From positions 345,210 through 409,209 of the forward strand of contig DJVT01000009.1 in assembly GCA_002441305.1 (NCBI GenBank): a stretch of 64,000 bases of DNA, in the 5' to 3' direction. The DNA is from Candidatus Omnitrophica bacterium UBA6249 (GTDB taxonomy: Bacteria > Omnitrophota > Gorgyraeia > Gygaellales > Profunditerraquicolaceae). Of the stretch, positions 1 to 64,000 are shown piece by piece (position 1 is the first letter of the stretch; each line of letters opens with the position of its first letter). The notes below the pieces were generated by a model that had not been told where the DNA came from, did not search any database, and saw nothing but the letters and a program-made list of their open reading frames with translations. The translations under genes and the position numbers were made by a program.

Positions 1-460
1 TGCTGTGGGCTATAGCCAGCGCCAAGGCGTCGGTAACATCCATATAGCGCGGCAAAACCTTAAGCCCCAATACGGAAGCTACCATATTCTGCACCTGGGA
101 TTTTGAAGCCAGCCCCTTGCCCACTATCGCTTTTTTTATTCTCGTTGCGCTATATTCAAAGAAATTTATTTTTTTGCTTGCGGCGGCCAGGCAGATAACC
201 CCCCTCGCCTGCCCCAGGATATACGAAGTGGCGGGATGCCGGTAATGGGAATAAATCTTTTCCAGCACCATGCAGTCCGGCTTCGTATCTTCTATCAATT
301 TTGTTACGCCGAGGTATATCTTATACAGGCGCCGGGAGACGTCCTCTTTCACGGAAGTCTGGATTATCCCCGCTTCATGCAAGACAAGCGGCCCTTTTCC
401 CGCGCCAATCACCCCGTAACCGGTAATGGCGAGAGCCGGGTCAACCCCCAGTATAATCAT
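1..460 (-). CDS. ruvC: Crossover junction endodeoxyribonuclease RuvC (3' end runs off the window)
   Basis: My own translation from the ATG at 460 reads MIILGVDPALAITGYGVIG...GQARGVICLAAA...DVTDALALAIAH. This is RuvC-like, with the catalytic Asp in GVDP and a C-terminal DALA motif. It has a 4-nt ATGA overlap with the yebC stop. It is missing from the ORF track because it is open at the window edge. Confidence 0.85.
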   Translation of the reverse strand, partial: MIILGVDPALAITGYGVIGAGKGPLVLHEAGIIQTSVKEDVSRRLYKIYLGVTKLIEDTKPDCMVLEKIYSHYRHPATSYILGQARGVICLAAASKKINFFEYSATRIKKAIVGKGLASKSQVQNMVASVLGLKVLPRYMDVTDALALAIAHS

Positions 461-1212
461 TCTTCGGAAGCTGCCTCCTTCATAATCTCTTCCGGTATGT
501 CGAAATTGGCATAAACCTGCTGCACATCGTCATGGTCCTCAAGCGCCTCCACCAGGGCCAGCACCTGTTTTGCCTCGTTTCCTTCAACTTTGATCGTAGA
601 AGAAGGGATCATGGTCAACTCCGCATCTTCCCATTTTATGTTCTTTTCCTGCAAGGCCTGTTTTACCTTTTCGAAATCCTGCACGGAAGTGTATATTTCA
701 TATACATTATCCTCGTGCTTCATATCTTCGGCTCCCGCATCCAGGACAATATTCATAAGCTCGTCTTCCTTGATCAGGTCTTTGGCTACGGAAATATACC
801 CCTTCTGGGTAAACATCCAGCTGACCGAACCGGCTCCGGCCATGTTCCCGCCCCTTTTGGAGACAATATTGCGCAGCTCCGCGGTTGAGCGGTTTTTGTT
901 GTCCGTGAGCGAATCGATGAGTATGGCTACGCCCCCCGGCCCGTAAGCTTCATACATTACCGCCTCATAGACCACCCCGGGGAGCTCGCCCGTCCCCCTC
1001 TTTATCGCCATTTTCACGTTATCCGAAGGCATGTTTGCCTCTTTTGCCTTCTGCATTATAGCGCGCAGGCGCGGGTTGCTGTCCGGGTTTCCTCCCCCGT
1101 CCCTTGCTACCACGGTCAGTTCCTTGATAATCTTAGTAAAGGTAGCCCCCCTCTTTGCGTCGGCTATCCCCTTTTTCCCTTTATTTGTCTTCCATTTAGA
1201 ATGACCTGACAT
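457..1212 (-). CDS. yebC: YebC/PmpR family DNA-binding transcriptional regulator
   Basis: 251-aa ORF with the family-typical N-terminus MSGHSKW..NKG..DAKRG..FTK. It has the usual yebC-ruvC adjacency. Confidence 0.9.
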   Translation of the reverse strand: MSGHSKWKTNKGKKGIADAKRGATFTKIIKELTVVARDGGGNPDSNPRLRAIMQKAKEANMPSDNVKMAIKRGTGELPGVVYEAVMYEAYGPGGVAILIDSLTDNKNRSTAELRNIVSKRGGNMAGAGSVSWMFTQKGYISVAKDLIKEDELMNIVLDAGAEDMKHEDNVYEIYTSVQDFEKVKQALQEKNIKWEDAELTMIPSSTIKVEGNEAKQVLALVEALEDHDDVQQVYANFDIPEEIMKEAASEE

Positions 1213-1257
1213 AACCCCTCCTCTGACTTTAATGAATAATGTTCATTCTCTTTTTTA

Positions 1258-1611
1258 AAAAACAGGCAGGATAAGCCGGGTTCTGTATAGATGCCTGCAG
1301 GCTAAACGCATCATCAGTGGCTATTCCTCTCAACCGGAACGTTACCGTTCCGGCTTTAGCAGCATACCCGAGATTGTCTCCCGTAAAAACGGAAGGCGCG
1401 CCGGACAGGCGCTCATCTCCTATTCTACATTGCTCCGCGCAGAGATTGCCGCGTTTCACCTCGCCTTGCGCCTTACGGCGTAAAGCTACTCGTCTCTGTG
1501 GCTCTGATCCGCTTGCCTTGCGGGCAAGGACGGGTATTACCCGCTGCGCTGTCCTGGGGAGCCCGGACTTTCCTCCCTATCTAACGATAGGGCAGCCACA
1601 TCCTGCCTGTT
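1258..1611 (-). ncRNA. rnpB: RNase P RNA, bacterial type A
   Basis: The minus strand carries the conserved blocks GAGGAAAGUCCGGGCUCC (complement of 1558-1575) and ACAGAACCCGGCUUA (complement of 1272-1286). A perfect 12-bp P1 helix forms between 1600-1611 and 1261-1272. The length of about 350 nt fits type A. Confidence 0.9.
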
Positions 1612-2033
1612 CAATAAACTATTCCCCCCTTTAACTTCTTCTTTACTGCTTCCGTAGCCAGCTTATCGGCTAACGCATTCTTCTCCCTGGGGATATGTTC
1701 AATGGAAAAATTCTCAAAGCCGCTTATGAGGCGCATCGCACGCTCATACAGGCTTATCAAGCCTTCATGCCTTACTTTATAAATTTTATTTATCTGCCTG
1801 GCCAATAACTGGCTGTCGGTATTTACTTTTACGTTACCGGCCTTAAGCAAAAGGGCCTCCTCCAAAGCGTATATCAGCGCCGTGTATTCGGCTATATTGT
1901 TTGTCGTCTCACCTATATAGCTCGATACGCTCTTCAGCAATCCGCCGTCAAGGTAGATTGCGATACCTATCCCGCTATGCCCCGGGTTGCCCTTGGAGGC
2001 TCCATCTATATAAATTTCAAAACTACGGCTCAT
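1611..2033 (-). CDS. rnhA: Ribonuclease HI
   Basis: 140-aa ORF with the RNase H fold motifs IYIDGASKGNPG, TNNIAEYTALIYALE and NALADKLA. Confidence 0.85.
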   Translation of the reverse strand: MSRSFEIYIDGASKGNPGHSGIGIAIYLDGGLLKSVSSYIGETTNNIAEYTALIYALEEALLLKAGNVKVNTDSQLLARQINKIYKVRHEGLISLYERAMRLISGFENFSIEHIPREKNALADKLATEAVKKKLKGGIVY

Positions 2034-2749
2034 TCAGGAATGTAAAAAATACGGTTGCACACTTCGCAAGTAACGATATGCTCATACATCTTGATCGAAT
2101 TGATCACCTGCGGCGGCAGGGACATATGGCAGCCGCCGCAGGAGTTATTGATTACCCCCACTATAGCCAGGCCGTCGCGGCTGGAAAGGATTCTTTCGTA
2201 CTCAGAAAGTATCTTGGCGTCTACGCCCTGCACGGCTTGTTCTCTTTGAGCCTGCAGCTGTTTTAAAATATCGTCTATTTCCTTCTCGCGCGACTCGACC
2301 GCCTTTTTCTGCTCGAGGAACTTCTTTTCTTCTTCTTTAAGCCGGTTTTTTTCTTCCTCGACTTTCACCTTCAGCTTATCCGAATCCTCGAAAGAAACAA
2401 GGATCTTCTCCTCGATCAGGGATCCATCTGCCTTGGTATCGGCAATCTGCTGCAGCATAGCCTGGAATTCCTTGTTCGTCTTAAGCGAATACAACTGTCC
2501 CTGCAGTTTTTTCACCGCTTCCGCGTTAGCCGCCAGCTCGAGCTCTTTTTCCTTCCTCTGTTTCTGTAATTCCAGGGATTCTTTTTCGAGGTTAGCCAGG
2601 TTCTGCTTTTTTGCCTCGAAAGCCTCCTCTACAGCCTTAACCTCCAGAGGTTTACCCGCCTTTTCATTATTTAAAGCGTAAATCCTGCTGTCCAGCTCCT
2701 GTAATTTAACTAAAGCGGCGATCTGCCCTTTTAAATCCGGCACAGACAA
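2030..2749 (-). CDS. Coiled-coil protein with C-terminal C4 zinc ribbon (COG1579/DUF164 type)
   Basis: 239 aa. A long charged coiled coil is followed by CGGC...CEVC zinc-ribbon cysteines. It has a 4-nt overlap with rnhA. Confidence 0.7.
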   Translation of the reverse strand: MSVPDLKGQIAALVKLQELDSRIYALNNEKAGKPLEVKAVEEAFEAKKQNLANLEKESLELQKQRKEKELELAANAEAVKKLQGQLYSLKTNKEFQAMLQQIADTKADGSLIEEKILVSFEDSDKLKVKVEEEKNRLKEEEKKFLEQKKAVESREKEIDDILKQLQAQREQAVQGVDAKILSEYERILSSRDGLAIVGVINNSCGGCHMSLPPQVINSIKMYEHIVTCEVCNRIFYIPE

Positions 2750-2773
2750 TTTCCTCTCCCATAGTTAATAAAT

Positions 2774-2847
2774 TGGGCGATAGAGGACTCGAACCTCTGA
2801 CATCTACAATGTGAATGTAGCGCTCTAACCAACTGAGCCAATCGCCC
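2774..2847 (-). tRNA. tRNA-Val (anticodon CAC)
   Basis: A 74-nt cloverleaf folded by hand: acceptor GGGCGAT/ATCGCCC, anticodon stem CTACA/TGTAG with loop TTCACAT, and T-arm AGAGG-TTCGAGT-CCTCT. Confidence 0.9.
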
Positions 2848-2903
2848 GCTAAGAAATGACCCGGCTCAGCTGCAGCCTTACCGCGATCAATCGTTTTATT
2901 CAC

Positions 2904-2977
2904 TGGGCCCACAGGGACTCGAACCCCGGACCAATTGATTATGAGTCAACTGCTCTAACCGACTGAGCTATGGGCCC
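2904..2977 (-). tRNA. tRNA with CAT anticodon (elongator Met, or Ile2 if lysidine-modified)
   Basis: A 74-nt cloverleaf: acceptor GGGCCCA/TGGGCCC, anticodon loop CTCATAA, and T-arm CGGGG-TTCGAGT-CCCTG. It lacks the three G-C pairs in the anticodon stem expected of an initiator. Confidence 0.85.
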
Positions 2978-3032
2978 CAAATTAATATTATATGATACTA
3001 TTTTTAATGTGTTTTGGCAAGATAAAAAGGTT

Positions 3033-6000
3033 TTATTTTTCTTTTTTGACAACGGTAAGGAACTGGCTGACTATCCTCGGGTCAAATTGCGTTCCGGAGG
3101 CCTTTTTAATCATTTCAATGGCCTTGGACTTGCTGAATGCCTTATGGTAGGGACGGTCGCTGATCAACGCCTGGTATACATCGGCTATGGCTATTATCCT
3201 AGCCCCGATGGGGATATCCTCCCCTTTTATCCCGCTCGGATAACCCTTCCCGTCCCATCTTTCATGGTGGTAGAATATGAACGGTATCAGGGCATGCAGG
3301 AACTGGATCGGCCTGATAATGTCTGCGCCGATCTGGGGATGTTTTTTTATCTCATCGAATTCCTTCTTGTTGAGCTTCCCTTTTTTCAAAAGGATATTCT
3401 CGCTTACTCCTATCTTTCCCAGGTCGTGCAGCATGGCGGCCTGCTTTATCAACTCTATATCCTCGCGCGGCAGATCCAGGCACTTGGCGATCTCCGTAGC
3501 GTAATGGACTGTATTCTCTACATGCTCCCCGGTATAGTGGTCTTTCAATTCGATTGTCTTGGCAAAGGCGAAAATCGATTCGGCAAGCCCCTGCTTTGAC
3601 TGCATAGTCAGCTTATCGATCGCCTTTTTCAGCACCTTCACCCCGGCCTTCTTGAATATACCGCCTTTCCCTGATAGTTTTCTTGCATCCAGAGTAGAGT
3701 AAGCCCGGTTGCCCCCCTGTTCTTTGGCTTTCTCCAGCACGCTGCTGGCGAGATTGACAAGATCGGTGCCGCTTTTAGCCCTGTCCTCGGGAAAGGACAC
3801 CGCTGCCAGGCTCAACTTCAGTTTTACCCCATGGGCTTTATTGCCGAAATTGATAAAGCTCAATGATTCCAACAGCCTTTGTGCCATGCTGAAAGCCGAA
3901 TCCCTGTTTAGGCGGGGAGAAATGATCAGAAACTCCTCCCCGTCGTAACGAATAAGGGTATCGTATCGTCTGACCATGCGTTTAAGGTGGGCGGAAAGCT
4001 GCTTTAACACCACATCCCCGAAGGCAATGCCGTAGACATCGTTTATCGACTTGAAATAATCTATATCGAGCATAATCACCGCCAGGCTATGGGCAAACCT
4101 CCGCGTACGGTGGAATTCGACTTCCACCATATCCTGGAGGTACCTGCGGTTATACAATCCGGTTTGCGAATCCACCAGGGAAAGGCTCTTGAGCTTCTTG
4201 TAGGATTTAAGGAGCTCCCCGTGAAGTTTGGTTTTTTCCGCCTCCGCTTTCTTATGCAAAGCGACTTCCTCGAGCAGGTCGGATGTCCTTTCTTCAACTA
4301 TCTCCTCAAGGTGCTCCCTGTAACGCCTAAGCCCCTCTTCGATCTTCTTCCGCTCGCTTATATCGACGTGCACCTCCGCGACCAACCATTCTCCATGTTC
4401 ATTCTGGAAAGGAATGGTGGTAACGGCGGAAGGACGGTTCGCCTCCCTGACCAGGGTTTCCTGGCTGATTACCGTTTTTTTGGTCTTGAATGCCTTTTCC
4501 ACGGCGCAGTCGGGGCAGGGTGATTTACGGCCCATAAAATAATCGTAGCATTTCTTACCTTGCCACGGTCCGTACAGCCTCGCCCATTCCGGGTCGATAT
4601 ACCGTATGCAATAGTCCTTGTCTATAATATCCAGCCCCGTCTTGGTTGCCCCCAATATAAATTCAATCTGCTGGCGCAGCTGCTTAGCCTGGAATTCGGC
4701 GGCCTCTTTAGACCTTACTTCCGCCTCCAGTTCTTTGGTGCGGTGGTCAACCAGAAGCTCGAGTTTCTCGCGGTAAACCTGCAGCTCGAATTCATACTCC
4801 TTGTTTTTCGTAATGTCGCGGTTGCTCGCCCTGCGCCCGAGTAACCTGCCCTCCTTATCGTAAATAGGAACGCATGCATGGCTCACCCAGCGCGTCTGCC
4901 CGTTACGGTTGACTATACGGAAATTCATCTCCAGCTTGGAACTGTTCTTCACCGCTTCATCGATCTTCTTTTTCACGGACCCCAGATCTTCTTTATGCAC
5001 TATCTTGTCCAAAAGCCCGGGGTCGGAAAGGAATTCCTTCTGGGAATATCCGGTTATCCTTTCGCAGGAAGGGGACATATAAATGATCTTATCGTCCATT
5101 CCCTGCCAATACTCCCAATCGTAAGTGAAATCAGCTATCGTGCGAAATCTTTCTTCGCTTAGCCTTAAAGCCTCCTCCGCCTTTTTCTTTTCGGTGACAT
5201 CCCTGGCATACTCTATAACCCCGATAAGTTTATTGGTTTTTTCTTCGATCATAGGGAAGCTGTAAAGGTCCAGATAGCCTATAAGCTTGTTGTTCTCGTC
5301 ATGAAAAGAGGCTACCTTGAAAGCGGGTTTCAAAGTCTTGATCGTTTCGCGCACCGGGCACTCCTCGCAAGGTTTGCTCCTTCCGTGAAAAGCGGCATAG
5401 CATTTTTTGCCTATCATGGGCATATTATGCTTATGCCATCTCTCCTTCGTGGGGTTGACGCGCAAGACATTCATCTCCGGGTCCAAAACACTCAACCCGT
5501 CCTGGATGCTCATAAAGACGCTATTCAGGAACCCGCTTGCGGCGAGCAGCCCCTCTTCGGCCTTGGCGCGCTCCTTGATCTCCTTCCTCAGGTTTTCGTT
5601 CAGGCTGGTCAACTCGGCGGTCCTCACCTTAACCCTTATCTCCAGCTCGGAACGGATATCCCTCTGTTTTTCCTCTTCTTTCCTGCGTTGAGAAACATCC
5701 CTGGCTATGCCGGTAGTCCCGATTAAGTTACCCTGGTCGTCGAATATAGGGGTCTTCACTGTTTCTATCCAGACCTCCCCGTTTTCTTTATTCATCAGCC
5801 TTTCTTCTATGCACTTTTGCTTCCGGCTGTTCATTACCTCCCTGTCGTCTGAACGGTAGCTTTCAGCCAGGTCCTTGGGCCAAAGCTCCAGGTCTGTCTT
5901 GCCGACTATCTCGTCCACGCTGAAACCGCAGGCCCTGGCAAAAGCGTCGTTAACCACAATAAACCTGCCCTCGGTATCTTTCAGCCAGGCCATATCCGGG

Positions 6001-6128
6001 ATATTATTCAAAACGGCTTTTTGGCGCAATTCAGCATTGCGCAAAAGCCGGGCTACGGCCAAATCGTGTTCCCGTTTAAGCGAGTCCATTCCCTCGCTCT
6101 CTTTAGCCTGTGAATCCGCCTTACCCAT
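3033..6128 (-). CDS. Multi-PAS sensor with GGDEF-like domain (motif DGEEF) and C-terminal HD-GYP phosphodiesterase domain
   Basis: 1031 aa. It has repeated PAS-type segments separated by coiled coils. The GGDEF region reads RRYDTLIRYDGEEFLII. The HD-GYP region reads HDLGKIGV...HHERWDGKGYP. Confidence 0.8.
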   Translation of the reverse strand: MGKADSQAKESEGMDSLKREHDLAVARLLRNAELRQKAVLNNIPDMAWLKDTEGRFIVVNDAFARACGFSVDEIVGKTDLELWPKDLAESYRSDDREVMNSRKQKCIEERLMNKENGEVWIETVKTPIFDDQGNLIGTTGIARDVSQRRKEEEKQRDIRSELEIRVKVRTAELTSLNENLRKEIKERAKAEEGLLAASGFLNSVFMSIQDGLSVLDPEMNVLRVNPTKERWHKHNMPMIGKKCYAAFHGRSKPCEECPVRETIKTLKPAFKVASFHDENNKLIGYLDLYSFPMIEEKTNKLIGVIEYARDVTEKKKAEEALRLSEERFRTIADFTYDWEYWQGMDDKIIYMSPSCERITGYSQKEFLSDPGLLDKIVHKEDLGSVKKKIDEAVKNSSKLEMNFRIVNRNGQTRWVSHACVPIYDKEGRLLGRRASNRDITKNKEYEFELQVYREKLELLVDHRTKELEAEVRSKEAAEFQAKQLRQQIEFILGATKTGLDIIDKDYCIRYIDPEWARLYGPWQGKKCYDYFMGRKSPCPDCAVEKAFKTKKTVISQETLVREANRPSAVTTIPFQNEHGEWLVAEVHVDISERKKIEEGLRRYREHLEEIVEERTSDLLEEVALHKKAEAEKTKLHGELLKSYKKLKSLSLVDSQTGLYNRRYLQDMVEVEFHRTRRFAHSLAVIMLDIDYFKSINDVYGIAFGDVVLKQLSAHLKRMVRRYDTLIRYDGEEFLIISPRLNRDSAFSMAQRLLESLSFINFGNKAHGVKLKLSLAAVSFPEDRAKSGTDLVNLASSVLEKAKEQGGNRAYSTLDARKLSGKGGIFKKAGVKVLKKAIDKLTMQSKQGLAESIFAFAKTIELKDHYTGEHVENTVHYATEIAKCLDLPREDIELIKQAAMLHDLGKIGVSENILLKKGKLNKKEFDEIKKHPQIGADIIRPIQFLHALIPFIFYHHERWDGKGYPSGIKGEDIPIGARIIAIADVYQALISDRPYHKAFSKSKAIEMIKKASGTQFDPRIVSQFLTVVKKEK

Positions 6129-6278
6129 CCCGGTATACCCCTCTTTTACTTATGTTTACCCAAACAAAAAAGCAGGGATTATGAAAATCTCTGCTTTTTA
6201 GGTTCGAAACTCCAAACATATTATTTCTCCCGATTAAAAATGCTTGCACCGTATTTTGTAACCTCGTCCTCCGGTATA

Positions 6279-7832
6279 CTAATACTCTCTTTGATGCGCC
6301 AAAGTCATATCCATAAAAGTGCGCAGCCTGCGTGAACGCGACGGATGGCGTAGCTTCTTCAGGGCCTTTGCCTCGATCTGCCTCACCCTCTCCCGGGTAA
6401 CCCTGAATACGTTGCCCACCTCTTCAAGGGTACGCGGAGAGCCGTCCTGGATGCCAAAACGCAAGATAAGGATTTTTTTCTCCCTTTCGGTAAGCGTGCC
6501 CAGGGCTGAATTCATTTCATCCTTGAGCATCGAACGCACAGTCTCGTTAGCGGGAGAAACCGCTTTTTTATCCTGGATAAAATCCCCAAAATGGGTATCC
6601 CCTTCATCGCCTATAGGCATCTGCAGGGAAATCGGCTCCTGGGCTATCTTAAGTATTGCCTTGATCTTGCCCTGGGGAAAACGCATTTTATGCGCGATTT
6701 CCTCGGGAGTAGGCTCTCTCCCGTTTTTCTGGACAAACACTCTCGAAAAACGGATTATCTTGTTTATCGTCTCGGTCATATGCACGGGGATTCTTATCGT
6801 GCGCGCCTGGTCGGCAATCGAGCGCGTGATCGCCTGGCGTATCCACCAGGTAGCGTATGTAGAAAATTTATACCCTCTCTTGTATTCGAATTTTTCCACG
6901 GCGCGCATAAGCCCAATATTGCCTTCCTGGATCAAATCCAGGAAAGAAAGTCCGCGGTTTGTATATTTCTTCGCTATGCTCACCACCAGGCGAAGGTTAG
7001 CCTCGACGAGCTTCTTCTTCGTGCGGCTGAATTTGAGGTGCGCTGATTTTATCAGTTTCAGCTGCTCTTTGGTTTTAGCGTAAGGTTCTGCGATTTGTTT
7101 CAGGATGTGCGATTTGCGCTCATTCTTGAGCCTTCCGGAAGAACGTTTCAGATGATCCAGCTCCCTGACCATAAGACCGAGTTTCCGCACCGCCGATTCG
7201 ATTACGGAAGTGGTAAAATTAAGCTGAAGGATCAGGTTTATCGAATTATTCTCGCTGCGCGAACGCTTGGTTTTCGCCACAAGCCGTTTAAACCTTCCCA
7301 GGACATTATTCTTTTTTATCTTGATGTCTTCCTTGGTCACTTCTTCCATATTGACCTTCTCCGCGAGCACGTCTTCGGCCACGGAAAGGATTTCGTTTCT
7401 GGCGAATTTTGTGGCTAACACCAGGCGCTTGAACCTGTCTTCCGCCTCTTCGATTTTCTTTGCCAGCTCTATCTCGTTCTCCCTGGTAAGCAGGGAGATA
7501 GACCCCATCTGCTTAAGGTACATCTTTACCGGGTCATCCAGGGGCATGAAGCGTTCCTCGCTTTTAAGATGCTCGCTTAAAAGCTCCTCTCTGCCCTGCG
7601 CAAGAGAATGCTTATCCTGCTGTATGCGGCCAGACAAACCGGGCTCTCCATCCCCCTCCACCACCTGAATATCCTCGTTACCGAGCAATTCGAAAAGGTG
7701 GTCTATGGCTACCGTGCTGGAGAAATCCTCGGGAAGCAGGTCGTTGACCTCATCGTAGGTAAGAAACCCTTTACGCTTGCCAAGGGCAATAAGTTTCTCC
7801 ATATCCTTGGTAGGCTGTTCTCTCTTTTTCAT
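6279..7832 (-). CDS. rpoD: RNA polymerase sigma-70 factor RpoD
   Basis: 517 aa. Region 2 reads [37 protein letters not shown] and region 4 reads [28 protein letters not shown]. It lies downstream of dnaG. Confidence 0.95.
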
Positions 7833-7834
7833 CG

Positions 7835-9610
7835 TTAATCGCCTTTCTTTAACAAATTATGGAACTCCCTAAAAAGCACCCCGAGCCTTTCCTTGTCCCC
7901 GACAGACTGGGCGTCCTTGATCTGCAGGTGCAGCTGCTCCCTTTTTGACCTCAACCTTTGAACCTTGATACGCGTAATACAATCCCTGACCGCCTTTTCC
8001 CTCTCCTGCCCAAGCAGGTCGGGCATGAACATAGACTCGCAGACAATCTGCCCGGCGGTATCTTCGCCGAAATAATTCATCAGGACGCTGGGCTCGACAT
8101 TCTTTCCCTGGGAGCACAAATCGTGCATCAGGGAAAATACTTTGGCCGTACGCTCATCCGCAAAGTCGCTCGGGGAAAGCTCCTGCATAATTCTTTCGGC
8201 TAATTCCTTTTCCTCAAGCATAAATTTGATTAAAAGCTTCTCTGCGGGGTGTATCTTCACAACGCTCCTGGCCGGAGGCTGCGCCGAATCGGCATCATGC
8301 CGGCGCGACGGAGGCCCTGCTTTTAATTTTTTAAGCTCTTCAAGCACTGATCCTTCGGAGACCCCCAGTTCTTCGGAAAGACGTTTAATATATTCCGCCC
8401 TGAGTATGGCATTCCCTATCTTGCCGATCGTAAAAAGCATTTCTTCGGCAATCCTGCTTTTACCGTGGGCGTCTTTTATGTCATGCCTGTTCTTTAAAAC
8501 CTTCAATTTAAAATCAAACAGGCTTACCGCATTGTTTATTTTATCCCTCAGGCAGTCCGGGCCGTCCCTGCGTACCAGTACGTCGGGATCCGCGTCTTTT
8601 GGAAGCGGGACCACCTTAACTGCCATCCCTTCTTCGACAAACATATCCAGCCCTCTTAACGTGGCCATCTCCCCCGCGGAATCGCCGTCGTAAATCATCA
8701 CTACGTTATGCGTATATCGTTTTAAAAGCCTGATCTGGTCTGCGGTAAGCGCCGTACCCTGGGAGGCCACAAGGTTGTTTACCCCCTCCTGAAAAGGCAG
8801 GATGAAATCCATATACCCTTCCACGATAAGAGCCAGGTCGTTTTTGCGTATGTGGTCCTTGGAAAGGCTCAAACCGAACAGGTTCTTGCCCTTGGTATAA
8901 ACCGCTGTTTCGGGAGAATTCATATATTTGGGAAGAGAGCTATCCATAACCCTCCCCCCGAAACCGATCAGTCTCGAACGAATGTCAAAAATAGGGAAAA
9001 TAACCCTGTTGCGGAAACGGTCATAATACCCGCCTGAATCCTTGGGCAATATAAGCCCGGCTTTTTCCATCAGGGATAAAGCTACATTCTTGGACCTTAA
9101 ATACGTAATCAGGCCGTCCCACCTGGAAGTAGCGAACCCCAGCCTGAATTCCCTGGCAGTCTTGGGCTTTATGCCCCTGCTTCCCAGGTAAGCGCGGCAG
9201 GCCGCGCCGGATTCGCCATACAGGTTGCCTTCGTAAAACTCCAGGGCCAGCTCATTGACCTTGTACAACCGCTCGTTCAGGCTGGCCTGCCTCGAAGGAA
9301 CGGCGCTTTCCTGCGCGGGAAGTATCACCCCGGCTTTTTTTGCCAGGGCCTCGACCGCCTCCGGAAAATCCATTCTTTCGTGGCGCATCAGGAATTTAAA
9401 TGCGTTCCCGGATTCACCGCAACCGAAACAATGGTATATCTGCCGGTCGGGAGAAACCGTAAAAGAAGGGGTCTTTTCGTGATGGAAAGGGCAATTAGCC
9501 TTGAAATTGCGCCCCGCTTTTTTCAGCGGGATATAGCTGGAGATGAGTTCGACTATATCTATCCTGCTGAGTATGTCTTCCAGTATGTTTTCCGGTATCC
9601 GCATCGCCAT
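7835..9610 (-). CDS. dnaG: DNA primase DnaG
   Basis: It has the zinc finger [29 protein letters not shown] and the TOPRIM segment LIVEGYMD...YDGDSAG. I prefer the ATG at 9610 (MAMRIPENI), just after the upstream stop, over the ORF-track start at 9652. Confidence 0.9.
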
Positions 9611-9611
9611 T

Positions 9612-10496
9612 TTAACGCCTCTTGATCCTTGTAAAACCCGAACACTCAACAACTTTTAATTCCTGCTTAAAATGCCTTTCGATTCCGTCGAGAAGAAGAT
9701 TCAGCCCGAGGACGTCGCTGGAGATATGCCCGGCGATTATCACGCTGAGATTCGCCTCCCTGGCTTTCTTGAGATGCTCCTCGCTCGAATGCATGGAGAT
9801 CAAAGTCCTTACCCCGGCCCGGTAAAGTTTGTCCATCGCTTCTTTAGGCCCCTCTGTCCCGCCGGTCATCTCCAGCATAATCTTCCCTGTCTTGCGAGCC
9901 GGGTTACCCAGGACCACTCGCGGGCCGACCCCAAACCTTTCCGCTATCCTGTATTCCGGAATAGCCTTTAACGCATTGACCGCCTCCCCCAGCGTGCGGG
10001 AGGAGATACAGTTCTTTTTGAAAAAATCCTCGAGGAAAGCATGCACCTGGTTATCCGCGGGAGTATGCAGATTCATGAACGGCAGCCCCAGGATCTTCGC
10101 GGCATCAACCGCCCTGTTATGGTTCTGGGAGAGTATCCTGCGTTCGACCTCGCGCCTTCTCTCCTCAATAAGCCTCGAGGCTGTTCCAGCAGGCAATCCC
10201 GCCTGCTTCAGCAGGTCGACCTGCAAAGAAATCACCTCATGCAAATGCGCATAAGAGCGGCCTTCGGGGTGATGCGCGATTACCAGGTCGAGCTTATCCT
10301 TCTGGCGAATACGGTCAGCCAAAAGTATCTCACCGACCTCCACGTCGATCCCCACCATTACGCTGGACACCTGCGTATCCGGATCGCCGCACAAGATCGA
10401 AGAATCAGCAAAAGACTTGATTCCTCCTTTGCGTTTCCGCGGGTCAGCGCACCTGCCCAAACGGACCGCCTGGCTGTAAAAATCAATCAACTTCAT
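9612..10496 (-). CDS. NIF3 (DUF34) family metal-binding protein, tentative
   Basis: 294 aa with VIAHHPEG and a C-terminal IIAGHISSD, which resemble NIF3 metal ligands. NIF3 homologs sit beside dnaG-sigA operons in other bacteria. Confidence 0.55.
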   Translation of the reverse strand: MKLIDFYSQAVRLGRCADPRKRKGGIKSFADSSILCGDPDTQVSSVMVGIDVEVGEILLADRIRQKDKLDLVIAHHPEGRSYAHLHEVISLQVDLLKQAGLPAGTASRLIEERRREVERRILSQNHNRAVDAAKILGLPFMNLHTPADNQVHAFLEDFFKKNCISSRTLGEAVNALKAIPEYRIAERFGVGPRVVLGNPARKTGKIMLEMTGGTEGPKEAMDKLYRAGVRTLISMHSSEEHLKKAREANLSVIIAGHISSDVLGLNLLLDGIERHFKQELKVVECSGFTRIKRR

Positions 10497-11074
10497 TTTT
10501 TGGCAAAATCGTTTTTGGTTTCCTCTACGACACTGTTAAGCCTCTCGCGGGAGGAAAATTTGGAAAAGACTCCGTTCCACAATATCTGATAGGTATTTGC
10601 CGAAACCACGGAAAACCTGTCGCCCAAATAAGAATGTTTGACGGAACCGATCATGTAACTTACGCTTGAAATCATCAGGATGTAAATCAACAGCCCTACC
10701 GTAAAATACCATCTGAATATCCCGAGGATAAGCCCCCCGTACCTGTTTACGTTAGGAAGCGCCTCCATCTTTATGAAATGCTGAAGCGCCCCGCGCAGGA
10801 GGGAAAATACAAGATAGACAAATACTGAAAGCAGGATAAAAACAATAAAATCGGCAAACTCCAGCGGCATGGTATCGGAAGCATAATGGCGGCGCAGGAT
10901 ATCCGAAATTGACGTATAATAATGAGAAGATATGAATATTGCGGCTACAATCCCTAAAAGTTTAAAAGCCTCCGCAATTACCCCGGACTTAATAGCAACG
11001 TAACATATTCTAAATAATACAATTAGGATAATTAAATCCAGATAATTCATCTGCTGTATGATGCCGGCGAGCAT
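10493..11074 (-). CDS. cvpA: CvpA family membrane protein
   Basis: 193 aa with four hydrophobic helices. The N-terminus (MNYLDLIILIVL...) is typical of the colicin V production family. Confidence 0.65.
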   Translation of the reverse strand: MLAGIIQQMNYLDLIILIVLFRICYVAIKSGVIAEAFKLLGIVAAIFISSHYYTSISDILRRHYASDTMPLEFADFIVFILLSVFVYLVFSLLRGALQHFIKMEALPNVNRYGGLILGIFRWYFTVGLLIYILMISSVSYMIGSVKHSYLGDRFSVVSANTYQILWNGVFSKFSSRERLNSVVEETKNDFAKK

Positions 11075-11147
11075 TTTCCCTCCATTTTATAAAATAATGA
11101 AAAGTATAACATATATCTGCCTGTATTGTCAAGGAAAGGGCTTTCTT

Positions 11148-12098
11148 TTACCTCTTGAACCAGGCAATCGTCCTCTTTAGGCCTTCTTCAAGGGGAATTG
11201 ACGGTTTCCAGGAAAGGATTTTCTTTGCCCGGGTTATATCGGGGCGGCGCTGGCGGGGGTCGTCAACAGGAAGCTCCTTATGGATTATCCTGCTCTTGGA
11301 AGGTATCATCTTCAGCACCAGTTTCGCAAGCTGCATAATCGTAAATTCTCCCGGGTTGCCAAGGTTGACCGGATAATTTTCTTTCGAAAGCATAAGGCGG
11401 AATATTCCTTCAGTCAAGTCATCGACGTAACAGAAGCTTCTCGTCTGCCTTCCGGTCCCGTAAACGCTCAGGTTCTTATTGTTCAACGCGGAAAATATGA
11501 AATTGGGAACCACTCTGCCGTCGTTATGCCTCATCCTCGGCCCATAAGTGTTAAAAATACGCACAATCTTGCTGTCCAATCCGTGCACGCGGCGGTAAGC
11601 CATGGTTAAAGCTTCCGAGAAACGCTTGGACTCGTCATAACACCCTCTCTCGCCTACCGGGTTCACATGGCCCCAGTAGCTTTCGTTCTGCGGATGGACA
11701 AGTGGATCCCCGTAGACTTCGGAAGTGGAAAAAAGCAGAAAAACGGATTTCTTCTTCTTGGCCAGGCCCAGGGCATTATGCGTACCCAGGGAGCCCACTT
11801 TTAAAGTCTCTATCGGATGTTCCAGGTAATCCTTGGGGGAAGCCAAAGAAGCGCAATGCAGGACATAATCCACCGGGCCGGGGATATCTATGCGCCTGGA
11901 AACATCGCACAGCTTGAAATCAAAATCCTTCGCCTTAAGCAGAGGCCTGATATTGCCTTCGCAGCCGGTAGCGAAATTATCCAGGCATATCACGGAATAT
12001 CCATTCTCGATAAGTTTCTCGCACATATGCGAACCGATGAAACCTGCGCCTCCGGTAATCAGAACCTTTTTCTTACGCATGGCTCCTCCAGTAATCAA
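11148..12098 (-). CDS. uxs: UDP-glucuronate decarboxylase (UDP-xylose synthase, SDR family)
   Basis: It has [19 protein letters not shown] and [10 protein letters not shown]...DGRVVPNFI, which are typical of UXS. The true start may be the internal [11 protein letters not shown] at 12080. Confidence 0.8.
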
Positions 12099-13023
12099 TA
12101 GTTATTTTCAAGCCGTTCAGAAAATCTACGGCCGGGGCAAATTTAAGAGACTTTAACGAATTGCTTATATCCGCAGACATCCTGAAGATATCTCCTGCCC
12201 GCTTCTTTTTAAATTCAGGGCGGATATGTTTTTTCAATATCCTGTTAAGGGTAGAAACCAGGTTAAGCACGGTTATATCCCTGCCCCCGGCTATATTAAA
12301 AATACCGCAACCCTGGCGGGGGAATTTTACAGCAAGCATATTCGCCTCCACCACGTTCTCTACGAAAGTAAAATCCCTTGATTGCAGTCCGTTCCCGAAC
12401 ACCGGTGGGCGGCGGCTACGCAGCAGGCAATTGATGAACTTCGGGATAACCGCCGAATACTCGTCGTCAAAAGGCTGCCTCGGTCCGAATACATTGAAAT
12501 AACGCAGAATGACTGTGGGCAGTCCGGAGTGCATGCTGAACATCCGGCAATAATGCTCTCCCGCAAGCTTTGTCAGGGCATAAGGAGAAATCGGGGCAAG
12601 GACAGAATCTTCTCTTACAGGGAACTTCTTTACCTGCCCGTATACCGAACTTGAGGAGGCAAAGACAAAGCGCTTGACTTTATTTGCCCTGGCAGCCTCG
12701 AGCATATTCAGGGTGCCTCCGATATTCACCCGGTTGTAGGCGCCGGGGTTCCTGAACGAACAGGGAACGCTTCTCAAGGCAGCCTGGTGCAGGATGAAAT
12801 CCGTATCCCGGGATGCCTTGCGGCAATCCTCAGGAACACAGATATCCCCTTTTACAAGGTCTATCTTGCCCTTCGAATCTTTCAGGTTAGAGATGCGGCC
12901 GCTGGAAAGATTATCCAATACGCGCACATAATGCCCGCGCCTGACCAGGGCGTCGACAACATGCGAACCGATGAAACCGGCGCCCCCGGTAACCAAAAAT
13001 CTGCTCACGCTCCCTCCGCTCAT
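12073..13023 (-). CDS. NAD-dependent nucleotide-sugar 4-epimerase (WbpP/TviC-like)
   Basis: It has [20 protein letters not shown] (the YxxxK catalytic motif) and [10 protein letters not shown]. It is paired with the upstream NDP-sugar dehydrogenase. Confidence 0.75.
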
Positions 13024-14334
13024 TTACAGGCGCTCTACCTTCTCCTTGTGCGCCCCTTTAAAAACATTCCTGGAATCGAATATCATCCTTGAGCTTTCAA
13101 GAAGAATCCCGTAATCCAGGGATGAATGGTCGGTGGCAATGAGCACGCAATCGAACTTCCTGATATTCGCGGGGCTTAAAACTGCGGACTTCAGATCGAT
13201 CCCTTTCAGTTTCAGGAAAGGGATAAGCGGATCGGAATAAGAAACAATTGCGCCATGCTTTTTCAGGCTGAGTATCACGTCTATGCTCGGAGATTTACGC
13301 AAGTCCTTGACGTCTTTCTTGTAAGTTACCCCCACGACCAGTATCTTTGCTCCGGCGATCCTCTTGCTCCTTTTTGAAAGAGCCAGCTCTAACCTTTTTA
13401 CGACGTATTCCGGCATGCGGTTGATCATTCCGGAAGCCAGCCGTATGAAACGCGAATGGAAACCGAATTTCTTGGCCTTCCAATGCAGGTAAAGCGGGTC
13501 CTTGGGAATGCAATGCCCTCCCACTCCGGGCCCCGGGTAAAACGGCATAAAGCCGAAAGGCTTGGTAGCAGCTGCTCCGATCACCTCCCAAATATCTATA
13601 TTCATTTTATGGGCCATCATGGATAACTCGTCGATCAAACCTATATTGATCAACCTGTAAGTATTCTCCAGCAGCTTGACCGTTTCCGCGCAGCGCGCGC
13701 TGCTTACCGGCACGACTTTATCTATAATAATCCCGTACACCATGCAGGCCAGGCGCCCTGCTTTAGGATTTAAGCCCCCCACAACCTTGGGGATCTTGTT
13801 TACGGGGAAACGCTTGTTGCCCGGGTCGATCCTTTCCGGGGAAAAACAAAGATAGAAATCTTTCCCGTGTTCAAGCCCCCGGGAACGGAATATGGGCAAT
13901 ATCTCTTCTTCCGTGGTTCCCGGATATGTAGTGCTCTCCAGGATGACAAGCGCTCCTTTTTTGATATTCAAAGCCACATCCCCGACCGCTTTTTTTATGA
14001 AAGAGATATCCGGACGGTTCCTGCCTTTCAAAGGGGTAGGCACGCATATCAGTACCGCATCCGCTTCTCCGATATCCTTAAAATTTCCGCTTGCATTAAA
14101 ACAGCCTTCGGAAACGAGCCTCCCCAGTTCCTTATCGCTGATATCGCTTATATACGAAATCTTTTTCCCTATGGAGCTGAGCCTGTCGCGGTCGATCTCT
14201 ATGCCGGTCACCCGGACGCGCTTCCTGGCAAAAGCCGCGGCCAGGGGAAAACCCACGTATCCCAGGCCTACAACCGCCAAACGCAAGCTCCGTTTGTTTA
14301 TTTTAACGCGCAGGTTCCTTATCTCTTTATCCAT
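13024..14334 (-). CDS. Nucleotide-sugar dehydrogenase (UDP-N-acetyl-hexosamine 6-dehydrogenase type, WbpA/TviB-like)
   Basis: 436 aa with the Rossmann motif VVGLGYVGFPLA and the catalytic-region motif GPGVGGHCIPKDP. Confidence 0.75.
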   Translation of the reverse strand: MDKEIRNLRVKINKRSLRLAVVGLGYVGFPLAAAFARKRVRVTGIEIDRDRLSSIGKKISYISDISDKELGRLVSEGCFNASGNFKDIGEADAVLICVPTPLKGRNRPDISFIKKAVGDVALNIKKGALVILESTTYPGTTEEEILPIFRSRGLEHGKDFYLCFSPERIDPGNKRFPVNKIPKVVGGLNPKAGRLACMVYGIIIDKVVPVSSARCAETVKLLENTYRLINIGLIDELSMMAHKMNIDIWEVIGAAATKPFGFMPFYPGPGVGGHCIPKDPLYLHWKAKKFGFHSRFIRLASGMINRMPEYVVKRLELALSKRSKRIAGAKILVVGVTYKKDVKDLRKSPSIDVILSLKKHGAIVSYSDPLIPFLKLKGIDLKSAVLSPANIRKFDCVLIATDHSSLDYGILLESSRMIFDSRNVFKGAHKEKVERL

Positions 14335-15625
14335 TGCCTTTACCCACTCCTATATATGAGAACCCCAACTTCCGCAACGGACGCGGGTCGTATATATTCC
14401 TGGCGTCGACCAAAAGCGGCCTGCGGAGCATCTTCTTTAATTTTACAAAATCCAGCTCTTTGAACTCATTCCACTCCGTGGCGACAATCAGGCAATCCGC
14501 CCCTTTGGAGGCATGGTACAGATCTTTGCAGAAAACGGCGTTTTGCAGGAGGTCCTTTGCCCTGGACATTGCCTTGGGGTCATAGACCCTTACCCTGGCG
14601 CCGTCCTGCAAAAGGGAATTGACCAAGTCCACGCTCGGGGCGTTCCTTAAATCGTCCGTATCGGGTTTAAAAGCCAGCCCCAGGACGGCTATAGTTTTAT
14701 CCTTTACGATCCATAATTCATCCTTGATTTTCTGCAGTACGAACTTTTTCTGCTCCTCGTTCGTATTCCTTACCGCCTTCAAAATCTGGAAGTCATAGCC
14801 TATCTTCTCGGCTATGCTGATAAAAGCCTCCAGGTCTTTGGGAAAACAGGAACCCCCGTAGCCTATCCCCGCGCGCAGGAAATGCCTGCCTATGCGGCTG
14901 TCCAGCCCCATCCCCTGGGCGACCTCTTCCACGTCCGCGCCGACTTTATCGCAGATTCTGGATATGGCGTTGATAAAAGAAATCTTTGTCGCCAGGAAGG
15001 CATTGGAGGCGTGCTTGATCAACTCGGCGGATTTTATATTGGTAAACAGGATCGGGCGGTTAAGCGGCTGGTAAAGGCTGGACATGATCCTCCTGGCCTT
15101 GGAGCTCTCCACCCCCAGGATGATGCGGTCGGGGCGGGTAAAGTCGTTTATCGCCGACCCCTCCCTGAGGAACTCCGGGTTTGAAACCACATCGAATTTA
15201 TGCCCTTTTTTCACGTAAGTAGCGATGGTCTTCTTTACCCAGGCGCAGGTCTCCACCGGCACGGTGGACTTCTCCACGATCAGCCGGTAGCCGTCCATAT
15301 TCTGCGCTATGCTGCGGGCTACATTTTCTATGCCTGTCAGGTCGGCCTCGCCGTTTTCAAGGGGAGGGGTCCCTACGGCGATAAAAATAACCTCGCTGCC
15401 CCTGACGGCAGACCTGATATTCGAGGTGAATTTCAGCCTTTTGTTTTCCCGGTTTTTTCTTACCAGCTCCTCCAGGCCCGGTTCGTAGATAGGAACCGCC
15501 CCTTTATTCAAAAGAGAGACTTTTTTTGAATCGCTGTCCGCGCAAATAACATTATTCCCCAGCTCGGCAAAGCAAGTTCCGGTAACCAGGCCGACGTATC
15601 CCGCCCCTATGATAGAAATGTTCAT
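14327..15625 (-). CDS. ugd: UDP-glucose 6-dehydrogenase
   Basis: 432 aa with MNISIIGAGYVGLVTG, GYGGSCFPKDL and GLAFKPDTDD. Confidence 0.9.
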   Translation of the reverse strand: MNISIIGAGYVGLVTGTCFAELGNNVICADSDSKKVSLLNKGAVPIYEPGLEELVRKNRENKRLKFTSNIRSAVRGSEVIFIAVGTPPLENGEADLTGIENVARSIAQNMDGYRLIVEKSTVPVETCAWVKKTIATYVKKGHKFDVVSNPEFLREGSAINDFTRPDRIILGVESSKARRIMSSLYQPLNRPILFTNIKSAELIKHASNAFLATKISFINAISRICDKVGADVEEVAQGMGLDSRIGRHFLRAGIGYGGSCFPKDLEAFISIAEKIGYDFQILKAVRNTNEEQKKFVLQKIKDELWIVKDKTIAVLGLAFKPDTDDLRNAPSVDLVNSLLQDGARVRVYDPKAMSRAKDLLQNAVFCKDLYHASKGADCLIVATEWNEFKELDFVKLKKMLRRPLLVDARNIYDPRPLRKLGFSYIGVGKGNG

Positions 15626-15645
15626 TTAATCCCCCGGTATAAAGT

Positions 15646-17838
15646 TTATTGGGAACCGGATTTCTTCTCGCTCATCGACTGATCGAACCCGAATTCGTTC
15701 TCGGGGAAGGCCTTGAGCCTGAAGGTAAAGAATATGGTCGTCCCGGTATCCTCTTTCTTGTTCAACGCCATATCCAATTCCCAGCAGTGCAGGTCCCTGG
15801 TAAGGCCGTATTCCTGTTCCTGCCATCCGCTGTCAAGGTAAGAAGTCTGCTTGAAATTAAAACGCTGGTACACCCTGAATCTCCATTTCGGGGTTAACTT
15901 CCAATTAAAACCGAGCGTGGCCTCGTTCTTGCCTTTTCTCTCATAACGCTGCCCGATGCTCAAAGAACGCCCCTTGCCCAGATCAAAAACAAGGTCATAG
16001 TTAGCCAAAGAAAAACTCCCGTAATTCACATTATCATGGTCCGAATGTTCATAGGTCGCCTCGCCTTCCAGGCGCATCCAGGAATAAGGAATTATTTTCA
16101 GCTTAAACAATACGTCGGAAAGCTGGCTTTTCAGCTCGTTCCCAGTATTGGTAAGAATGCTGTTTTGCCCGGTTTTCGGATCGAACACATATTCGGTGGT
16201 AATAAGCAAATCCACGAAATCCACGCTATTGCCGTCGCGTTTCGTCTGCAGTTTATTGGACAACCCCAATGAAGCGGTGTTGCCCCGGGTTATCGAATCC
16301 ACCCCGTCTATCTGCTTGATGTTGCTGACGGGGATCGTGGGGGCATGCGTATACAGATAGCCCACGGAAGGAGTGATTACATGGCGCAGCCCATTTATAT
16401 CCAGCCCGAGAAAATCGCTCTTGACGTTATAAATACGGTAGAACTTCGTGCTCACGTCCGCCCCTCCGTAAAAGATCGTCCTGATAATCCCGCTCTCCCC
16501 GTTTTCGCCCTTATCGTAAAAAGTCTGGCGGCTCGAGACATAGGGACGGAACTGGAGAAAAGCGATCTTGGTGGGCAGGGAAACGGTATTAGTGGTATCC
16601 AGCCGCGTAGAGGTTACGTCATCTGCGGTTTTGGGTTCGGTATCCGCTTTCTTGTCGTAAGAGCCGAACTGCGTGGAGTTCTCGAAATACAGCGGGGTCC
16701 CCTCCAGCTGGAGGGCCGGCAGGCTGTAATTTATCTCCGGCATCTTGTCGACCTGGTCGAACCAGTGGTTGGTGCGTTTCTGCATGAGTATATCGATGCT
16801 GGAATAATTAAAAGAGTGGTGAAAGAGCGCGTAGCTTAAAGGTTCGGAATCCTTTTCATATTCGCGGAAAAAATAATCCTTCAGTATGTTCCGTTCCGGA
16901 TCGTATTTTCTTCTCTTGTCCCCGATTTTATAAAGTTCTGCTACCAAATTAGTCTGGGGGTCGATATCCCATTTATGGCGCCAGCGCAGAAAATAACGCT
17001 GGAATTTATCCGGCGCCCCGGGGGATTTGCTGTCACCGTCTTCATCGGTATAATAAAACTTGAAATCCCCTCTCCCGAAAGGCCCGCGGCTATAATTAAG
17101 CCCAAACCCCTCCCCCCAGCCCAACTTGTTGCGGTAATCCAGGAAAATCCTGCCGTTCAGGCTTTGCGTAAGGTTGTAACGCCAGGCGCTCAACATATAA
17201 GCCCCCCAGTCCTTGCGCGTCCCCGGCTCCAGCTGCACATGCATTATCGGTTCTTCCATGGAATAGTTGAACTGCGGCAGGGATATGACCGGTATTGCGC
17301 CCAGGTATAAAATTACCTTCCTGGCGCGCACCTTATCCCCGGGAAACATATTGATTCTCTTCGAGGCTATGCGAAAATGAGGATGGTCCATGCTGCAGGT
17401 GGTAAAATAGCCGTTCTTTGCCACGAACTCTTCATCGCTCACCTTCTCTACCGTCCTCGCCCTGCCAAAATAGGGATTGGCGCGGAAATTAGCATCATAG
17501 ATTATCCCCGACTTGCTGGTGAAATCGTAAACTATCCTCTCCCCCGTAACCACGCCCTTCTCATCCTCAAGCCTCGCGTTGCCCTCGGCGGTAGCCTCCT
17601 TAGTCTGCATATTGACCTTCAATTTGTTGCAAGTAAGCTTGGAGCCTTTATATATTACCTCTATGTTCCCCGTAGCGGTCACCTCTTTGTTATCCGCAGA
17701 ATATTCCACATTATCCCCGTTTATAATTATAGGGGACTCCTTGCCTTCTTCGGCAGGAAGCGCCCGCGGGGCAAAAACCAGGAAAAACAAGGTAGCCGCG
17801 AGGATAAAAGTATTCGGGGGAAATCGTTTATTTGACAT
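15646..17838 (-). CDS. lptD: LPS-assembly outer membrane protein LptD (OstA)
   Basis: 730 aa with a signal peptide. It has an N-terminal OstA-like region ([21 protein letters not shown]) and a long beta-barrel-type C-terminus. Confidence 0.8.
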
Positions 17839-18487
17839 TACCGGCCTTGGGAATTTTTTTATAATCTTCCAGAAACTTGCTTAAACCCGCATCCGTCAGG
17901 GGATGCTTAAGCAGTTGTTCGATCACTGCAAAAGGAATCGTTGCTATATCGGCGCCGATCAAAGCGGCCTTGGCAACGTGCACGGGATTGCGCACTGAAG
18001 CAACTATTATCTGCGTTTTGAATCCGTAATTATCATATATCTTTTTTATGTCCCCGATCAAGCCTATGCCTTCCTGGGCGACATCATCGAGCCTGCCGAT
18101 AAAAGGCGAGATGTAAGTAGCTCCCGCCTTTGCCGCGAGCAGCGCCTGCACGGGGGAAAAACAAAGGGTAACATTGGTCTTGATCCCCTCCGAAGAAAGT
18201 ATCTTTACCGCCTTCAAGCCTTCTTTTATCAAAGGTATCTTGATTACGATGTTCTTGGCGATTTTCACCAGTTCGCGAGCCTCATCCGTCATACTAGAAG
18301 CTTCCACGCTGATTACCTCTGCGCTGACCGGTCCGTCGACTATCGCGCATATTTCTTTCAAAACCTGGGTTGGATTACGCCCTTCCTTGGACATCAGGGT
18401 GGGATTGGTTGTCACCCCGTCGATTAAACCGAGGCTTGCAGCCTCCGCTATATCCTTCACATTCGCCGTATCGATGAATATCTTCAT
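17828..18487 (-). CDS. Fructose-6-phosphate aldolase / short-form transaldolase
   Basis: 219 aa reading [10 protein letters not shown]...GVTTNPTL...NIVIKIP...TNVTLCFS...ISPFIGR. Confidence 0.9.
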
Positions 18488-19423
18488 TTAACACCTTCCT
18501 TTCAGAATCCTATCCCTCACCAGGCAGGCGGCCCCTATCATCCCCGCATCGTTACCCAGGCTGGCCCTAAGCACCTTGACTCTCTTTGCCTGCACGCTCA
18601 TCGCCCTCAGGCGGATATTCCTCTTCACGCTCTCCAGGAGGACTTTCCCGGCTCCGGCAACTCCTCCCCCGATCACCACGGCGTCAAGATTGAGCAGGTT
18701 TACCGCTCCGCTTAAAGCCAGACCTATCCTTCCTCCGATCTTTTCCCAAAAGGCAGCGGCGGCGGTATTCCTTGACTTGGCCATCAGGCTTAATTTTTCA
18801 AGAGTGATCCCCGGCCCGAATATCCTGCGCGCATCCTTCAATATCCTGGAATTCCCCACATACGCTTCAAGGCATCCCCGTGACCCGCAACCGCAAACCG
18901 GACCGCGTTCGTTAATGGGGATATGCCCTATCTCTCCGGCCGCATTATCGCTCCCCCGGTAAAGCGAGCCTCCGATGATCAATCCGCCCCCTACCCCGGT
19001 GCCGAGAGTGATGCATAAGGCGTTCCTGTAACCTTTCGCCGCTCCGAGTTCATGTTCGGCAAGCGCCATAAGCTTGGCGTCGTTATCGATAAAAATCTTC
19101 AATCCCGTCTGGCGTTCAAGCAGCTCTTTAAGCTTTACCTCTTTCCACCCTTTTATGTTGGGAAGGAAATGCACCAGCCCCCTGGATGCGTCTACCGGCC
19201 CGGGAAGGCCGATCCCCACCCCTGCTATATCCCTTCCTGACAAATCAAGCTTTGCGATAAAATTATTTATCGAAAAGGCTATCCCGCGGATAAGTCTTTC
19301 TTTATCGATAAAACTCTTTGTGCTGAAAGAACTTCTGTCCTTGATCCTCAATCCGCTGTCGAACAGGCAGCATTTAAGGTTCGTTCCGCCCAAATCTATG
19401 CCCACAATCAGTCGTCGGTTCAT
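18488..19423 (-). CDS. ROK family sugar kinase (glucokinase)
   Basis: 311 aa with the ATP motif GIDLGGTN and the ROK zinc motif GHIPINERGPVCGCGSRGCLE. Confidence 0.85.
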   Translation of the reverse strand: MNRRLIVGIDLGGTNLKCCLFDSGLRIKDRSSFSTKSFIDKERLIRGIAFSINNFIAKLDLSGRDIAGVGIGLPGPVDASRGLVHFLPNIKGWKEVKLKELLERQTGLKIFIDNDAKLMALAEHELGAAKGYRNALCITLGTGVGGGLIIGGSLYRGSDNAAGEIGHIPINERGPVCGCGSRGCLEAYVGNSRILKDARRIFGPGITLEKLSLMAKSRNTAAAAFWEKIGGRIGLALSGAVNLLNLDAVVIGGGVAGAGKVLLESVKRNIRLRAMSVQAKRVKVLRASLGNDAGMIGAACLVRDRILKGRC

Positions 19424-19488
19424 GGGTGGTATTTTATATTAAAAAACCCGTCCTTTCAAGGAGATTCTGGCAGTGCGGGAGGATGGCT

Positions 19489-20484
19489 TTACGAAGGATA
19501 AAAACATACCTTGTTCTTCCCGGTCTCTTTAGCCAGGTAAAGCGCCTGGTCCGCCATCTCGATAAGCTCCTGCATTTTTTCGTTATTATCGGGACATGCC
19601 GATATCCCTATGCTCACGGTAACCCTCAGCTCTTCGTCATAAGCCTTGATCACGGAAGATTCTATGGCCTGACGGATACGCTCTGCGGCAAAACCCGCCT
19701 GCTCCTTGTCCGTTTCCGCAAGCACGACCGCAAGCTCTTCCCCTCCATAACGCCCGATAAAATCTATCTGCCTGATCATCTCGCTTATCTTCCTGGATAC
19801 CTGGCGCAGTATAGCATCGCCCACCAGGTGCCCGTAACGGTCATTGAACTGCTTGAAATTATCCAGGTCAATCATCAAAAAACATAAATGCAGTTTATTC
19901 TTCCTGGAACGCTTGAGCTCTTCGCTGAAACGCTCGAGAAAATACCTGCGGCAATACGCCTGGGTAAGGGCATCCATAATGGCCATGTCCTGTATCTTCT
20001 TGTATAAATGCGCCCTTCTCAAGCCGATAAGGAGCTGCTGCACCAGGATGCCGAATTTATCCTTGTCCGATTCGGGGACCCCTTCCACCGCCAGGTATCC
20101 GGCATCCTGGTTTTCGGCGGTATTCAGCGGCATTACCATAAAATCGCCGTATTTGATCAAATCGGCGTCATTCTTGATATAATGGCAGCTCTTGAAATTT
20201 ATGTGCTTGGCGAGGTTGTCCCTGAAAACAGCGAATATCTTTTCCTCATCCAAGCTCTTGCAGATATCCTTAGTAAGCTCATACAGCGCCAGGGTATCGA
20301 CAAAAACCTTGTTCAATTTTACATTCTTCGAATCAAGGTCTTTCTTCCCCTGCTCCAGCCTCTCGAACTGGGAAAGAAGCAGGCTGTACTCCTGGTCCTT
20401 CCTTTTCGCCCTCCCGGCAAGTATCTCGCGCAGGAAGGTTATCCAGCAGAATGTAATTATGAAAAACAAGGCTATGTGGAGCAT
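19489..20484 (-). CDS. Membrane-anchored diguanylate cyclase (GGDEF domain, motif GGEEL, RxxD I-site)
   Basis: 331 aa with an N-terminal TM helix and MIRQIDFIGRYGGEELAVVL. Confidence 0.8.
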   Translation of the reverse strand: MLHIALFFIITFCWITFLREILAGRAKRKDQEYSLLLSQFERLEQGKKDLDSKNVKLNKVFVDTLALYELTKDICKSLDEEKIFAVFRDNLAKHINFKSCHYIKNDADLIKYGDFMVMPLNTAENQDAGYLAVEGVPESDKDKFGILVQQLLIGLRRAHLYKKIQDMAIMDALTQAYCRRYFLERFSEELKRSRKNKLHLCFLMIDLDNFKQFNDRYGHLVGDAILRQVSRKISEMIRQIDFIGRYGGEELAVVLAETDKEQAGFAAERIRQAIESSVIKAYDEELRVTVSIGISACPDNNEKMQELIEMADQALYLAKETGKNKVCFYPS

Positions 20485-21755
20485 ACCCGGTTTCTGCCTT
20501 TCTTCTTGGCCTCGTACATGGATTTATCCGCCATTTGTATCAGCTCATCCTCGTCTTTGGTATCCAGCGGCATACAGGCCACCCCTATGGAAACGGTGAC
20601 AGAGGTATTCTGCCGCCTTAAGAGGATCGTCTCGGTCTGTATCCTGCGGCGCAGCTCTTCGGCAACCTCCAAAGACCTGTGTTTGTCCAGCCCCGGGAGC
20701 ATCACCAGGAACTCTTCTCCCCCGAACCGGCATAATAAAGGGTTAAACTGGGCGAGCGTCTCCTTAAGCAGGGAACCCACCTTCTTCAACACGAAATCCC
20801 CGGCGATATGCCCGAACTTGTCGTTATACTGTTTGAAAAAATCTATATCGACCATGAACATGCATATGCGCTGATCGAGGCGGTTGCACCTTTTCGCTTC
20901 ATCCTTGAGCCTGCCGATAAAATACTGTTTTGAGTATAACCCGGTAAGGTCATCATGTATTGCCAAATCCTGGGTCTTCTGGAATAACAGGCTGTTCTCC
21001 AGGGCTACCGCGCCCAGCCCGGAAACCAGGGAGAGGAAACGCAGGTCATCCTGGTTAAAGGACCCCCTTTTGTCGCTTTCAAGCCTCAATATCCCGAGAA
21101 GCGAATGGTGGCTGATCAAGGGTGAGCTGATAAGGGAAAGGACCGGGCGCATCTCCTGGCTCCTTACCGTATCCAGGTCAAAACGGAAATCGTTTTTCAA
21201 ATCCTCGATGATCAATTCATGGGAATGCCTCAATACCCAGTAATCGAATATGTCCCCCTCCTTGGACAGAATGACCATCCCGCTGTTTTCTTTCACCGAA
21301 TGTATCAGGTTTAATTTCTGGCTGCGGCTGTCCAGAAGATAAAAAAGAACCGTCCCCGAAGAATTCGAAATCAGGGAATAAACCGTGGAACTGAGCACAT
21401 TGACCAATACCTCCAATCTCAGGCTGCGGTTCAGGTCCTCGATCACTTTCTTTAAATTGTCATAACGGGTAATCTTGAATTTAAGGGAAGCGCCCAGCTC
21501 CAGTGACTTTCTGCTCTCCGCATTTATCACATTGATCCGCTCTCTGGTTTTTTCTATGTTCGACTCAGAGAGGAATATTTTTTCGGAGAAGAAGCGTATC
21601 AGGAAGAAAGAAACGGTCAGGTTCAGCGCCGCGAAGGCGAGAAAAAATACAGGCTGTATTTTATGGTGGAAAAGGAATATATCTGCCGACAGCCCGACAA
21701 GACAAACCAACAAAGCTAAGAAACAAGCCTGTTTACGGAAATTTTGTTGCCGCAT
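20472..21755 (-). CDS. Membrane GAF-GGDEF diguanylate cyclase
   Basis: 427 aa with two TM helices, a GAF-like middle region and CRFGGEEFLVML. It overlaps the next GGDEF gene by 13 nt. Confidence 0.8.
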   Translation of the reverse strand: MRQQNFRKQACFLALLVCLVGLSADIFLFHHKIQPVFFLAFAALNLTVSFFLIRFFSEKIFLSESNIEKTRERINVINAESRKSLELGASLKFKITRYDNLKKVIEDLNRSLRLEVLVNVLSSTVYSLISNSSGTVLFYLLDSRSQKLNLIHSVKENSGMVILSKEGDIFDYWVLRHSHELIIEDLKNDFRFDLDTVRSQEMRPVLSLISSPLISHHSLLGILRLESDKRGSFNQDDLRFLSLVSGLGAVALENSLLFQKTQDLAIHDDLTGLYSKQYFIGRLKDEAKRCNRLDQRICMFMVDIDFFKQYNDKFGHIAGDFVLKKVGSLLKETLAQFNPLLCRFGGEEFLVMLPGLDKHRSLEVAEELRRRIQTETILLRRQNTSVTVSIGVACMPLDTKDEDELIQMADKSMYEAKKKGRNRVCST

Positions 21756-21785
21756 ATACCCCTCTAAGTAACCCCGGGAGGGAAT

Positions 21786-22889
21786 TTAGACGATAGTCTC
21801 TTCGGTGCCCTTGTCGAAGAAATGGACTTTGCTCATATCGAAGACCACATCCATCTCCTGGTTGACCTTCGGCCGGTCATGTGCGCCGACACGGGCGATA
21901 AAGGTATGCCTGCCCGTATTCAAATAAAGGTACACCTCTGAACCCATCGGTTCGAAGACTTCGCAATTAACCTTTACGATGTTCTCGGGAGGAGCCTCGG
22001 ACACAAACAGCTTATCGTAGATGTCCTCCGAACGTATGCCGAAAAGCACATCTTTGCCGACATAAGGAAGCATTTTCTTGTACATATCCTCGACGACCTT
22101 GACCTGTATCTTACCCTCGTCGAAATAAAGCCTGCCCTCTTTTTTGATTATCCTGCCCTGCATGATATTCATAGGAGGGGAACCGATAAAGCTGGCTACA
22201 AATTTATTCTTGGGATGGTCGTATACGTCTATCGGGTCATCCAGCTGGTTAAGCACCCCGTCTTTCATTACGGCGATGCGGTCCCCCATGGTCATGGCCT
22301 CCACCTGGTCATGGGTAACATAAATAATGGTGGTCTGAAGCCTTATGTGCAGTTTGTGGATCTCCGTGCGCATCTGCACGCGCATCTTGGCGTCAAGGTT
22401 GCTCAGGGGCTCGTCAAACAAGAAAACCATGGGCTTGCGTACGATCGCCCTGCCCACGGCCACTCTCTGCCTTTCCCCCCCGGAAAGCTCGCGCGGCTTC
22501 CGGTTAAGCAGGCGTTTTATCCCCAGGATGTCCGCGGCCTCGTTGACCCTCTGGGCGATCTCCTGCTTGGGTATATGCCTCAGGCGCAGGCCGAAAGACA
22601 TATTCTCAAAAACGGTCATATGCGGATACAAAGCGTAATTCTGGAAAACCATGGCTATATCTCGGTCTTTCGCCGGGATATCGTTTACGCGCTTGTTGCC
22701 TATAAATATATCCCCCGAACTTATATCCTCAAGCCCGGCGATCATCCTCAAGGTCGTGGACTTGCCGCATCCCGAAGGGCCGACCATAACCATGAATTCT
22801 TTGTTCTCGATACCCAAGTTAACATTATTCACCGCCATTACGTTTCCCGGAAAGATCTTACAGACATTCTTTAAGCTTACCTGAGCCAT
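21786..22889 (-). CDS. ABC transporter ATP-binding protein, MalK/UgpC/MsmX type
   Basis: 367 aa with Walker [10 protein letters not shown], signature LSGGERQR, Walker [10 protein letters not shown] and a C-terminal regulatory TOBE-like domain. No permease gene lies adjacent. Confidence 0.9.
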
Positions 22890-22937
22890 TTTCCTTTACT
22901 CCTTAGTATGGTGATTATATATATTCATTATATAGGC

Positions 22938-23777
22938 TCAACCGAAATAATCAAGTAAACGGCTGAGATTTTCTTTCATGTTCTTGCGGTGAACGATCAT
23001 ATCGATAAGGCCGTGCTCCAGGAGAAACTCGGAACGCTGGAACCCTACCGGCAGTTTCTGCCTTATGGTCTGCTCGATTACCCTCGGCCCGGTAAAGCCT
23101 ATCAAGGCCTTGGGTTCAGCCATGATTATATCCCCTACTCCTGCGAAAGAAGCCATTATCCCCGCCATAGTAGGATTGGTAAGCACGGACACGTATAGAA
23201 GGCCCGCTTTGCGGTGGTAAGAAAGCGCTCCGCAGGTCTTGGCCATCTGCATGAGGCTGAACATCCCTTCGTACATACGCGCCCCGCCGCCCGAGCCGGA
23301 AACTATGATCACGGGAAGCTTACTCTTGGTAGCGAACTCTATCGCCCGGGTTATCTTTTCCCCCACCACGGATCCCATAGACCCCATGATAAAACGGGAG
23401 TCGGTAACCGCGATCACCGCGCGTATTCCGTTGATTTTTCCTTCGCCCGAGACCACGGCATCCTTTAACCCGGTAGCCTCCTGGTCCTGCTTGAGCTTCT
23501 CTTTATATGTCTTCGGCCCCTTGAAATCGAGGGGATCGGCAGAAACCATATCCTTGTCGAACTCTACGAAAGTGTCCTTATCGAAAAGCAGGTTCATCCT
23601 TTCGTATGCGGTCAGCCCGAAGTGATAGTTGCATTTTGGGCATACCCTGAAATTTTCCTCGAGAGTCTTGTTGTAAAGCGTCTCCGAGCAATCCTCGCAT
23701 TTGGTCCACAGCCCCTCGGGGATCTCCTTTTTCTTTACGCGTACTATGGTATATTTCGGCTTGCCGAATAAGGCCAT
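22938..23777 (-). CDS. accD: Acetyl-CoA carboxylase carboxyltransferase beta subunit
   Basis: 279 aa with the N-terminal zinc ribbon CEDCSETLY...CPKCNYH and a carboxyltransferase core. Confidence 0.9.
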   Translation of the reverse strand: MALFGKPKYTIVRVKKKEIPEGLWTKCEDCSETLYNKTLEENFRVCPKCNYHFGLTAYERMNLLFDKDTFVEFDKDMVSADPLDFKGPKTYKEKLKQDQEATGLKDAVVSGEGKINGIRAVIAVTDSRFIMGSMGSVVGEKITRAIEFATKSKLPVIIVSGSGGGARMYEGMFSLMQMAKTCGALSYHRKAGLLYVSVLTNPTMAGIMASFAGVGDIIMAEPKALIGFTGPRVIEQTIRQKLPVGFQRSEFLLEHGLIDMIVHRKNMKENLSRLLDYFG

Positions 23778-23782
23778 CTTCG

Positions 23783-25078
23783 CTAAATATCCCTTTCTTC
23801 CAGTTTATTGATTGCCAGCCCGGAAAGCACCTTGGGATAAAAATAAGTGGATTTCGGAGGCATCTTATTACCACCCAGGGCCACGTTGATAATCTGTTCT
23901 ATCTTCACGGGATTCAGAAAAAAAGCTATTTTCATCGGGTCGGCATCCACCTCCCGGACAAACTCCTCCGCGTCCGGCTCATACCTTACGTTCGGCAGGT
24001 TGTCCAGGTCAAAATCGAGGATATTTTTCAAGACGAGGTAATTCAGGATCGCCACATCCAGGGTCCTGTATTCCTTCGGCTTATCGGAAATAATCCTGTC
24101 CAGTATTTTTATATTCTTCAACCTGAGCAGGAAATATTTTCCGTCTTTATAGACGCCTATAAGGTGCTCCGAACAGCCGGCCTTTTCCAGGAGAAAAAAG
24201 AAACGCACTTTATCCTTGACCTGGTCAACATCGAAGTATTCTTTCGCCCTGGAGATAAAATCATTCAGGTCCAGCTCTTTGCCGAGAGTAAAAAGACGGT
24301 GGATGGGTGAAATGGAAAGCCCCCGGGAATCGGTATTTGTAAAATACGACATGCAATAATTAAAATCCTCTTCGCCGGAAAAGTTCTGGCCCAGTTTCTC
24401 GCGCATGAGATTGCGGTAAGCGCACGATACTTCGTAACGGTGGTGGCCGTCGGCTATAAACATATTCTCGCTCTCCATGCTCGATTCCACCATCTCAAGA
24501 ACCTCCGGGTCATCCAGCCTCCACAACCTGTGGATCGTCTTTTCGCCGTCAACAACCTCGATAAAAGGGCGCTTGCTCCATATATACTTATGGAAAAGAC
24601 GCTGGATAATCCTTTTCTTATCCAGAAAGATAACAAAAATCGGGCTGAGGTTGGCTTTTACCTGTTTGACCAGGTTGAAACGGTCCTGCTTGGCTTCCGC
24701 GTGGGTATTCTCATGCCCGAAAACCGCCGAACCTTTCTCATCCCCCAGCCTCAACAAGGATATGAAGCCATGGCGGGTCTTCTTTTCCCCCCTGATAACG
24801 TACTGCTGGCTGTAAAAATAAATCGCCGGCTTTGCGTCACGGACAAGTATATCGTCTTTTAGCCATTCCCGGAACAAAGAAGCGGCATTGCTGTACTTGT
24901 CTTTTCCCGAAGAATCCCTGGAAAGCAAGATATGGATAAGGTTATAAGGCGACCTCTCCCGGTAAGACTCCTGGGCCGAAGGAGAAATAACGTCGTATGG
25001 AGGACACACGACGTTATTGAAATCTTCTATACGCTCCGGGTTATATACTAACGCTTGGAAAGCTTTTACCTTGCTCAT
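23783..25078 (-). CDS. DUF1015 family protein
   Basis: 431 aa with the family-diagnostic FIADGHHRYE motif. Confidence 0.75.
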   Translation of the reverse strand: MSKVKAFQALVYNPERIEDFNNVVCPPYDVISPSAQESYRERSPYNLIHILLSRDSSGKDKYSNAASLFREWLKDDILVRDAKPAIYFYSQQYVIRGEKKTRHGFISLLRLGDEKGSAVFGHENTHAEAKQDRFNLVKQVKANLSPIFVIFLDKKRIIQRLFHKYIWSKRPFIEVVDGEKTIHRLWRLDDPEVLEMVESSMESENMFIADGHHRYEVSCAYRNLMREKLGQNFSGEEDFNYCMSYFTNTDSRGLSISPIHRLFTLGKELDLNDFISRAKEYFDVDQVKDKVRFFFLLEKAGCSEHLIGVYKDGKYFLLRLKNIKILDRIISDKPKEYRTLDVAILNYLVLKNILDFDLDNLPNVRYEPDAEEFVREVDADPMKIAFFLNPVKIEQIINVALGGNKMPPKSTYFYPKVLSGLAINKLEERDI

Positions 25079-25166
25079 TAAAAATACATTAAAGTTTGGT
25101 TAAAACAATATGTAGAGTATTTTATCATATAAAACAATAAAAACAATGATTTTAAAGCTTTTTTAA

Positions 25167-25427
25167 TCAATGGCTGGAACAACCGGTGCAGCCCTGGCCG
25201 GCTTGGGGGCAGGAAACAGGCTTACTATCCCCTGAAGGGACACCCGCCTTTTTGTAGTCCGTAGCGTAAAACCCGGGGCCCTTGAATATAAACCCCCCGG
25301 TACTGCTGATAAGCTTCCTCACCTTCTTGGAGCACTTGGGGCATTTTGTCACAGGCTTGGCTTTTATGCTCTGCAAAACCTCGAATCTATGCTTGCATGA
25401 TAAACATTCATATTCATAAGTAGGCAT
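25167..25427 (-). CDS. FmdB family zinc-ribbon protein
   Basis: 86 aa starting MPTYEYECLSCKHRFEV...CPKC. Confidence 0.8.
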   Translation of the reverse strand: MPTYEYECLSCKHRFEVLQSIKAKPVTKCPKCSKKVRKLISSTGGFIFKGPGFYATDYKKAGVPSGDSKPVSCPQAGQGCTGCSSH

Positions 25428-25444
25428 ACAATTCTCCTTTTGTC

Positions 25445-26608
25445 TTACCGGAATGTCTTCTTTATCCTTTCACTGAAGCTGTCTTTCGGGTTATCTGACT
25501 CCCCGCCGGCTTTGGCAAATTCCTCGATCAATTGCCTTTGCCGTCCGGACAGCTTGGTGGGAATATCTATGTTCACTTTAACCAGCTCGTCCCCGATATC
25601 GCGTGAATGCAGATCCGGGAATCCTTTTCCCTTAAGGCGGAATGTCTTTCCGCACTGGGTTCCCGGGGGGATCTTCATCATCATCCTTCCGTCCAGCCCC
25701 GGGACCTCCGCCTCCCCCCCGAGTATGGCCTTGGTCAAGCTGATATTCACCGAAGTCGAGATATCATTATGGTGCCTTTCAAAGATATCATGCGGCCTTA
25801 CCTCGATCACAACATACAGGTCGCCGCGGCTGGCCGTTCCAGCTTCGCCTTCCTGGCGTACGCGCAGCTGTGACCCCGTGTCCACCCCGGCCGGGATCTT
25901 GACCTTTATCTTTTTAGTGACCCGCATCCGGCCTTCTCCGTGGCACTCCGGGCAGGGGGCTTGTATTATCGAGCCTTCCCCTCCGCAGCGCTGGCATGTC
26001 TGCGCGAGCTGGAAAAAACCGTTGGAAACCACCGTCCTTCCGGACCCCTTGCAATGGGGGCAGGTGGTCTTCTTCGTTCCCGGTTTCGCCCCGCTGCCTG
26101 CGCATACAGAGCATATTTCATAACGCGGCACGCTGATTATTTTTTCAACCCCGGAAAAAGCCTCCTCCAGGGAAATATCGATAGTTATCTGCAGGTCCCT
26201 GCCGCGCTTCCTTCCCTGCTGCCCCTTGGAATGGCGGGTGCCGAAAATATCAAATCCAAGATCGCTGAATATCTCTTCGAAAATCCCCCCTCCCGAAGAG
26301 AATCCCCCGCCCATGCCCCCAAAGATACTGCTGAAATCCGCGCCTTTGAATATATCCTCCTGGGCATACCTCTGGTCAATCCCTGAATGCCCGTATTTAT
26401 CGTATAAATCCCTTTTCGCGGAATCGGAAAGCACGGCGTAGGCCTCGGAAACCTCCTTGAACCTCTCTTCAGCCTCTTTTTTCTCTTCCGCAGGGACCCT
26501 GTCGGGGTGGAACTTCAAAGCCATCTCGCGGTAGGATTTTCTTATATCCTCCGCGGAAGCATTCTTGGGAATCCCCAGGATTTCATAATAATCACGTTTT
26601 GCGGACAT
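25445..26608 (-). CDS. dnaJ: Molecular chaperone DnaJ
   Basis: J domain (DYYEILG...HPD), G/F-rich linker and four CxxCxGxG zinc repeats. Confidence 0.95.
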
Positions 26609-26669
26609 CTACGCACTTCTTTCTATGGACTTTTGGAATACGGACCCCATACAGGGTTTTTCCGTATAC

Positions 26670-28607
26670 TTATTTTTTGTCGTCTTCTTCCTTGTACTCC
26701 GCATCTATAATATCCTCCTTGCCGGGCTGCGAAGAAGGGGCATCCTGCTCAGGCTTTGCCTCCTTTTCCCCTGCCCCTGCCGAAGCGGAAGATTGCTTTG
26801 CGTCTGCCTGCTGCTTGGCCGCCGCCTGCTTGTAAATCTCCTCGGCAAGCTTATGCGAAGACTTGGTCAGGTCGTCCATCCCTTTCTTGATCCTCTCCAC
26901 ATTCTTGTCTTTTACCGCGCCTTTTAAGTCGTTAAGCTTTGCCTCTATATCCGCGCGTTCGGCCTGGGTTACCTTATCGCCGTAATCCTTGAGCGATTTT
27001 TCCGTAGCATAGACAAGATTGTCGGCCTGGTTTACCACCTCGACCTCTTCCTTCTTCTTGCTATCTTCAGAAGCGTACTTTTCGGCCTCGCGCACCATTT
27101 TTTCTATCTCTTCTTTAGACAGCTTTTTCGGGGCGGTAATCTTAATGGACTGCTCCTTGCCCGTGCCAAGGTCCTTGGCGGAAACGTGCACTATGCCGTT
27201 AGCGTCTATATCGAAAGCAACCTCCACCTGGGGCACTCCGCGCGGCGCGGCGGGAATACCCACCAGGTCAAACCTGCCCAGCTCCACGTTGCCCTCTGCA
27301 TCGGCAATCGGGCGTTCCCCCTGGATAACCCTGATAGTAACCGCGGTCTGATTATCCGCTGCCGTGGAGAAAACCTGCGATTTGCGCGTAGGGATAGTAG
27401 TATTTCTTTCTATCAGCTTGGTGTTTACCCCTCCCAACGTCTCGATCCCCAGGGACAGCGGGGTCACGTCGAGTAAAAGCACATCCTTAACATCCCCCTT
27501 GATAATCGCCGCCTGGACCGCAGCGCCAAGCGCCACGCACTCCATAGGGTCTACGCCGCGCTCTATCTTCTTGCCGGTAAAATCCTCCACGAACTTCTGC
27601 ACTATAGGCATACGTGTGGGGCCGCCGACCATGATAATCTTGTCCACCCCTTTATCCGCAAAACTAATCCCTTCTTTCTCGAACGACTCCTTGGCATCTT
27701 TTAAGGCGTTCTCCAGCGGGATCCTGCAGCGCTCTATTATAGGAGCAACCAGCTCCTCCAGTTTCGCCCTGTTGATGCTCATAGTCAAATGCTTCGGGCC
27801 AGAGGCATCCGCAGTAATAAAAGGAAGGTTGATGTCTGTGGTAACCGTGCTGGAAAGCTCCACCTTCGCTTTTTCCGCCGCTTCACGCAGCCTCTGCATA
27901 GCCATCTTGTCGTTTTTAAGGTCTATGCCTGTCTCCTTTTTGAACTCCTTTACGATGTGGTCGATCAAGGCGTTATCCATATCCGTCCCGCCGAGCTGCG
28001 TATCGCCGCTGGTGGCCATTACCTTGAAGCCGCCCTCTTTCCACATCTCCATTATCGTTACATCGAGAGTCCCACCGCCCAAATCAAAAACCAGTATCTT
28101 CAGCTCTTTCCCCGCCTTCTCCAAACCGTAAGCCAGGCATGCGGCTGTAGGCTCGTTTATGATCCTGAGCACCTTCAATCCCGCTATCTCCCCGGCATCC
28201 TTGGTAGCGGTTCTCTGGTTGTCATCAAAATAAGCCGGGCAGGTTATGACTACCTCCTCCACCTTATCCCCCAGATAAGCCTCCGCGTCCTGCTTGACTT
28301 TTTGAAGGATAAAAGAAGATATCTGCTGAGGAGTATATTCTTTTCCAAAAACATTGAACTTGTAATCAGAACCCATTTTGCGCTTAGCCGCCTGAATCGT
28401 GCCTTCGGCGTTTATGGCCGCCTGGCGCCTTGCCGGCTCGCCCACAAGCTTCTGCCCGTCTTTAGTAAAGGCTACGAAAGAAGGGAAAGCCTTGCCTGAG
28501 GCCACTCCCGCGCCTTCGGCCGAAGGGATAATTACCGGTCTGCCGCCTTCCATCACCGCAGCAGCCGAATTGGATGTACCTAAGTCTATTCCGATTACTT
28601 TTGCCAT
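26670..28607 (-). CDS. dnaK: Molecular chaperone DnaK (Hsp70)
   Basis: 645 aa with [18 protein letters not shown] and an acidic C-terminal tail. Confidence 0.97.
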
Positions 28608-28636
28608 GTTTTCCTCCTTATTGCTATTGCTGAAAT

Positions 28637-29185
28637 TTATTTTTTGGAAACTTTCACCTTGGCGGTCCTGATTACCCGCTCATGCATCAAATAACCCTTT
28701 TGCAACACCTCGACTATAGTATTCTCGGGAAGGTCCTTGTTTTCTACCTGCATCAAGGCTTCATGGTAATTCGGGTCAAATACCCGCCCTTCTGCATCGA
28801 CCGGTTTTACCCCGTGCGTCTTAAGCAGTTCATAGAGATGCGCCAATATCATCTCTACGCCTTTCAGGAAAGCATCGAGGTCCTCGTGCTTATCCTCTGC
28901 CAGATTGATAACCCTTTCCAGATCGTCCAATATATTGAGCAGCTCCAGGACTACCCCCTCGCTGGCATACTTAAAAAAATCCTGCTTTTCTCTCTCCAGA
29001 CGTTTACGCATATTCTCAAAATCCGCCTGGGAACGAATCATCCTATCCTGCAGCTCTTTGGCTGTTTCAAAGGCATTCTTGAGTTCGGCGTACTCGGATT
29101 CCTTAATCGTCACCATGCCGTCATTCTTGGCATCCTTGGCTTCTTTATGGCTTTCCTGGTTGTCTTTCTTGTCTTCCGTCTTCAT
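28637..29185 (-). CDS. grpE: Nucleotide exchange factor GrpE
   Basis: 182 aa with [12 protein letters not shown] and a C-terminal beta domain. It lies in the hrcA-grpE-dnaK-dnaJ order. Confidence 0.9.
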
Positions 29186-29916
29186 ATCTCGTTAAGCACC
29201 TCCGTTAAAACGTCGGAAATATACCGCATGACCGGGATAATGTGGTCATATTCCATGCGCATCGGGCCGAGTACGGCAAGCCTCCCGGAAGGGCGGTCAT
29301 TGATCCTGTAGCTGGTGACTATGAGCGAGCAGTTCTCCATCTCCGGAAGGCCTATCTCCCCGCCGATATAAATTTTTACCTTATCCGAAAAATCGCGGTT
29401 GACGATATCCAAAAGCCTGCTTTTATCTTCTACCAGCCTTACCAGGAGCCTTATCTTGTCGATATCCCTGAATTCCGGCTGATCCAGTATGCGGCTTATC
29501 CCCTTATAGAACATCTTGTCCTGCCACTCCAAAAAAGAGACTATGCCGGCATAATGGGTAATCTCGGAGATCACCTCGGAGGTATTCTCCAGAGCATCAT
29601 CCAGGCGGCGTATCTTTTTCTTGCATTCTTTGAGGATACTCTCCTTCTCCTCGTCGAGAAGCTCGATTTGATTGATGAGGAAATCCACATAGTAACGGTA
29701 CCCCCTATCCGTAGGCACCCTCCCCCCGGAAGTATAAGGATGTTTTAAATACCCGGACTCATCGAGTTCGGAGAATATATTCCTTATGGTAGCCGAACTC
29801 AAATCAAACTCTTCGGCCATATCCTCGGAGGCTACGGGAACCGCGCTCCTGATATAACGGCTGATTGCCGAGTTCAAGATCATTTTCCTGCGGGAATTAT
29901 AATCGATATTACGCAC
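29182..29916 (-). CDS. hrcA: Heat-inducible transcription repressor HrcA (short form, 244 aa)
   Basis: Its N-terminal winged helix reads PVASEDMAEEFDLSSATIRNIFSELDESGYL..P.TSGGRVPTDRGYRYYVD. A CIRCE operator lies upstream. Confidence 0.85.
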   Translation of the reverse strand: MRNIDYNSRRKMILNSAISRYIRSAVPVASEDMAEEFDLSSATIRNIFSELDESGYLKHPYTSGGRVPTDRGYRYYVDFLINQIELLDEEKESILKECKKKIRRLDDALENTSEVISEITHYAGIVSFLEWQDKMFYKGISRILDQPEFRDIDKIRLLVRLVEDKSRLLDIVNRDFSDKVKIYIGGEIGLPEMENCSLIVTSYRINDRPSGRLAVLGPMRMEYDHIIPVMRYISDVLTEVLNEI

Positions 29917-29993
29917 GCTTCTCCTCTTTCATAAGCTCTTAAAATTTACGCTAAGGGGTAATTTTAGCACAAACTGGCGCTTTGTCAATAATA

Positions 29994-30020
29994 TTAGCAC
30001 TTAAATCATGAGAGTGCTAA
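29994..30020 (-). promoter_or_regulatory. CIRCE operator (HrcA binding site)
   Basis: TTAGCACTT-N9-GAGTGCTAA matches the consensus TTAGCACTC-N9-GAGTGCTAA at all but one position. It sits 78 nt upstream of the hrcA start. Confidence 0.9.
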
Positions 30021-30036
30021 TATCAGGTTAAAAAAA

Positions 30037-30291
30037 TCAGAACTCTTTCTCCAGTATGATTTTCACGCCATGAATGTTCACGTGTTTCTTCTCCATCAAA
30101 TAATGCACGTATTCGAGTTTTTTCAGGTCTTTGAATGAATACAGGCGGTTCCCTTTACCTGCCCGCTTAGCGCGCACCACTCCCGCCTTATCCAGCTGCC
30201 GCAAGGTCCATACAGGTATATCCACCAGCCTGCACACCACCCCGATCACATACACCGGGTCTTCCGGGTCTATTTTTACCCTATAAGGCAT
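30037..30291 (-). CDS. MerR family HTH regulator (HspR-like position upstream of the dnaK operon)
   Basis: VYVIGVVCRLVDIPVWTLRQLDKAGVV is a MerR-type HTH. I moved the start to the ATG at 30291 (MPYRVK, preceded by GGAGGGG) because the promoter below overlaps the longer ORF-track start. Confidence 0.65.
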   Translation of the reverse strand: MPYRVKIDPEDPVYVIGVVCRLVDIPVWTLRQLDKAGVVRAKRAGKGNRLYSFKDLKKLEYVHYLMEKKHVNIHGVKIILEKEF

Positions 30292-30309
30292 GCCCCTCCG
30301 CATGGAAAG

Positions 30310-30338
30310 AGTATAACACAACTAATACATATTGTCAA
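30310..30338 (-). promoter_or_regulatory. Sigma-70-type promoter candidate for the MerR-like gene / heat-shock operon
   Basis: The minus strand reads TTGACA (30338-30333), a 17-nt spacer, then TATACT (30315-30310). Confidence 0.5.
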
Positions 30339-30365
30339 GTAGAATGATTATTATAATTAGATAAT

Positions 30366-31625
30366 CTAACAGATAATGCGCATCTCGCCGTGCCTGTTGA
30401 GCTGCTCGAAAAGGCTGCGCGGCATCCTGAGGCTTATGCTTACCCCCTCCTCGAGATAGTCTATTTTGTCTATCCTGGCCTGGCGGTAAAGCATATCCAC
30501 AAGCTTCATCGAGGAATGCGGTACGAGGACTTTTAAATCCGCGATCATTCCCGAAAAATACTCCCCCATGCGCCTGATCAGCCCTTCCATATTCTCGCCG
30601 GTCTTTGCGGACAGCACCACAGCTTCGGCAAACTCGTTTTTTTGCAGTTCCAACCAGCTCCTGTCGCAAACCAGGTCGACTTTATTCAAAGCTGTAAGGA
30701 AAGGCTTGTCGGACAGTCCAAGCTCATCCAGCACTTCGCGTACCGATTCTTCGTGTTCATGCACGCGCTGGTCGGATATATCAAGCACATAGATGAGTAG
30801 ATCCGCTTCCTTCACCTCCTCCAGTGTGGCCTTGAAGGCCTCGATCAGATGATGCGGAAGCTCATGCAGGAACCCAACGGTATCTGAAATAATAACATCC
30901 TGTCCGTTTTCCAGCCGCAGGGCTTTCGAGAGCGGGTCCAGCGTGGTAAAGAGTTTTTCCGATACCGGCTGAGACGATCCCGTCAAGCGGTTAAGCAAGG
31001 TGGATTTTCCCGCAGAGGTATAACCGATAAGCGCCACTAAGGGCAGGCAGCTATTCTTCCTTCTCTTATTGATCGTACGCCGGTGCGACCTGAATGATTC
31101 CAGGTCGCTCTTTAATTTCCCTATCCTCTTCCTGACCTGGCGCCGGTCGACCTCGAGTTTCGTTTCTCCCGGCCCTCTAGTCCCTATGCCGCCGCCTAAA
31201 CGCGAAAGCATAATCCCTTTGCCTGTCAGGCGGGGAAGAAGATACTCCAGTAAAGCGAGCTCCACCTGGGTCTTTCCCTCGGGGCTTTTGGCCCTCTTGC
31301 TGAAAATATCAAGGATCAGCTGGGTGCGGTCTATGGTCTTCCTACCTATGACGCCCTCCAGATTACGCTGCTGGGTGCCGGAAAGGTCATGGCTGAAGAT
31401 CACGGTATCGGCATTCTCATCCGCGGATAAGAGGGCGATCTCCTCCACCTTGCCTCTTCCTACGAGATAAGCAGCGGACGGCTTCTCGCATACGCAAACA
31501 AGATGCCCGGCAATCCCTACACCGGCCGAGGAAACAAGCTCCTCAAGTTCGGAAGAAACATCCTCCATGCGCCAGCGCCGCCTTTCGCTCTTTATTTCTA
31601 TACTTACCAAAACAGCTCTTTCCAT
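30366..31625 (-). CDS. hflX: GTPase HflX
   Basis: 419 aa with the HflX N-terminal domain and the G motifs GYTSAGKST, DTVGF and NKVD. Confidence 0.9.
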   Translation of the reverse strand: MERAVLVSIEIKSERRRWRMEDVSSELEELVSSAGVGIAGHLVCVCEKPSAAYLVGRGKVEEIALLSADENADTVIFSHDLSGTQQRNLEGVIGRKTIDRTQLILDIFSKRAKSPEGKTQVELALLEYLLPRLTGKGIMLSRLGGGIGTRGPGETKLEVDRRQVRKRIGKLKSDLESFRSHRRTINKRRKNSCLPLVALIGYTSAGKSTLLNRLTGSSQPVSEKLFTTLDPLSKALRLENGQDVIISDTVGFLHELPHHLIEAFKATLEEVKEADLLIYVLDISDQRVHEHEESVREVLDELGLSDKPFLTALNKVDLVCDRSWLELQKNEFAEAVVLSAKTGENMEGLIRRMGEYFSGMIADLKVLVPHSSMKLVDMLYRQARIDKIDYLEEGVSISLRMPRSLFEQLNRHGEMRIIC

Positions 31626-31626
31626 A

Positions 31627-32544
31627 TCAATCCCCGTCTTTCAAAAGAGAATAAATCCTTCCGGCGATACGCTCCGGTGCATCCCTCCTGCCGGCTTCAA
31701 CCCAAATAATGCGCTTATCCTTTCTGAACCAAGTAAGCTGGCGCTTGGCGTAACGCCTGCTGTTCCTTTTGATAAGCTCCTTGGCGCTGTCCAAAGAAAT
31801 TTCGCCCTTAAAATAACTTTTAAGCTCCCGCAACCCTATGGCATAACGCGCGGTCCTGCTCAGCCTGCGCCCAAGCAGACTCTTGGCCTCTTTTAACAGG
31901 CCAAGCGAAAACATCTTCTCCACTCTCGCGTCTATCCTGGCATACAGGTCATTACGATCCATACTCAAACAAAATATGCGCACGGTATGCGTATCCGCCA
32001 GCCCGTTGCGCCTCTTTTGCAGGGCGGATATGGGATGGCCGGTGCTCTCGTACACCTCGAGAGCGCGCACGATACGTTTTTTATCGTGGAGATGTATCTT
32101 CTTAGAGGCCTCCGGGTCAACCTTGGCCAGGCGCCTGGCCAAGATTCCGCCGTCCAATGCCTCCAGGCTTGCGCGCAGCCCGGGCAGGGTTTCCCGTTCC
32201 TCGAATATGCCATCGACAAGAGAAGAAAGATAAAGGCCGGTTCCGCCGGTAAAAAGCGGTGTCCTCCCCCTGCTGAAAATTTCCTTCACGGACTTCAAGG
32301 CCAGACGCCTGTATGCGGAAACGTTCCACTCCTTTTGCGGGCTGACTACTCCCAGCAAATGATGTTTAACCGATTTCAACAAAGCCCTGCGCGGGGCTGA
32401 GGTAATTATATTCATATCCTTGTATATCTGCATTGAATCGCAGGATATGATTTCTCCTCCTATCTTCTTCGCCAATTTCACCGAGACTTCGGTCTTTCCG
32501 ATCCCGGTCGGACCCACCAAGAATACCACCATGTCACAAGGCAC
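31627..32544 (-). CDS. miaA: tRNA dimethylallyltransferase MiaA
   Basis: 305 aa with the P-loop GPTGIGKT and DSMQIYKDMNIITSAP. Confidence 0.9.
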   Translation of the reverse strand: MPCDMVVFLVGPTGIGKTEVSVKLAKKIGGEIISCDSMQIYKDMNIITSAPRRALLKSVKHHLLGVVSPQKEWNVSAYRRLALKSVKEIFSRGRTPLFTGGTGLYLSSLVDGIFEERETLPGLRASLEALDGGILARRLAKVDPEASKKIHLHDKKRIVRALEVYESTGHPISALQKRRNGLADTHTVRIFCLSMDRNDLYARIDARVEKMFSLGLLKEAKSLLGRRLSRTARYAIGLRELKSYFKGEISLDSAKELIKRNSRRYAKRQLTWFRKDKRIIWVEAGRRDAPERIAGRIYSLLKDGD

Positions 32545-34390
32545 GTTCCGCCCCTCTCAGCCTGCTTTCGATAAAATCCTTCTCCCTGCGCTGCCATTTG
32601 CGCACCTTATTTTGAGCCTCGATCAGCATCTTGCCGGACATTTCGGAATCTCCGGATTTCTCATAAGCGTAAGCCATCTCGAGGTAAAGCCCAGGGTCGT
32701 CGGGGACATAACGCAGGCCCTGCCGCAAGATATCCAGCGCATCGTCCCAGCGCCCAGACCTGTTATACATATACCCGAGATTGTAATAAGCGTCCGGATA
32801 AAAAGGTGCCTCTTCCAGCACGCGTTTAAATAACCGCTCCGCCTTTTCATATTCGCCCAGCTCATAATATACGGCGGCAAGGGAAAACAAAACCCTGGGG
32901 TTTTCCGGATGCAGGTTTAATGCCGAATTAAGCTCCTTCAGTGCTCCGTCGTAATCTTTGTCCTTTGCAAAATTTACCCCGGAAAGGAAATGGCCCCGAA
33001 AGGAAGCCTCTTGGGAGGATGCCGAGGCATTACGCAAAGCAAGGTGCCTGGAGAACAAGAGCGCAAGTGCGCACAGAAGTGCGATAACGGCAGGTTTGAA
33101 ATATTTCTTTTGTTTTAAACCCTCCCAGAATACGCAAACCGCCAATCCGGAAAATACCGACAAAAAAGGTACCATCATTATCCGGTTTTTGGAGATAACA
33201 AAGAAAATCACCGTGTTCAGGGAAAACCCGACGACTGCCAGGCATAACAGCGTCTTCAGGCGCGATCCCGGGGCAAAAAACAATCCTGCCAGGGCAAGCG
33301 GCATAATTAACGCCAAATCGCTCATCTGCCCCCCAGGCATACCCCCTCCCCCGGAAACGATTTTATACTCCGGGTCGCATATATTCTCCTCCGGGGAAAA
33401 AGTAAACAAGATTTTCTTTAAAAGCAGGCGTCCGTACTTGCAGGGACTCTTTGAAATAAAAGACCATGATTTTCCCAGCCAATAACTGCATACCTCAAAA
33501 ACAGAAGGGTCCTTCCCCTCGTAGAGCCCGGCTTCTCCGCGGGCCTCCCTGTATAAAGATTCCTGGTTTGGAGTGAAATGTTTCGGGAGATAATAAGAAC
33601 CTGCAGACTCGGGATTATTCCCCAGGTAAAAATTAAAACCGGCATTCCGGGAAAAGAACGCCGGTTTTCCGTCGCTCGCAAAATTCATCCCGGTGAGCAA
33701 AGCGGCAACCAGGAGAAAACCCGCGCAAAAAGAAAAAAACATTTTTAGCCTGCCGGGTAATCCTGGCGTAGCCCCGCTTAACGCCCAAAACAACCCCAAA
33801 AAACCAAAAACCAGAATGCCCCCCTGCAGGGAAACGCATATGCCGAGAAACAACCCGCCCCAGAAAAACAGGCGCAAAGAACCGTTTTTTCCCAGCAGTA
33901 ATATAAAGAGAAAAAACAGCGAATTCAAGAAAATGGCGGGCGAAGTATAAATAAGCAGGTTATCGTAAAATACGAATAGCCCGTAGAAAACACATAATAA
34001 ACCGGCCGCAAACCCTGCTATCCTGCTGCCGCATAATCTACCGATAAAATAAACCAGCACGCAATTCAACGCCCCGAGGATATTTTGCGCCATATAGGCC
34101 AAGGCCAGGGAACCATGCCCCAGCTTGAGGAAAAAGGCCAGAATGTAAGAATAAAGCGGCCAGCTTATAAATATCTTCCAGCTCAAGAAATCGCCGCTGT
34201 TTATATCCAGGGCGCGTAAATAGTAAAAATAACTGTCGGAATAAGGCAGGAGCGGGTATGCCTGGGTTAAAGAGTACTGGCGCAGGTACAAAAGCCGGAA
34301 CGCCATGGCAAGCGAAAACAGTATGAGAATAAACGCCGAATCTTTTCTGGAGACGGATATTTTAGAATCTGGGAATAGGCGATGAGGCAT
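32534..34390 (-). CDS. Polytopic membrane glycosyltransferase-like protein (GT39/ArnT-like) with C-terminal TPR repeats
   Basis: 618 aa. About 11 hydrophobic helices are followed by TPR-type repeats (AVYYELGEYEKAERLF..., AYYNLGYMYNRSGRWDDA...). Confidence 0.5.
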   Translation of the reverse strand: MPHRLFPDSKISVSRKDSAFILILFSLAMAFRLLYLRQYSLTQAYPLLPYSDSYFYYLRALDINSGDFLSWKIFISWPLYSYILAFFLKLGHGSLALAYMAQNILGALNCVLVYFIGRLCGSRIAGFAAGLLCVFYGLFVFYDNLLIYTSPAIFLNSLFFLFILLLGKNGSLRLFFWGGLFLGICVSLQGGILVFGFLGLFWALSGATPGLPGRLKMFFSFCAGFLLVAALLTGMNFASDGKPAFFSRNAGFNFYLGNNPESAGSYYLPKHFTPNQESLYREARGEAGLYEGKDPSVFEVCSYWLGKSWSFISKSPCKYGRLLLKKILFTFSPEENICDPEYKIVSGGGGMPGGQMSDLALIMPLALAGLFFAPGSRLKTLLCLAVVGFSLNTVIFFVISKNRIMMVPFLSVFSGLAVCVFWEGLKQKKYFKPAVIALLCALALLFSRHLALRNASASSQEASFRGHFLSGVNFAKDKDYDGALKELNSALNLHPENPRVLFSLAAVYYELGEYEKAERLFKRVLEEAPFYPDAYYNLGYMYNRSGRWDDALDILRQGLRYVPDDPGLYLEMAYAYEKSGDSEMSGKMLIEAQNKVRKWQRREKDFIESRLRGAERAL

Positions 34391-34394
34391 AACT

Positions 34395-35162
34395 TTAAGG
34401 AATGACCTTTGTAGGGTGCCCCTGCCGGGAAAGCCTCTTGCCTATGCTCGAAGCCTGCTCACGCGAACTAAATTTCCCCACCCTTACCCTGTAACCTCCG
34501 GAAGAGCTCTCTACGTAAGCCGGGTACCCTGCAGCGAAAAGCTTGTTTTTCAATTTAAGGGCGTTTTTCTTGTTGGCGAAAAAACCTACCTGGACGGCAA
34601 AACTTTCCGGCTCATTCTGCAAAATCCCCGCCGCAGAAAAGGCGTCTTTAGAATATCTTAAATCGAGGCTCAAGGGGAAATCCCTCTTCAGCTTAAAAAG
34701 GTACTCTTCAGAACGCTCCTTCTCCAGCCCCTTGTTAGCCAAACGGCTCAAACGGAATAATACGCTTGCCTTGAGGCTTGTCCCTGGGTAATCCTCCAGC
34801 AGTTTCTTATACGCATATTCGGATTTACGCAGGCGGCCCTCGAGTAAATCCACATCCGCCAGCGAGAATAAGGCGCGCTCCCTATTCCTGCTGATTGGAT
34901 TGTTCGCTACCCGGCGGAGGCATTCTTCCGCCTTGCCCAGGTTGCCTGCCTTCATATAGCTTAATCCTAAAAGGTAATTTAAATCGTCGGCGCCCTGGAT
35001 ATTGAAATACCCCAGCTGCGCCTCCGCCTCGCTTATCACCCTATGGTAGTTCCCTTTCAGAAAATAAATTTTCACGCTGTCCAAACCGGCAGCCATGAGA
35101 AAAGAAGGAAAAGACAATACGCATAAAATAAATATGCCTGTTCTTGCCATCAGCTTGTGCAT
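34395..35162 (-). CDS. TPR plus SPOR domain protein (peptidoglycan-binding)
   Basis: 255 aa with a signal peptide, TPR repeats and the C-terminal SPOR segment FAVQVGFFANKKNALKLKNKL...YRVRVGKFSSREQA. Confidence 0.7.
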   Translation of the reverse strand: MHKLMARTGIFILCVLSFPSFLMAAGLDSVKIYFLKGNYHRVISEAEAQLGYFNIQGADDLNYLLGLSYMKAGNLGKAEECLRRVANNPISRNRERALFSLADVDLLEGRLRKSEYAYKKLLEDYPGTSLKASVLFRLSRLANKGLEKERSEEYLFKLKRDFPLSLDLRYSKDAFSAAGILQNEPESFAVQVGFFANKKNALKLKNKLFAAGYPAYVESSSGGYRVRVGKFSSREQASSIGKRLSRQGHPTKVIP

Positions 35163-36349
35163 TACCGGCCCCTCAATCTATTGGAAATCTCTCTCTGTAA
35201 ATCAAGAATGCGTTTATGCCTGTCTTCCTTTTCTTCCTGGGTAAGGGAATCGGCCAGTTTAGAAGACTGCGTATTCGGCCTGGGGGAATATTTGAATATA
35301 TATGAAGCGTTAAACCCGACGTTCTTGAGCAAGGCACAGGTCTCCTGGAAATCCCCCTCTGTTTCTGTGGGGAAACCTACGATAATATCCGTAGTCAATG
35401 TACCCCCTGTAACGATTCTACGATAAGAGTCGGTTAAAGCCAAGTACTCTTTTACGGAGTACCCGCGGTTCATAAGCTTGAGTATCCTGTCCGAACCGGA
35501 TTGCACCGGAAGATGCAGGGATTTCTCCAGCTTCTCCAGGTCCCTGATGGCGCGGAAAAATTCTTCATTGGCGTCTTTAGGGTGGGAGGTGAAAAAATTA
35601 AAACTCTCCAGCCCTTCCAGCGCGTTTACCTCTTCAAGAAGCCCCCTGAAACCGGAATCCCCCTGGCAATAAGCGTTTACATTCTGCCCCAGGAGGGTAA
35701 TCCTGGATATACCCGAACCCAATGCCCGGAGGATCTCCTCTATAACGCTGGACTGCGCGCGGTGGCGCAATGGCCCGCGCACATACGGAACAATACAATA
35801 CGAACAAAAATTTGAACAGCCCTCGGAAATAACCACGTAAGCATGACTCTTGTCCGCGCGGAAAGAAGTATGATAGACCTCATCCGGCCTCTCCTTGGCC
35901 GCAGTCTCCCAGACCTTCCGCTGGAATAACCCCTCATCCTGGCTCTGTCCTAAAGCAAGAAGCCGGTCAAGAATCGAGGGTATTTTGCCGATATCCTGCG
36001 GCCCCACCACAAAAGAAATCGCCGGGTCGCGCTGGAACGCCTTGTCTTGATAATTCTGCGCCATGCACCCGGCCAACCCGATAATCTTACTGCCTTTATA
36101 ACTCCCGATCAGGCTCCAGACACGGTCCTCGGCATGCTTGCGTACGGAGCAAGTATTAAAGATCACGACATCGGCGTCTTGATCGGAATCACAGACCCGG
36201 TAACCGGCACCCTGGAGAAGCCCGCAGATAATCTCGGAATCCCGGACATTCATCTGGCATCCGAAGGTACGCAAAAGCACACGTAGCTTCTTCGGGCTTT
36301 TGCCTCCGGAATCGCCTGTATTGTCGTCTTTTCGTTCGTTTTCAACCAT
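35162..36349 (-). CDS. miaB: tRNA-i6A37 methylthiotransferase MiaB. The 5' end (36278-36349) is supplied by the integrated element.
   Basis: 395 aa with the UPF0004 domain LRTFGCQMN, the radical-SAM CSNFCSYC motif and a TRAM C-terminus. The first 24 codons lie to the element side of the 20-bp att core and overlap the integrase 3' end in another frame. Confidence 0.85.
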   Translation of the reverse strand: MVENERKDDNTGDSGGKSPKKLRVLLRTFGCQMNVRDSEIICGLLQGAGYRVCDSDQDADVVIFNTCSVRKHAEDRVWSLIGSYKGSKIIGLAGCMAQNYQDKAFQRDPAISFVVGPQDIGKIPSILDRLLALGQSQDEGLFQRKVWETAAKERPDEVYHTSFRADKSHAYVVISEGCSNFCSYCIVPYVRGPLRHRAQSSVIEEILRALGSGISRITLLGQNVNAYCQGDSGFRGLLEEVNALEGLESFNFFTSHPKDANEEFFRAIRDLEKLEKSLHLPVQSGSDRILKLMNRGYSVKEYLALTDSYRRIVTGGTLTTDIIVGFPTETEGDFQETCALLKNVGFNASYIFKYSPRPNTQSSKLADSLTQEEKEDRHKRILDLQREISNRLRGR

Positions 36350-37935
36350 TTCATCCCCTCTTCATAGCAAGTCTTCCAAGGCTCATTCAACTCAAACTTC
36401 ACGATTTCCTGATTCTGGATAGTAATCGACTTAAAGACAATCCGCATGAACGTCTTTATAAGGTAGTCCAATTGGTGATTGTCGCTTTCGGGCGTACTGC
36501 GCAACCTTAAAAGGAAATCCTGCGTCGCTTTCACCAAATTGACGGAATTGCGCTTGTCCAGAATCTTAAGATGAATGGCCTTGATATCCTGCTTTAGTTT
36601 TTTCTCCTCATTACTTAAAAGCTCGGCTCTGTCCTTATAAAGCCCCATATTTATTTTGTCTTCTGAAAATAATTCGTATATAGCCCTTTGCTTCTCCACG
36701 TTCTTTTTAAGAAGCGCTTCCTTCTCCTCCAACTGCTCCATATATACCCGCTCCGGCTCAGAAGCGTTAAGCCGAATCATGTCGCCTAATTCTTCCAGCA
36801 CGTGAAGATTTTTTCTAATAACTTCAACGATATCCCAGACCTGCTTATTGATAGCATCAGCAGTCACGGATTTATTGTTGCACTTAATATACCGAATCCC
36901 TCTAGACGAACATCTATACCACGGACGCCTCATTTTGGTGCGGTGATTAACGATATGCGTCATCCCGCGATAATTACCGCCGCATTCATTGCATTTTAAT
37001 ATACCGGAAAGATGATAAACATTATTCCTGAATCTAACTATGCCATTAGTGCGGTTTCGCTTGAGAAGCGTGGAAGCCTCGTCAAACTCCCTTTGCGAAA
37101 TAATCGGCTCGTGCGTATTCGGGACCTCGATGATCTTGGAAGGATCATTCTTGATATAGCAATATCCCTTTCCCTCGCCATTTTTAGTCTTGATCTTTGT
37201 ATCGTAACGCCGCTTATTCCAGACCAGCATTCCCAAATACACTTTATTTTTAAGGATATCCGAGATGAATTTAGTATAAAACTTCCCGCCCTGCCGCGAA
37301 GGGATACCAAGCATGTAATAATGCCCGGCAATCTGCGAAGTGCTCTTGCCATTTATATACATCGAGAAAATTTCTTTGACGATTTTCGCTTCTTCAGGGT
37401 GGACTTCCAGTTTCTTGGCTTCCTTATTATAACGATAGCCATACGGCGCGTAACGCGCTCCCTGCCAATGCCCCCGCTTAACACCTACAACCATACCCGG
37501 AAAAACGCGCTCAACTAAACGATTACGCTCAAATTCCGCGCAACTGCCAAGCATTTGAATCGCCATTTTGCCCGCGCTCGATGTAGTATCAAACGGCTCA
37601 GTCGCTGATTTATAGCCAACACCCAAAGAATCAATCTCCTCAAGCAATCCTAACAGATCCTTGAGCCGACGACTTAAGCGATCTTGTTTATACACCAAGA
37701 CCAAATCAAACTGCTTATTGCGGGCATCGAAGAGAAGCCTCTGTAATGCCGGTCTATCCATATTGCCGCCGGAATAGCCGTCATCCATATAAACATCCCG
37801 GCCCGACATACTGCAAAAAACATCCCAGCCGAAGTTCTTCGCATATTGCAAAAGATACGTTCTCTGCACCTCCAGCGAAAATCCTTCGCGAGCTTGATCC
37901 TCTGTGCTAACTCTTGTGTATAACGCTACCCTCAT
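36250..37935 (-). CDS. Large serine recombinase (integrase 1)
   Basis: 561 aa with the resolvase catalytic domain ALYTRVSTEDQ, a recombinase domain, the zinc ribbon CNECGGNY...CSSRGIRYIKC and a coiled coil. Its last codons cross the att core. Confidence 0.9.
   Translation of the reverse strand: MRVALYTRVSTEDQAREGFSLEVQRTYLLQYAKNFGWDVFCSMSGRDVYMDDGYSGGNMDRPALQRLLFDARNKQFDLVLVYKQDRLSRRLKDLLGLLEEIDSLGVGYKSATEPFDTTSSAGKMAIQMLGSCAEFERNRLVERVFPGMVVGVKRGHWQGARYAPYGYRYNKEAKKLEVHPEEAKIVKEIFSMYINGKSTSQIAGHYYMLGIPSRQGGKFYTKFISDILKNKVYLGMLVWNKRRYDTKIKTKNGEGKGYCYIKNDPSKIIEVPNTHEPIISQREFDEASTLLKRNRTNGIVRFRNNVYHLSGILKCNECGGNYRGMTHIVNHRTKMRRPWYRCSSRGIRYIKCNNKSVTADAINKQVWDIVEVIRKNLHVLEELGDMIRLNASEPERVYMEQLEEKEALLKKNVEKQRAIYELFSEDKINMGLYKDRAELLSNEEKKLKQDIKAIHLKILDKRNSVNLVKATQDFLLRLRSTPESDNHQLDYLIKTFMRIVFKSITIQNQEIVKFELNEPWKTCYEEGMKWLKTNEKTTIQAIPEAKARRSYVCFCVPSDAR
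36258..36277. repeat. att core copy 1 (CATCCGAAGGTACGCAAAAG), the junction between miaB and element 1
   Basis: Identical 20-mer to 54295-54314. It lies inside miaB codons LLRTFGC and inside the last codons of integrase 1. Confidence 0.8.
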
Positions 37936-38113
37936 TAGTATCCTTTAGTGTCTCCCGCCATTCTTTAATCTTGGCGATACACTCGTCCGTAAACACGGGC
38001 CAGTCTTTGTAGTCGCGCTTGGGCTTAACCCAACCCTTGCGGATCCAATTGATCATGGTCTGCCGGTGAACACCCAGCTTTTTTGCCGTCTCTGTCATGG
38101 TGTAAGTTTTCAT
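37907..38113 (-). CDS. Excisionase-type (MerR-like, HTH_17) DNA-binding protein, a candidate recombination directionality factor
   Basis: MKTYTMTETAKKLGVHRQTMINWIRKGW...; 51 of 58 aligned residues are identical to the element 2 copy. Its 3' end overlaps the integrase start by 29 nt. Confidence 0.65.
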   Translation of the reverse strand: MKTYTMTETAKKLGVHRQTMINWIRKGWVKPKRDYKDWPVFTDECIAKIKEWRETLKDTNEGSVIHKS

Positions 38114-38139
38114 AATTGGCACCCTCTAAGATTAGTGCC

Positions 38140-38168
38140 CAGTATACCGTATTATACAACCCTATACA
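38140..38168 (-). promoter_or_regulatory. Promoter candidate for xis-int (conserved in both elements)
   Basis: The minus strand reads TTGTAT (38168-38163), a 17-nt spacer, then TATACT (38145-38140), with an internal TATAAT. The same block recurs near 56705-56735 in element 2. Confidence 0.4.
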
Positions 38169-38365
38169 AGGGTTTTCTTCTCCGCGTCATACGAGGACAG
38201 GAACATTTTTGACAACAACTCAATGCCTTCAAAAAAGGATTTACGCGCCTCCTGAATCTCAATGCTGGATAGGCCGCGGCCTTTTAGCTTTATCTCTAAA
38301 GCATCCCAGCCCCTAAGGCTAACCGCCTGATCATTATTTGTGCGTACATCCTTGCTCATTTTCAC
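38162..38365 (-). CDS. Conserved small element protein, unknown function
   Basis: 67 aa. SLRGWDALEIKLKGRGLSSIEIQEARKSFFEGIELLSKMF aligns with the element 2 ORF at 56734-56928. Confidence 0.55.
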   Translation of the reverse strand: MKMSKDVRTNNDQAVSLRGWDALEIKLKGRGLSSIEIQEARKSFFEGIELLSKMFLSSYDAEKKTLV

Positions 38366-38373
38366 CGCTACCC

Positions 38374-38456
38374 ATTAGGACATTAGGACATTTTTCGTGT
38401 CGTATGATGTCCGGTTTCACTGACATACTGACATAACTCGTGTCAGTGAATGTCAG
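38374..38456. repeat. Short-word arrays upstream of the small ORF (operator/iteron-like)
   Basis: ATTAGGAC occurs twice in tandem (38374-38391). CTGACAT occurs twice (38420, 38428), followed by inverted TGTCAG twice (38441, 38451). Confidence 0.6.
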
Positions 38457-38600
38457 TCAAAACACCCCTCAAAACCATCGAAATACCCCAAAATTGACAC
38501 TTTTTCCGCAAAGAATGCCTGTTTTGAGCCTTCCTGACCACATTTTGACGCTCTCCGGATAACCCCATATGACATGACATCACTTTTTCAAAATTTTAGA

Positions 38601-38712
38601 TCACTGACAAACTGCGCCTCGCCCGACCCTCACCCGACACCGGCTGCCAAGGACCCGTAAACAAAATGCGTGCGGAGGAGGGCGGAAGGTGTCGCCCTCT
38701 GCCAGACGCATT
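38601..38712. repeat. Conserved GC-rich motif copy 1 plus adjacent hairpin
   Basis: TCACTGACA..GCGCCTCGCCCGACCCTC..AAGGACCC (38601-38656), with an invariant 18-mer at 38614-38631. A hairpin AATGCGT...ACGCATT follows at 38665-38712. Confidence 0.8.
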
Positions 38713-38781
38713 TATCTGGCAAAACTTTCGCGATGGAAGAAGTTAACAAGAACATCGATCCGGTTCCTCCGCATTAGATTG

Positions 38782-39465
38782 TTACTCAGCAACCAACTCT
38801 ACCTGCTCCACTGGCTTTGCGGGCTCAGGCCGATATTTTTTCATAAGGTTATTAATCTCCTGCTCGAGGTCGAAATGCGATACCCAGTGATCCCTGACAC
38901 GGATATCCTCCTCGATATCTGCCGTTGTCGGCCTGCGAAGCTCGGCGATACCCTTTTCTTTCTCAGCATGAAAAATACTGTGCGGCTCTGTTCCTAAACT
39001 GGGGCTAAACGCGGGGTAATCTTCCAAATGCCGTCGGGTAGTCTCTGGATGACCGTAGATAGCAAATGCTAAGGCAAACAACCGGCCCTTCGCCTTCCAC
39101 AGATCGAGGATCAACGTCTCCTTCTCTCTGTTCATGGCTTTACGGTCTTCGATGAGCCTTTTCATCTCTTCGTCCCGCTTCTCCGTCAACGCTTCCTCCA
39201 TTTTCGTCTTGAGTTTAGCGAGGCTCTCGGCAACGACATCGAGATTGATATTGCATTCCTCCAACGCCAAATCCGCTAGCTTCACAGCCTCGGGATTAAT
39301 CCTCTCGCCGCACATAACCCGGCTTCTGATTTCTTTTGCTTTCTCTTTAGCTTCAGTTTTTTCCTGCTCGCAGAGCTTCTGCTTTTCTTCAAGCGCCACA
39401 ATCTGCTCGGCGATCTCTTCCGGCGTGCTTTTGCCCTTTAACACGTTTAAAAAATTCAGTTTCAT
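38782..39465 (-). CDS. Coiled-coil hypothetical protein (variable slot of element 1)
   Basis: 227 aa, charged and helical. I recognise no motif. It occupies the position held by the Nu1-like gene in element 2. Confidence 0.5.
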   Translation of the reverse strand: MKLNFLNVLKGKSTPEEIAEQIVALEEKQKLCEQEKTEAKEKAKEIRSRVMCGERINPEAVKLADLALEECNINLDVVAESLAKLKTKMEEALTEKRDEEMKRLIEDRKAMNREKETLILDLWKAKGRLFALAFAIYGHPETTRRHLEDYPAFSPSLGTEPHSIFHAEKEKGIAELRRPTTADIEEDIRVRDHWVSHFDLEQEINNLMKKYRPEPAKPVEQVELVAE

Positions 39466-39559
39466 TTTTCGTTCCTCCTGTATTTGTTGATTTGAATTAC
39501 TATTCTTCTGCCTTGGTTTTTACGTTTGCCTACATCTTTCACCTCCCCTTTTTCTACCC

Positions 39560-39772
39560 TCTGAACGTTGTGAACATTGACTACTCTTATTTTTCTAACT
39601 GCCTCTAATGACCCCCTACAAGGGGCTTTCCCTCTTTCTCTTTTCTTTTTTAGAAAAGGAAAGAAACGACATTCACAATATTCATGAATCCCACATCCTC
39701 TTGTAGATTATGAGGATAATCCGTGACCAAAGCTGTGAACGTAGCCCGTCCACAGTCACAATGGTCACACCT
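39560..39772. repeat. Iteron-like word pairs and an AT-rich tract downstream of primase 1 (replication origin candidate)
   Basis: TGAAC occurs at 39562 and 39571, TTCA(C/T) words at 39671 and 39680, and GTCACA at 39755 and 39764. Each pair is 9 bp apart. An A/T-rich imperfect palindrome lies at 39630-39665. Confidence 0.4.
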
Positions 39773-42136
39773 TTAATACGGCCTTGGATCGTCTTCATCA
39801 CAAAAATCCTTTCCTTGTTCACCTTCATTCACGCCTTCGTTCACACTGCCTTTAAAAAGCGAATTACCCTTTATCCTGCGTAAGATAACCAGCTTCCTGC
39901 CGGTACCGGCTTCACGCTTTTCCGGACGTAAAATATCAATGCCCACACTGCGCATAACCGGAGCGATGCGCATAAGCTCTGAACCAAGTGCCCGGGCGTT
40001 GCCGGGTAGCGTCTTATCAAAACCGGTTTCCGGCTTAATGCTCTCAAGCAGTGTGGTCGCAGAACCCGCCCACTCGCCTCCGTTTGACTCCACAAGATAG
40101 ACCAACTTTTGCGCGAATGTGCTCTCTTCTGCGGTGTCCTCCCATTTATGATCAACCGATTGCTGATACCGCTTAAAAAATTCCTCCCGGGAGAATCCCA
40201 AATGCTGTGACAACGCCGCACCCCACTGCGCGAAATCCGACATCCTAAAACGCTCATGCCCGGACACACCGTCAATAACTGCCATTGCGTTTGAAATTGC
40301 CGAAAAGAAACCGCCGAGAATACCGGGAAGCGAAGCCCGCCATTCGTAAGCGATGACTTTCTCCGGCCTTGTCTCTTTTAAGATTGGTATATCGAAGATA
40401 ACTGAACGGTCTAATAGATCCGGACGGCATATAGCACTGCCGATACCGTTTAAAACGAAACATCGGCGATAGGTCCTGATGAATTCCTCATCATTGGTGT
40501 AAAGCGATCGCTTCATATCTCCCTCGCCTGTTACTGCCCGGCATAAAAAATCACTGAACCACTCAGACACGCGAGAAAAATTGTCGAAATTATTCAACCA
40601 GTGTTTATCCGCGATCATCTGCGCCTGCTCTAAATCCTTAGGCACAGAAATGGACATCACCTTGGAAGGATCGCACAGGCTTTTAATCATCCGGGAGTTG
40701 TTAGACTTTCCTGTTCCCTGCTCGCCTATCTGCACTGGTATGACATGAGGAATATCGGGAATAAAGAAAGTCGCTACCGCCGTCATGAATAGACAAGCGT
40801 CATCTTTATTGATATTGCAAAACTCCAAAAGCTTTTTAGGATCAGAGCCCTTGACCGGAAAAACCTGCTCTGCCTGATGGGGGTATCGCTTGAATATTGG
40901 AGGCAGGAAAACAACTTCCCATCCATCTTTAGTAATAATGACCCCGCGCCAGTCTTGAGTGGTCAGGTCATAATAAATAGCCCCGTTATGCCAACCGACA
41001 CGGTTATATAGCTCAACCTGCCTTCCGCCTTCGCACTTCGCCTCAATCTGAACTTTCGCCTGCTTTATAGCTTCGCTCCCGGGCGGATGGCCGAAGTCCT
41101 GCCGGTAACGCAGAGCGCAGTAATTCCTGAAGCGGGAACTGCTTGTCTGGCAAACCTCAAGATGTTTATCAAACGGAAGAACAACGTAAGGATTACCTTG
41201 TTGGTCGCGCAGATATTCGCTAACCGTTTCTTCACAGTCACGGGTGATAATTTCGCCTTGGGTAAGTTTCTTCTGCTTCGGAGATGTTGACGCCTCAAAT
41301 ACATTTTCGGTGTCTTGGACGGCCTTCTGAATAACGCTTTGCCCGTAAGTCTTGCCGTCACCAAAATGTTTCTCATCCCACTTCGGCCGCATAAGCCCCG
41401 ACTGCCGGAACAACGCATCCATCTGCCCGGCGTCTTTGCTTGTCCAAAACGCCAGCTTGTTGCACAACGCCAGATCCGCCTCACTTTGAGAGGGATAATC
41501 GGTCTGCCACTGGCCCGAATAAAGCCGCTGAAACCTCTCCGCGTCTTTACTCTTGGCGATCAAGGTAAGAATGTCGTCTGCGGGCCCTTTATCCACAAAC
41601 CGGCTGAATATATCTTTAAGCGCATCAGTGCACTCGTTAAGCTCAGCCGGATAATTTTCAAGGCGGTTGCCGGTAACGGTAAAGAATCGGCCATTGGTAT
41701 AAATCTCCAAGCCGATCTTGGAAATTTTGCAGGCCCGGGCGATCTCGCCTTTACAAAGGATATGAATACCTGTGCCGCTTGGCGAATATTCGGAATATGA
41801 ATTAATCGCCTTGAGAATCTCAACCGCATACGGCGCGATTGATCCGTCTTTGACGCAGTGGTCAATATCCACGCCCACATACGGCGGCTGAAACATAAAG
41901 CCAATGCCCGCGTAGTTACGCTGAATCGCCAAATCTAAAGCCATTTCAAAATCAGTCCATGTTGCAGGATCGTTGCTTTTCGCAGGCGCGCCGGTCATAA
42001 CATTCATCGGAATCTTGTCAACACGGCCATTGTTCTCTCTGGTGACATAACCCACCCACGCCTTTTGAGACCTAATCTCGGCGGGAATAATTGAAGGCAT
42101 CTTGTTAAAATCTATCATTGCTGTTTGCATCGCCAC
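39773..42136 (-). CDS. Prim-Pol (AEP) primase fused to a DUF3987-like P-loop helicase
   Basis: 787 aa with the N-terminal AEP motifs VGVDIDHC and SPSGTGIHIL, and the PriCT-like block YPSQSEADLALCNKLAFWT...LFRQSGLMRPKW. The Walker A motif is GEQGTGKS. Confidence 0.8.
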   Translation of the reverse strand: MAMQTAMIDFNKMPSIIPAEIRSQKAWVGYVTRENNGRVDKIPMNVMTGAPAKSNDPATWTDFEMALDLAIQRNYAGIGFMFQPPYVGVDIDHCVKDGSIAPYAVEILKAINSYSEYSPSGTGIHILCKGEIARACKISKIGLEIYTNGRFFTVTGNRLENYPAELNECTDALKDIFSRFVDKGPADDILTLIAKSKDAERFQRLYSGQWQTDYPSQSEADLALCNKLAFWTSKDAGQMDALFRQSGLMRPKWDEKHFGDGKTYGQSVIQKAVQDTENVFEASTSPKQKKLTQGEIITRDCEETVSEYLRDQQGNPYVVLPFDKHLEVCQTSSSRFRNYCALRYRQDFGHPPGSEAIKQAKVQIEAKCEGGRQVELYNRVGWHNGAIYYDLTTQDWRGVIITKDGWEVVFLPPIFKRYPHQAEQVFPVKGSDPKKLLEFCNINKDDACLFMTAVATFFIPDIPHVIPVQIGEQGTGKSNNSRMIKSLCDPSKVMSISVPKDLEQAQMIADKHWLNNFDNFSRVSEWFSDFLCRAVTGEGDMKRSLYTNDEEFIRTYRRCFVLNGIGSAICRPDLLDRSVIFDIPILKETRPEKVIAYEWRASLPGILGGFFSAISNAMAVIDGVSGHERFRMSDFAQWGAALSQHLGFSREEFFKRYQQSVDHKWEDTAEESTFAQKLVYLVESNGGEWAGSATTLLESIKPETGFDKTLPGNARALGSELMRIAPVMRSVGIDILRPEKREAGTGRKLVILRRIKGNSLFKGSVNEGVNEGEQGKDFCDEDDPRPY

Positions 42137-42351
42137 GTCCGTATTTGGTTAAGTATTGCCCGGAGTTTACTGTCGTTATATGGCACGCGACAGGTATAAA
42201 GCCACATCTCGACCTCTGAGGCGCGAAACATAACTTCCCCGCTTGGTAGCCTAAAATGCGGGATAAGCCAATTCTTCACCAGATAGTCAATCTGGCTCCG
42301 CCTTAGATTGAGATGAGTCATAAGCCGTTCAACAGTCAATAAGCCTTCCAT
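42115..42351 (-). CDS. AlpA/excisionase-family HTH regulator
   Basis: 78 aa. LLTVERLMTHLNLRRSQIDYLVKNWLIPHFRLPSGEVMFRASEVEMWL matches the HTH_17 pattern. It overlaps the primase start by 22 nt. Confidence 0.6.
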   Translation of the reverse strand: MEGLLTVERLMTHLNLRRSQIDYLVKNWLIPHFRLPSGEVMFRASEVEMWLYTCRVPYNDSKLRAILNQIRTWRCKQQ

Positions 42352-42460
42352 GTGATATCCTCCTCGCGAATTTCTTTTCTACTTGGAGTTTATCACTGGA
42401 AAAATCATGCCTTCCCAGCTTTACCCAAATTTGCTCAAATTTTTACATTGATTGTGCGTA

Positions 42461-42488
42461 AAAAAGAAAAAACGCCCTAAGGCGTTTT
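42461..42488 (-). terminator. Rho-independent terminator after the 203-aa gene
   Basis: The minus strand has the stem AAAACGCC / GGCGTTTT with a 4-nt loop, followed by a T-run. Confidence 0.7.
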
Positions 42489-42522
42489 AGTGGGAATTAC
42501 TGCTATTTTTGTTTTGGAAATA

Positions 42523-43134
42523 CTACTGAGAGGAGTCTTGATCGTCAGCGGTAGGAAGTTCTTCGGCGGCGATCTGCCATTTGCTTCCGATCTTGCGGGC
42601 TAATAACTGATTATTCTCAAGCCAGTTTTGCATGGTCTTACGGCTGATATTAAAAACCTTGGCCCAATGCGTGATTGGATACGGGCTTGACCAGCCGCTA
42701 CGCGGGATTAATTTCGGTCTTATTCTAAACTCAGAAGACATTATCCTGTTTCTTGCACCCATAATACGGTGCATCATCCCAAGTTGCATATCTTTCGTCT
42801 TTTCACACCATTCATTGTAGCCTCCGGGAAGCCACGTTGGAAGCTCAGGGATAACCGGTGTTTCATTCGGCCCGAATAGATATTCTATAATGGGGATAGC
42901 CGCTTGATTGGCTTCCTGATAAAGATTTCCCAAGTCAGGCTTTTTTACTTTATGCTTCTTTAGCGTTTTCTCATACTTGTGGAATACATCATCTTTTGTC
43001 AGCCAATCATAGGAATCGATTGATGAAAGACCGAGCCTTTCAATAGTCAACACCCACTCACTGGAGGCCTTCTCATACGCTGACCACTTTTTCCAGAACT
43101 CCGTAACGCAATCGAGTTTATTCTTTTTATCCAC
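42523..43134 (-). CDS. Conserved 203-aa element protein with C-terminal excisionase-type HTH
   Basis: It aligns along its whole length with 60633-61244 of element 2. The C-terminus reads ITHWAKVFNISRKTMQNWLENNQLLARKIGSKWQI. Confidence 0.7.
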   Translation of the reverse strand: MDKKNKLDCVTEFWKKWSAYEKASSEWVLTIERLGLSSIDSYDWLTKDDVFHKYEKTLKKHKVKKPDLGNLYQEANQAAIPIIEYLFGPNETPVIPELPTWLPGGYNEWCEKTKDMQLGMMHRIMGARNRIMSSEFRIRPKLIPRSGWSSPYPITHWAKVFNISRKTMQNWLENNQLLARKIGSKWQIAAEELPTADDQDSSQ

Positions 43135-43179
43135 AACGGATTATCCTAATCATTGTTAAAATGACCAACATCGCTTCAT

Positions 43180-43395
43180 TTAATCAATACGTAAAGTGCT
43201 GTCCTTAAAAATATTTTTTTCTTCATTCTGGTTCAGTTTTCTAAAAACAAATAGGTGTTCATGCATGATTAAAAGGAAATCCTTGTCCTGCGCGCTCCAG
43301 TATCTGGTAGTCGAACAATTGTGTTGTACTTTTATAACATCTTCTTTGAGTAGGAATCCGGCTTTTAAGAAGCGTCGCATAACAGAAAATGCCAA
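43180..43395 (-). CDS. Hypothetical 71-aa ORF (weak)
   Basis: An ORF with no motif in AT-rich DNA. An equally long antisense ORF overlaps it. Confidence 0.25.
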   Translation of the reverse strand: MAFSVMRRFLKAGFLLKEDVIKVQHNCSTTRYWSAQDKDFLLIMHEHLFVFRKLNQNEEKNIFKDSTLRID

Positions 43396-43462
43396 CGGAA
43401 CATAATGCCTGCGTCGGCGAGTATCTCCGATGAGGATGGCGCAATATTGAAGGCCAATTTAC

Positions 43463-43681
43463 TCAGTCAGCTTTTTCTATATCTTTTTCCTCCTCTGAAA
43501 CACGATTATCTTCACCGCATTGAATAGACAGGACAAGCGGCCCCTTTGCAAAATTCATACAAATTACACCCTGCGAGTCAACAACACCGTTTATATCGGT
43601 ATCTTCCGATAACTGCCAGCCACTATTTTTTAATGTGGCTAATATTTTCTTCGCCTCTTGAATATGATTTTTATCGAGCAT
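43463..43681 (-). CDS. Small hypothetical protein translationally coupled to the DpnI-like gene
   Basis: 72 aa from the internal ATG (MLDKNHIQEAKKILATLKNSGWQL...). It overlaps the DpnI-like stop by 11 nt. Confidence 0.4.
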   Translation of the reverse strand: MLDKNHIQEAKKILATLKNSGWQLSEDTDINGVVDSQGVICMNFAKGPLVLSIQCGEDNRVSEEEKDIEKAD

Positions 43682-44468
43682 TTTCTTCCTTATGCTCCAA
43701 CGGCGTAAGCCGATACTTGCCACGACCGATGAATTCCAAATACCCTTTATCACGTAAAATTTGCAATTGCTGCCTGATCTTATCCTTGATGTGTTTATTG
43801 CCAGGATAAGCTCTCTTTAATTCCTCTTCAAATTTATAAACATCATCTAACAAAAAGTCTTTTTTGTCTAAACGGTCGATGCATTTCATAACCGTTAATG
43901 TCCACCCTCTCGATTCAGATCGGGAAGATTCCCTTAAAAATAGAGTCCTCCGCCATTCAGCCGACACCTTGTCTTTTGGCGAAACCTGATGATCACGTAT
44001 AAAATATATCTTCCCGGCCTCAGGGATAGAACGAAGCAGAATATTGCAACCAACCCAATGGCTCCGCCTAGCCTCAGGTGAGAGCGGTTTTCTCATCTCA
44101 ATAATATCGGCCGTAAAAAAATGTTTTGGGATTACCAAAAAATTTACAACCGCCCATGATGTAATCGAATAATTCAAAAAGAAAAAATTTGGATTATTTA
44201 GATCTTTTAGTCGCTCGAGCATCGTCTCATAAGCGCCATCGACTACTTTATCTCCGATTTTGTCTTTTTTGCTCTTTAACTCAAATTCCTCTCTACAACT
44301 TAGGCAAAAGAAATCCGCGACAGGCCTGCTATTCGGAAATTGCCTAAGAGAAAGCCCACAATTGGGACAATATATCTCTCGCTCAACCCAGTTCTCGGTA
44401 AGAACTCTGGCCTTCTGAGAAGGACTTTTGTATGCCGCCGATAGGCGCTGATCAAGATCGAGGTTCAT
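43671..44468 (-). CDS. DpnI-like methyl-directed type IIM restriction endonuclease (Dam-replacing family)
   Basis: 265 aa that aligns throughout, from memory, with S. pneumoniae DpnI. Shared blocks are SQKAR.LTE.WV....YCPNCG, NRPVADF.C..C.EEFELKSKK, NPNFFFL, SRGWT and NHIK.KIRQQLQILRDK...F.GRGKYR. Confidence 0.85.
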   Translation of the reverse strand: MNLDLDQRLSAAYKSPSQKARVLTENWVEREIYCPNCGLSLRQFPNSRPVADFFCLSCREEFELKSKKDKIGDKVVDGAYETMLERLKDLNNPNFFFLNYSITSWAVVNFLVIPKHFFTADIIEMRKPLSPEARRSHWVGCNILLRSIPEAGKIYFIRDHQVSPKDKVSAEWRRTLFLRESSRSESRGWTLTVMKCIDRLDKKDFLLDDVYKFEEELKRAYPGNKHIKDKIRQQLQILRDKGYLEFIGRGKYRLTPLEHKEENAR

Positions 44469-44622
44469 ATTGGATAGCCGTAGCCAGTCTCCTTAAAACC
44501 GAATAAATATGATCACAATCCTCACCGGCTTCTAGCCAGTTTTTCTTTTCATCATCCCAGCAATAATCCAAGACACGCCTAATATCATCTTCCACCTGCT
44601 CATTCATTATTATTGATCGCAT
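44452..44622 (-). CDS. Possible 56-aa ORF overlapping the DpnI-like start (below the ORF-track cutoff)
   Basis: My own translation is MRSIIMNEQVEDDIRRVLDYCWDDEKKNWLEAGEDCDHIYSVLRRLATAIQYEPRS. Its stop lies 17 nt inside the DpnI-like gene. Confidence 0.3.
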   Translation of the reverse strand: MRSIIMNEQVEDDIRRVLDYCWDDEKKNWLEAGEDCDHIYSVLRRLATAIQYEPRS

Positions 44623-44634
44623 AGGCCTCGTTGA

Positions 44635-45768
44635 TCACCTTTTTTCTTTTGATGCCGAAGAATCTTTTAATGCCCGCTCAATTTCTTTAATTGTCGGCAA
44701 ACTTGATTTCAATTCCTTAGGTAATGCCCGTGTAATTTGATATTCAGACACCCCGATGGCTTTGGTTACGCCTTTCAAAGCATATTCGGCAATAATCTGA
44801 TTCTTATCCTGACACAGGATAAGTCCTATCGTTGGCCTATCTTGTTCATGACAAAGTTGGGCGTCTACCACATTACAATAAAAATTCATTTTTCCCGCGT
44901 ATTCTGGTTTAAATGGCCCCCGCTTGAGATCTACGACAATGAAGCACCGCAAACGCAAGTGGTAAAATAAAAGATCCAGATAAAATTCTTTCGCGCCTAT
45001 GTTCAAGAGATACTGTCGGCCTACAAATGCAAAGCCCTGCCCTAACTCAAGGAGGAATTTCTCAACGTGTGCGAGAAGGCCCAACTCAAGTTCTCGCTCA
45101 TGAAAAGGTTCCGATAAAGTAAGAAAGTCAAAGATATACGGGTCCTTTAAACTTTGCTCTGCAAGATCCGATTGAGCTGGCGGCAATGTCCGCGAGAAGT
45201 TATGAATCACTTTTCCAGAACTTCGATGAGCTGCTGATTTAATCATTGCGCTCAATCTATCGCGACTCCAGCCCTGTTCTATCGTCTGCTGCATATACCA
45301 CAATCTATCATCAAGATCACTTACTTTCTCCATGAGAAGCACATTATGAAACCATGGCAATTTTGCAGCAACCTGCTGCAAAATTAAAGAATGCTTCTGA
45401 CGAGCTTTATTTTTTGCAGCACCCTGCTGCATAATTAACGGCTTCCCATATTCCCGGGCAAAGCGAATCATATACCCAATATTTCTCTCCGAAAAACCCT
45501 TTACCTCTGGCATTTCATTCCGAATATCCCTGGCTAATTTAGGAATAATTGCCGCGCCCCAACCAGCTCTTGCTTGACGTTCAATAATGGCCCGTCCGAT
45601 ATCCCAATAAAGGACAACCATTTCATTATTGACAGCGAACGTGGCTTTAACTTGTGCCGACCGAATACGCTCTTTCACCGCTTTTAAAAAAACAGGATAG
45701 TCGGAAGGCAACCCTGATAACTTTTTAACAGATAGTGAATTACTTGATGGCGACATCTTTTTTGTCAT
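44635..45768 (-). CDS. DUF1016 / YhcG family PD-(D/E)XK nuclease-domain protein
   Basis: 377 aa with the typical YhcG N-terminus (..RIRSAQVKATFAVNNEMVVLYWDIGRAI...). The C-terminal nuclease core reads YLDLLFYHLRLRCFIVVDLK. Confidence 0.8.
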   Translation of the reverse strand: MTKKMSPSSNSLSVKKLSGLPSDYPVFLKAVKERIRSAQVKATFAVNNEMVVLYWDIGRAIIERQARAGWGAAIIPKLARDIRNEMPEVKGFSERNIGYMIRFAREYGKPLIMQQGAAKNKARQKHSLILQQVAAKLPWFHNVLLMEKVSDLDDRLWYMQQTIEQGWSRDRLSAMIKSAAHRSSGKVIHNFSRTLPPAQSDLAEQSLKDPYIFDFLTLSEPFHERELELGLLAHVEKFLLELGQGFAFVGRQYLLNIGAKEFYLDLLFYHLRLRCFIVVDLKRGPFKPEYAGKMNFYCNVVDAQLCHEQDRPTIGLILCQDKNQIIAEYALKGVTKAIGVSEYQITRALPKELKSSLPTIKEIERALKDSSASKEKR

Positions 45769-46397
45769 AAATCATCCTCTAAATTAGGAATCGTATGGAC
45801 TACTACTCCCTGAGCCTGAAAATCATTTCCCGCCACAATAGGTTTATGATTTTTATTCGTCGACCGTGGTTTTAATACCACCGTATGGGCAGAAGCCGAA
45901 TATTCTTTGATTGTAACCTCATTATCGACTAAAGCAACGATCGCCTCTCCGTTTTCGGCGGTTCGTTGTTTCTTAACCAGAATAAAATCCCCATCGTTAA
46001 TTCCTTTTTTATTCATAGAATCACCCTTGGCGCGCAAAAGGAAGTATTTATGCGGAGGTTTAGCGAGTTTCGTTGAGACAGGAAATACAGCTTGAATATT
46101 CTCTTCAGCAAAAATCGGCATTCCACATGGGGCCGTACCCACCAAAGGGATATCAATCGTTTGAATATTAGCCTTATCCTCAAAATCCCGGACGATTTGT
46201 AAAGATCCGATCGGGCTCCTACGAAGAATACCCTTCGAGATGAGTTTATTAACTAACAGAGAAGCAGATCGAGGTGAGCGGTATCCCAGCGTCTTCATCA
46301 AATCGCGCAATGAAGGACATCGACCAAAATTAATTATCGAGCTTCTTATTTCTTTTAGGGCAATATTTTCTTTATCTGAAAGCGTTAATGTTCTCAT
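45765..46397 (-). CDS. LexA-like repressor (winged-helix plus S24 peptidase)
   Basis: It has a LexA-type DNA-binding N-terminus (PSLRDLMKTLGYRSPRSASLLVNKL) and an S24 core (GDSMNKKGINDGDFILVKK, catalytic Ser/Lys context). I use the ATG at 46397. It has a 4-nt overlap with the DUF1016 gene. Confidence 0.8.
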   Translation of the reverse strand: MRTLTLSDKENIALKEIRSSIINFGRCPSLRDLMKTLGYRSPRSASLLVNKLISKGILRRSPIGSLQIVRDFEDKANIQTIDIPLVGTAPCGMPIFAEENIQAVFPVSTKLAKPPHKYFLLRAKGDSMNKKGINDGDFILVKKQRTAENGEAIVALVDNEVTIKEYSASAHTVVLKPRSTNKNHKPIVAGNDFQAQGVVVHTIPNLEDDL

Positions 46398-46414
46398 GTA
46401 TACAATTGTATACA
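46397..46414. promoter_or_regulatory. Perfect 18-bp palindrome abutting the lexA-like start (operator candidate)
   Basis: TGTATACAATTGTATACA is two self-complementary TGTATACA octamers joined by AT. It has an SOS-box-like TGT...ACA periphery. Confidence 0.6.
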
Positions 46415-46687
46415 ATATGAATAAGAAGTCAATGATTTTTTGCGAATTTTATAAGACAAATGTCAGTAGTGCCAAATGTCCATTTGCCAGCAAATATTAA
46501 ATTCTCGTGGGCATTTTCATGTCCATCCATGTCCATCAAAATGCCCTTTTTCGGCCTTCCCGGGAGTCCCTAAAACACCCCTAAAATCGCCTATTTCCCG
46601 TCGCTGGACGCTCATTTTGGCCGGGTTGACCACTTATGCCCAAACCCCAAAAGTGATGGACATGGACATCGATTTTTTTAACCACTA

Positions 46688-46815
46688 TCACTGGCTCCTT
46701 GCGCCTCGCCCGACCCTCACCCAAGCCCCCTTCCAAGGACCCAGTGCCACTTAACAACATATTTCGTAAATACAAGAATCCTCCCGCAATAAGGCATTAC
46801 GGAAGGATTCTTGTA
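46688..46815. repeat. Conserved GC-rich motif copy 2 plus adjacent hairpin
   Basis: TCACTGG..GCGCCTCGCCCGACCCTCACCC..CCAAGGACCC (46688-46742). A hairpin TACAAGAATCCT...AGGATTCTTGTA follows at 46771-46815. It is preceded by GGACAT/ATGTCC word arrays at 46461-46536 and 46656-46669. Confidence 0.8.
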
Positions 46816-46911
46816 AAAACATTACTTCTTTCTCTTTTTAGCCTTCTTCTTATTTGCGACCTTATCCCCCATCGGTTCTCACCCCCCTTCTATTTTTTAA
46901 CGCTTATAATA

Positions 46912-47328
46912 TCAAGAGAGAGCTTCGCCGTTCGCTTCCGGTTGATAAATGATTTTTTCAACCTGCAGTTTCGCAACACCTGCAGGCACTTTCCATTCAA
47001 TAATATCCCCAACGCTATATCCGAGTAATGCCGTACCAATCGGCGCTAAGATTGAAACTCTCCCCTGACTAGCATCGGCCTGATCGGGGAAAACCAATTG
47101 ATACGTTATTTCTTCTTTTGTGTTTAAATCTCGCAAATGAACTTCCGAGCTCATCGTGATAATGTCCTGCGGAATATCTTGAGATTTTATGATTTTGCCC
47201 CTGTTCAGCTCAGCTTCTAAATCCTGCAAATACTTCTCTTCTTCTTTTTTAAATTGTCTCGCAACCATTATCAATTCCCGTAATCTTCTCATATCATTAT
47301 CGGTAATATATATAGTTTTACTTGTCAT
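46912..47328 (-). CDS. rnk: Rnk / GreA-GreB family regulator (nucleoside diphosphate kinase regulator-like)
   Basis: 138 aa that aligns from memory with E. coli Rnk. Shared blocks are ...VVTM.S.V...........L V.P........VS.LAP.G.ALLG..VGD.I.W..P.G......V....YQPEA. Confidence 0.75.
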   Translation of the reverse strand: MTSKTIYITDNDMRRLRELIMVARQFKKEEEKYLQDLEAELNRGKIIKSQDIPQDIITMSSEVHLRDLNTKEEITYQLVFPDQADASQGRVSILAPIGTALLGYSVGDIIEWKVPAGVAKLQVEKIIYQPEANGEALS

Positions 47329-47345
47329 TTTTACCCCCTCCCTTT

Positions 47346-47663
47346 TTATCCAACAACACGGTTGACATTCATTACAAAAAGAATACCTTGTCCCGGCTCT
47401 TTTAAGTTACCATGTTTTTCCAGTACTTTGATGAGTTTCTCTCTGTTAACATCCAGCGTCAGAAGAATTAAAATCTCTCTAGATGAACCAATCTGCAAAC
47501 CAATTGTGCGTCTACCAGCTTCTGTACACAGCCCCTTACCGGAAAGCACAGTAGCGCCAAAAATCCCAGTGTCTTTAAGGACTGGCATTATTGCCTTTAT
47601 TTTTCCTTTCGGAAGAATAGCCACAATCAGTTTAAGCATCCCGAACCTCTTTCTCTTCATCAT
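47346..47663 (-). CDS. PII-like small signalling protein (beta-alpha-beta x2 pattern)
   Basis: MLKLIVAILPKGKIKAIMPVLKDTGIFGATVLSGKG..., then a T-loop-like segment, then ...GQGILFVMNVNRVVG. The probable start is the internal MLKLIV at 47639. Confidence 0.5.
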   Translation of the reverse strand: MMKRKRFGMLKLIVAILPKGKIKAIMPVLKDTGIFGATVLSGKGLCTEAGRRTIGLQIGSSREILILLTLDVNREKLIKVLEKHGNLKEPGQGILFVMNVNRVVG

Positions 47664-47985
47664 TTCATATCCCCTTTAACTTGTTTTAAATATCCAGCCA
47701 ATAGATCTCATCGACCAATCTGATATGTTCTAGCATCTTCCGAAAGTTTATAAAAACCACGGCTCAAACCGTAACATTAAATTTTATGCCAAATTATCAT
47801 TCGGATTACGGTATAAGCCTGAAAATAATCGAATTCAGCAATAGGCCTCCAGTGTTTTTCTGAGATTGCAGGAGGCCCATTGATCCATGAAGGTTTATCG
47901 TCCCTTTCGTTTTTTACCTTTTTTTGATCGCCACATAATCCCCATCGCCATTCACCTCCTTTCAAGGTCAATGTCGGACAGATTA

Positions 47986-48441
47986 TTAAACGTTTAATAC
48001 TTCTTTCACCCTTCGTTTAATATATTCCATATTAAAAGGCTGATATACCCACTCTTGCACCCCCAATTCAATTAACTTCTCTTTGCCTCTGATATCTTGT
48101 AACGATGACACCACAATAACGCAGGTCCTTAAGCTCATCTTTTTGATTTGCCGCATTATACTTTCGCAATACTCAATCGTCGTTGTAACCCCAACAATAA
48201 CCATATCCACGCGCTTTTGAGCTAACAACTCAAATATTTCCGAATGGCTGGACAGAGAAACCGTATGATAGCCGGATTTTTCCAGAAGCTCTCTAAGGCC
48301 CCGGCCGGGATCATAGTATTTTTGAGCGATCAAAATGGTCAGTTTCGTTCCAATTTTATAGTCCTGCCTCTGTCTAAATAACCGGATTAAGACGCGCCAC
48401 ACCTCTGACATCCTCAATGGTATAAAAAGCACCTTGATCAA
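47986..48441 (-). CDS. Receiver-like domain protein lacking the phospho-acceptor Asp (pseudo-receiver)
   Basis: It has the REC-type pattern LTILIAQ...VDMVIVGVTT...CVIVVSS...KP-like FNM. The canonical DD pair and phospho-Asp are replaced (QK.. and G). The start is uncertain because the ORF overlaps the upstream gene. Confidence 0.5.
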   Translation of the reverse strand: MIKVLFIPLRMSEVWRVLIRLFRQRQDYKIGTKLTILIAQKYYDPGRGLRELLEKSGYHTVSLSSHSEIFELLAQKRVDMVIVGVTTTIEYCESIMRQIKKMSLRTCVIVVSSLQDIRGKEKLIELGVQEWVYQPFNMEYIKRRVKEVLNV

Positions 48442-48910
48442 ATTTCTTTATTATGCCTAAAACGTTATCTAACAACTTGCGCCGGACAATGACAAAAACA
48501 ATCTTCACCGGCCCCGCTGTCCCCTGTCCGTCAATCGTCGTTGCGCCGTATCCTTTGGAACGAAAATATCTCAATAAACTAGCCGGATTTTTATTCGTTA
48601 TAAACTGGACAGCTAAATTGCCTATGGCGATTTTTCGTTCGATTGTAATACCTACAAAAGTGCCCATACTAAAGCCGCCCGCAAAAGCGATATAGCTGAT
48701 CGGGTTATTCAAATTCTGCATAATTTGCGATATGCCGATAAGCCAAACAAGCATCTCAAAAAATCCAATAATAGCAGCTAATGCCCTTATCCCTCGGCTG
48801 ACAAAAATAATCCTGACAGCAGCCATACTGACGTCTGCCGCCCGCGCGAGAAAAATTAAAATAGGAATCAATATTGGAACAAAATCATTTTGCGGAATAA
48901 CAAAAGACAT
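48374..48910 (-). CDS. UPF0316 family membrane protein with DUF2179 domain
   Basis: 178 aa with three TM helices (...ARAADVSMAAVRIIFVSRG...) and a C-terminal soluble domain (GYGATTIDGQGTAGPVKIVFVIVRRK). Confidence 0.6.
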   Translation of the reverse strand: MSFVIPQNDFVPILIPILIFLARAADVSMAAVRIIFVSRGIRALAAIIGFFEMLVWLIGISQIMQNLNNPISYIAFAGGFSMGTFVGITIERKIAIGNLAVQFITNKNPASLLRYFRSKGYGATTIDGQGTAGPVKIVFVIVRRKLLDNVLGIIKKFDQGAFYTIEDVRGVARLNPVI

Positions 48911-48957
48911 GTCTAAAATACCTCCTTTTTAATTCTCGCTACTTAACACTGGCTAAG

Positions 48958-49140
48958 TTATTTTTCCCTTATGGACTCCTGGAATCCTATAGGCCACCCA
49001 GTTTTAAATTGATAAAACACACACCTTATAAAACTACCACGGCAATGTTCTTCCTGTCGTTTCTCACTGGGAGAAAAGGCATTACTCGATACTCCTTCGC
49101 AAAAATTATTCCTTTCTTTCGATATAAAATACGGACACAT
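48958..49140 (-). CDS. Small 4-Cys protein, paralog 1 (MCPYF...C...C..F..C..YQ)
   Basis: 60 aa. It shares MCPYF, four Cys at matching spacing, and a terminal YQ with the ORF at 50606-50797. It starts 3 nt after the dual-REC stop. Confidence 0.55.
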   Translation of the reverse strand: MCPYFISKERNNFCEGVSSNAFSPSEKRQEEHCRGSFIRCVFYQFKTGWPIGFQESIREK

Positions 49141-49142
49141 GA

Positions 49143-49871
49143 TTAATTTCCTCTGCCAACATTAAGAATGCGCTCAACTTTCTCTATGAGGATGCTGACA
49201 CCTTCCGCTTTATCAAAATAATCGTCCGCTTCTTTGATTAAAGACTGCTGATCATCTTTCGGAAAGACGCTAGACACTATGATTTTTACTGGAGGGGTTC
49301 TTCCCTTGATTCTTTCATAAACTTCCATGCCGATTTTCTTGGGAAGCGCGATATCAAGAATGACTAATCCAATACCCCGCTCTTTAGCAAACAATTCAAG
49401 TCCCGACTCTCCGTCTTCGGCTTCCAGAGTGCGGTATCCAAGATTCTCCAATTGGTTACTGAATAACTTTCTTATTTTGAATTCATCTTCGATAATAAGT
49501 ATCGTGTTTAACGGCATTAAACTGCGCGCAACTTTCTTGATTTTCTCAAGCAAAATATCGACACCTTGAGCTTTGTCATAGTACTCTGCGGCATCTTTCA
49601 TTATTTCCCGCTGTTCTTCAACAGGATAAACGCTCGTTACAATTACTTTTATGCTCTTATGAAATACCTGCATAAGATCAAACAATACGCTTCCATAAAC
49701 ATGAGGAAGGTTGATGTCCAGCAGGATAATATCAAAATGTTTTCTAAGTAAAATTTCGCTGGCTTGCACGGCGTCAGAAACGCTTACCACTGCATACCCT
49801 TCGCTTTCAAGCAATTCCGCATGTAACTTTCGCACCTTGTCCTCATCTTCAACTATCAATATCCTCATCAT
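49143..49871 (-). CDS. Response regulator consisting of two tandem receiver domains and no output domain
   Basis: 242 aa. REC1 reads ILIVEDE...FDIILLDINLP and REC2 reads ILIIEDE...GLVILDIALP. Both end with a similar ..DDYFDKA.GV.IL.EK motif. Confidence 0.8.
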   Translation of the reverse strand: MMRILIVEDEDKVRKLHAELLESEGYAVVSVSDAVQASEILLRKHFDIILLDINLPHVYGSVLFDLMQVFHKSIKVIVTSVYPVEEQREIMKDAAEYYDKAQGVDILLEKIKKVARSLMPLNTILIIEDEFKIRKLFSNQLENLGYRTLEAEDGESGLELFAKERGIGLVILDIALPKKIGMEVYERIKGRTPPVKIIVSSVFPKDDQQSLIKEADDYFDKAEGVSILIEKVERILNVGRGN

Positions 49872-49943
49872 TTAGAATTCCCGTCTTTTATTCGTTTAAT
49901 AAGCAGCAGTAAGGCTGGGAAAGCGTAAAATTGCGAATAATTC

Positions 49944-50609
49944 TCAAATCTTGGCAATATTCACAGTGTGCGTAGCAATATCTCTTACGCTCTGAATAAT
50001 AAATAATAAAACAGTTTCGCCTCTCACCGTCGATTCTGCTGTTTTATTTGTCTCTATTAACTCATCCTGTCTACGGCTGCATATCTTTTTTAGTGTCAGG
50101 CTTGTTAAAACAGTTTTCTTCGCTAACGCCGTGTCTTGTTTTAAAAATGAAATGACCGAATCCCAAACTATATTTTGAAAAATTATAGCGAATTGAGAAA
50201 TATTGATTTTATCCTTGTCAGGGATATTTGTATTCAAGCTTAATAAGCTCTCCGCAATACCGGCGGTTAAGTCCGTAATTTGTTTTAATTCGCTACTAAT
50301 GTTTATGCTTGAAGAGATGAATTTCAAGACACTGTCCTCGGGGTGATATTGTCTAACGATATTAGTAAAATATTCTTCGTAAGCGACGCAAAGAACCCTT
50401 ATTTTTTTGTTATTATCTATTATCTCTTGCGTATTCTCGGCATCAAAACGCATCAGAACGCCAGAAATGTTTCTTATTGCCTCCTGCGTCAAACGGCAAA
50501 TTTGAAGTAAATCATCGTTTAATTTCCGAAGTTCTTTCTCAATGGCTATCATTAAAACATCCTCCGTATTCATCCAATAATTGCGCAATAACCAAACTAA
50601 AATATTCAT
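49944..50609 (-). CDS. PhoU-domain-like protein
   Basis: 221 aa in two helical repeats ending in PhoU-like ...ELKQITDLTAGIAE and ...SVRDIATHTVNIAK. Confidence 0.5.
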   Translation of the reverse strand: MNILVWLLRNYWMNTEDVLMIAIEKELRKLNDDLLQICRLTQEAIRNISGVLMRFDAENTQEIIDNNKKIRVLCVAYEEYFTNIVRQYHPEDSVLKFISSSINISSELKQITDLTAGIAESLLSLNTNIPDKDKINISQFAIIFQNIVWDSVISFLKQDTALAKKTVLTSLTLKKICSRRQDELIETNKTAESTVRGETVLLFIIQSVRDIATHTVNIAKI

Positions 50610-50797
50610 GCCTCATCACTTTTTGATCCCCGCACGGATTTGATAATAATGGACTTCATTTGTAATTGATAGAGTGGGCAATTCATAAATTTACCGACAC
50701 AATATTGTCTTTTGCGTTTGATGTTGGGGCGAAATAAACCGTCTCCGTAACATCCGCAATGACCAATCGGTCTTGTAGCAACAAAATAAGGACACAT
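50606..50797 (-). CDS. Small 4-Cys protein, paralog 2
   Basis: 63 aa from the internal ATG (MCPYFVATRPIGHCGCYGDGLFRPNIKRKRQYCVGKFMNCPLYQ...). It has a 4-nt ATGA overlap with the PhoU-like gene. Confidence 0.55.
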   Translation of the reverse strand: MCPYFVATRPIGHCGCYGDGLFRPNIKRKRQYCVGKFMNCPLYQLQMKSIIIKSVRGSKSDEA

Positions 50798-50967
50798 GAT
50801 GCATTTCCTCTTAATAAGCAGCAACCCCTGGCCCCTGTAAAATTGAGGCTGCGAGAAAATGTTAAACAATCTCAAATCGTTGAATATTTTTTAAGCCCCT
50901 TAGCTGCTACAAATGTATCAAAAAGGGGATTAACGAAAGGTTAAATAATAATTAAAATTTTTAATGA

Positions 50968-52026
50968 TTATTCGTGAGGATTCGGAGGGATATCGCCGGC
51001 AATTCGAGGCAGGTCTACGGTAAAAACAGTGCCTTTTCCGATTTGACTGGACACCGTTATTTCACCTTGATGAAGTTTTGCTATTGATTGTGCGATGCTT
51101 AACCCTAATCCACTGCTGGGAGCAGTATCTTTTATTTTCTCACCAATCCGAAAGAACTTATCAAAAAGTCGCGGAAGGTTTTCTTGTTCGATGCCGATAC
51201 CGGTATCAGCGATGGAAATTCTGATGCGATCAGTTTCAAAATGGGCAACAATATCTATTTTCCCATCCTGCGGCGTGTATTTTATAGCATTATCAATAAG
51301 ACTTAAAAATAAACGCCGAAGATTTGGTTCATCCGCATTCACCAACGCCGTTGTGTCGGGAACTTGAGCATTGACCGCTATATTCTTTCCCGTGGCTAAA
51401 ATCTTGGCCTTTTCAAACAACACTATAACAAATTGACTTAAATCCAAAGGCTGTAGCTGCAAATCGTTGGAACGATAATTGACGCGAGTCAACAATAAGA
51501 GGTCTTCAATGATCTTAAACATCCGTCGCGTTTCTTCTAAGCTACCGATAATAACTTGCTTATACTCTTCTTTATCCCGTTCCTTTTTTAGGGCAACTTC
51601 CGCCTCTCCTCTCATGATTGCGAGAGGCGTTTTTAGCTCATGGGCAATATACGAACTCGATTCGGTGATATAGGCAAAGGCGGCTTCAAGGCGAGAAATC
51701 ATGTCATTGAAAGCCTTAACTAAAAACTGCGTCTCTTCACCGGCATTCTCGACCTTAACTCTTCTGCTTAAATCCTCATGAGTAATGCCCTCAGCTACCT
51801 CGGCAACTTCCTTGATTGGTTTAATAATCTTTCCTATTGAAATCTGGCTCATTAAATAACCCAGCAAAAAAACCGGAGGTAAAGGCATTAAAAGATAACA
51901 AATCATTTCAATATTCCGAAAATTGGGACGAAGCAAAAAAAGAACAGTATAATAACCCCCTAAAAATACACTCAATAATATGATGTATAAAAAACTGCGT
52001 TTAAAGCTAACGGTTTTGAAACGCAT
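50968..52026 (-). CDS. Sensor histidine kinase (2 TM, HAMP, HisKA, HATPase_c)
   Basis: 352 aa with H-box HELKTPLAIMRG, N-box LIDNAIKYT, and G-boxes DTGIGI and GLGLSIA. Confidence 0.9.
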   Translation of the reverse strand: MRFKTVSFKRSFLYIILLSVFLGGYYTVLFLLRPNFRNIEMICYLLMPLPPVFLLGYLMSQISIGKIIKPIKEVAEVAEGITHEDLSRRVKVENAGEETQFLVKAFNDMISRLEAAFAYITESSSYIAHELKTPLAIMRGEAEVALKKERDKEEYKQVIIGSLEETRRMFKIIEDLLLLTRVNYRSNDLQLQPLDLSQFVIVLFEKAKILATGKNIAVNAQVPDTTALVNADEPNLRRLFLSLIDNAIKYTPQDGKIDIVAHFETDRIRISIADTGIGIEQENLPRLFDKFFRIGEKIKDTAPSSGLGLSIAQSIAKLHQGEITVSSQIGKGTVFTVDLPRIAGDIPPNPHE

Positions 52027-52697
52027 TATTCCTCCCTTATCGTGTAACCTTTACCATGAATGGTATGAATAAGCGGTTTCTTAAAATCTTTATCTATCTT
52101 ATTACGTAAAAAACTGATAAATACATCAATAACATTGGTGAAACTATCGAAATCCTCATGCCAGACATGCTCAGAAATCGTTGTCCGGGTAACAACATGA
52201 TTGGCATTAAGCATTAGGTATTCCAGAAGCGCGAATTCCTTACTGCTGAGCTGAATTTCTTTTCCCGCTCTTTTAACGTTATGACGTAATTGGTCTAGTT
52301 CTAAATCTCCAATTTTTAAAATGCCAGTCTTATCATCCCTATTCCTTCTTAGTAATGCTCCGATCCTAGCCGAAAGCTCTTCGAAATCAAACGGCTTCGC
52401 AAGATAATCATCCGCTCCGGAATTTAATCCTAAAACCTTATCCCTCACCTGATTTTTTGCGGTAAGCATTAAAATGGGCACGTTGATCTTCTTTTTTCTT
52501 AACTCTCGGCATATAGTGATCCCGTCTATATGCGGAAGCATGACATCAAGAATAATCAAATCATACGGGTTTATTTCCGCCAGAAACATGGCTTTCTCCC
52601 CATCGGTCGCCACATCAACAACATAATTCTCTTCTTTCAGCCCGCGCTCAATAAAATTAGCTATTTTTATTTCATCTTCTACTAATAATATCCGCAT
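52026..52697 (-). CDS. OmpR-family response regulator
   Basis: 223 aa with the REC domain ILLVEDE...DLIILDVMLP...LTAK and a winged-helix C-terminus. Its stop overlaps the kinase start. Confidence 0.9.
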   Translation of the reverse strand: MRILLVEDEIKIANFIERGLKEENYVVDVATDGEKAMFLAEINPYDLIILDVMLPHIDGITICRELRKKKINVPILMLTAKNQVRDKVLGLNSGADDYLAKPFDFEELSARIGALLRRNRDDKTGILKIGDLELDQLRHNVKRAGKEIQLSSKEFALLEYLMLNANHVVTRTTISEHVWHEDFDSFTNVIDVFISFLRNKIDKDFKKPLIHTIHGKGYTIREE

Positions 52698-52714
52698 TAT
52701 TTGCTCCTAAGAAT

Positions 52715-54175
52715 TTATTCTTTTAATCGTGCCAAAGCACATTGCAAAACAGAAAAATCTTCCGCATTTGCCAGCACCAATAAAACATCGCCGCCCTCGA
52801 TCACGGTTGACCCGGACGGAATAACAAATTTGTCGTTGCGCGAAACAAGCATGATCAGGCATTTCACCGGAACATTCAATTCCTTGATCATCTTGCCAAT
52901 AGCCTCTGAATTATACGGCACGATAACATCCGTCAGTTCCGCGTCAATGCCTTCAACTTTCTCAAATTCTATAGGGTATGCTTTCTTGTCAGGCAAAGGC
53001 ACATCCAACTTTAGCAGTTTTGAAACCAGAGGAATTGACGTGCCCTGAATAAAAACAGAAGCAATGACAATGAAAAACACGATATTAAAAATTGTCTCGG
53101 CCTGAGGAATGCCTGCCGCGAGCGGAAATGTGGCCAAGATGATCGGAACCGAGCCCCTCAATCCTACCCACGAAAGCATGATCTTTTTCGGCACGGCGAA
53201 TTTAAACGGAAGTAAGCAGAGAAAAACGCTCAAAGGCCGGGCAATAAACATGAGGACAATCGTAACCAGCAACCCTGTTCCGATAAGCGGAACCAAGTGA
53301 GAAGGATAAACGAGCAAACCTAAAGTCACGAACATGGCAATTTGGCTGATCCAAGCCAAACCGTCATGAAATTTCATAATGGATTTCTTATTAGGAAATT
53401 CCGTCTGCGCTAGACCGAGCCCAGCAAGATAAACCGCAAGGATCCCGTTTCCCTTTAAAAGAACTGCAATAACGTAAGTAAACAAGATCAATGAAATTGT
53501 TATAATTGGATAAAGGCCTTCATAATCTAATTTAAGCCGCTTGATAAAGAAAACGATGGCCTTCGCCATTAAATAACCGACAAGCGCCCCCATCCCCATA
53601 TCCAGAACGAATCTCGGAATCAGCGAAACGAGCCCTGATCCTTTCACGGTCAAAAGGCTCAAAAACCCCATTGTCAGAAAAATAGCCATCGGATCATTAC
53701 TGCCGGACTCGAATTCGAGCAACGGTTTCAATGGCTTCTTCAAACTTATGCGTCTTGATCTTAGAATAGCGAATACGGCGGCGGCGTCTGTAGATGAAAC
53801 GATAGATCCAAGCAACACACCGTCTAATAGAGAAAATTTGAGGACATAAACAGCAAACAACCCCGTAATAATTGCCGTAACCAATACTCCAAGAGTCGAA
53901 AGCACGATCCCCGGGAGAATAATTGGTCTTGTGTCTTTCCAGTTAGTATCAAGCCCGCCTGAAAAGATAATAAATATAAGTGCCAAAATACCGATCTGCT
54001 TCGCCAGTTGAGCATTATCAAAATAGATCTTGCCGATCCCTTCCGATCCGGCAAGCATCCCAACCGCCAAAAATAACAACAACACGGGAACCGCGAACTT
54101 GTCCGATATCTTGCTCGAAACAACGCTCACGAACATTAAAACCGAAGCCCATAATAAAATAGTTTCAAATGCCAT
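52715..54175 (-). CDS. nhaP2: K+/H+ antiporter NhaP2/CvrA type (CPA1) with C-terminal TrkA-C (RCK_C) domain
   Basis: 486 aa with about 12 TM helices, an N-terminus typical of NhaP2 and a C-terminal RCK_C-like segment (VIPSGSTVIEGGDVLLVLA). Confidence 0.8.
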   Translation of the reverse strand: MAFETILLWASVLMFVSVVSSKISDKFAVPVLLLFLAVGMLAGSEGIGKIYFDNAQLAKQIGILALIFIIFSGGLDTNWKDTRPIILPGIVLSTLGVLVTAIITGLFAVYVLKFSLLDGVLLGSIVSSTDAAAVFAILRSRRISLKKPLKPLLEFESGSNDPMAIFLTMGFLSLLTVKGSGLVSLIPRFVLDMGMGALVGYLMAKAIVFFIKRLKLDYEGLYPIITISLILFTYVIAVLLKGNGILAVYLAGLGLAQTEFPNKKSIMKFHDGLAWISQIAMFVTLGLLVYPSHLVPLIGTGLLVTIVLMFIARPLSVFLCLLPFKFAVPKKIMLSWVGLRGSVPIILATFPLAAGIPQAETIFNIVFFIVIASVFIQGTSIPLVSKLLKLDVPLPDKKAYPIEFEKVEGIDAELTDVIVPYNSEAIGKMIKELNVPVKCLIMLVSRNDKFVIPSGSTVIEGGDVLLVLANAEDFSVLQCALARLKE

Positions 54176-54229
54176 AAGTGAATTCTGTTTTTACCTTAAC
54201 CAATTCAATTTTTTTGCATAACTTCTTAA

Positions 54230-56110
54230 TCAATCTGCACCTATCAACGCCTCCGCCAAATCCGCCATGCTGTGTCTATAAGGTAGACAACGGCCATCCG
54301 AAGGTACGCAAAAGTATACGCTTTCCCTTCGGGGAACCTTCGCCTTCGGCTCGGTTTCCTCGGTGCTTTTCTTCGCCTTTTTTGGCGTCATTTCTCTCTT
54401 TGTTTGACATTTTACTCCTTCTTTCAAACTGTCATCCTGAGGAAGGCCGCAGGCCGACCGAAGGATCTCATCCTTAGCCAGATTCTTCGCCTTCGGCTCA
54501 GAATGACGGACTTTCAGTGCCTCGTCATAGCACATCTTCCACGGCTGATTAATATCAACCTTAACAATTTCCTGATTTTGAATATATATCCCTTTAAATA
54601 TAATCCTCATAAACGTCTTTATAAGGTAATCCATCTGCTGGGTGTTGGGATTACTCCTCAATTTCAATAGAAAATCCTGCGTGGCTTTCACCAGATTAAC
54701 CGCGTTACGTTTTTCAAGGATCTTTAACTGGATCGACTTTATATCCTGTCTGAGCTTCTTCTCCTCATTCCTGAGAAGTTCAGCCTTGTCTTTATAAATA
54801 TCAATATTGATCTTATCCTCTGAGAAAACCTCATAAAGCGCCTTCTGTTTTTCAAGGTTCTTGGCCAACGCCTTTTCCGTATCTTCCAACTGCTCGATAT
54901 AACACTGTTCAGGCTCAGTTGCGCTTAACTTGATCATGTCCCCCAGTTCTTCGATAACATGCAAATTTCTACTTATCGTATCAATAATATCCCAAACCTG
55001 TTTGTTGATCCCATCGGCCGTAACTGATTTATTCTTGCACTTAACATACGATACACCGACAGATGAACAGCAATACCACGGCCTACGTTCCTTCGTCCTG
55101 TGGTTCTTCGTTAAAGTCAACCCTCGGTAATTTCGCCCGCATTCATGGCATTTTAAAACACCGGACAGGTGATAAACATTGTTGCGAAATCTCACGACTT
55201 TATTTGTGCGGTTTCTATCAAGCAGTTTCTGCGCCTTATCAAACACCTCTTGAGTGATGATCGCTTCATGGCAATCCTTCACCTCAATAATCTTAGACGG
55301 ATCATTATTCACATACTTGTATCCCTTACCCTCGCCATTATGCGTTTTCTCTTTTTTCTCATACCGCTTTTTATTCCACACCAGCATGCCCAGATACGTC
55401 TTATTCTTGAGAATCGATGAAATAAATTTGGTATAAAACTTCCCGCCCTGACGTGATTTGATGCCTAAATTATAATAATGCCCGGCGATCTGAGACGTAC
55501 TTTTACCGCTAATATACATATCAAAAATCTCTTTAACGATCTTCGCTTCTTCGTCGTGGACTTCCAGCTTCTTGATCTCTTTATTGTAACGGTAACCATA
55601 AGGAGCATACCGTGCGCCTTGCCAGTGCCCACGCTTAACTCCCACAACCATGCCCGGGAATACGCGCTCAACCAGACGATTGCGTTCAAACTCCGCGCAA
55701 CTGCCCAACATCTGTATTGCCATCTTACCCGCGCTTGATGTGGTATCAAACGGCTCAGTCGCTGATTTGTAACCGATCCCTAACGACTCAAACTCCTCAA
55801 GTAACGCCAAAAGATCCTTTAACTTCCTGCTAAGCCTGTCCTGCTTATAAACCATTACCAAATCAAACTGCTTATTCTTCGCGTCAAACAAAAGCCTCTG
55901 CAAAGCTGGCCTGTCCATATTTCCACCGGAATAACCGTCATCCATATAAACATCTTTACCGGACATCGTGCAAACAACATCCCAGCCAAAGTTCTTGGCA
56001 TACTGCAAAAGGTAATCCCGCTGAACTTCCAGCGAAAACCCCTCCCGCGCCTGATCCTCTGTGCTGACTCTTGTGTATAAAGCTACTTTCATGTTCTCCT
56101 GCTCTGTCAT
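54230..56110 (-). CDS. Large serine recombinase (integrase 2) carrying an in-frame repeat insertion near the C-terminus
   Basis: 626 aa, collinear with integrase 1 (ALYTRVSTEDQAREGFSLEVQR..., zinc ribbon, coiled coil). The probable start is MKVALY at 56092. The tail reads across the att core into the distal arm of element 1. Confidence 0.9.
   Translation of the reverse strand: MTEQENMKVALYTRVSTEDQAREGFSLEVQRDYLLQYAKNFGWDVVCTMSGKDVYMDDGYSGGNMDRPALQRLLFDAKNKQFDLVMVYKQDRLSRKLKDLLALLEEFESLGIGYKSATEPFDTTSSAGKMAIQMLGSCAEFERNRLVERVFPGMVVGVKRGHWQGARYAPYGYRYNKEIKKLEVHDEEAKIVKEIFDMYISGKSTSQIAGHYYNLGIKSRQGGKFYTKFISSILKNKTYLGMLVWNKKRYEKKEKTHNGEGKGYKYVNNDPSKIIEVKDCHEAIITQEVFDKAQKLLDRNRTNKVVRFRNNVYHLSGVLKCHECGRNYRGLTLTKNHRTKERRPWYCCSSVGVSYVKCKNKSVTADGINKQVWDIIDTISRNLHVIEELGDMIKLSATEPEQCYIEQLEDTEKALAKNLEKQKALYEVFSEDKINIDIYKDKAELLRNEEKKLRQDIKSIQLKILEKRNAVNLVKATQDFLLKLRSNPNTQQMDYLIKTFMRIIFKGIYIQNQEIVKVDINQPWKMCYDEALKVRHSEPKAKNLAKDEILRSACGLPQDDSLKEGVKCQTKREMTPKKAKKSTEETEPKAKVPRRESVYFCVPSDGRCLPYRHSMADLAEALIGAD
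54295..54314. repeat. att core copy 2 (CATCCGAAGGTACGCAAAAG), the junction between element 1 and element 2
   Basis: Identical to 36258-36277. It lies in the 3' end of integrase 2. Confidence 0.8.
54431..54507. repeat. Inverted pair of the GTCATYCTGA...GAAGRATC repeat family (miniature element) inside the integrase 2 ORF
   Basis: GTCATCCTGAGGAAGGCCGCAGGCCGACCGAAGGATC (54431-54467) faces GATTCTTCGCCTTCGGCTCAGAATGAC (54481-54507). The pair is translated as RHSEPKAKNLAKDEILRSACGLPQDDS. Confidence 0.8.
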
Positions 56111-56138
56111 TCTGAGGCCCCGCAGGGGCCGAAGAATC
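56106..56138. repeat. Solo copy of the same repeat family between xis2 and int2
   Basis: GTCATTCTGAGGCCCCGCAGGGGCCGAAGAATC. It is absent from the homologous xis1/int1 junction, where the two genes overlap. Confidence 0.8.
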
Positions 56139-56314
56139 TAATCTTTCAAAGTCCCCCGCCATTCTTTAATCTTCTTAATACACTCATCCGTAAACACCGG
56201 CCAATCCCTGTAATCGCGCTTCGGTTTGATCCAGCCTTTACGCACCCAATGGATCATAGTCTGGCGATGCACCCCTAAAATCTTTGCCGTCTCTGTCATC
56301 GTGTATGTCTTCAT
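56138..56314 (-). CDS. Excisionase-type HTH protein, RDF candidate (element 2 copy)
   Basis: MKTYTMTETAKILGVHRQTMIHWVRKGW...; 51 of 58 residues are identical to the element 1 copy. Confidence 0.65.
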   Translation of the reverse strand: MKTYTMTETAKILGVHRQTMIHWVRKGWIKPKRDYRDWPVFTDECIKKIKEWRGTLKD

Positions 56315-56323
56315 AAGCAAGTT

Positions 56324-56360
56324 GTCATCCTGACCCTGAACGAAGTGAAGGGGAAGGATC
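56324..56360. repeat. Repeat family copy on the 3' side of the GIY-YIG gene
   Basis: GTCATCCTGACCCTGAACGAAGTGAAGGGGAAGGATC. It ends at the GIY-YIG stop codon. Confidence 0.8.
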
Positions 56361-56653
56361 TAAATAATACTTTCATATAAATCCTTCCACTCCGGGTTAT
56401 TCTTTTCAATTAAAGCGATCTTCTTTTTCCTAAGCCATCCTTTAATCTGCTTCTCTCGTTCTATAGCTGTCATCATGTCATCCGAAACTTCAAAATGAAC
56501 CAATTTATGCACATTGTATTTTTTGGTAAATCCATCGACCATTTTATTCTTATGCTCATAAACCCGCTTAACCAGATCACTCGTTACACCTGTATAAAGA
56601 ACCTTATTATGCACATTCGTTAAAATGTAAACGTATCCTTGTTTTTCTCTCAT
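56360..56653 (-). CDS. Small GIY-YIG nuclease-domain protein (UPF0213/COG2827 type)
   Basis: 97 aa with GYVYILTNVHNKVLYTGVTSDLVKRVYEHK (GIY...YTG), then ..E...IK.W.R.KK. Confidence 0.85.
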   Translation of the reverse strand: MREKQGYVYILTNVHNKVLYTGVTSDLVKRVYEHKNKMVDGFTKKYNVHKLVHFEVSDDMMTAIEREKQIKGWLRKKKIALIEKNNPEWKDLYESII

Positions 56654-56658
56654 CTTCA

Positions 56659-56693
56659 GATCCTTCGGTCGGCTTCGCCTCCCTCAGGATGAC
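56659..56693. repeat. Repeat family copy on the 5' side of the GIY-YIG gene, inverted relative to 56324-56360
   Basis: GATCCTTCGGTCGGCTTCGCCTCCCTCAGGATGAC, which is the reverse complement of GTCATCCTGAGGGAGGCGAAGCCGACCGAAGGATC. Confidence 0.8.
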
Positions 56694-56733
56694 GTGCCGT
56701 TCATTGAAGGCCAGTATACCTCATTATACAACC

Positions 56734-56928
56734 TTATACAAGAGGATTCTTCTCCGTATCATAGCAAACCAAAAACATTTTCGATAAGACCTCTATCCCA
56801 TCATAAAACGATTTACGAGCCTCCTGTATTTCCGCGATAGACATACCCCGGCTTTTGAGTTTTTCCTCTAAAGCCTCCCATCCCCGCGAATTCTCCGTAA
56901 TTGTTCTATTCTTCTGCTTCTCCATCAT
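56734..56928 (-). CDS. Conserved small element protein (element 2 copy)
   Basis: NSRGWEALEEKLKSRGMSIAEIQEARKSFYDGIEVLSKMF aligns with 38162-38365. I chose the start by homology (MMEKQKN). Confidence 0.55.
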   Translation of the reverse strand: MMEKQKNRTITENSRGWEALEEKLKSRGMSIAEIQEARKSFYDGIEVLSKMFLVCYDTEKNPLV

Positions 56929-57532
56929 GACCTTTACGTACACCGGCAAATTCGTCGATAATATCGGCTATCGCCTCATAAAGAAGCGTTTCAATTTCCC
57001 GAGGTTCTCTCATCGCTAAACGAGGCGCCATTATTGTCGGCAATGCTAAAAATGACCGCTTAACTACCATGATCCTCTCAATTCTTCCCTTCTCAACTTC
57101 ATCTCTTGGCAAGACCTCGCCTAAAGCCTTTTTTAAATCAATCTCTGACAAAAGAGCCTTGTTCTTCCGATATTCAATATCCCATTTTTCCTTCTCGGTA
57201 TCCCGCACATCCCGATAACTCTGCTGAGTCATTCGCCATGCCTTAATTTCCAAAAGATCGTAATGACCTTCGGGCGTCACAGGCATTCCTTCTTTCGCCC
57301 AGTAGTAAACAGTCCTGACAGACACATTCAAAGCCTTGGCGACCTTCTCTTTGGTATCCACAATACCGTTAGGTAAATCAGATTCCGCCTCAAGCCTTTC
57401 AAGTTCTTTAAGCTCTGCTGGTGTTAGCGGCGTACCGCTATGAAGCTTCTCATACAGATATAAGTGCCGCTTTTTCCGTGCTATCTCCACGATATTGGGT
57501 TTCTTGTTTTCCGCTGTTTTATTCTCTTCCAT
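56906..57532 (-). CDS. HTH protein resembling a phage Nu1-type small terminase subunit (tentative)
   Basis: 208 aa. KEKVAKALNVSVRTVYYWAKEGMPV...YDLLEIKAW, followed by a coiled coil, parallels the lambda Nu1 layout (HTH, ..GMPV.., ..W.., helical C-terminus) as I recall it. Confidence 0.4.
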   Translation of the reverse strand: MEENKTAENKKPNIVEIARKKRHLYLYEKLHSGTPLTPAELKELERLEAESDLPNGIVDTKEKVAKALNVSVRTVYYWAKEGMPVTPEGHYDLLEIKAWRMTQQSYRDVRDTEKEKWDIEYRKNKALLSEIDLKKALGEVLPRDEVEKGRIERIMVVKRSFLALPTIMAPRLAMREPREIETLLYEAIADIIDEFAGVRKGHDGEAEE

Positions 57533-57687
57533 ACTGAAATCCTCCGTTTCAAAATTTGCAGGTTATTAACCCCTGATTCAGACCTTAAAATCTTTAAATA
57601 CTCCTTTTTCTATAGGGAAAATACACTTCTCCCTTGCTTCGCCGCTTCAATCTTATTGAACATGCAACCTAAAAATTGAAGTTAATA

Positions 57688-57790
57688 TCACTGACAGACC
57701 GCGCCTCGCCCGACCCTCGGCAAACCCCCGTGGTAAGGACCCATTGTTTAAAAGATGCCGGAGTTACATGTAGTCGCAAGACTACACTCC
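57688..57790. repeat. Conserved GC-rich motif copy 3 plus adjacent hairpin
   Basis: TCACTGACAGACCGCGCCTCGCCCGACCCTCGG..GTAAGGACCC (57688-57742). A hairpin GGAGT..GTAGTC-GCAA-GACTAC-ACTCC follows at 57760-57790. Confidence 0.8.
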
Positions 57791-57899
57791 TGCCCTCAGG
57801 CGACGGAAAACGCGCGTCCACCCAGAATCCCGGTTTCCATTTCTTCTTTTTCTTTTTTCTATACCAGTTGTAGTAATACATTTCTTATTCTCCCTTTCC

Positions 57900-58035
57900 G
57901 TCATGCGCCGAATGACAGAAATGACAACTTTTCCCACACTTATTTATTTTTTCTTTCCTGCTTTCATCCCCTTCCACTCCTCCATCCCTAAACACAATTA
58001 ATGAATATTCCTGTCATTCTTGTCATAGTTGTCAT
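57900..58035. repeat. Inverted iteron clusters flanking an AT-rich spacer at the primase 2 stop (origin candidate)
   Basis: ATGACA occurs at 57912 and 57921. The inverted word TGTCAT occurs at 58012, 58021 and 58030. All recur at a 9-bp period and are separated by about 85 bp of T-rich DNA. Confidence 0.5.
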
Positions 58036-60176
58036 TAATAAGGCCGTCCGGAAATATCCACTTCACCCTCTCTGCGAAGCCGAATGCCTTTCCACGTCCT
58101 CGCGGAACTACACCTTCCTTTATTAACCGAATCATATTGCCGGATTAATTCACGGCCGAAAGTGATCTTGCTAAGCGGCCGATACCCGCTATCCAGACAC
58201 CAGTTGTTATATGCCTGATACAGATCATCCTTGCTGATATCATCATGCGCATCGAGAACACACATCTCCTCGACAAAGATGATCACGTTATTGTTCTCCT
58301 TGCGATACTCATCTTTTACGTTAAGCATTGAGGCGCTTTCCTCAAAATATCCACGATCCCTTAACCTCTTCAGTCCGTTAAGCGCCCACAAGAAAATGCC
58401 ATCAAGCTCACTTGAAGCGATCTTGTATTTAAGTTTATGATCACGTTCTTCTTTATTGAATTGACGGTTAAAAGGCAGGATTAAAAGACGGCGGTAATAC
58501 CCTTCGCTCTTATCACCCACGCGCGGCATATTGTTTGTCGAAAATAGAAGCTTGCAGTAAGGCTTAAACTGAAAAGGCTGTCCATACTTCTCATCAGCCG
58601 AAATCGTATCGCCGGTAACGATGGCCTTGAACATATTGTCATAGACATTCGTCTTAGCATTGGTCTCAAGGCTGATATTGACCAGCTTGTCCCGAAGCCG
58701 GGCGATATAGTGCGAATCATTAAACTTCTCAAGCGCGATCGATGAACAATTTTCTTTGCCGATAAGCTCCTCAAGCACATACAAAACAACACTCTTGCCG
58801 TTCGCTCCCTCGCCAAATAAAAAGAGTGCCTTCTCATAATCATTTTCCCGCGTCAGGCAATACCCGAAAAATTCCTGCAGTAACTCAATACGCTCCGCGT
58901 CATTTTCAAATATCTGATCCAGACTCTTTTTCCATACCGGACAGTCGGCATCATCCTGATACGTCACATTAAGCTGATTAATGGAATACACATCCGCTGA
59001 ATGCGGAACAAGCCGCATATTATCAATGTCATAAAGCCCGTTTTTGACATTCAGAAAAGAAACACCATTAATAATGTCCGGCTTAATAAATGTCTCGGTC
59101 TTTAACGCCACAAGCACATTGCGAAGCCTGCTTGCCGAAAACATCGCCCCGCAAACATCCTTGATCCATTTCTGCACCTCTTCGATAAAAAGCGACCGGT
59201 AACAACCGCTTTGGTATTCATAATATGTATCCGCGAAATTAATCAGCCTGTGCTTCTCAAGAATGGCGTCCGCCACTTCATTGGAGTTTATCTTCTTAGG
59301 TGTATATTCTGATGAATTGCCCGCGCTGTAAACATCACGGCAACCGGCAATAGCTTTAGCGATAGTATCCGCACCGTACGTCCTGCCGTCACTGAAATGC
59401 GCTTCATCCCATTTCGGCCGCATAAGACCCGATGAACGAAACACAAGATCCATAAGCCCGGCATCTTTACCTGTCCAGAACGCCAGCTTATTGCAAAGCG
59501 CCAGATCCGCTTCACTTTGCGAAGGATAATCCGCATGCCAATTCCCTTCATACAGCCGGAAAAACGCGTCCTTATCTTTACTTCTCTTGACCCTGTTCAA
59601 AATCGTCTTAACGCTCTTGCCCTGTTTCTCTGTTCCCTGAACCTCCGCGAAAACCCGATTCAATTCATCCTTACGAGTCTCAATGGAGCTCTTGCCCGCA
59701 ATAATCCGTCCGGTGATCGTAAAAAACCGGTTTTTCGAATACATCTCAACATTACAAGAGCTGAACTTGCGTTCACGCGCGATCTCACCCTTACAGATAA
59801 TATGTGCGCCCTTGCCGCCGGGAGAATATTCCGTATAACTGTTTAATGTGGAAATAATCGTTCGGGCGAGTGATGACATACCGTCGTCAGTCATGCAACT
59901 GTCTATATCAATCCCGACATACGGCGAAGTGATGGCAAACCCTATCGCGTCCAAATTAAGCGCCTCAACTCGCTCCAATAACTCATCAAACGAACACCAT
60001 GTGCTTGAATCATTACACTTGGCAGGCCCGCCGGTTTTGATATTTATAGGAACTTTCTTCGGCTTTTTCCTGGGTTGAGGCAGAAATTTAAATCCAACCC
60101 AGATAGAAAGGTCTTTTAACTCTTGAGGGATATTATCAATATCCCACCTTTTCTCTTTTCTTCTCTCTTCGTTCAT
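58035..60176 (-). CDS. Prim-Pol (AEP) primase fused to a P4/D5-type SF3 helicase
   Basis: The N-terminal half is homologous to primase 1 (VGIDIDSC, SPGGKGAHII, YPSQSEADLALCNKLAFWTGKDAG...). The C-terminal half is of the P4-family type, with FLFGEGANGKS. I place the start at MNEERRKEKRW (60176), 4 nt after the upstream stop. Confidence 0.8.
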   Translation of the reverse strand: MNEERRKEKRWDIDNIPQELKDLSIWVGFKFLPQPRKKPKKVPINIKTGGPAKCNDSSTWCSFDELLERVEALNLDAIGFAITSPYVGIDIDSCMTDDGMSSLARTIISTLNSYTEYSPGGKGAHIICKGEIARERKFSSCNVEMYSKNRFFTITGRIIAGKSSIETRKDELNRVFAEVQGTEKQGKSVKTILNRVKRSKDKDAFFRLYEGNWHADYPSQSEADLALCNKLAFWTGKDAGLMDLVFRSSGLMRPKWDEAHFSDGRTYGADTIAKAIAGCRDVYSAGNSSEYTPKKINSNEVADAILEKHRLINFADTYYEYQSGCYRSLFIEEVQKWIKDVCGAMFSASRLRNVLVALKTETFIKPDIINGVSFLNVKNGLYDIDNMRLVPHSADVYSINQLNVTYQDDADCPVWKKSLDQIFENDAERIELLQEFFGYCLTRENDYEKALFLFGEGANGKSVVLYVLEELIGKENCSSIALEKFNDSHYIARLRDKLVNISLETNAKTNVYDNMFKAIVTGDTISADEKYGQPFQFKPYCKLLFSTNNMPRVGDKSEGYYRRLLILPFNRQFNKEERDHKLKYKIASSELDGIFLWALNGLKRLRDRGYFEESASMLNVKDEYRKENNNVIIFVEEMCVLDAHDDISKDDLYQAYNNWCLDSGYRPLSKITFGRELIRQYDSVNKGRCSSARTWKGIRLRREGEVDISGRPY

Positions 60177-60180
60177 TTCT

Positions 60181-60411
60181 CTACACTCCGTTTTGAAATA
60201 AAAAGTCTTTAACTTTGCGGTAGCACTGAAAAAGTTCTTCTTCTTTAGAATTATTAAAAAACTTATCCGCGAGCTTCTTCGCCTTCTCGCAATCCTCGAA
60301 TAGAACACGCTTTTGACGGCCGTAACCCGAAAGCGCCTTCATCACACAACCCTTCTGAACTAAATACGCGGCCAGATATATGTTTCCCGCTTCAAAATAC
60401 TTCTCTTCCAT
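60181..60411 (-). CDS. Small protein upstream of primase 2 (possibly DUF5659-like)
   Basis: 76 aa reading MEEKYFEAGNIYLAAYLVQKGCVM.... It occupies the slot held by the AlpA-like gene in element 1 but is not homologous to it. Confidence 0.4.
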   Translation of the reverse strand: MEEKYFEAGNIYLAAYLVQKGCVMKALSGYGRQKRVLFEDCEKAKKLADKFFNNSKEEELFQCYRKVKDFLFQNGV

Positions 60412-60544
60412 TGTTCTCTACTCCCCACTATAGGTATTACGTTTTTGGCTTCAGAATTTCGCTTCTATTTTGAGTTTATCAGAAGAAAAAATGAGCCTTC
60501 CCGGTTTTACCCAAGATTGCCCAATTTTTATCAAAGACTAAGCA

Positions 60545-60583
60545 TAAAAAAATGGAGACAGCCCAATGAAGGACCATCTCCAT
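60545..60583 (-). terminator. Rho-independent terminator after the 204-aa gene
   Basis: The minus strand has the stem ATGGAGA / TCTCCAT followed by TTTTTTTA. It is positionally equivalent to 42461-42488. Confidence 0.6.
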
Positions 60584-60632
60584 AAAAGAAATTATTCAGA
60601 TTTTTTTGCTATTTAGGAATAAAAGGAATCAA

Positions 60633-61244
60633 TCAGAAGGAAGAATCTTTGTCATCCGAAGCGGGAAGTTCTTCGCAGGCGATCTGCCATTTAGTGCCGA
60701 CTTGGCGGGCTAGGATCTGGTTATTCTTAAGCCAGCTCTGCATGGTTTTGCGGCTTATATTGAAAACTTCAGCCCAATGAGTTATTGAGTGAGGATTTGA
60801 CCACCCGCTTCGAGGAATCAATTTTGGTCTGGTCTTAAACTCCGAAGATAATATTCTATTCCTTGCCCCCATAATACGGTGCATCATATCAATGTCCATA
60901 TCTCTCGTCTTTTCACACCACTCGTTATAACCGCCGGGAACCCACGATGGGAACTCGGGTATAACCGGCGTCTCATTAGGCCCGAATAAAAACTCCAAAA
61001 TAGGTATAGCCGCCTGATTAGCTTCCTGATGAATCTTTGCTAAATCAGGCTGTTTTACTTTATGCTTCTTGAGTGTTTTCTCAAACTTATTAAACACATC
61101 ATCTTTTGTCAGCCAATCATAGTGATCGGTCGATGAAAGTCCAAGGCGGTCAATAGCCAGCACCCACTCACTGGCGGCTTTTTGGTATGCCATCCACTTC
61201 TTGGCAAATTCCGACACACAATCAAGTTTACTTTTCATTTTCAT
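60633..61244 (-). CDS. Conserved 204-aa element protein with C-terminal excisionase-type HTH (element 2 copy)
   Basis: It aligns end to end with 42523-43134. I chose the start MKMKSKLD (61244) by homology instead of the 240-aa ORF-track start. It overlaps the stop of the giant ORF by 17 nt. Confidence 0.7.
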   Translation of the reverse strand: MKMKSKLDCVSEFAKKWMAYQKAASEWVLAIDRLGLSSTDHYDWLTKDDVFNKFEKTLKKHKVKQPDLAKIHQEANQAAIPILEFLFGPNETPVIPEFPSWVPGGYNEWCEKTRDMDIDMMHRIMGARNRILSSEFKTRPKLIPRSGWSNPHSITHWAEVFNISRKTMQSWLKNNQILARQVGTKWQIACEELPASDDKDSSF

Positions 61245-64000
61245 TATGAAATTCTTCCCATACAGGCTTGAGGAAATGAACCCCGCGCCTTCCATATGTC
61301 GAACAAATAAAATCAGCGTCCTTTGCGTCACCTTTAGTAAATATTCTTCGAACAATTAGCTCTACATCTTCTTGTCTAAACGTAGGCGTCATATTTTCTA
61401 AGATTTTTTTAAAAATACGTCCTATGCGTAGAACACTTTCATCATCATCGTATTGCGCCAAGTATTCAATAAAAAAAGTAGATCTATGCTGTCGATCGAC
61501 ATGAGGCGCGCTCAAAAGCAGCCATTTTTCTTCTTCTTCACCAATTCTATCTAAAATAATTGTCAATTCTGCCATCCTGCCAAGAAAATCCTCATATTCG
61601 TCCTTAAGGTTATCTTTTACAATATCTGGGTTATTAAACGTCCAGCGCCAGAATTCCAAGATTTTATTCTTATGATCTTCCGGAAGTTCTTCTTTTGAAT
61701 CCTTATCTGCATCTTTTTTACGTTTAGTCCGTCCAGTAATAGACCAAAAAAATCCGGCTATTTCCATCCAGCGATCAGGTTTACCTAGTTTTCCAGCATC
61801 CATTAAAACCTTCCAAAACAAACTCTCATCTCCGTCATCATTCTTTTCGCTTAGAGATTCTCCCAAGTTTAAATAGCCTACACAAATATGCTCAACAAGC
61901 CGTTTATCGACACGATCATCAAACACATTACAAGATATGCCTTTTTTATAATTTTCTCTCATGAGATCATATAAATCCTTATAGACCCGCGCACCTGTTA
62001 AATAACCCTCCATGAACATTTGCCATTGAAAATCAAAAACAGTTTGCTTGGAAAAATAATTTATCTTTGCCTTTGCGTAATCAGCATCTAAATAATTAAT
62101 TTGAGGCAAATAAGACCCCATCCAAATATAGCCGTCTATACCTATGGGCAGAAAACGTTCAAATTTATCATTACCCCAGTTTTCCTGCTTTTTCTGGGTA
62201 GCCCTTGCCACCCTCAAGGAAAATGAAAGATAATTCATAACTGTTCTTCCAAGCGTAGTATTTAATACATACGTCAATGCGTCACGTTGCGTATCCGGCT
62301 GAGCCTCACCTTTTAGAAACGGTATTATCAGATCAAAAACTTTCTCAGCTTGATCAAAATATTTAGCATCAAAGGCACGTTTATCATCCTTAGAGCCATC
62401 TGCAATCAAGTCTGATAGGCTCTCGATAATCCATAAATAACGACCTTTACCGCTATCCTCTCCTTGAGCAGAAAGGGCTTCTTTAATAATTAACTCTTTT
62501 CCCCTGCTTAAATAAGTAATACAAAAAGCAAAATATTTCTCCCAAGCTATATCTTTCCCCTCATTCCAAGCGTCTTTGATTCCCCGAATGATTCTGTGTA
62601 AGTAAAAATAATCTATGTCGATACATTGTTGCAAAGCATCCATAAATTTATCAGGTTCATCTTTTACCGTAGACTGCAAAACATCAGCTAATCCTTCTTT
62701 ATCCGGCTCTCCTTCAAATGTCCCATGCCAAAAATCGGCCCCTTTGAATTCATTCAAATACTTAATAATTTCAGCAACGGGCATCTTCAATATTTCTTCT
62801 TTTGAAAGGGGAGATTTATGTGTTACAAAGCCACCCTTAAATGTCGAACGCTCAGGCATATAATCTTTCCCATCCTTCGGGGCGGCCTTATCTTTAGCTT
62901 CTTCATACAAGGAAACAAAGTCTTCATTATCCTTGAGGGGAGAAAGCCATTTAAATTTCCAGTAAAAGGTAAGTTTTTCTCCCTCTTTTAAGTAATATTC
63001 AGGAACGGCATTAATAAAGACCTTTATCCTGCTCTTGATTTCATCATCAAATTCTGAATTATGATGAAGTAGAACATCATATAATTCGACTTCCAGATCA
63101 GACTCCTCTAAAACATTTGGTATCAGTTCGAATAGTTTCTTTAAAAGATGATGACAATCTTCCCAATACATATCAACACATAGAAGAATAAACCTTTCAA
63201 ATATAGGAAAATCGTATTTAGGCTCCAGAAATAATTCCAGAATCTCCTTTGCCTCTGCAATATCATTTTCACATTTAGATAGCAAAATCTTCTTGAAGAT
63301 AGTCGTTAAAACTTCTTCTGCGCTACTGGCGTGATCGCTTACGCCATTAGCCAAAGAACGACACCATATATGCGAATAATCAGAAAATAGACCTTCATAA
63401 ATCCCCTCAATCTTTTTAATGAATTTTGCATCTTTTTCCCAATCTACCCCATCAGGTAGGTTTTCCTTAATTCTGTCAAACATCTCTTTCTTATCAGATG
63501 ACTCAAGCTCAAAGCTTTTTATTATGTCGTTTGGAGCTTCTTTATGAAGCGCCCAGAAATCAGCTTCCCGATTTGTCTTCTTTAATTGATCTTCGGTGTA
63601 TTTGCTTATTACACAAGAATAAAAATTGTCTTTAAATCCTAAGGGACGCGATTCATCTTCTATCCTTCCGACCCAAATTCTATAAACCTCGTTCTCTGAT
63701 ATTTCAATAGTGGCATAATAATTTTTCTGCTTAAATTGTAATGCTAACCTGAGCTGATCTGCTATCCCAAGTAAAACTTTAGAAGAACACTTCTTGCCAA
63801 TTTCATCACCATGTTTATTGAAAGCTTGGTTTATCCAGTAGGCATCCCACTCCATTCTCGCATCTTCTCGCTTGGTTATTCCCCGAACATTGCCCCCCGA
63901 TTTGATTTGCGTTATCGCATCTATAATAATATTTGCGTATTCGTAGTCAGGCCCGTAATCATCATTAAGAAATTTTGGCAATAATTTTTCGCCTATATCG
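61228..64000 (-). CDS. Large orphan protein of more than 917 aa, mostly alpha-helical. The reading frame is still open at the window edge.
   Basis: It is a long uninterrupted ORF in visibly AT-rich DNA. The track start at 63981 is a TTG, and the 19 nt upstream to position 64000 contain no in-frame stop. I found no Walker A or other recognisable catalytic motif in the visible part. Confidence 0.7.
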   Translation of the reverse strand, partial: DIGEKLLPKFLNDDYGPDYEYANIIIDAITQIKSGGNVRGITKREDARMEWDAYWINQAFNKHGDEIGKKCSSKVLLGIADQLRLALQFKQKNYYATIEISENEVYRIWVGRIEDESRPLGFKDNFYSCVISKYTEDQLKKTNREADFWALHKEAPNDIIKSFELESSDKKEMFDRIKENLPDGVDWEKDAKFIKKIEGIYEGLFSDYSHIWCRSLANGVSDHASSAEEVLTTIFKKILLSKCENDIAEAKEILELFLEPKYDFPIFERFILLCVDMYWEDCHHLLKKLFELIPNVLEESDLEVELYDVLLHHNSEFDDEIKSRIKVFINAVPEYYLKEGEKLTFYWKFKWLSPLKDNEDFVSLYEEAKDKAAPKDGKDYMPERSTFKGGFVTHKSPLSKEEILKMPVAEIIKYLNEFKGADFWHGTFEGEPDKEGLADVLQSTVKDEPDKFMDALQQCIDIDYFYLHRIIRGIKDAWNEGKDIAWEKYFAFCITYLSRGKELIIKEALSAQGEDSGKGRYLWIIESLSDLIADGSKDDKRAFDAKYFDQAEKVFDLIIPFLKGEAQPDTQRDALTYVLNTTLGRTVMNYLSFSLRVARATQKKQENWGNDKFERFLPIGIDGYIWMGSYLPQINYLDADYAKAKINYFSKQTVFDFQWQMFMEGYLTGARVYKDLYDLMRENYKKGISCNVFDDRVDKRLVEHICVGYLNLGESLSEKNDDGDESLFWKVLMDAGKLGKPDRWMEIAGFFWSITGRTKRKKDADKDSKEELPEDHKNKILEFWRWTFNNPDIVKDNLKDEYEDFLGRMAELTIILDRIGEEEEKWLLLSAPHVDRQHRSTFFIEYLAQYDDDESVLRIGRIFKKILENMTPTFRQEDVELIVRRIFTKGDAKDADFICSTYGRRGVHFLKPVWEEFHNENEK

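What the first reader, a model, noticed from the sequence alone, without database searches (positions are those of the whole stretch)
38601..57790. A conserved ~55-nt GC-rich noncoding motif plus a variable hairpin occurs in three co-oriented copies, a candidate cos/pac site, oriT or ncRNA
The three copies are at 38601-38656, 46688-46742 and 57688-57742. They share TCACTG, an invariant 18-mer GCGCCTCGCCCGACCCTC, and a terminal AAGGACCC. The roughly 17 nt between the 18-mer and AAGGACCC vary. Each copy is followed 8-28 nt later by a strong hairpin whose position is conserved but whose sequence is not (38665-38712, 46771-46815, 57760-57790). All copies lie in intergenic DNA, are flanked by short-word arrays, and have the same orientation. 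They are about 8.1 kb and 11.0 kb apart. In element 2 the motif sits directly upstream of the Nu1-like gene, which is where cos lies relative to Nu1 in lambda. Read on the coding strand, the core is GAGGGTCGGGCGAGGCGC. As I recall, the P2-family cohesive end begins GGCGAGGCG. That resemblance is weak and unverified. Having two copies inside element 1 also suggests that element 1 is composite, with the 43-47 kb segment acquired from a third related element.
Basis: partly seen in the sequence, partly recalled or inferred. Interest (0 to 1): 0.75.

Follow-up and report, generated by a model that had tools for sequence, protein, structure and literature searches.

The report
Lambda-type cos sites on phage satellites
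The three repeats are most likely lambda-style DNA-packaging (cos) sites carried by small mobile elements that have no capsid or packaging-motor genes, so they probably depend on a resident phage; this is a known strategy, seen here in a little-studied phylum (Omnitrophota).

Summary
The 18-mer occurs exactly three times, co-oriented, against 0.04 expected by chance. All genes here are on the minus strand. Read that way, each copy is GGGTCCT, then 20-21 nt, then GAGGGTCGGGCGAGGCGC, then N7, then CAGTGAT, then an A/T-rich stretch and short repeated words.

This matches phage lambda cos. GGGTCCT is lambda's cosQ heptamer at nearly the same distance from the nick. The 18-mer aligns with cosN, and the word arrays sit where lambda's TerS-binding R sites (cosB) lie.

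About 250 further copies were found in viral, genome and metagenome contigs, mostly Omnitrophota and Planctomycetota. In the phages among them, the motif lies just upstream of ParB-methylase, a Nu1-like TerS, a gpA-family TerL and a lambda-family portal.

The window has no TerL, portal or capsid gene. The copies sit in two satellite-like elements (primase-polymerase, excisionase-like gene, large serine recombinase, one with its own TerS) and at the edge of a defence-gene island. In the related Ca. Velamenicoccus archaeovorus LiM genome, a resident prophage has the same cosB words as copy 2.

The hairpins are real but are not a conserved part of the motif. ncRNA, oriT and P2-type cos readings are not supported. 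Actual cleavage is untested.

The parts
38417..38656 (-). cos copy 1 (c1). cosQ-like GGGTCCT at 38650-38656. Invariant 18-mer (cosN-like) at 38614-38631, with the predicted 12-nt cohesive end GGTCGGGCGAGG at 38617-38628. CAGTGAT at 38600-38606. Proximal word array GTGATGTCATGTCAT at 38569-38583. Distal inverted arrays of GTCAGT/TGACAT words at 38417-38459.
   Evidence: It lies between p227 and the excisionase-like gene plus serine recombinase of satellite A.
46508..46744 (-). cos copy 2 (c2), a discrete 237-bp module. cosQ-like at 46736-46742. 18-mer at 46701-46718, with the predicted cohesive end at 46704-46715. CAGTGAT at 46687-46693. Proximal array GATGTCCATGTCCATCAC at 46653-46670. Distal inverted array GATGGACATGGATGGACATG at 46518-46537.
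   Evidence: Module boundaries come from L241, L195, L170, L180 and L233. The same words and layout occur in L008-type phage cos regions and in the LiM prophage L259.
57533..57742 (-). cos copy 3 (c3). cosQ-like at 57736-57742. 18-mer at 57701-57718, with the predicted cohesive end at 57704-57715. CAGTGAT at 57687-57693. Its cosB-like segment has a different inverted repeat, CTTCAAT...ATTGAAG (57645-57681), and runs up to the TerS start codon.
   Evidence: Among the loci examined, this cosB type is followed by a MerR208-type TerS in L178 and L232. L214 begins with the same flank but is cut 13 nt after the 18-mer.
56906..57532 (-). Satellite-encoded small terminase subunit (Nu1-like, 208 aa), immediately downstream of c3.
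   Evidence: phrog_57 at E 2e-20. Its helix-turn-helix aligns to lambda Nu1 residues 4-49. It is 36-61% identical to the TerS proteins of the related phages.
36250..43148 (-). Core of satellite A: HTH/ANT-like gene (42523-43134), p78, primase-polymerase of 787 aa (39773-42136), p227 of unknown function (38782-39465), c1, excisionase-like MerR71 (37907-38122), and a large serine recombinase (36250-37935) abutting a miaB-like gene.
   Evidence: The right end at 36249/36250 comes from L181, and homology to LiM starts at 43148.
54230..64000 (-). Satellite B, which may run past the window end: p917, HTH/ANT-like gene (60633-61355), primase-polymerase/D5 helicase of 757 aa (58035-60308), c3, TerS, GIY-YIG (56360-56653), excisionase-like gene (about 56141-56317), and a large serine recombinase (54230-56110).
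   Evidence: It is a paralogue of satellite A: ANT 77%, excisionase-like gene 86%, recombinase 73% identity.
43149..46507 (-). Variable cargo between c2 and the core of satellite A: a LexA/S24-like repressor (45765-46415), a YhcG PD-(D/E)XK nuclease (44635-45768) and a DpnI-like endonuclease (43671-44468).
   Evidence: In strain LiM a different sequence occupies this position.
38665..38712 (-). Hairpin upstream of c1. The equivalent hairpins are at 46771-46815 and 57760-57790. They are probably terminators of the upstream genes and are not part of the conserved motif.
   Evidence: Folding z-scores are -5.1, -6.4 and -2.8. The hairpins are absent from phage relatives. A simple terminator scan does not call them.

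Best explanation
**What it is.** Each copy is a lambda-type cohesive-end (cos) site, read on the minus strand.
- GGGTCCT is the cosQ element, which in lambda acts as the packaging-termination signal.
- The invariant 18-mer GAG|GGTCGGGCGAGG|CGC is cosN. A gpA-family large terminase is predicted to make staggered nicks there, leaving a 12-nt 5' cohesive end, GGTCGGGCGAGG.
- N7-CAGTGAT corresponds in position to lambda's I2 spacer.
- The repeated words form cosB, the binding sites for the Nu1-like small terminase. There is a proximal array at about bp 46-63 and an inverted distal array about 150 bp further on.

**How it probably works.** The three copies sit in elements with no motor or structural genes. 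These look like phage satellites and a defence island that use a helper phage's terminase and capsids.
- c2 carries the cosB words of a resident prophage family.
- c3 has a private cosB and is followed by the satellite's own TerS. This would redirect the helper's TerL to the satellite.
- c1 has a cosB type that so far is seen mainly next to satellite-type genes.

**Shown versus inferred.**
- Shown: the sequence anatomy, the homology to lambda cos, the genomic association, and the helper-satellite word match.
- Inferred: cleavage, the exact nick positions, TerS binding, and actual packaging.
For: **1. Match to lambda cos.** Lambda's ends read tttacGGGTCCT-N23-|GGGCGGCGACCT|CGC. The window copies read (t)ttacGGGTCCT-N20/21-GAG|GGTCGGGCGAGG|CGC.

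**2. cosQ conservation without selection.** Ninety-two unique family sites were chosen by the 18-mer alone. Of these, 84 have GGGTCCT 20-22 nt upstream and 90 have AGTGAT or a close variant downstream.

**3. Link to packaging genes.** In related phages the motif lies 0.15-0.25 kb upstream of ParB-methylase, then TerS (phrog_57), then gpA-family TerL (PF05876/PF20454), then a lambda-family portal. The upstream replication genes vary.

**4. Depth of the signature.** The looser pattern GGGTCCTT-N14-22-GAGGGTC has a co-oriented gpA-type TerL 0.57-2.7 kb downstream in 23 of 80 usable hits. This includes phages whose TerL is only 26-41% identical, and some lambdoid ones.

**5. Nick position.** The lambdoid contig L092 aligns to phi80 so that phi80 bp 1 falls on the G after GAG. 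This places the nick at GAG|GGTC.

**6. Symmetry.** The 18-mer has its dyad centre at its midpoint, with 5 of 9 symmetric pairs. Lambda cosN has 10 of 16 bp symmetric (PMC9026076).

**7. cosB position and behaviour.** The proximal array starts about 46 bp from the predicted end. Lambda R3 is at bp 50-65 (PMC9026076). cosN is constant while the cosB words differ between TerS clades, as with lambda versus phage 21 (PMC4669245).

**8. Shared words across different replicases.** Phages and satellites with different replicases share identical word arrays.

**9. Helper match.** The LiM genome holds a prophage (L259) whose cosB words match c2 (L241).

**10. No packaging genes here.** The window has no TerL, portal or capsid gene.
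Against: - No physical DNA ends were observed. Contig ends cluster near the motif, but at scattered offsets, as expected for assembly breaks at a shared repeat.
- No cultured relative with mapped ends exists. The best TerL identity in the phage collection is 42%.
- The cosQ sequence and its lambda coordinates (48473-48479, Wieczorek and Feiss 2001) rest on my memory, because that paper is not in the library. The lambda sequence itself was checked.
- The symmetry of the 18-mer is only marginally above chance.
- Copies 1 and 2 are not followed by a TerS gene.
- Word arrays next to primase genes also resemble an iteron origin.
- Two cos sites 8.1 kb apart in one region is awkward for simple cos-to-cos packaging.
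Confidence: 0.82

Rival explanations
1. The repeat is an iteron-type replication origin. The word arrays would bind the neighbouring primase-polymerase/helicase, and the GC-rich block plus A/T-rich stretch would act as the priming or unwinding region.
For: Copies 1 and 3 lie 0.3-1.2 kb downstream of the primase-polymerase genes. The layout is a GC block, an A/T-rich run and repeated words. The words differ between lineages.
Against: - The motif keeps a fixed position relative to the packaging genes, while the upstream replication gene changes between D5 helicase, HTH_36/DnaD-like and others.
- Identical word arrays occur in phages and satellites that have different replicases.
- c2-type modules occur in islands with no replicase at all.
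- It carries the lambda cosQ heptamer and cosN-like spacing.
Confidence: 0.06
2. The repeats are attachment or recombination sites for the serine recombinases, or scars of tandem integrations.
For: The copies are co-oriented direct repeats 8-11 kb apart, near recombinase genes. In L248, where the gene was read in full, a serine recombinase gene ends about 100 nt upstream of a c2-type copy. L256 shows only a short recombinase-like fragment at that spot, and in L187 the recombinase-like pieces end about 0.9 kb upstream.
Against: - Large serine recombinases use short att sites with a 2-bp crossover and do not leave 55-240-bp direct repeats (established knowledge).
- In prophages the motif is internal, several kb from the recombinase and next to the terminase genes.
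- The right end of element A is at 36249, 2.4 kb from c1.
Confidence: 0.03
3. The repeat is a structured noncoding RNA: the motif plus the adjacent hairpin, transcribed as one unit.
For: The location is intergenic, a stable hairpin lies nearby, and there is a weak consensus helix between GGGUCCU and GAGGGUC.
Against: - No Rfam match, even at E up to 10.
- The motif folds no better than shuffles in copies 1 and 3, with z-scores of 0.0 and +0.65.
- The only consensus helix joins invariant bases, so there is no covariation.
- The hairpin is not conserved in relatives.
Confidence: 0.02
4. The sites are homologous to cos, but one or more window copies (especially c2) are non-functional relics of decayed prophages or satellites.
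For: c2 has no adjacent TerS, replicase or integrase. It borders variable cargo.
Against: c2-type modules keep cosQ, cosN, CAGTGAT and both word arrays intact. They are 88-100% identical over about 237 bp in many genomes that have unrelated flanks. This argues for selection.
Confidence: 0.07

Closest known systems
Phage lambda cos (cosQ-cosN-cosB) and the cos sites of lambda-like phages 21, phi80, N15 and Gifsy-1
   Same: - The GGGTCCT heptamer lies 20-23 bp upstream of the nick.
- The nick region is GC-rich and partly symmetric, and is followed by CGC.
- TerS-binding repeats begin about 46-50 bp into the left end, with an oppositely oriented second set.
- cosQ and cosN are constant while cosB varies with TerS specificity.
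- The site is linked to a Nu1-like TerS, a gpA TerL and a lambda-family portal (PMC4669245, PMC9026076).
   Different: - The predicted end sequence differs (GGTCGGGCGAGG against GGGCGGCGACCT).
- cosB is made of tandem 5-7-bp TGTCnnn words, not 16-bp R sites.
- In the phages a ParB-methylase gene sits between cos and TerS.
- The hosts are Omnitrophota and Planctomycetota.
- The TerL of the lambdoid contigs L092, L104 and L140 is only about 24-26% identical to this family's TerL.
- Cleavage has not been shown.
cos-bearing phage-inducible chromosomal islands of E. coli (for example EcCICFT073, with the cos-rpp arrangement)
   Same: These are small integrated elements without structural genes. Their cosQ and cosN nearly match the helper's. 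A gene just downstream of cos redirects packaging specificity (PMC9026076, PMC6739421). Compare c3 followed by its own TerS.
   Different: - The redirecting gene here is a full-length TerS homologue, not an Rpp adaptor.
- Integration is by a large serine recombinase.
- Replication is by an NrS-1/D5-type primase-polymerase.
- A second, co-oriented cos module lies 8-20 kb upstream.
Satellite P4 with helper P2
   Same: P4 is a satellite of about 10 kb that has a primase-helicase, carries the helper's cos and has no capsid genes. Nine nucleotides (GGCGAGGCG) are shared with P2 cosL.
   Different: P2/P4 cos gives a 19-nt end cut by a different terminase family. It has no GGGTCCT cosQ. The 9-nt identity is probably coincidental.
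cos-type SaPIs such as SaPIbov5
   Same: A satellite that relies on a helper-type cos site instead of encoding a complete terminase (my own knowledge).
   Different: Different terminase family (HNH-dependent cos phages of Staphylococcus) and an unrelated site sequence.

Membership tests
Lambda-type cos site | A cosQ heptamer GGGTCCT lies about 20-25 bp upstream of the nick site. | tested here: met
   It is present in all 3 window copies and in 84 of 92 unique relatives chosen by the 18-mer alone, at a spacing of 20-22 nt. Lambda's spacing is 23 nt. The identity of cosQ as GGGTCCT comes from memory of Wieczorek and Feiss 2001.
Lambda-type cos site | cosN is a partly two-fold symmetric site with conserved flanks and a conserved left half. 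| tested here: met
   The 18-mer has its dyad centre at its midpoint, with 5 of 9 pairs symmetric (read directly from the sequence). The GAG|GGTC left boundary is conserved across distant gpA-type phages, while the right half varies. The right flank CGC is the same as in lambda.
Lambda-type cos site | Staggered nicking yields complementary cohesive ends on virion DNA. | not testable with these tools
   No virion end data are available. Contig ends near the motif fall at scattered offsets.
Lambda-type cos site | cosB consists of repeated TerS-binding sites about 45-65 bp from the end, with an oppositely oriented second set. | tested here: met
   In c2 the proximal array lies at bp 46-63 and the inverted distal array about 150 bp further on. 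The layout and words are the same in the phage relatives. c3 has a different inverted repeat. Binding itself was not tested.
Lambda-type cos site | The site lies upstream of, and co-oriented with, a Nu1-like TerS and a gpA-family TerL. | tested here: met
   This holds in the related phages. In the window only c3 has a TerS, and no TerL is present.
Phage satellite (general) | An integrase plus replication and regulation genes, with no capsid, tail or lysis genes, in a size of about 7-15 kb. | tested here: met
   The core of element A is 6.9 kb, or 10.5 kb if c2 is included.
Phage satellite (general) | The packaging signal matches that of a co-resident helper phage. | tested here: met
   In LiM, the cosB words of prophage L259 match c2 (L241). 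The window's own genome could not be examined beyond 64 kb.
Phage satellite (general) | Induction, packaging and transfer depend on a helper phage. | not testable with these tools
   This needs experiments.
P2/P4-type cos | A 19-nt end, GGCGAGGCGGGGAAAGCAC, cut by a P2-type terminase. | tested here: not met
   Only 9 nt are shared. The linked TerL belongs to the gpA family.
Iteron replication origin | The iterons are tied to, and co-vary with, the adjacent initiator gene. | tested here: not met
   The same words occur with different replicases, and with no replicase at all.
Described ncRNA families (Rfam 15) | A match to a covariance model, or conserved base-paired structure with covariation. 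| tested here: not met

The most novel reading that the evidence does not exclude
The pairing of a c2-type cos with a co-oriented satellite cos 8-20 kb downstream may be a functional two-cos cassette. It recurs in at least six genomes. Two uses are possible.

(a) A helper terminase starts at c2, whose cosB matches the helper's, and terminates at the next cosQ-cosN. The intervening island, with its defence cargo and satellite replication genes, would then be packaged straight from the chromosome or from concatemers.

(b) One element could exploit two helper families that have different TerS specificities.

In the same vein, c2 modules with cargo but no integrase or replicase (L211, L166) would be minimal cos-only islands, moved by cos-directed transduction.
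Probability: 0.2. Interest if true: 0.75.

Novelty: new member of a known kind. Interest (0 to 1): 0.55.

Why it matters
- **Mechanism and prediction.** It gives a mechanistic reading and a testable cohesive-end prediction (GGTCGGGCGAGG) for an uncultured phage family and its satellites in Omnitrophota and Planctomycetota. I found no description of satellites or prophages for these groups in the searched library.

- **Age of the signals.** The lambda cosQ heptamer and the left edge of cosN persist across phyla in phages whose TerL is only about 25-40% identical. These termination and nicking signals therefore appear much older and more constrained than the E. coli-centred literature implies.

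- **Use in annotation.** The pattern GGGTCCT-N20-23-nick could serve as a practical cos finder for gpA-type phages in metagenomes.

- **Transfer of defence genes.** The cos modules that border variable defence-gene cargo hint at a packaging-based route for moving defence islands.

Tried and rejected
- **Rfam.** Scans at gathering and at permissive thresholds found only RNase P and two tRNAs elsewhere in the window.
- **RNA structure.** Single-sequence folding and a consensus fold of 60 of the 123 unique copies gave no convincing structure.
- **Cultured phages.** A DNA search with the cos region found nothing. The closest TerL is 42% identical, so no mapped ends could be borrowed.
- **Contig termini as physical ends.** Ends are enriched near the motif but at scattered offsets, so they are best read as repeat-induced assembly breaks.
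- **Terminator scan.** The simple scan did not call the three hairpins. Calling them terminators is therefore an inference from their position after gene ends and their T-rich tails.
- **The cosQ paper.** Wieczorek and Feiss 2001 is not held in the library.
- **p227.** Pfam, PHROGs and NCBIfam gave no hit, and it shows no similarity to TerS.
- **G-quadruplex.** I considered whether the G-rich spacer forms one, but did not test it.
- **Inverted repeat around cosN in c2.** The pairing seen differs among the other family sequences I compared by eye.
Full report
**Observation**

The 18-mer GCGCCTCGCCCGACCCTC occurs exactly three times on the + strand, at 38614, 46701 and 57701. Allowing up to 3 mismatches adds no more matches. 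Shuffles give 0.04 expected.

The nearby hairpins are thermodynamically real, with z-scores of -5.1, -6.4 and -2.8. They are unrelated in sequence.

Pfam scans show that nearly all genes here are on the minus strand. The motif should therefore be read as its reverse complement: GGGTCCT, then 20-21 nt, then GAGGGTCGGGCGAGGCGC, then N7, then CAGTGAT, then an A/T-rich stretch and short repeated words.

**Gene context in the window**

The large genes next to copies 1 and 3 are large serine recombinases, at 36250-37935 and 54230-56110.

Element A contains, in order:
- an HTH/ANT-like gene;
- an NrS-1-type primase-polymerase (39773-42136);
- an unknown 227-aa gene;
- copy 1;
- an excisionase-like 71-aa MerR/HTH_17 protein;
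- the recombinase, which abuts a miaB-like gene.

Element B is a paralogue. Copy 3 lies between its primase-polymerase/D5 helicase (58035-60308) and a 208-aa protein. That protein matches terminase small subunits (phrog_57, E 2e-20). Its helix-turn-helix aligns with lambda Nu1 residues 4-49. A GIY-YIG gene, an excisionase-like gene and the recombinase follow.

Copy 2 lies between a GreA-like gene and a LexA/S24-like gene, a YhcG nuclease and a DpnI-like gene.

The window has no homologue of a large terminase, portal, capsid or ParB-methylase.

**Relatives elsewhere**

The exact 18-mer was found in:
- 42 IMG/VR contigs;
- 116 genome stretches, of which 67 are true family members. Most are Ca. 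Omnitrophota and Planctomycetota MAGs, and they include Ca. Velamenicoccus archaeovorus LiM;
- 119 metagenome contigs, of which 80 are true members.

In the phage contigs the order is always the same: a replication gene of variable type, the motif, a ParB-N/N6-methylase, a TerS homologue, a gpA-family TerL (PF05876/PF20454), then a lambda-family portal.

A second class of loci has the window's arrangement: primase-polymerase, (p227), motif, excisionase-like gene, serine recombinase, miaB.

**Homology to lambda cos**

Lambda's joined ends read ...tttacGGGTCCTttccggtgatccgacaggttacg|GGGCGGCGACCT|cgcggg.... Copy 1 reads gtttacGGGTCCTtggcagccggtgtcgggtgag|GGTCGGGCGAGG|cgcagt.

GGGTCCT is lambda's cosQ, at bp 48473-48479. 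That assignment is from my memory of Wieczorek and Feiss 2001, which the library does not hold. PMC4669245 confirms that cosQ is a highly conserved 7-bp site.

Ninety-two unique family sites were selected by the 18-mer alone. Of these, 84 carry GGGTCCT 20-22 nt upstream of the predicted nick, and 90 carry AGTGAT or a close variant downstream.

The looser pattern GGGTCCTT-N14-22-GAGGGTC picks out cos regions of much more distant phages. Of 80 hits with enough flank, 23 have a co-oriented gpA-type TerL 0.57-2.7 kb downstream. Most of those TerLs are only 26-41% identical to the query TerLs. The sequence after GAGGGTC varies among them.

Three of these contigs (L092, L104, L140) are lambdoid. Their downstream sequence, gctatttatgaaaattttc, matches lambda's. 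L092 aligns with phi80 so that phi80 bp 1 falls on the first G after GAG.

This places the predicted nick at GAG|GGTC. The invariant 18-mer then reads as 3 + 12 + 3 bp, with its dyad centre at the midpoint and 5 of 9 pairs symmetric. The predicted 12-nt end is GGTCGGGCGAGG.

**cosB**

In c2 the proximal array GATGTCCATGTCCATCAC occupies about bp 46-63 from the predicted end. Lambda R3 lies at bp 50-65 (PMC9026076). An inverted array lies about 150 bp further on.

The phages of the L008 type show the same two arrays and words.

The word type changes with TerS clade (GTCCAT, GTCAGT, GTCGTG, GTCATG, GTCGGT) while cosQ and cosN stay constant. This is the lambda versus phage 21 situation (PMC4669245).

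Phages and satellites with different replicases share identical arrays. c2-type modules also occur where there is no replicase at all. Both points argue against an iteron origin.

**Helper link**

Three LiM stretches were returned by the scan:
- c2 (L241);
- c1, 8.9 kb downstream (L226);
- a prophage of the L008 type at 1.88 Mb (L259), whose cos has the same GATGTCCATGTCCATCACTTTTGGG as c2.

The window is a close relative of LiM. The GreA flank and c2 are 99.3% identical, and the satellite core is 94.5% identical. The cargo between c2 and the satellite core differs.

**Copy 2 as a module**

Homology with several genomes covers just 46508-46744.

In L211 and L166 a c2-type module borders 3-4 kb of toxin-antitoxin and restriction-type cargo directly upstream of miaB. 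No integrase or replicase is present there.

In L248 a serine recombinase gene ends about 100 nt upstream of a c2-type module. L256 has only a short recombinase-like fragment at that spot, and in L187 the recombinase-like pieces end about 0.9 kb upstream.

A c2-type cos lies upstream of, and co-oriented with, a satellite-internal cos in at least six genomes. The spacings are 8.1, 8.7, 8.9, 19.2, 19.3 and 20.0 kb. I cannot tell whether c2 lies inside the mobile unit. This is the least explained part of the finding.

**Rivals**

- ncRNA: no Rfam match, no fold signal in copies 1 and 3, and no covariation.
- att site: inconsistent with serine-recombinase biology, and with the motif's internal position in prophages.
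- oriT: no conjugation genes.
- P2-type cos: only 9 nt are shared with P2 cosL, and the terminase family is wrong.

**What is not shown**

Cleavage, the exact ends, TerS binding and helper-dependent transfer are all unshown. Contig ends cluster near the motif but at scattered offsets, consistent with assembly breaks at a shared repeat.

**Verdict**

This is a lambda-type cos site family (confidence about 0.8). Here it is carried by satellite-like elements and a defence island in an Omnitrophota genome. It is a new member of a known kind. Two points stand out: the deep conservation of cosQ, and the recurrent, unexplained two-cos architecture.

Noticed in passing
window 38782-39465 (-): p227 is a 227-aa protein with no Pfam, PHROGs or NCBIfam match. 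It sits immediately upstream of the cos site, after a PrimPol787-type primase-polymerase, in satellites with differing cosB words (L162, L174, L206, L226). Since c1 has no adjacent TerS, p227 could be a packaging-redirection or adaptor factor.
   Followed up: partly
window 61228-63981 (-): p917 is a 917-aa protein with no family match apart from a faint DUF6922 hit. A 57% homologue occurs in a related satellite (L214). The gene starts 19 nt from the window end, so element B may continue beyond the window.
   Followed up: no
window 42000-64000: GC content drops from about 0.50 (1-42 kb) to 0.36-0.44. The drop includes the apparently housekeeping genes at 47-54 kb (Na/H exchanger, two-component systems, PhoU-like, GreA-like) that lie between recombinase B and c2. 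That 7.5-kb block may itself be island cargo. L180 shows the same layout: a short match to the 3' end of recombinase B about 7 kb upstream of c2.
   Followed up: partly
L211 and L166 (genome loci); window 43149-46507: c2-type cos modules border variable defence-type cargo directly upstream of miaB. The cargo includes AbiEi/AbiEii-like, Fic, Mrr-like, DpnI-like and YhcG genes and methyltransferases. Some of these islands have no integrase or replicase.
   Followed up: partly
window 35162-36349 versus 36250-37935: The mechanical miaB-like ORF overlaps the 3' end of the recombinase gene by 100 nt. Homology to L181 stops at 36249. The satellite is therefore integrated at the very 5' edge of miaB, and this hotspot recurs in L261, L211 and L166.
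   Followed up: partly
all three copies, for example window 38650-38656 and 38625-38631: GGGTC occurs twice as a direct repeat, once in cosQ (GGGTCCT) and once at the predicted nick (GAGGGTC), about 28 bp apart. The spacer between them is G-rich, with several G3-5 runs. Neither feature was analysed further.
   Followed up: no
L013, L181, L232, L304, L306, L321 and others: Many metagenomic contigs begin or end within about 50 nt of the motif. The conserved cos module evidently breaks assemblies of these phages and satellites.
   Followed up: partly
window 56360-56653 (-): A stand-alone 97-aa GIY-YIG nuclease gene lies between the satellite TerS and the excisionase-like gene. L261 has one in the equivalent region, after the excisionase-like gene. 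It may be a homing-type endonuclease or an anti-helper factor.
   Followed up: no
window 1258-1610 and 2774-2977 (-): Bacterial RNase P RNA (class A), tRNA-Val(CAC) and tRNA-Met(CAT). These are ordinary chromosomal genes, far from the finding.
   Followed up: no
L248, L256 and L187, upstream of the c2-type motif: A different, mutually similar hairpin (ccctat...ataggg followed by a T run) lies about 25-35 nt upstream of GGGTCC. A hairpin just before cos therefore recurs in chromosomal copies but not in the phages. It may insulate cos from read-through transcription.
   Followed up: no

What the first reader, a model, noticed from the sequence alone, without database searches (positions are those of the whole stretch)
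42523..43462. The conserved 203/204-aa HTH gene marks the boundary between the shared core and a variable cargo hotspot
The two elements align well up to and including this gene (42523-43134 versus 60633-61244), its terminator (42461-42488 versus 60545-60583) and a roughly 60-nt conserved block in the following intergenic region (around 42375-42440 versus 60470-60535). Directly beyond the gene the two elements have nothing in common. Element 1 has weak small ORFs followed by DpnI-like, DUF1016 and lexA-like genes and then a signalling and ion cluster. Element 2 has the giant ORF. This is the signature of a fixed insertion hotspot for accessory or defence genes, as described for other satellite families.
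Basis: partly seen in the sequence, partly recalled or inferred. Interest (0 to 1): 0.55.

Follow-up and report, generated by a model that had tools for sequence, protein, structure and literature searches.

The report
Defence-gene swap site in Omnitrophota elements
A conserved 203-residue DNA-binding gene marks one edge of a slot where related integrative mobile elements of Omnitrophota bacteria carry different restriction or anti-phage gene sets, a known kind of hotspot seen here in a new element family.

Summary
The two 203-aa genes (42523-43134 and 60633-61244, minus strand) are 77% identical. Each is followed by a terminator and a conserved block of about 95 nt. Similarity stops at the start codon.

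Across 16 distinct gene sets found upstream of this gene in relatives, 15 contain restriction-modification or known or candidate defence genes. Elements with 98-99% identical flanks carry three different sets.

Corrections:
- The "giant ORF" is a Dsr1 (defence sirtuin) homologue cut by the window end.
- The small ORFs are a methyltransferase remnant.
- In element 1 the variable slot is only 43135-46513, closed distally by a conserved 230-nt block.
- The signalling and ion cluster is conserved cargo of element 1.
- Element 1 spans 36258-54294 and abuts element 2 in tandem.

Both elements use a large serine recombinase that targets the 5' end of miaB and supplies a replacement MiaB N-terminus.

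Turnover looks like homologous recombination between conserved flanks. The 203-aa protein has a novel helical domain plus an Xis/BldC-like winged helix. It is probably a regulator acting on three phased repeats just downstream; that is inference.

This is a new member of a known kind, of moderate interest.

The parts
42523..43134 (-). 203-aa anchor gene of element 1. It has a novel helical N-domain plus a C-terminal Xis/BldC-like winged helix.
60633..61244 (-). 203-aa anchor gene of element 2. Its start overlaps the end of the upstream Dsr1-like gene by 17 nt.
42469..42488 (-). Intrinsic terminator after the element 1 anchor gene.
60552..60583 (-). Intrinsic terminator after the element 2 anchor gene.
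42352..42465 (-). Conserved intergenic block of element 1. It holds three phased direct repeats (TTGrGyAAw) and a -10-like GTGATAAACTC ahead of the HTH_17 gene. Putative operator and promoter of the replication module.
   Evidence: The function is inferred.
60412..60551 (-). The same conserved intergenic block in element 2.
43135..46513 (-). Variable defence cassette of element 1. It holds LexA (45765-46415), DUF1016/PDC-S02 (44635-45768), DpnI-type methyl-directed REase (43671-44468), an unknown 96-aa ORF (43463-43753) and a methyltransferase remnant (43135-43448).
46514..46746 (-). Conserved 230-nt block that closes the variable slot distally. It starts with the G-rich D9 motif and contains the inverted repeats ATGTCCATGTCCATC / GATGGACATGGATGGACAT.
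46912..54175 (-). Conserved far cargo of element 1, 98-99% identical in relatives. Genes: GreA/Rnk-like, P-II-like, DUF5698/DUF2179, response regulators, PhoU-like, histidine kinase, Na+/H+ exchanger.
54270..54311 (-). Junction between the recombinase-side arm of element 2 (...TTGCGTACCTTCGGATG, ending at 54295) and the distal arm of element 1 (GCCGTTGTCTACCTTATAGACAC..., from 54294 downward).
36233..36349 (-). Replacement MiaB N-terminus carried by element 1, overlapping the recombinase 3' end in another frame. The junction with host miaB follows ...CTTCGGATG (36258).
36250..37935 (-). Large serine recombinase of element 1.
38782..39465 (-). 227-aa core gene of element 1, with no family match.
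39773..42136 (-). Prim-pol replicase of element 1 (NrS-1 polymerase helix-bundle domain).
42115..42351 (-). 78-aa HTH_17/excisionase-like gene of element 1.
54230..56110 (-). Large serine recombinase of element 2.
56906..57532 (-). Terminase-small-subunit-like gene of element 2.
   Evidence: phrog_57, E 2e-20.
58035..60308 (-). Primase plus D5-type helicase replicase of element 2.
60181..60411 (-). DUF5659 small gene of element 2, in the position held by the HTH_17 gene in element 1.
61228..63981 (-). Dsr1-like defence gene, the cargo of element 2. The C-terminal 917 aa are visible; the ORF runs off the window.
   Evidence: Dsr1 E 3e-85, profile 507-1225/1227.

Best explanation
The window holds two related integrative, self-replicating mobile elements of Omnitrophota, arranged in tandem next to miaB. 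Element 1 spans 36258-54294. Element 2 runs from 54295 to beyond 64000.

Each element has a large serine recombinase at one end. The recombinase recombines inside the Cys codon of the MiaB 'GCQMN' motif. The element carries a substitute MiaB N-terminus, so the host gene stays intact.

The 203-aa gene is the first gene of a conserved module: 203-aa gene, terminator, conserved repeat and promoter block, small HTH gene, replicase. Directly upstream of it lies a slot that holds a different restriction-modification or anti-phage gene set in each lineage.

The sets are exchanged by homologous recombination between related elements. The conserved sequences on either side serve as homology arms: the 203-aa gene, the intergenic block and the replicase on one side, and the 230-nt block or LexA gene on the other. 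Occasional illegitimate joins leave gene remnants.

Inference: the 203-aa protein is a DNA-binding regulator that acts on the three phased repeats just downstream of its own terminator and so controls the replication module. It is often co-transcribed with the last cargo gene.
For: Shown: element ends.
- The same distal sequence, GCCGTTGTCTACC..., abuts four different upstream sequences in the window, LiM, L010/L012 and L011.
- The first 34-39 MiaB residues are identical in three hosts whose MiaB proteins are otherwise about 50% identical.
- Junctions are listed.

Shown: fixed position.
- In every locus with enough downstream flank, the 203-aa gene is followed by an HTH_17 or DUF5659 gene and then a replicase.
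- Where the flank reaches far enough, an integrase follows: serine in most loci, tyrosine in three.

Shown: variable and defence-rich content.
- Sixteen distinct compositions were found, and 15 have restriction-modification or defence hits.
- These are type I, II, IIG, IIM and III restriction-modification, Dsr1 twice, Avs4-like, Pycsar cyclase, TIR-like, and PDC-S02, S15, S62 and S63.

Shown: turnover between near-identical elements.
- The window versus LiM is 99.2% identical over 54305-46508. There is no homology over 46507-43149, then 81-98% over 43148-40649 and 99-100% over 40648-36399.
- The window versus the L015 type has breakpoints at 45799 and 43448, the latter inside a methyltransferase gene.
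- The HTH and prim-pol genes of element 1 are 95-100% identical to L031/L034, whose 203-aa protein is only 69% identical.

For the regulator inference.
- The C-domain resembles Pukovnik Xis and BldC, which bind direct repeats (local probability 0.9).
- The repeat block is conserved in all members, including those with a tyrosine integrase.
- Start-codon overlap with the upstream gene is seen in element 2, L004 and L006.
Against: - No empty miaB site and no excised circle was seen, so mobility is inferred from comparisons alone.
- Breakpoints are not identical between pairs, and the 203-aa genes of the two window copies are only about 75% identical in DNA. That is low for efficient homologous recombination, so exchange probably occurs between closer relatives than these two.
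- Defence function rests on family matches; nothing was tested. Some hits are lone methyltransferases or candidate (PDC) families.
- One cassette (L029) has no hit.
- The role of the 203-aa protein is untested. Its HTH_17 score (25.2 bits) is below Pfam's cut-off of 27, and its N-domain has no structural or sequence relative of known function.
Confidence: 0.75

Rival explanations
1. The loss of similarity is simply the end of the element. Under this reading the 203-aa gene is the terminal gene, and what lies beyond it is unrelated host chromosome at two different insertion sites.
For: Similarity between the two window copies stops exactly at the start codon. Element 2 is not followed by miaB.
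Against: The distal junction of element 1 is 11 kb further on, at 54294. The cassette is flanked on both sides by sequence shared at 98-99% with elements in other hosts whose MiaB is only about 50% identical. G+C stays near 40% from 43 to 54 kb, against 50% in the host part.
Confidence: 0.03
2. Cassettes are captured by a site-specific mechanism, integron-like or driven by a dedicated recombinase, at a defined site next to the 203-aa gene or at the 230-nt block.
For: Breakpoints recur at 46508-46514 (LiM, L012, L003) and at 43134-43148 (LiM, L003, element 2). The 230-nt block carries inverted and direct GATGGACAT repeats that could be a protein-binding site.
Against: Other pairs break elsewhere, at 45799 and 43448, inside genes. 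No repeat is shared by the two edges of the slot. The swapped tract against LiM extends 2.5 kb into the core at 81-98% identity, as expected for homologous exchange. No extra recombinase is conserved next to the slot.
Confidence: 0.1
3. There is no special turnover. The two window elements are old, separately evolving lineages whose accessory genes differ by slow descent, and the defence content is incidental.
For: The two window copies are only about 75% identical. Some cassettes are stable across many samples: the Dam-type cassette occurs in L010, L011, L013 and L015-L018.
Against: Three different cassettes sit between 98-99% identical flanks (the window, LiM and the L015 type). A methyltransferase remnant documents a recent replacement. 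Fifteen of 16 cassette types carry restriction-modification or defence genes.
Confidence: 0.07

Closest known systems
Defence hotspot of P4-like satellites, between psu and int (Rousset et al. 2022, PMC9122126; see also PMC13586616)
   Same: An integrative element with an integrase, primase-type replicase and small HTH regulators carries, at one fixed position relative to core genes, a different anti-phage or restriction system in each relative. The cassette edges sit in conserved flanking sequence.
   Different: - The integrase is a large serine recombinase (tyrosine in a minority), not the P4 tyrosine integrase.
- No psu, sid, delta or cos was found.
- The anchor is a 203-aa protein with a novel domain.
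- The host phylum is Omnitrophota.
- Element 1 has a second, conserved cargo tier (ion and signalling genes) beyond the slot.
- No helper phage or packaging is known.
Phage-inducible chromosomal islands (PICIs) and related satellites, as defined for SatelliteFinder (PMC10085698)
   Same: Element 2 has an integrase, an HTH regulator, a primase-helicase and a terminase-small-subunit-like gene, which is the PICI core set. Accessory defence genes sit at one end.
   Different: - Element 1 lacks any packaging gene.
- Gene order differs.
- The integrase is of the serine type.
- No relative was found in 2.9 million viral contigs.
- Induction by a helper phage is unknown.
Large-serine-recombinase prophages and islands that integrate within a host gene, and tandem accretion of islands at one att site (from general knowledge)
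   Same: The recombinase gene lies at the element end next to the att junction. Integration is into a coding sequence. Arrays form by repeated use of the same locus.
   Different: Here the element restores the 5' end of the target gene. The replacement N-terminus is encoded in a second frame overlapping the recombinase 3' end. The restored junction apparently remains usable, giving tandem arrays in at least three genomes.
Dsr1 defence-associated sirtuin (PADLOC PDLC04166; DSR family, bioRxiv 10.1101/2021.12.14.472415)
   Same: The cargo ORF of element 2 matches the C-terminal 720 positions of the Dsr1 profile (E 3e-85). Its homologue in L006 is preceded by a SIR2_2 gene.
   Different: The N-terminal SIR2 part lies outside the window, so the architecture is not verified.

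Membership tests
Defence hotspot of a mobile element (P4 psu-int type) | The variable locus lies at a fixed position relative to conserved core genes. | tested here: met
   The variable region always lies directly upstream of the 203-aa gene, which is always followed by an HTH gene and a replicase.
Defence hotspot of a mobile element (P4 psu-int type) | Closely related elements carry different gene sets at the locus. | tested here: met
   Three sets occur between 98-99% identical flanks. There are 16 compositions overall.
Defence hotspot of a mobile element (P4 psu-int type) | The content is dominated by known defence systems. | tested here: met
   Fifteen of 16 compositions hit restriction-modification or PADLOC models. 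No formal comparison with the genome background was made.
Defence hotspot of a mobile element (P4 psu-int type) | The cassettes protect against phage. | not testable with these tools
   This needs experiments, and no cultured phage-host system exists for these bacteria.
Phage satellite (PICI-like or P4-like) | Integrase, regulator and primase/replicase core. | tested here: met
   The integrase is of the serine type.
Phage satellite (PICI-like or P4-like) | A gene that redirects helper packaging (TerS, Sid/Psu, capsid genes). | tested here: inconclusive
   Element 2, L004 and L026 have a TerS-like gene (phrog_57 E 2e-20). Element 1 has none.
Phage satellite (PICI-like or P4-like) | Found in virions, or induced by a helper phage. 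| tested here: not met
   No relative of the anchor gene was found in the IMG/VR viral contigs. Induction cannot be tested.
Large serine recombinase integrative element | Resolvase + Recombinase + Zn_ribbon_recom architecture. | tested here: met
   (E 8e-34, 2e-22, 5e-11).
Large serine recombinase integrative element | Defined left and right junctions with a common crossover. | tested here: met
   All junctions fall at ...GG(N)TG| within the Cys codon of the GCQMN motif.
Large serine recombinase integrative element | An empty target site or an excised circle is observed. | not tested
   No uninterrupted miaB of a close relative was retrieved. L011 and L010/L012 show native-looking 5' fragments at the distal junction.
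Excisionase/MerR-type HTH_17 (the 203-aa protein) | Score above the Pfam gathering threshold. | tested here: not met
   25.2 and 23.6 bits against a cut-off of 27. TIGR01764 gives 20.1 bits against 28.8.
Excisionase/MerR-type HTH_17 (the 203-aa protein) | A winged-helix fold like Xis/BldC. | tested here: inconclusive
   Local Foldseek matches to Pukovnik Xis and BldC have probability about 0.9 and rmsd 2.4-2.8 A over 41-45 residues, but E is above 0.1.
Dsr1 | An N-terminal SIR2 domain plus the Dsr1 C-terminal region. | tested here: inconclusive
   The C-terminal region matches. The N-terminus lies outside the window.

The most novel reading that the evidence does not exclude
The miaB locus of Omnitrophota works as an expandable array. 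Each incoming element restores the MiaB N-terminus and thereby recreates a usable attachment site, so elements stack in tandem. Related elements then share a cell and trade defence cassettes.

In this reading the 203-aa protein is a new type of regulator. It is co-transcribed with the cassette and gates the replicase promoter, coupling defence expression to element replication.
Probability: 0.25. Interest if true: 0.7.

Novelty: new member of a known kind. Interest (0 to 1): 0.5.

Why it matters
Omnitrophota are uncultivated, mostly ultra-small and partly predatory bacteria, and very little is known about their mobile elements and phage defence.

This family gives a concrete, easily searchable anchor: the 203-aa gene plus the miaB junction. 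It can be used to catalogue defence systems in the phylum and to mine unannotated cassette genes as candidate new systems.

It also supplies a serine recombinase with att arms that can be read off the sequence, and whose target is a conserved motif of a near-universal gene.

The concept of a defence hotspot in an integrative element is already established in Proteobacteria and Firmicutes. The result therefore extends a known principle rather than overturning one.

Tried and rejected
- Rfam at a permissive threshold on 36-64 kb gave no match, so the 61-nt D9 motif and the 230-nt block are not a described RNA family.
- An RNA fold of the 230-nt block gave z = -2.2, which is not decisive.
- A search for an inverted or second copy of the recombinase-side arm found only the two known arms. 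The distal arm had to be found by comparison instead.
- My first idea, that element 1 ends at the 230-nt block near 46746, was rejected. The region beyond it is 99% identical in hosts with divergent MiaB, and a sharp common junction lies at 54294.
- The viral contig scan gave no relatives.
- Foldseek against the PDB and BFVD, and a profile search of PDB sequences, found nothing for the N-domain of the 203-aa protein.
- PADLOC, PHROGs and NCBIfam gave nothing for the 227-aa core protein.
- Literature searches for Omnitrophota with serine recombinase, and for miaB as a serine-integrase target, found nothing relevant.
- The GATGGACATG repeat is not significantly enriched window-wide: 6 matches against 3 expected.

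Full report
**1. The observation**

All relevant genes are on the minus strand. The ORF at 42523-43134 (203 aa) and the homologous frame at 60633-61244 (203 aa) are 77% identical in protein. Their DNA is 74-77% identical.

Each gene is followed by an intrinsic-terminator-like hairpin with a T tail, at 42488-42469 and at 60583-60552. After that comes a conserved intergenic block of about 95 nt.

At coordinates above 43134 and 61244, that is upstream of the start codons, the two copies share nothing.

**2. What the two elements are**

Self-comparison shows a shared, collinear set of sequences: 36349-38115 vs 54512-56316, 38139-38313 vs 56711-56885, 41343-41551 vs 59374-59582, and 42368-43130 vs 60454-61238.

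| Part | Element 1 | Element 2 | Evidence |
|---|---|---|---|
| Large serine recombinase | 36250-37935 | 54230-56110 | |
| Replicase | prim-pol, 39773-42136 | primase + D5 helicase, 58035-60308 | |
| Small gene after the 203-aa gene | HTH_17, 42115-42351 | DUF5659, 60181-60411 | |
| 203-aa gene | 42523-43134 | 60633-61244 | |
| Other | 227-aa gene with no family match, 38782-39465 | GIY-YIG 56360-56653; TerS-like 56906-57532 (phrog_57, E 2e-20) | |

The closest public relative of element 1 is in Candidatus Velamenicoccus archaeovorus LiM (Omnitrophota). The other relatives are in Omnitrophota MAGs and metagenome contigs.

**3. Element ends**

*Recombinase side.* The host gene next to element 1 encodes a MiaB/RimO-family methylthiotransferase. 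Its first 34-39 residues (MVENERKDDNTGDSGGKSPKKLRVLLRTFGCQMN) are identical in the window, in LiM and in MAG STD1_87. The rest of the protein is only about 50% identical.

This N-terminus is encoded in a second frame that overlaps the recombinase 3' end. The element therefore integrates into the 5' end of miaB and supplies a replacement 5' end.

Element 2 carries the same device (…KRILLRTFG). After …CCTTCGGATG, however, it continues into sequence that is not miaB.

*Distal side.* Aligning the region upstream of the Na+/H+ exchanger gene in the window, LiM, L010, L011 and L012 gives a sharp break. Everything from GCCGTTGTCTACCTTATAGACAC… downward is identical in all five. Everything before …GG(N)TG| is different:

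- In the window it is the recombinase arm of element 2.
- In LiM it is the 3' end of another serine recombinase.
- In L011 and in L010/L012 it is a native-looking methylthiotransferase 5' fragment (…IFIETYGW and …VFLKTMGW).

Element 1 therefore spans 36258-54294 (18 kb) and lies in tandem with element 2. A second tandem case is L006. The sequence after its recombinase is collinear with the far-upstream cargo of L003. LiM is a third case.

G+C agrees with these limits. It is about 50% up to 36 kb and 36-47% from there to the end of the window.

**4. The slot upstream of the 203-aa gene**

I collected the gene's surroundings from one genome scan, one metagenome scan and six exact-protein look-ups.

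*Downstream.* The order is always the same. The 203-aa gene is followed by the terminator and conserved block, then an HTH_17 gene of about 79 aa (DUF5659 in element 2 and L004). Next comes a replicase of one of three types, then an integrase. The integrase is of the serine type in most loci and of the tyrosine type in L019, L030 and L041.

*Upstream.* The content differs from locus to locus:

| Locus | Gene set directly upstream of the 203-aa gene |
|---|---|
| Window element 1 | LexA + DUF1016 (PDC-S02) + DpnI-type methyl-directed REase |
| Window element 2 | Dsr1-like |
| LiM (= L023) | HTH_3 + type III Mod/Res |
| L003 | LexA + type II MTase/TdeIII |
| L004 | type I R-M + RadC + Avs4-like + PDC-S63 |
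| L006 | type I R-M + split Dsr1 + a 312-aa protein |
| L010/L015 type | LexA + Dam MTase + 179-aa + 430-aa proteins + N6/N4 MTase |
| L020 | type I R-M + YgjP + PIN-TPR protein + TIR-like |
| L024 | variant of the Dam set |
| L027 | LexA + MTase + REase + MTase |
| L031/L034 | RadC + C5 MTase + REase + Vsr |
| L032 | type IIG + PDC-S15 + PDC-S62-like |
| L033 | mad2-like + MTase + REase |
| L035 | Pycsar cyclase + PDC-S62-like + PDC-S63 |
| L037 | PDC-S62-like |
| L029 | no hit |

Fifteen of the 16 compositions contain restriction-modification or defence-model hits.

The family of the 203-aa protein is very narrow. It comprises 26 clusters at 90% identity, nearly all of exactly 203 aa. At 50% identity it collapses to a single cluster among 1.84 billion representatives, and only three other proteins share its N-domain.

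**5. Limits of the slot, and how it turns over**

Among element-1-type relatives the distal 7.8 kb is 98-99% identical. It runs from the exchanger to the GreA-like gene and on through a 230-nt block at 46514-46746. The signalling and ion cluster is therefore conserved cargo, not part of the variable slot. The slot itself is 43135-46513.

Breakpoints differ between pairs:

| Comparison with the window | Distal breakpoint | Proximal breakpoint |
|---|---|---|
| LiM, L012 | 46508 | 43148 |
| L003 | 46514 | 43134 |
| L015 type | 45799 (inside the LexA 3' end) | 43448 (inside an N6/N4 methyltransferase gene) |

They are the remnant of a replaced cassette.

A sliding identity plot of the window against LiM gives:

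| Window interval | Identity to LiM |
|---|---|
| 54305-46508 | 99.2% |
| 46507-43149 | no homology |
| 43148-40649 | 81-98% |
| 40648-36399 | 99-100% |

A tract containing the cassette, the 203-aa gene, the HTH gene and the N-terminal half of the prim-pol gene has therefore been exchanged.

In addition, the HTH and prim-pol genes of element 1 are 95-100% identical to those of L031 and L034. The 203-aa protein of those two loci is only 69% identical to the window's. A further joint must lie in the conserved intergenic block.

This mosaic is what homologous recombination between related elements would produce, and tandem arrays would bring such elements together. No conserved short repeat marks both edges of the slot.

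**6. The 203-aa protein**

The AlphaFold model has mean pLDDT 85. It shows a helical N-domain (residues 4-136) and a C-terminal winged helix (154-189).

- The C-domain matches phage Xis, BldC and RacA locally. It scores just below the HTH_17 and excisionase thresholds.
- The N-domain has no match by fold or by sequence.
- The intergenic block after its terminator carries three direct repeats of TTGrGyAAw at about 10-nt phasing. A -10-like GTGATAAACTC follows. The block is conserved in all members, whatever their replicase or integrase type.

Xis and BldC-type domains bind phased direct repeats. This is established knowledge of those proteins and was not tested here. I therefore infer that the protein regulates the replication-module promoter.

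In element 2, L004 and L006 its start codon overlaps the last cargo gene. It is then probably the last gene of the cargo transcript.

**7. Comparison with known systems, and verdict**

The arrangement works like the psu-int defence hotspot of P4-like satellites (PMC9122126), and like the accessory ends of PICIs. This element family is different in several respects:

- It has a serine recombinase.
- It uses a miaB 5' target, and the gene is restored through an overlapping frame.
- Its anchor gene has a novel domain.
- It has two tiers of cargo.
- It belongs to a different host phylum.

Satellite membership is unproven. Only some members have a TerS-like gene, and no relative appears among the viral contigs. 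I found no paper describing these elements.

It is a new member of a known kind and of moderate interest.

Noticed in passing
window 36233-36349 and 54295-54420 (minus strand): The 3' end of each serine recombinase gene also encodes, in another frame, a substitute MiaB N-terminus. It is MVENERKDD...LRTFGCQMN in element 1 and MSNKERND...LLRTFG in element 2. The first 34-39 residues are identical in three hosts whose MiaB proteins are otherwise about 50% identical.
   Followed up: yes
window 54294/54295; also L009 about 6378 and L006 about 16662: Tandem stacking of related elements. The recombinase arm of one element is fused directly to the distal arm of the next. This is seen in the window, in LiM (with a different element carrying Phage_rep_O) and in L006.
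   Followed up: partly
window 38599-38659, 46686-46746, 57686-57746; 32 copies across the fetched loci: A conserved G-rich motif of about 61 nt (GGGTCC...GGGGG N3 GGG N3 GGG N2 GGG CGAGGCGC ... CAGTGAT), always on the gene strand. It is followed by an A-run and GATGTC(C)ATGTC(C)AT. It occurs once upstream of the recombinase module and once at the head of the 230-nt block. It has no Rfam match and its function is unknown; a G-quadruplex-like tract is possible.
   Followed up: partly
window 43135-43448: The small ORFs are the 3' remnant of an N6/N4 DNA methyltransferase gene that is intact in L010 and L015-type elements.
   Followed up: yes
window 46405-46432: A promoter-like site (TTGACT, 16 nt, TACAAT) overlaps a tandem palindrome, ATTGTATACAATTGTATACA, directly before the element-borne LexA gene. 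This looks like an autoregulatory operator.
   Followed up: no
window 45765-46415: The element-borne LexA-like protein passes the NCBIfam LexA equivalog cut-off (137.6 bits against 110.95). LexA heads the cassette in several relatives and is replaced by a 67-aa HTH_3 protein in LiM.
   Followed up: partly
window 56360-56653 and 56906-57532: Element 2 carries a GIY-YIG nuclease gene and a terminase-small-subunit-like gene between the D9 motif and the recombinase gene. Element 1 has neither.
   Followed up: partly
window 40649: There is an abrupt change from 81-87% to 100% identity with LiM inside the prim-pol gene. This is a recombination joint between the N-terminal prim-pol part and the C-terminal part.
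   Followed up: partly
L019, L030, L041: The 203-aa gene, the conserved block and the HTH gene also occur in elements with a tyrosine integrase and a DUF3854/AAA_25 replicase. The module is therefore combined with different replication and integration machineries.
   Followed up: partly
window 35162-36349: The MiaB-like protein of the window (395 aa) ends at about profile position 371 of 437 of the MiaB model. This suggests that the C-terminal TRAM domain is missing. Pfam records a weak TRAM hit for L015's 425-aa homologue.
   Followed up: no
window 2774-2977: tRNA-Val(CAC) and tRNA-Met(CAT) genes lie in the host part of the window. They are unrelated to the elements.
   Followed up: no

What the first reader, a model, noticed from the sequence alone, without database searches (positions are those of the whole stretch)
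43463..44622. A DpnI-like methyl-directed restriction enzyme is carried as element cargo, sandwiched between two overlapping mini-ORFs
The 265-aa protein matches DpnI, the G(m6A)TC-dependent type IIM enzyme, along its whole length as I recall that sequence. It includes the CPNCG zinc motif, the FELKSKK catalytic region and the C-terminal winged-helix block IRQQLQILRDK. No methyltransferase lies adjacent, which is expected for a methyl-dependent enzyme. This implies that the host does not Dam-methylate its DNA, and that the element protects the host against Dam-modified phages or plasmids. The gene is translationally overlapped on both sides. A possible 56-aa ORF lies upstream, with its stop 17 nt inside the DpnI-like gene. 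A 72-aa ORF lies downstream, with an 11-nt overlap. Neither is recognisable, and they could be regulators or partners.
Basis: partly seen in the sequence, partly recalled or inferred. Interest (0 to 1): 0.6.

Follow-up and report, generated by a model that had tools for sequence, protein, structure and literature searches.

The report
DpnI-type restriction gene on integrative element
This is a genuine relative of DpnI, the enzyme that cuts only Dam-methylated GATC DNA, carried in the swappable defence region of a mobile element in an uncultured Omnitrophota bacterium; the gene itself is ordinary, but the small gene in front of it is a conserved, undescribed partner.

Summary
Gene 43671-44468(-) encodes a full-length DpnI orthologue (Pfam DpnI 7e-76 and DpnI_C 1e-33; PDB 4ESJ 6e-89; PADLOC mREase_II 1.5e-114). 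All published catalytic, zinc-binding and methyl-pocket residues are kept except N48, which is Ser.

It is the fourth gene of a tightly packed minus-strand run: LexA-like repressor, YhcG/DUF1016 nuclease (PADLOC candidate PDC-S02), orf56, dpnI, orf72. The run lies in the variable cargo region of an integrative element with a large serine recombinase and a primase-polymerase, inserted in the 5' end of a MiaB-family gene. The host is a Candidatus Omnitrophota MAG.

The two mini-ORFs differ in standing. orf56 is real: homologues sit directly upstream of dpnI in at least 15 distinct loci, and 106 cluster representatives form a family with no Pfam or PHROG model. It models as a confident helical hairpin. 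orf72 occurs only in this lineage and one 90%-identical relative.

"No methyltransferase adjacent" needs amending. A dead 3' remnant of a methyltransferase gene starts right after the orf72 stop, and relatives keep 5' Dam fragments upstream, so the cassette probably displaced a GATC restriction-modification system.

Whether the host lacks Dam could not be tested. This is a known kind of enzyme, of modest interest.

The parts
43671..44468 (-). [quoted passage not shown]
   Evidence: Family hits: PF06044 7.4e-76 and PF17726 9.8e-34; 4esj_A 6.4e-89; PADLOC mREase_II 1.5e-114. The published functional residues E25, D53, E64, K66, the four Cys, Q18, R126, L129, R135, W138, G140, K229 and R231 align to identical residues here. 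The one exception is N48, which is Ser47.
44452..44622 (-). orf56, a small conserved partner gene; its stop lies 17 nt inside dpnI
   Evidence: Homologues lie immediately upstream of dpnI, or overlap its start, in L011, L015, L017, L019, L023, L024, L025, L030, L031, L032, L035, L037, L038, L040 and L049. dN/dS against L011 is 0.10. The profile search finds 106 cluster representatives. The AlphaFold2 model has pLDDT 88 and shows helices 8-32 and 39-49. No Pfam, NCBIfam, PHROG, PADLOC or PDB match.
43463..43681 (-). orf72, a lineage-specific small ORF overlapping the dpnI stop by 11 nt
   Evidence: An AAGGAAG Shine-Dalgarno-like motif lies 4-5 nt before its ATG, inside the dpnI tail. Homologues occur only in identical loci and in L011-L014 (83% aa identity, dN/dS 0.24). 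It is absent from all other dpnI loci. The structural model is poor (pLDDT 56) and finds no match.
43237..43455 (-). dead 3' remnant of an N6_N4-type DNA methyltransferase gene (ORF 43180..43395 plus an upstream in-frame stretch)
   Evidence: It matches the end of PADLOC MTase_II (positions 195-249 of 249) at E=5.2e-13. It is 51-53% identical to residues 172-244 of 244 of a Fusobacterium MTase that lies two genes downstream of a DpnII-family endonuclease. The similarity begins right after the orf72 stop. The SAM-binding and catalytic motifs are missing. L011 lacks the remnant.
44635..45768 (-). YhcG/DUF1016 PD-(D/E)XK nuclease, 377 aa, second gene of the operon
   Evidence: PF06250 1.8e-64 and PF17761 2.9e-39. 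PADLOC candidate system PDC-S02, E=6e-143. Its start overlaps the stop of the LexA-like gene by 4 nt.
45765..46397 (-). LexA-like repressor (winged-helix DNA-binding domain plus S24 self-cleaving peptidase), first gene of the operon
   Evidence: TIGR00498 lexA scores 137.6 bits against a cutoff of 110.95. PF00717 and PF01726 also hit. The 210-aa ATG start follows the gene calls. The gene is 100% identical over the part held in L004, whose element backbone is diverged.
46397..46432 (-). promoter-like site (TTGACT, 16 nt, TACAAT) overlapped by a perfect 18-bp palindrome, TGTATACAATTGTATACA, that abuts the ATG; a putative operator, possibly with a leaderless mRNA
   Evidence: (one copy in the window; 0.01 expected by chance). 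The sequence is identical in L011, and a similar TGTATA repeat precedes the LexA-like gene of L024.
36250..43134 (-). backbone of element A: large serine recombinase (36250..37935), 227-aa ORF, NrS-1-type primase-polymerase (39773..42136), and two HTH_17 proteins (42115..42351, 42523..43134)
   Evidence: Pfam hits. Element B is a 70-78% identical paralogue in the same gene order.
36249..36277 (-). left junction of element A, inside the conserved RTFGCQMN codons of a MiaB-family radical-SAM gene; the element supplies a new N-terminus to that gene
   Evidence: Identity to L004 ends at ...CTTCGGATGCCAGATGAA, after which the flanks are only about 65% alike. The same 20-mer recurs only at 54295-54314, at the end of element B.
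54230..63981 (-). element B, in tandem: serine recombinase, MerR-like protein, primase/D5 helicase, HTH_17/ANT protein, then a Dsr1-like defence gene in the position that the dpnI operon holds in element A
   Evidence: The 917-aa ORF matches PADLOC Dsr1 at 3.4e-85 and is cut by the window end.

Best explanation
The 265-aa protein is an orthologue of R.DpnI, a monomeric type IIM restriction endonuclease. Two domains (a PD-(D/E)XK catalytic domain with a Cys4 zinc site, and a winged helix) each read fully methylated G(m6A)TC, and the enzyme cuts within that site.

It sits in a five-gene minus-strand run: a LexA-like repressor, a YhcG/DUF1016 nuclease, orf56, dpnI and orf72. The run is read from a promoter overlapped by an 18-bp palindrome. 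It occupies the variable defence-cargo slot of an integrative element (large serine recombinase plus primase-polymerase). That element is inserted in the 5' end of a MiaB-family gene of a Candidatus Omnitrophota bacterium.

Shown here:
- family membership and intact functional residues;
- the gene order and overlaps;
- the left end of the element;
- exchange of the cargo block between diverged elements;
- conservation of orf56 with dpnI;
- the methyltransferase remnant.

Inferred:
- The enzyme destroys incoming Dam-methylated phage or plasmid DNA.
- Host and element DNA (more than 260 GATC sites in the window) must be unmethylated at GATC.
- The LexA-like protein represses the run through the palindrome and releases it on DNA damage.
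- orf56, translationally coupled to dpnI, is an accessory or regulatory partner of the nuclease.
- The orf56-dpnI(-orf72) cassette arrived by displacing a GATC-methylating, DpnII/MboI-like restriction-modification system. That displacement would have left a 3' methyltransferase stub here and 5' Dam stubs in related loci.
For: Identity.

Operon-like packing: a 4-nt overlap between the LexA-like gene and yhcG, a 12-nt gap, then 17-nt and 11-nt overlaps. No terminator-like site appears on the minus strand before 42488.

Element:
- recombinase and primase domains;
- a junction inside the MiaB-family N-terminal codons, and a second related element in tandem;
- GC 0.40-0.42 against 0.49 in the host part;
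- element B carries Dsr1 in the same slot;
- the block 43000-45928 is 100% identical to L004, while the adjacent primase gene falls to 55-70% identity.

orf56 as partner. In P0139 and P0143 the orf56 domain is fused to the DpnD/PcfM domain, and in P0143 also to a PLD nuclease.

Displacement of an R-M system: a methyltransferase 3' remnant, and Dam 5' fragments upstream of relatives L015, L022, L025 and L040, all cut at the same point.

Link to a LexA/S24 protein: LexA-like genes lie upstream in L022 and L024, an S24 gene lies upstream in L038, and the closest relatives P0008, P0011 and P0014 carry a C-terminal S24 domain.

Host.
Against: - No activity or methylation data exist. The host's Dam status was not testable.
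- The right end of element A (attR) is not in the window, so the extent 36.25-54.3 kb rests on the tandem-array reading.
- The palindrome occurs only once in the window, and its binding by the LexA-like protein is assumed.
- orf56 relatives also occur without dpnI (L026, L039 and phage contigs L041-L043). Some dpnI loci lack it (L022 and L045-L048). It is therefore not an obligate or exclusive partner.
- N48, which contacts the proximal guanine in DpnI, is Ser here.
- L004 may be a second copy in the same genome, in a paralogous MiaB-family gene, rather than a copy in a different host.
Confidence: 0.8

Rival explanations
1. The mini-ORFs are not genes. They are chance or junction ORFs called because they overlap a real gene.
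For: orf72 has homologues only in this lineage and in one lineage that is about 90% identical at the nucleotide level. With 23 substitutions over 72 codons, an open frame could survive by chance. Its dN/dS of 0.24 rests on few sites. It ends exactly at the junction with the methyltransferase remnant. Its structural model is poor.
Against: For orf56 this rival is rejected. Its protein sequence is conserved at 37-78% identity across loci in which DpnI is 54-73% identical. It stays in the same position throughout. dS is saturated while dN is about 0.25. The family has 106 cluster representatives, and the model is confident. For orf72, three points argue for a real gene: an AAGGAAG ribosome-binding motif lies at the right distance, differences are biased to third codon positions, and the ORF is retained in L011, where the neighbouring remnant has been deleted.
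Confidence: 0.25
2. The dpnI run is ordinary host chromosome (the host's own lexA operon), not element cargo. The recombinase-primase genes merely lie next to it.
For: The LexA-like protein passes the NCBIfam lexA equivalog cutoff. In L024 a 59% identical LexA-like gene followed by orf56 and dpnI lies beside purA, with no element genes seen. attR was not found in the window.
Against: The block is 100% identical in L004, next to a diverged element backbone and a different MiaB-family flank. It lies between the end of element A and the identical 20-mer end of element B. Its GC is 0.40-0.42 against 0.49 in the housekeeping part. The sister element carries a different defence gene, Dsr1, in the same slot.
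Confidence: 0.1
3. The enzyme serves a self-directed, damage-triggered function rather than constitutive defence. In this reading the host or element DNA is GATC-methylated, the LexA-like repressor keeps both nucleases silent, and DNA damage or infection unleashes them in an abortive-infection-like way.
For: A LexA-like or S24 module recurs with this DpnI clade in three architectures: a separate upstream gene, an upstream S24 gene, and a C-terminal fusion. The putative operator overlaps the promoter.
Against: Leaky expression of a DpnI-type enzyme would be lethal with one GATC per 220-270 bp. Many DpnI homologues have no LexA or S24 neighbour. No intact methyltransferase is in the window, and the only methyltransferase trace is a dead stub.
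Confidence: 0.07
4. The nuclease is used offensively or for nutrition. In this reading an ultra-small, possibly host-dependent bacterium degrades Dam-methylated DNA of other bacteria for nucleotides.
For: The host is Omnitrophota, and most close homologues (60-64% identity) come from Patescibacteria/CPR MAGs. A paper on Patescibacteria notes the suggestion that epibionts may use R-M enzymes to source nucleotides (PMC12455944).
Against: There is no export signal and no secretion gene in the run. The neighbours are typical defence-island genes: PDC-S02, Dsr1, and in relatives AbiEii, SLFN/AlbA_2 and toxin-antitoxin pairs.
Confidence: 0.05

Closest known systems
R.DpnI of Streptococcus pneumoniae (dpnC; PDB 4ESJ/4KYW), type IIM
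   Same: It aligns over the full length at E=6e-89 with the same two-domain layout. The catalytic E/D/E-x-K residues, the two CXXC zinc motifs, the methyl-binding cleft (L129, R135, W138, G140) and the winged-helix K-I-R are all kept. It has no cognate methyltransferase.
   Different: In pneumococcus the cassette is chromosomal, is exchanged with the DpnII cassette by transformation, and carries dpnD downstream (recalled from Lacks et al. 1986, not re-read here). Here the gene rides on a serine-recombinase element, follows a LexA-like repressor and a YhcG nuclease, and has orf56 upstream and an unrelated orf72 downstream. Neither mini-ORF matches PF14207 DpnD/PcfM. N48 is Ser.
Neisseria drg (dam-replacing gene, NmeBII)
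   Same: It belongs to the same Pfam family, PF06044. drg has low GC relative to its genome (40.5% against 52% in N. gonorrhoeae, PMC4269198 abstract), as this block does here (0.40-0.42 against 0.49). It carries traces of a displaced GATC methylation system: a methyltransferase 3' stub here and Dam 5' stubs in L015, L022, L025 and L040.
   Different: drg sits at the leuS/dam locus of the chromosome, not on an integrative element. The stub in this window is of the N6_N4 (DpnA/M2-like) class, not the Dam D12 class. No small upstream partner gene turned up for drg in the papers consulted.
C-protein-controlled type II restriction-modification operons
   Same: A small ORF lies immediately upstream of the endonuclease gene and overlaps it, which suggests coupled or timed expression.
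   Different: orf56 has no helix-turn-helix. It models as a two-helix hairpin and matches no C-protein or HTH family. There is no methyltransferase whose action would need a head start.
Defence islands on integrative elements with variable cargo slots
   Same: Two sister elements share a backbone at 70-78% identity. In the same slot they carry different defence genes: dpnI plus PDC-S02 in one, Dsr1 in the other. The cargo block is identical across diverged backbones.
   Different: The backbone (large serine recombinase, NrS-1-type primase-polymerase, insertion into the RTFGCQMN codons of a MiaB-family gene with N-terminus replacement) was not matched to a named element family here.

Membership tests
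DpnI / Dam-replacing family (PF06044 + PF17726), type IIM | N-terminal catalytic domain scores above the Pfam gathering threshold over its full length | tested here: met
   PF06044 scores 254.3 bits against a cutoff of 26.7, covering profile positions 1-182 of 183.
DpnI / Dam-replacing family (PF06044 + PF17726), type IIM | C-terminal winged-helix domain, including the DNA-contact residues K229 and R231 | tested here: met
   PF17726 scores 115.8 bits against a cutoff of 23. The K-I-R of KDKIRQQLQILRDK aligns with DpnI K229-I-R231.
DpnI / Dam-replacing family (PF06044 + PF17726), type IIM | PD-(D/E)XK catalytic residues E25, D53, E64 and K66 | tested here: met
   E25, D52, E63 and K65 of the window protein align to them (residues named in PMC3424567).
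DpnI / Dam-replacing family (PF06044 + PF17726), type IIM | Cys4 zinc site formed by two CXXC motifs | tested here: met
   C34-P-N-C37 and C55-L-S-C58 lie in the published positions relative to E25, D53 and E64.
DpnI / Dam-replacing family (PF06044 + PF17726), type IIM | methyl-binding cleft (L129, R135, W138, G140) and base contacts (Q18, N48, R126) | tested here: met
   L129, R135, W138, G140, Q18 and R126 are identical. N48 is replaced by Ser47.
DpnI / Dam-replacing family (PF06044 + PF17726), type IIM | cleavage that depends on G(m6A)TC methylation | not testable with these tools
   This needs enzyme assays on Dam-methylated and unmethylated DNA.
DpnI / Dam-replacing family (PF06044 + PF17726), type IIM | the host lacks GATC adenine methylation | tested here: inconclusive
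   No intact DNA methyltransferase was found among the window ORFs scanned; two minus-strand ORFs of 110 aa or more (1031 aa and 115 aa) and the overlapping plus-strand ORFs were not scanned. Only a dead stub is present. The rest of the genome could not be read, and GATC observed/expected of 0.83-1.11 says nothing either way.
Pneumococcal DpnI cassette (dpnC + dpnD) | a DpnD/PcfM (PF14207) gene accompanies the endonuclease | tested here: not met
   orf56 and orf72 give no PF14207 hit even at E<=1. The only link is indirect: the orf56 domain is fused to PF14207 in P0139 and P0143.
dam-replacing (drg-type) locus | the endonuclease gene occupies the place of a dam gene, with dam remains or dam flanks | tested here: inconclusive
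   The window has no Dam (PF02086) fragment. It does have a 3' stub of an N6_N4 methyltransferase directly after the cassette. Dam 5' fragments are present in relatives L015, L022, L025 and L040.
Controller (C) protein of R-M systems, considered for orf56 | a small helix-turn-helix DNA-binding protein upstream of the endonuclease gene | tested here: not met
   The position fits, but no HTH family hit was found. The model is a two-helix hairpin with no significant PDB match.
LexA (TIGR00498), considered for the first gene of the run | full-length match above the equivalog cutoff, with DNA-binding and S24 domains | tested here: met
   137.6 bits against a cutoff of 110.95. PF01726 and PF00717 also hit. 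Self-cleavage and operator binding were not testable.
Integrative element with a large serine recombinase | Resolvase, Recombinase and Zn_ribbon_recom domains, and defined junctions with the target | tested here: inconclusive
   All three domains are present. The left junction is mapped. The right junction lies outside the window.

The most novel reading that the evidence does not exclude
orf56 would found an undescribed family of about 50-aa helical-hairpin proteins with the motif DIxxxLDYLWxDExxHYxE...HIFxxLxRL. These would act as dedicated partners of DpnI-type methyl-directed nucleases, as timers, inhibitors or cofactors. Together with a LexA/S24 module they would make methyl-directed restriction responsive to DNA damage or infection. 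The cassette's stubs of Dam and DpnA-like genes would serve as homology arms, letting it overwrite resident GATC-methylating systems when it enters a new host.
Probability: 0.25. Interest if true: 0.55.

Novelty: new member of a known kind. Interest (0 to 1): 0.35.

Why it matters
The enzyme is a textbook type, so its presence adds little by itself. Four things are useful.

1. It is a clear case of a methyl-directed restriction gene moving as a swappable block between diverged integrative elements in Omnitrophota, a phylum with no cultured genetics.
2. It shows that this DpnI clade usually travels with a conserved, uncharacterised small gene, and often with a LexA/S24 module. This points to unstudied control of an enzyme that would be lethal in the wrong methylation background.
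3. The dead methyltransferase stubs document repeated switches from GATC-methylating to GATC-methyl-cutting systems. That is the same switch known from pneumococcus and Neisseria, here in distant phyla.
4. It predicts that this organism and its element are GATC-unmethylated, which long-read metagenomes can check.

Tried and rejected
- Rfam scan of 36-64 kb at E<=0.1 found nothing.
- PHROGs on 47 orf56-family members gave no hit. NCBIfam gave nothing for the DpnI homologue, YhcG or either mini-ORF.
- PDB sequence search with the orf56 profile and with orf72 gave no meaningful hit. Foldseek against the PDB gave E=6.8 for orf56, and for orf72 nothing better than E=1.5 on a low-confidence model.
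- An apparent HicA-like look of orf72 (alpha then three beta strands, 'LKNSGW') is not supported. There was no Pfam hit at E<=1. The HicAB chain ranked 4th with E=2.2 and probability 0.11.
- orf72 against the 63-67-aa downstream ORF family of other dpnI loci gave no alignment.
- The afdb50 fold library was unavailable.
- The search for related loci with the 47-sequence alignment failed for lack of a conserved stretch. A 9-sequence alignment worked.
- P0139 (DpnD plus orf56 domain) against plasmids, meant to reach PcfM, found no match.
- The literature search for dpnD gave nothing on its function.
- GATC frequency as a proxy for methylation status was uninformative.
- A third copy of the element-end 20-mer, or a MiaB 5' remnant that would mark attR, was not found in the window.
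- The ten contigs encoding the identical DpnI protein are identical at the nucleotide level in dpnI and about 300 nt to either side, bar one substitution in L010, so they give no evidence on selection.
Full report
**1. The observation**

- dpnI is 43671..44468(-), 265 aa.
- orf56 is 44452..44622(-). Its stop lies 17 nt inside dpnI.
- orf72 is 43463..43681(-). Its ATG lies 11 nt before the dpnI stop.

An AAGGAAG motif lies 4-5 nt upstream of the orf72 ATG.

**2. The 265-aa protein**

It hits Pfam DpnI (PF06044, E=7.4e-76, full profile) and DpnI_C (PF17726, E=9.8e-34). It also hits PADLOC mREase_II (E=1.5e-114) and the crystallised pneumococcal R.DpnI (4esj, E=6.4e-89, residues 3-253 aligned to 6-255).

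The structural papers name the functional residues. PMC3424567 gives catalytic E25, D53, E64 and K66, with four Cys holding zinc. PMC4117772 gives the following:
- base contacts Q18, N48 and R126;
- the methyl cleft L129, R135 and W138, with G140 backing W138;
- winged-helix residues K229 and R231.

In the alignment every one of these is identical in the window protein (E25, C34, C37, D52, C55, C58, E63, K65, Q18, R126, L129, R135, W138, G140, K230, R232). The single exception is N48, which is Ser47. On sequence grounds this is a DpnI orthologue expected to read G(m6A)TC. Activity itself is not testable here.

**3. Immediate surroundings**

On the minus strand the order is as follows.
- A LexA-like gene, 45765..46397. 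It scores 137.6 bits on TIGR00498 lexA, above the cutoff, and has S24 and LexA DNA-binding domains.
- A YhcG/DUF1016 PD-(D/E)XK nuclease, 44635..45768, overlapping the LexA-like gene by 4 nt. It matches PADLOC candidate defence system PDC-S02 at E=6e-143.
- After a 12-nt gap, orf56, then dpnI, then orf72.

The scan found no terminator-like site on this strand until 42488, after the next gene.

Upstream of the LexA-like gene is a promoter-like site, TTGACT, 16 nt, TACAAT. A perfect 18-bp palindrome, TGTATACAATTGTATACA (46397-46414), overlaps the -10 hexamer and ends on the A of the ATG. This would fit an autoregulated, possibly leaderless transcript. The same sequence is present in the diverged locus L011. 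A similar TGTATA repeat precedes the LexA-like gene of the Planctomycetales locus L024. That the five genes form one LexA-controlled transcript is inference.

**4. A methyltransferase remnant**

The 71-aa ORF 43180..43395(-) matches the last 55 positions of PADLOC MTase_II (E=5.2e-13). Read in frame, the similarity runs upstream to within a few nt of the orf72 stop.

By tblastn, 43237-43449 is 53% identical to residues 172-244 of 244 of an N6_N4 methyltransferase in Fusobacterium vincentii (E=2e-20). In that genome the methyltransferase lies two genes downstream of a DpnII-family endonuclease (PF04556, E=4.7e-109).

The SAM-binding and catalytic parts are absent from the window, so the stub is dead. 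L011 has lost it but keeps orf72. It misses a trace showing that the cassette displaced a methyltransferase gene.

**5. Is it element cargo?**

Downstream of the run lie two HTH_17 proteins, an NrS-1-type primase-polymerase, a 227-aa ORF and a large serine recombinase with Resolvase, Recombinase and zinc-ribbon domains.

Alignment with L004 shows near-identity up to ...CTTTTGCGTACCTTCGGATGCCAGATGAA and about 65% beyond it. L004 carries the same cargo next to a different MiaB-family radical-SAM gene. The junction therefore lies inside the conserved RTFGCQMN codons of a MiaB-family gene, and the element supplies that gene with a new N-terminus.

The 20-mer CTTTTGCGTACCTTCGGATG recurs only at 54295-54314, at the recombinase end of a second element. 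That second element, B (54230 onward), has the same gene order at 70-78% identity. No MiaB 5' remnant lies in the window. The simplest reading is a tandem array, B then A, with A spanning about 36.25-54.3 kb. attR lies beyond the window, so this extent is inferred.

Four further points support cargo status.
- GC is 0.40-0.42 around the run against about 0.49 in the housekeeping part, which holds rpoD, dnaG, dnaK, miaA and other core genes.
- Element B carries a Dsr1-like gene in the equivalent slot (E=3.4e-85).
- The block 43000-45928 is 100% identical between the window and L004, while identity falls through 95-82% to 55-70% inside the primase gene. The defence block has therefore been exchanged between diverged backbones. 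L004 could be another host or a second copy in a paralogous gene of the same genome.
- Relatives of this dpnI lie among AbiEii, SLFN/AlbA_2 ATPases, SNase-DUF1016 and toxin-antitoxin genes.

The host is a Candidatus Omnitrophota MAG, by the names attached to its MiaA cluster.

**6. orf56**

The word-indexed search found only near-identical copies and one 76-78% relative. Contexts of DpnI relatives then showed a 50-58-aa ORF in the same place, usually overlapping the dpnI start by 4-20 nt.

A profile search over 1.84 billion representatives found 106 proteins at E<=1e-3. They share the motif DIxxxLDYLWxDExxHYxE, then five or six residues, then HIFxxLxRL. E25 and H38 are invariant.

Loci fetched through this motif alone, from genomes and metagenomes, mostly have dpnI directly downstream: L023 (Omnitrophota), L024 and L025 (Planctomycetales), L030, L031, L032, L035, L037, L038 and L040. 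DpnI identity in these loci goes down to 54%.

Among loci chosen through DpnI only:
- L011, L017, L019 and L049 have an orf56 homologue upstream;
- the contig of P0007 has a 51-aa ORF there, but its DNA could not be read;
- L022 and L045-L048 have none.

Selection is visible. dN/dS is 0.10 against L011. Among distant members dN is about 0.25 while dS is saturated.

The AlphaFold2 model is confident (pLDDT 88) and shows a helical hairpin, helices 8-32 and 39-49. It has no significant PDB neighbour. Net charge is not conserved, with pI 4.6 here and 9.4 in L017 and L023, so a DNA-mimic role is unlikely.

The family is not exclusive to dpnI.
- In L026 (Gottesmanbacteria) it precedes a 119-aa ORF that looks, by eye only, like a DUF2958-type protein.
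- In phage contigs L041-L043 it lies among what look, by eye only, like DNA-metabolism genes.
- In P0139 and P0143 it is fused to the DpnD/PcfM domain (PF14207), and in P0143 also to a PLD nuclease.

DpnD is the unexplained second gene of the pneumococcal DpnI cassette (recalled from the literature). The fusion therefore ties orf56 indirectly to the same functional neighbourhood.

The most likely role is an accessory or regulatory partner whose translation is coupled to dpnI. The mechanism is unknown.

**7. orf72**

Homologues exist only in identical loci and in L011-L014, at 83% aa identity. dN/dS is 0.24, with differences at codon positions 1, 2 and 3 numbering 9, 4 and 10.

Other dpnI loci carry other things downstream:
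- a conserved but unrelated 63-67-aa ORF in L023 and L045-L048;
- a 60-aa ORF in L049;
- a zinc-ribbon ORF in L017;
- a fused S24 domain in the closest relatives.

orf72 is probably a real but lineage-specific gene. It has a good ribosome-binding motif and is kept where the stub was lost. There is no evidence for its function.

**8. Traces of a displaced GATC system, and the LexA/S24 link**

In L015, L022, L025 and L040 a 38-50-aa N-terminal fragment of a Dam-type methyltransferase (PF02086) lies just upstream of orf56 or dpnI. All four fragments are cut at the same point, after FEPFLGGGA. Differences between them are mostly at third codon positions.

The window carries the complementary trace, a 3' stub of a second-type methyltransferase. 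An M1, R, M2 arrangement (recalled for MboI-like systems, not tested here) that lost its middle would leave exactly these two stubs.

LexA-like or S24 proteins recur with this clade in three forms: upstream genes in the window, L022, L024 and L038, and C-terminal fusions in P0008, P0011 and P0014. This suggests regulated use of the nuclease, but it is only an association.

**9. What could not be settled**

Whether the host lacks Dam remains open. No intact methyltransferase is in the 64 kb read, among the ORFs scanned. GATC is neither avoided nor enriched, with observed/expected of 0.83 in the host part and 0.95 and 1.11 in the two elements. There are 136 + 81 + 50 GATC sites. With that many sites, an active DpnI implies unmethylated GATC, but this is inference from the known biochemistry of DpnI.

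**10. Verdict**

This is a sound observation of a known kind of enzyme: a DpnI orthologue, correctly read as mobile-element cargo without a working methyltransferase.

The added value lies in the context:
- the LexA-like and YhcG genes ahead of it;
- the conserved orf56 partner family;
- the methyltransferase stub;
- the block exchange between elements.

Interest is modest, and higher only if orf56 or the S24 link proves to control methyl-directed restriction.

Noticed in passing
window 54230-63981 (-): A second, related integrative element (B) lies in tandem with element A, at 70-78% nt identity and in the same gene order. It carries a Dsr1-like defence gene (917-aa ORF, cut by the window end) in the slot where element A has the dpnI run.
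   Followed up: partly
window 38599-38659, 46686-46746, 57686-57746: A 61-nt repeat with the core GCGCCTCGCCCGACCCTC occurs three times: once in each element between the recombinase and primase genes, and once about 270 nt upstream of the LexA-like promoter. It has no Rfam match and its function is unknown.
   Followed up: no
P0008, P0011, P0014 (L017 8001-9317; L018); truncated in P0010 (L019): The closest non-identical relatives of this DpnI (66-73% identity) carry a C-terminal Peptidase_S24 (LexA/UmuD-like) domain fused to the nuclease. I did not find this architecture described. DpnI is a monomer, and S24 domains both dimerise and self-cleave.
   Followed up: partly
L015 852-1019; L022 289-444; L025 2356-2562; L040 ~850-1000: N-terminal fragments of a Dam-type methyltransferase (about 40-50 aa, ending just after the FEPFLGGGA SAM-loop motif) lie upstream of orf56 or dpnI in four diverged loci. 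All share the same truncation point, and their differences are mostly at third codon positions. They may be relics of one dam-replacement event that are still under selection, or homology arms.
   Followed up: partly
L023 4882-5085; L045-L047 ~3276-3467; L048 3277-3468: A different conserved small ORF (63-67 aa, motif ARLKxMCRGYSEDLxNFTELVW) follows dpnI directly in Omnitrophota, Nealsonbacteria and Bipolaricaulota loci. It is unrelated to orf72.
   Followed up: partly
L041 3001-3177; L043 2971-3147 (IMG/VR contigs); P0139, P0143: Members of the orf56 family occur in phage contigs, between a small ORF and a larger ORF that looks, by eye only, like a 5'-3' exonuclease. They also occur fused to the DpnD/PcfM domain, and in P0143 to a PLD-type nuclease as well. 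The family has no Pfam or PHROG model.
   Followed up: partly
window 36249-36349 (-): The end of the element overlaps the recombinase stop and encodes a replacement N-terminus (...LLRTFGCQMN) for the MiaB-family radical-SAM gene it interrupts. Element B keeps the same mimic, although no MiaB-family gene follows it.
   Followed up: partly
window 46912-54175 (-): A low-GC stretch (0.38-0.42) encodes Rnk/GreA-like and PhoU-like proteins, three response regulators, a histidine kinase, a DUF2179 protein and a Na+/H+ exchanger. It lies between the dpnI run and element B. On the tandem-array reading it is further cargo of element A.
   Followed up: no
L024 3147-4979; L022 1-1253: A LexA-like gene (59-60% identical to the window's) precedes orf56 and dpnI, or a Dam stub and dpnI, in a Planctomycetales MAG and in an unassigned metagenomic contig (L022). 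The pairing of LexA with dpnI is therefore older than this element.
   Followed up: partly
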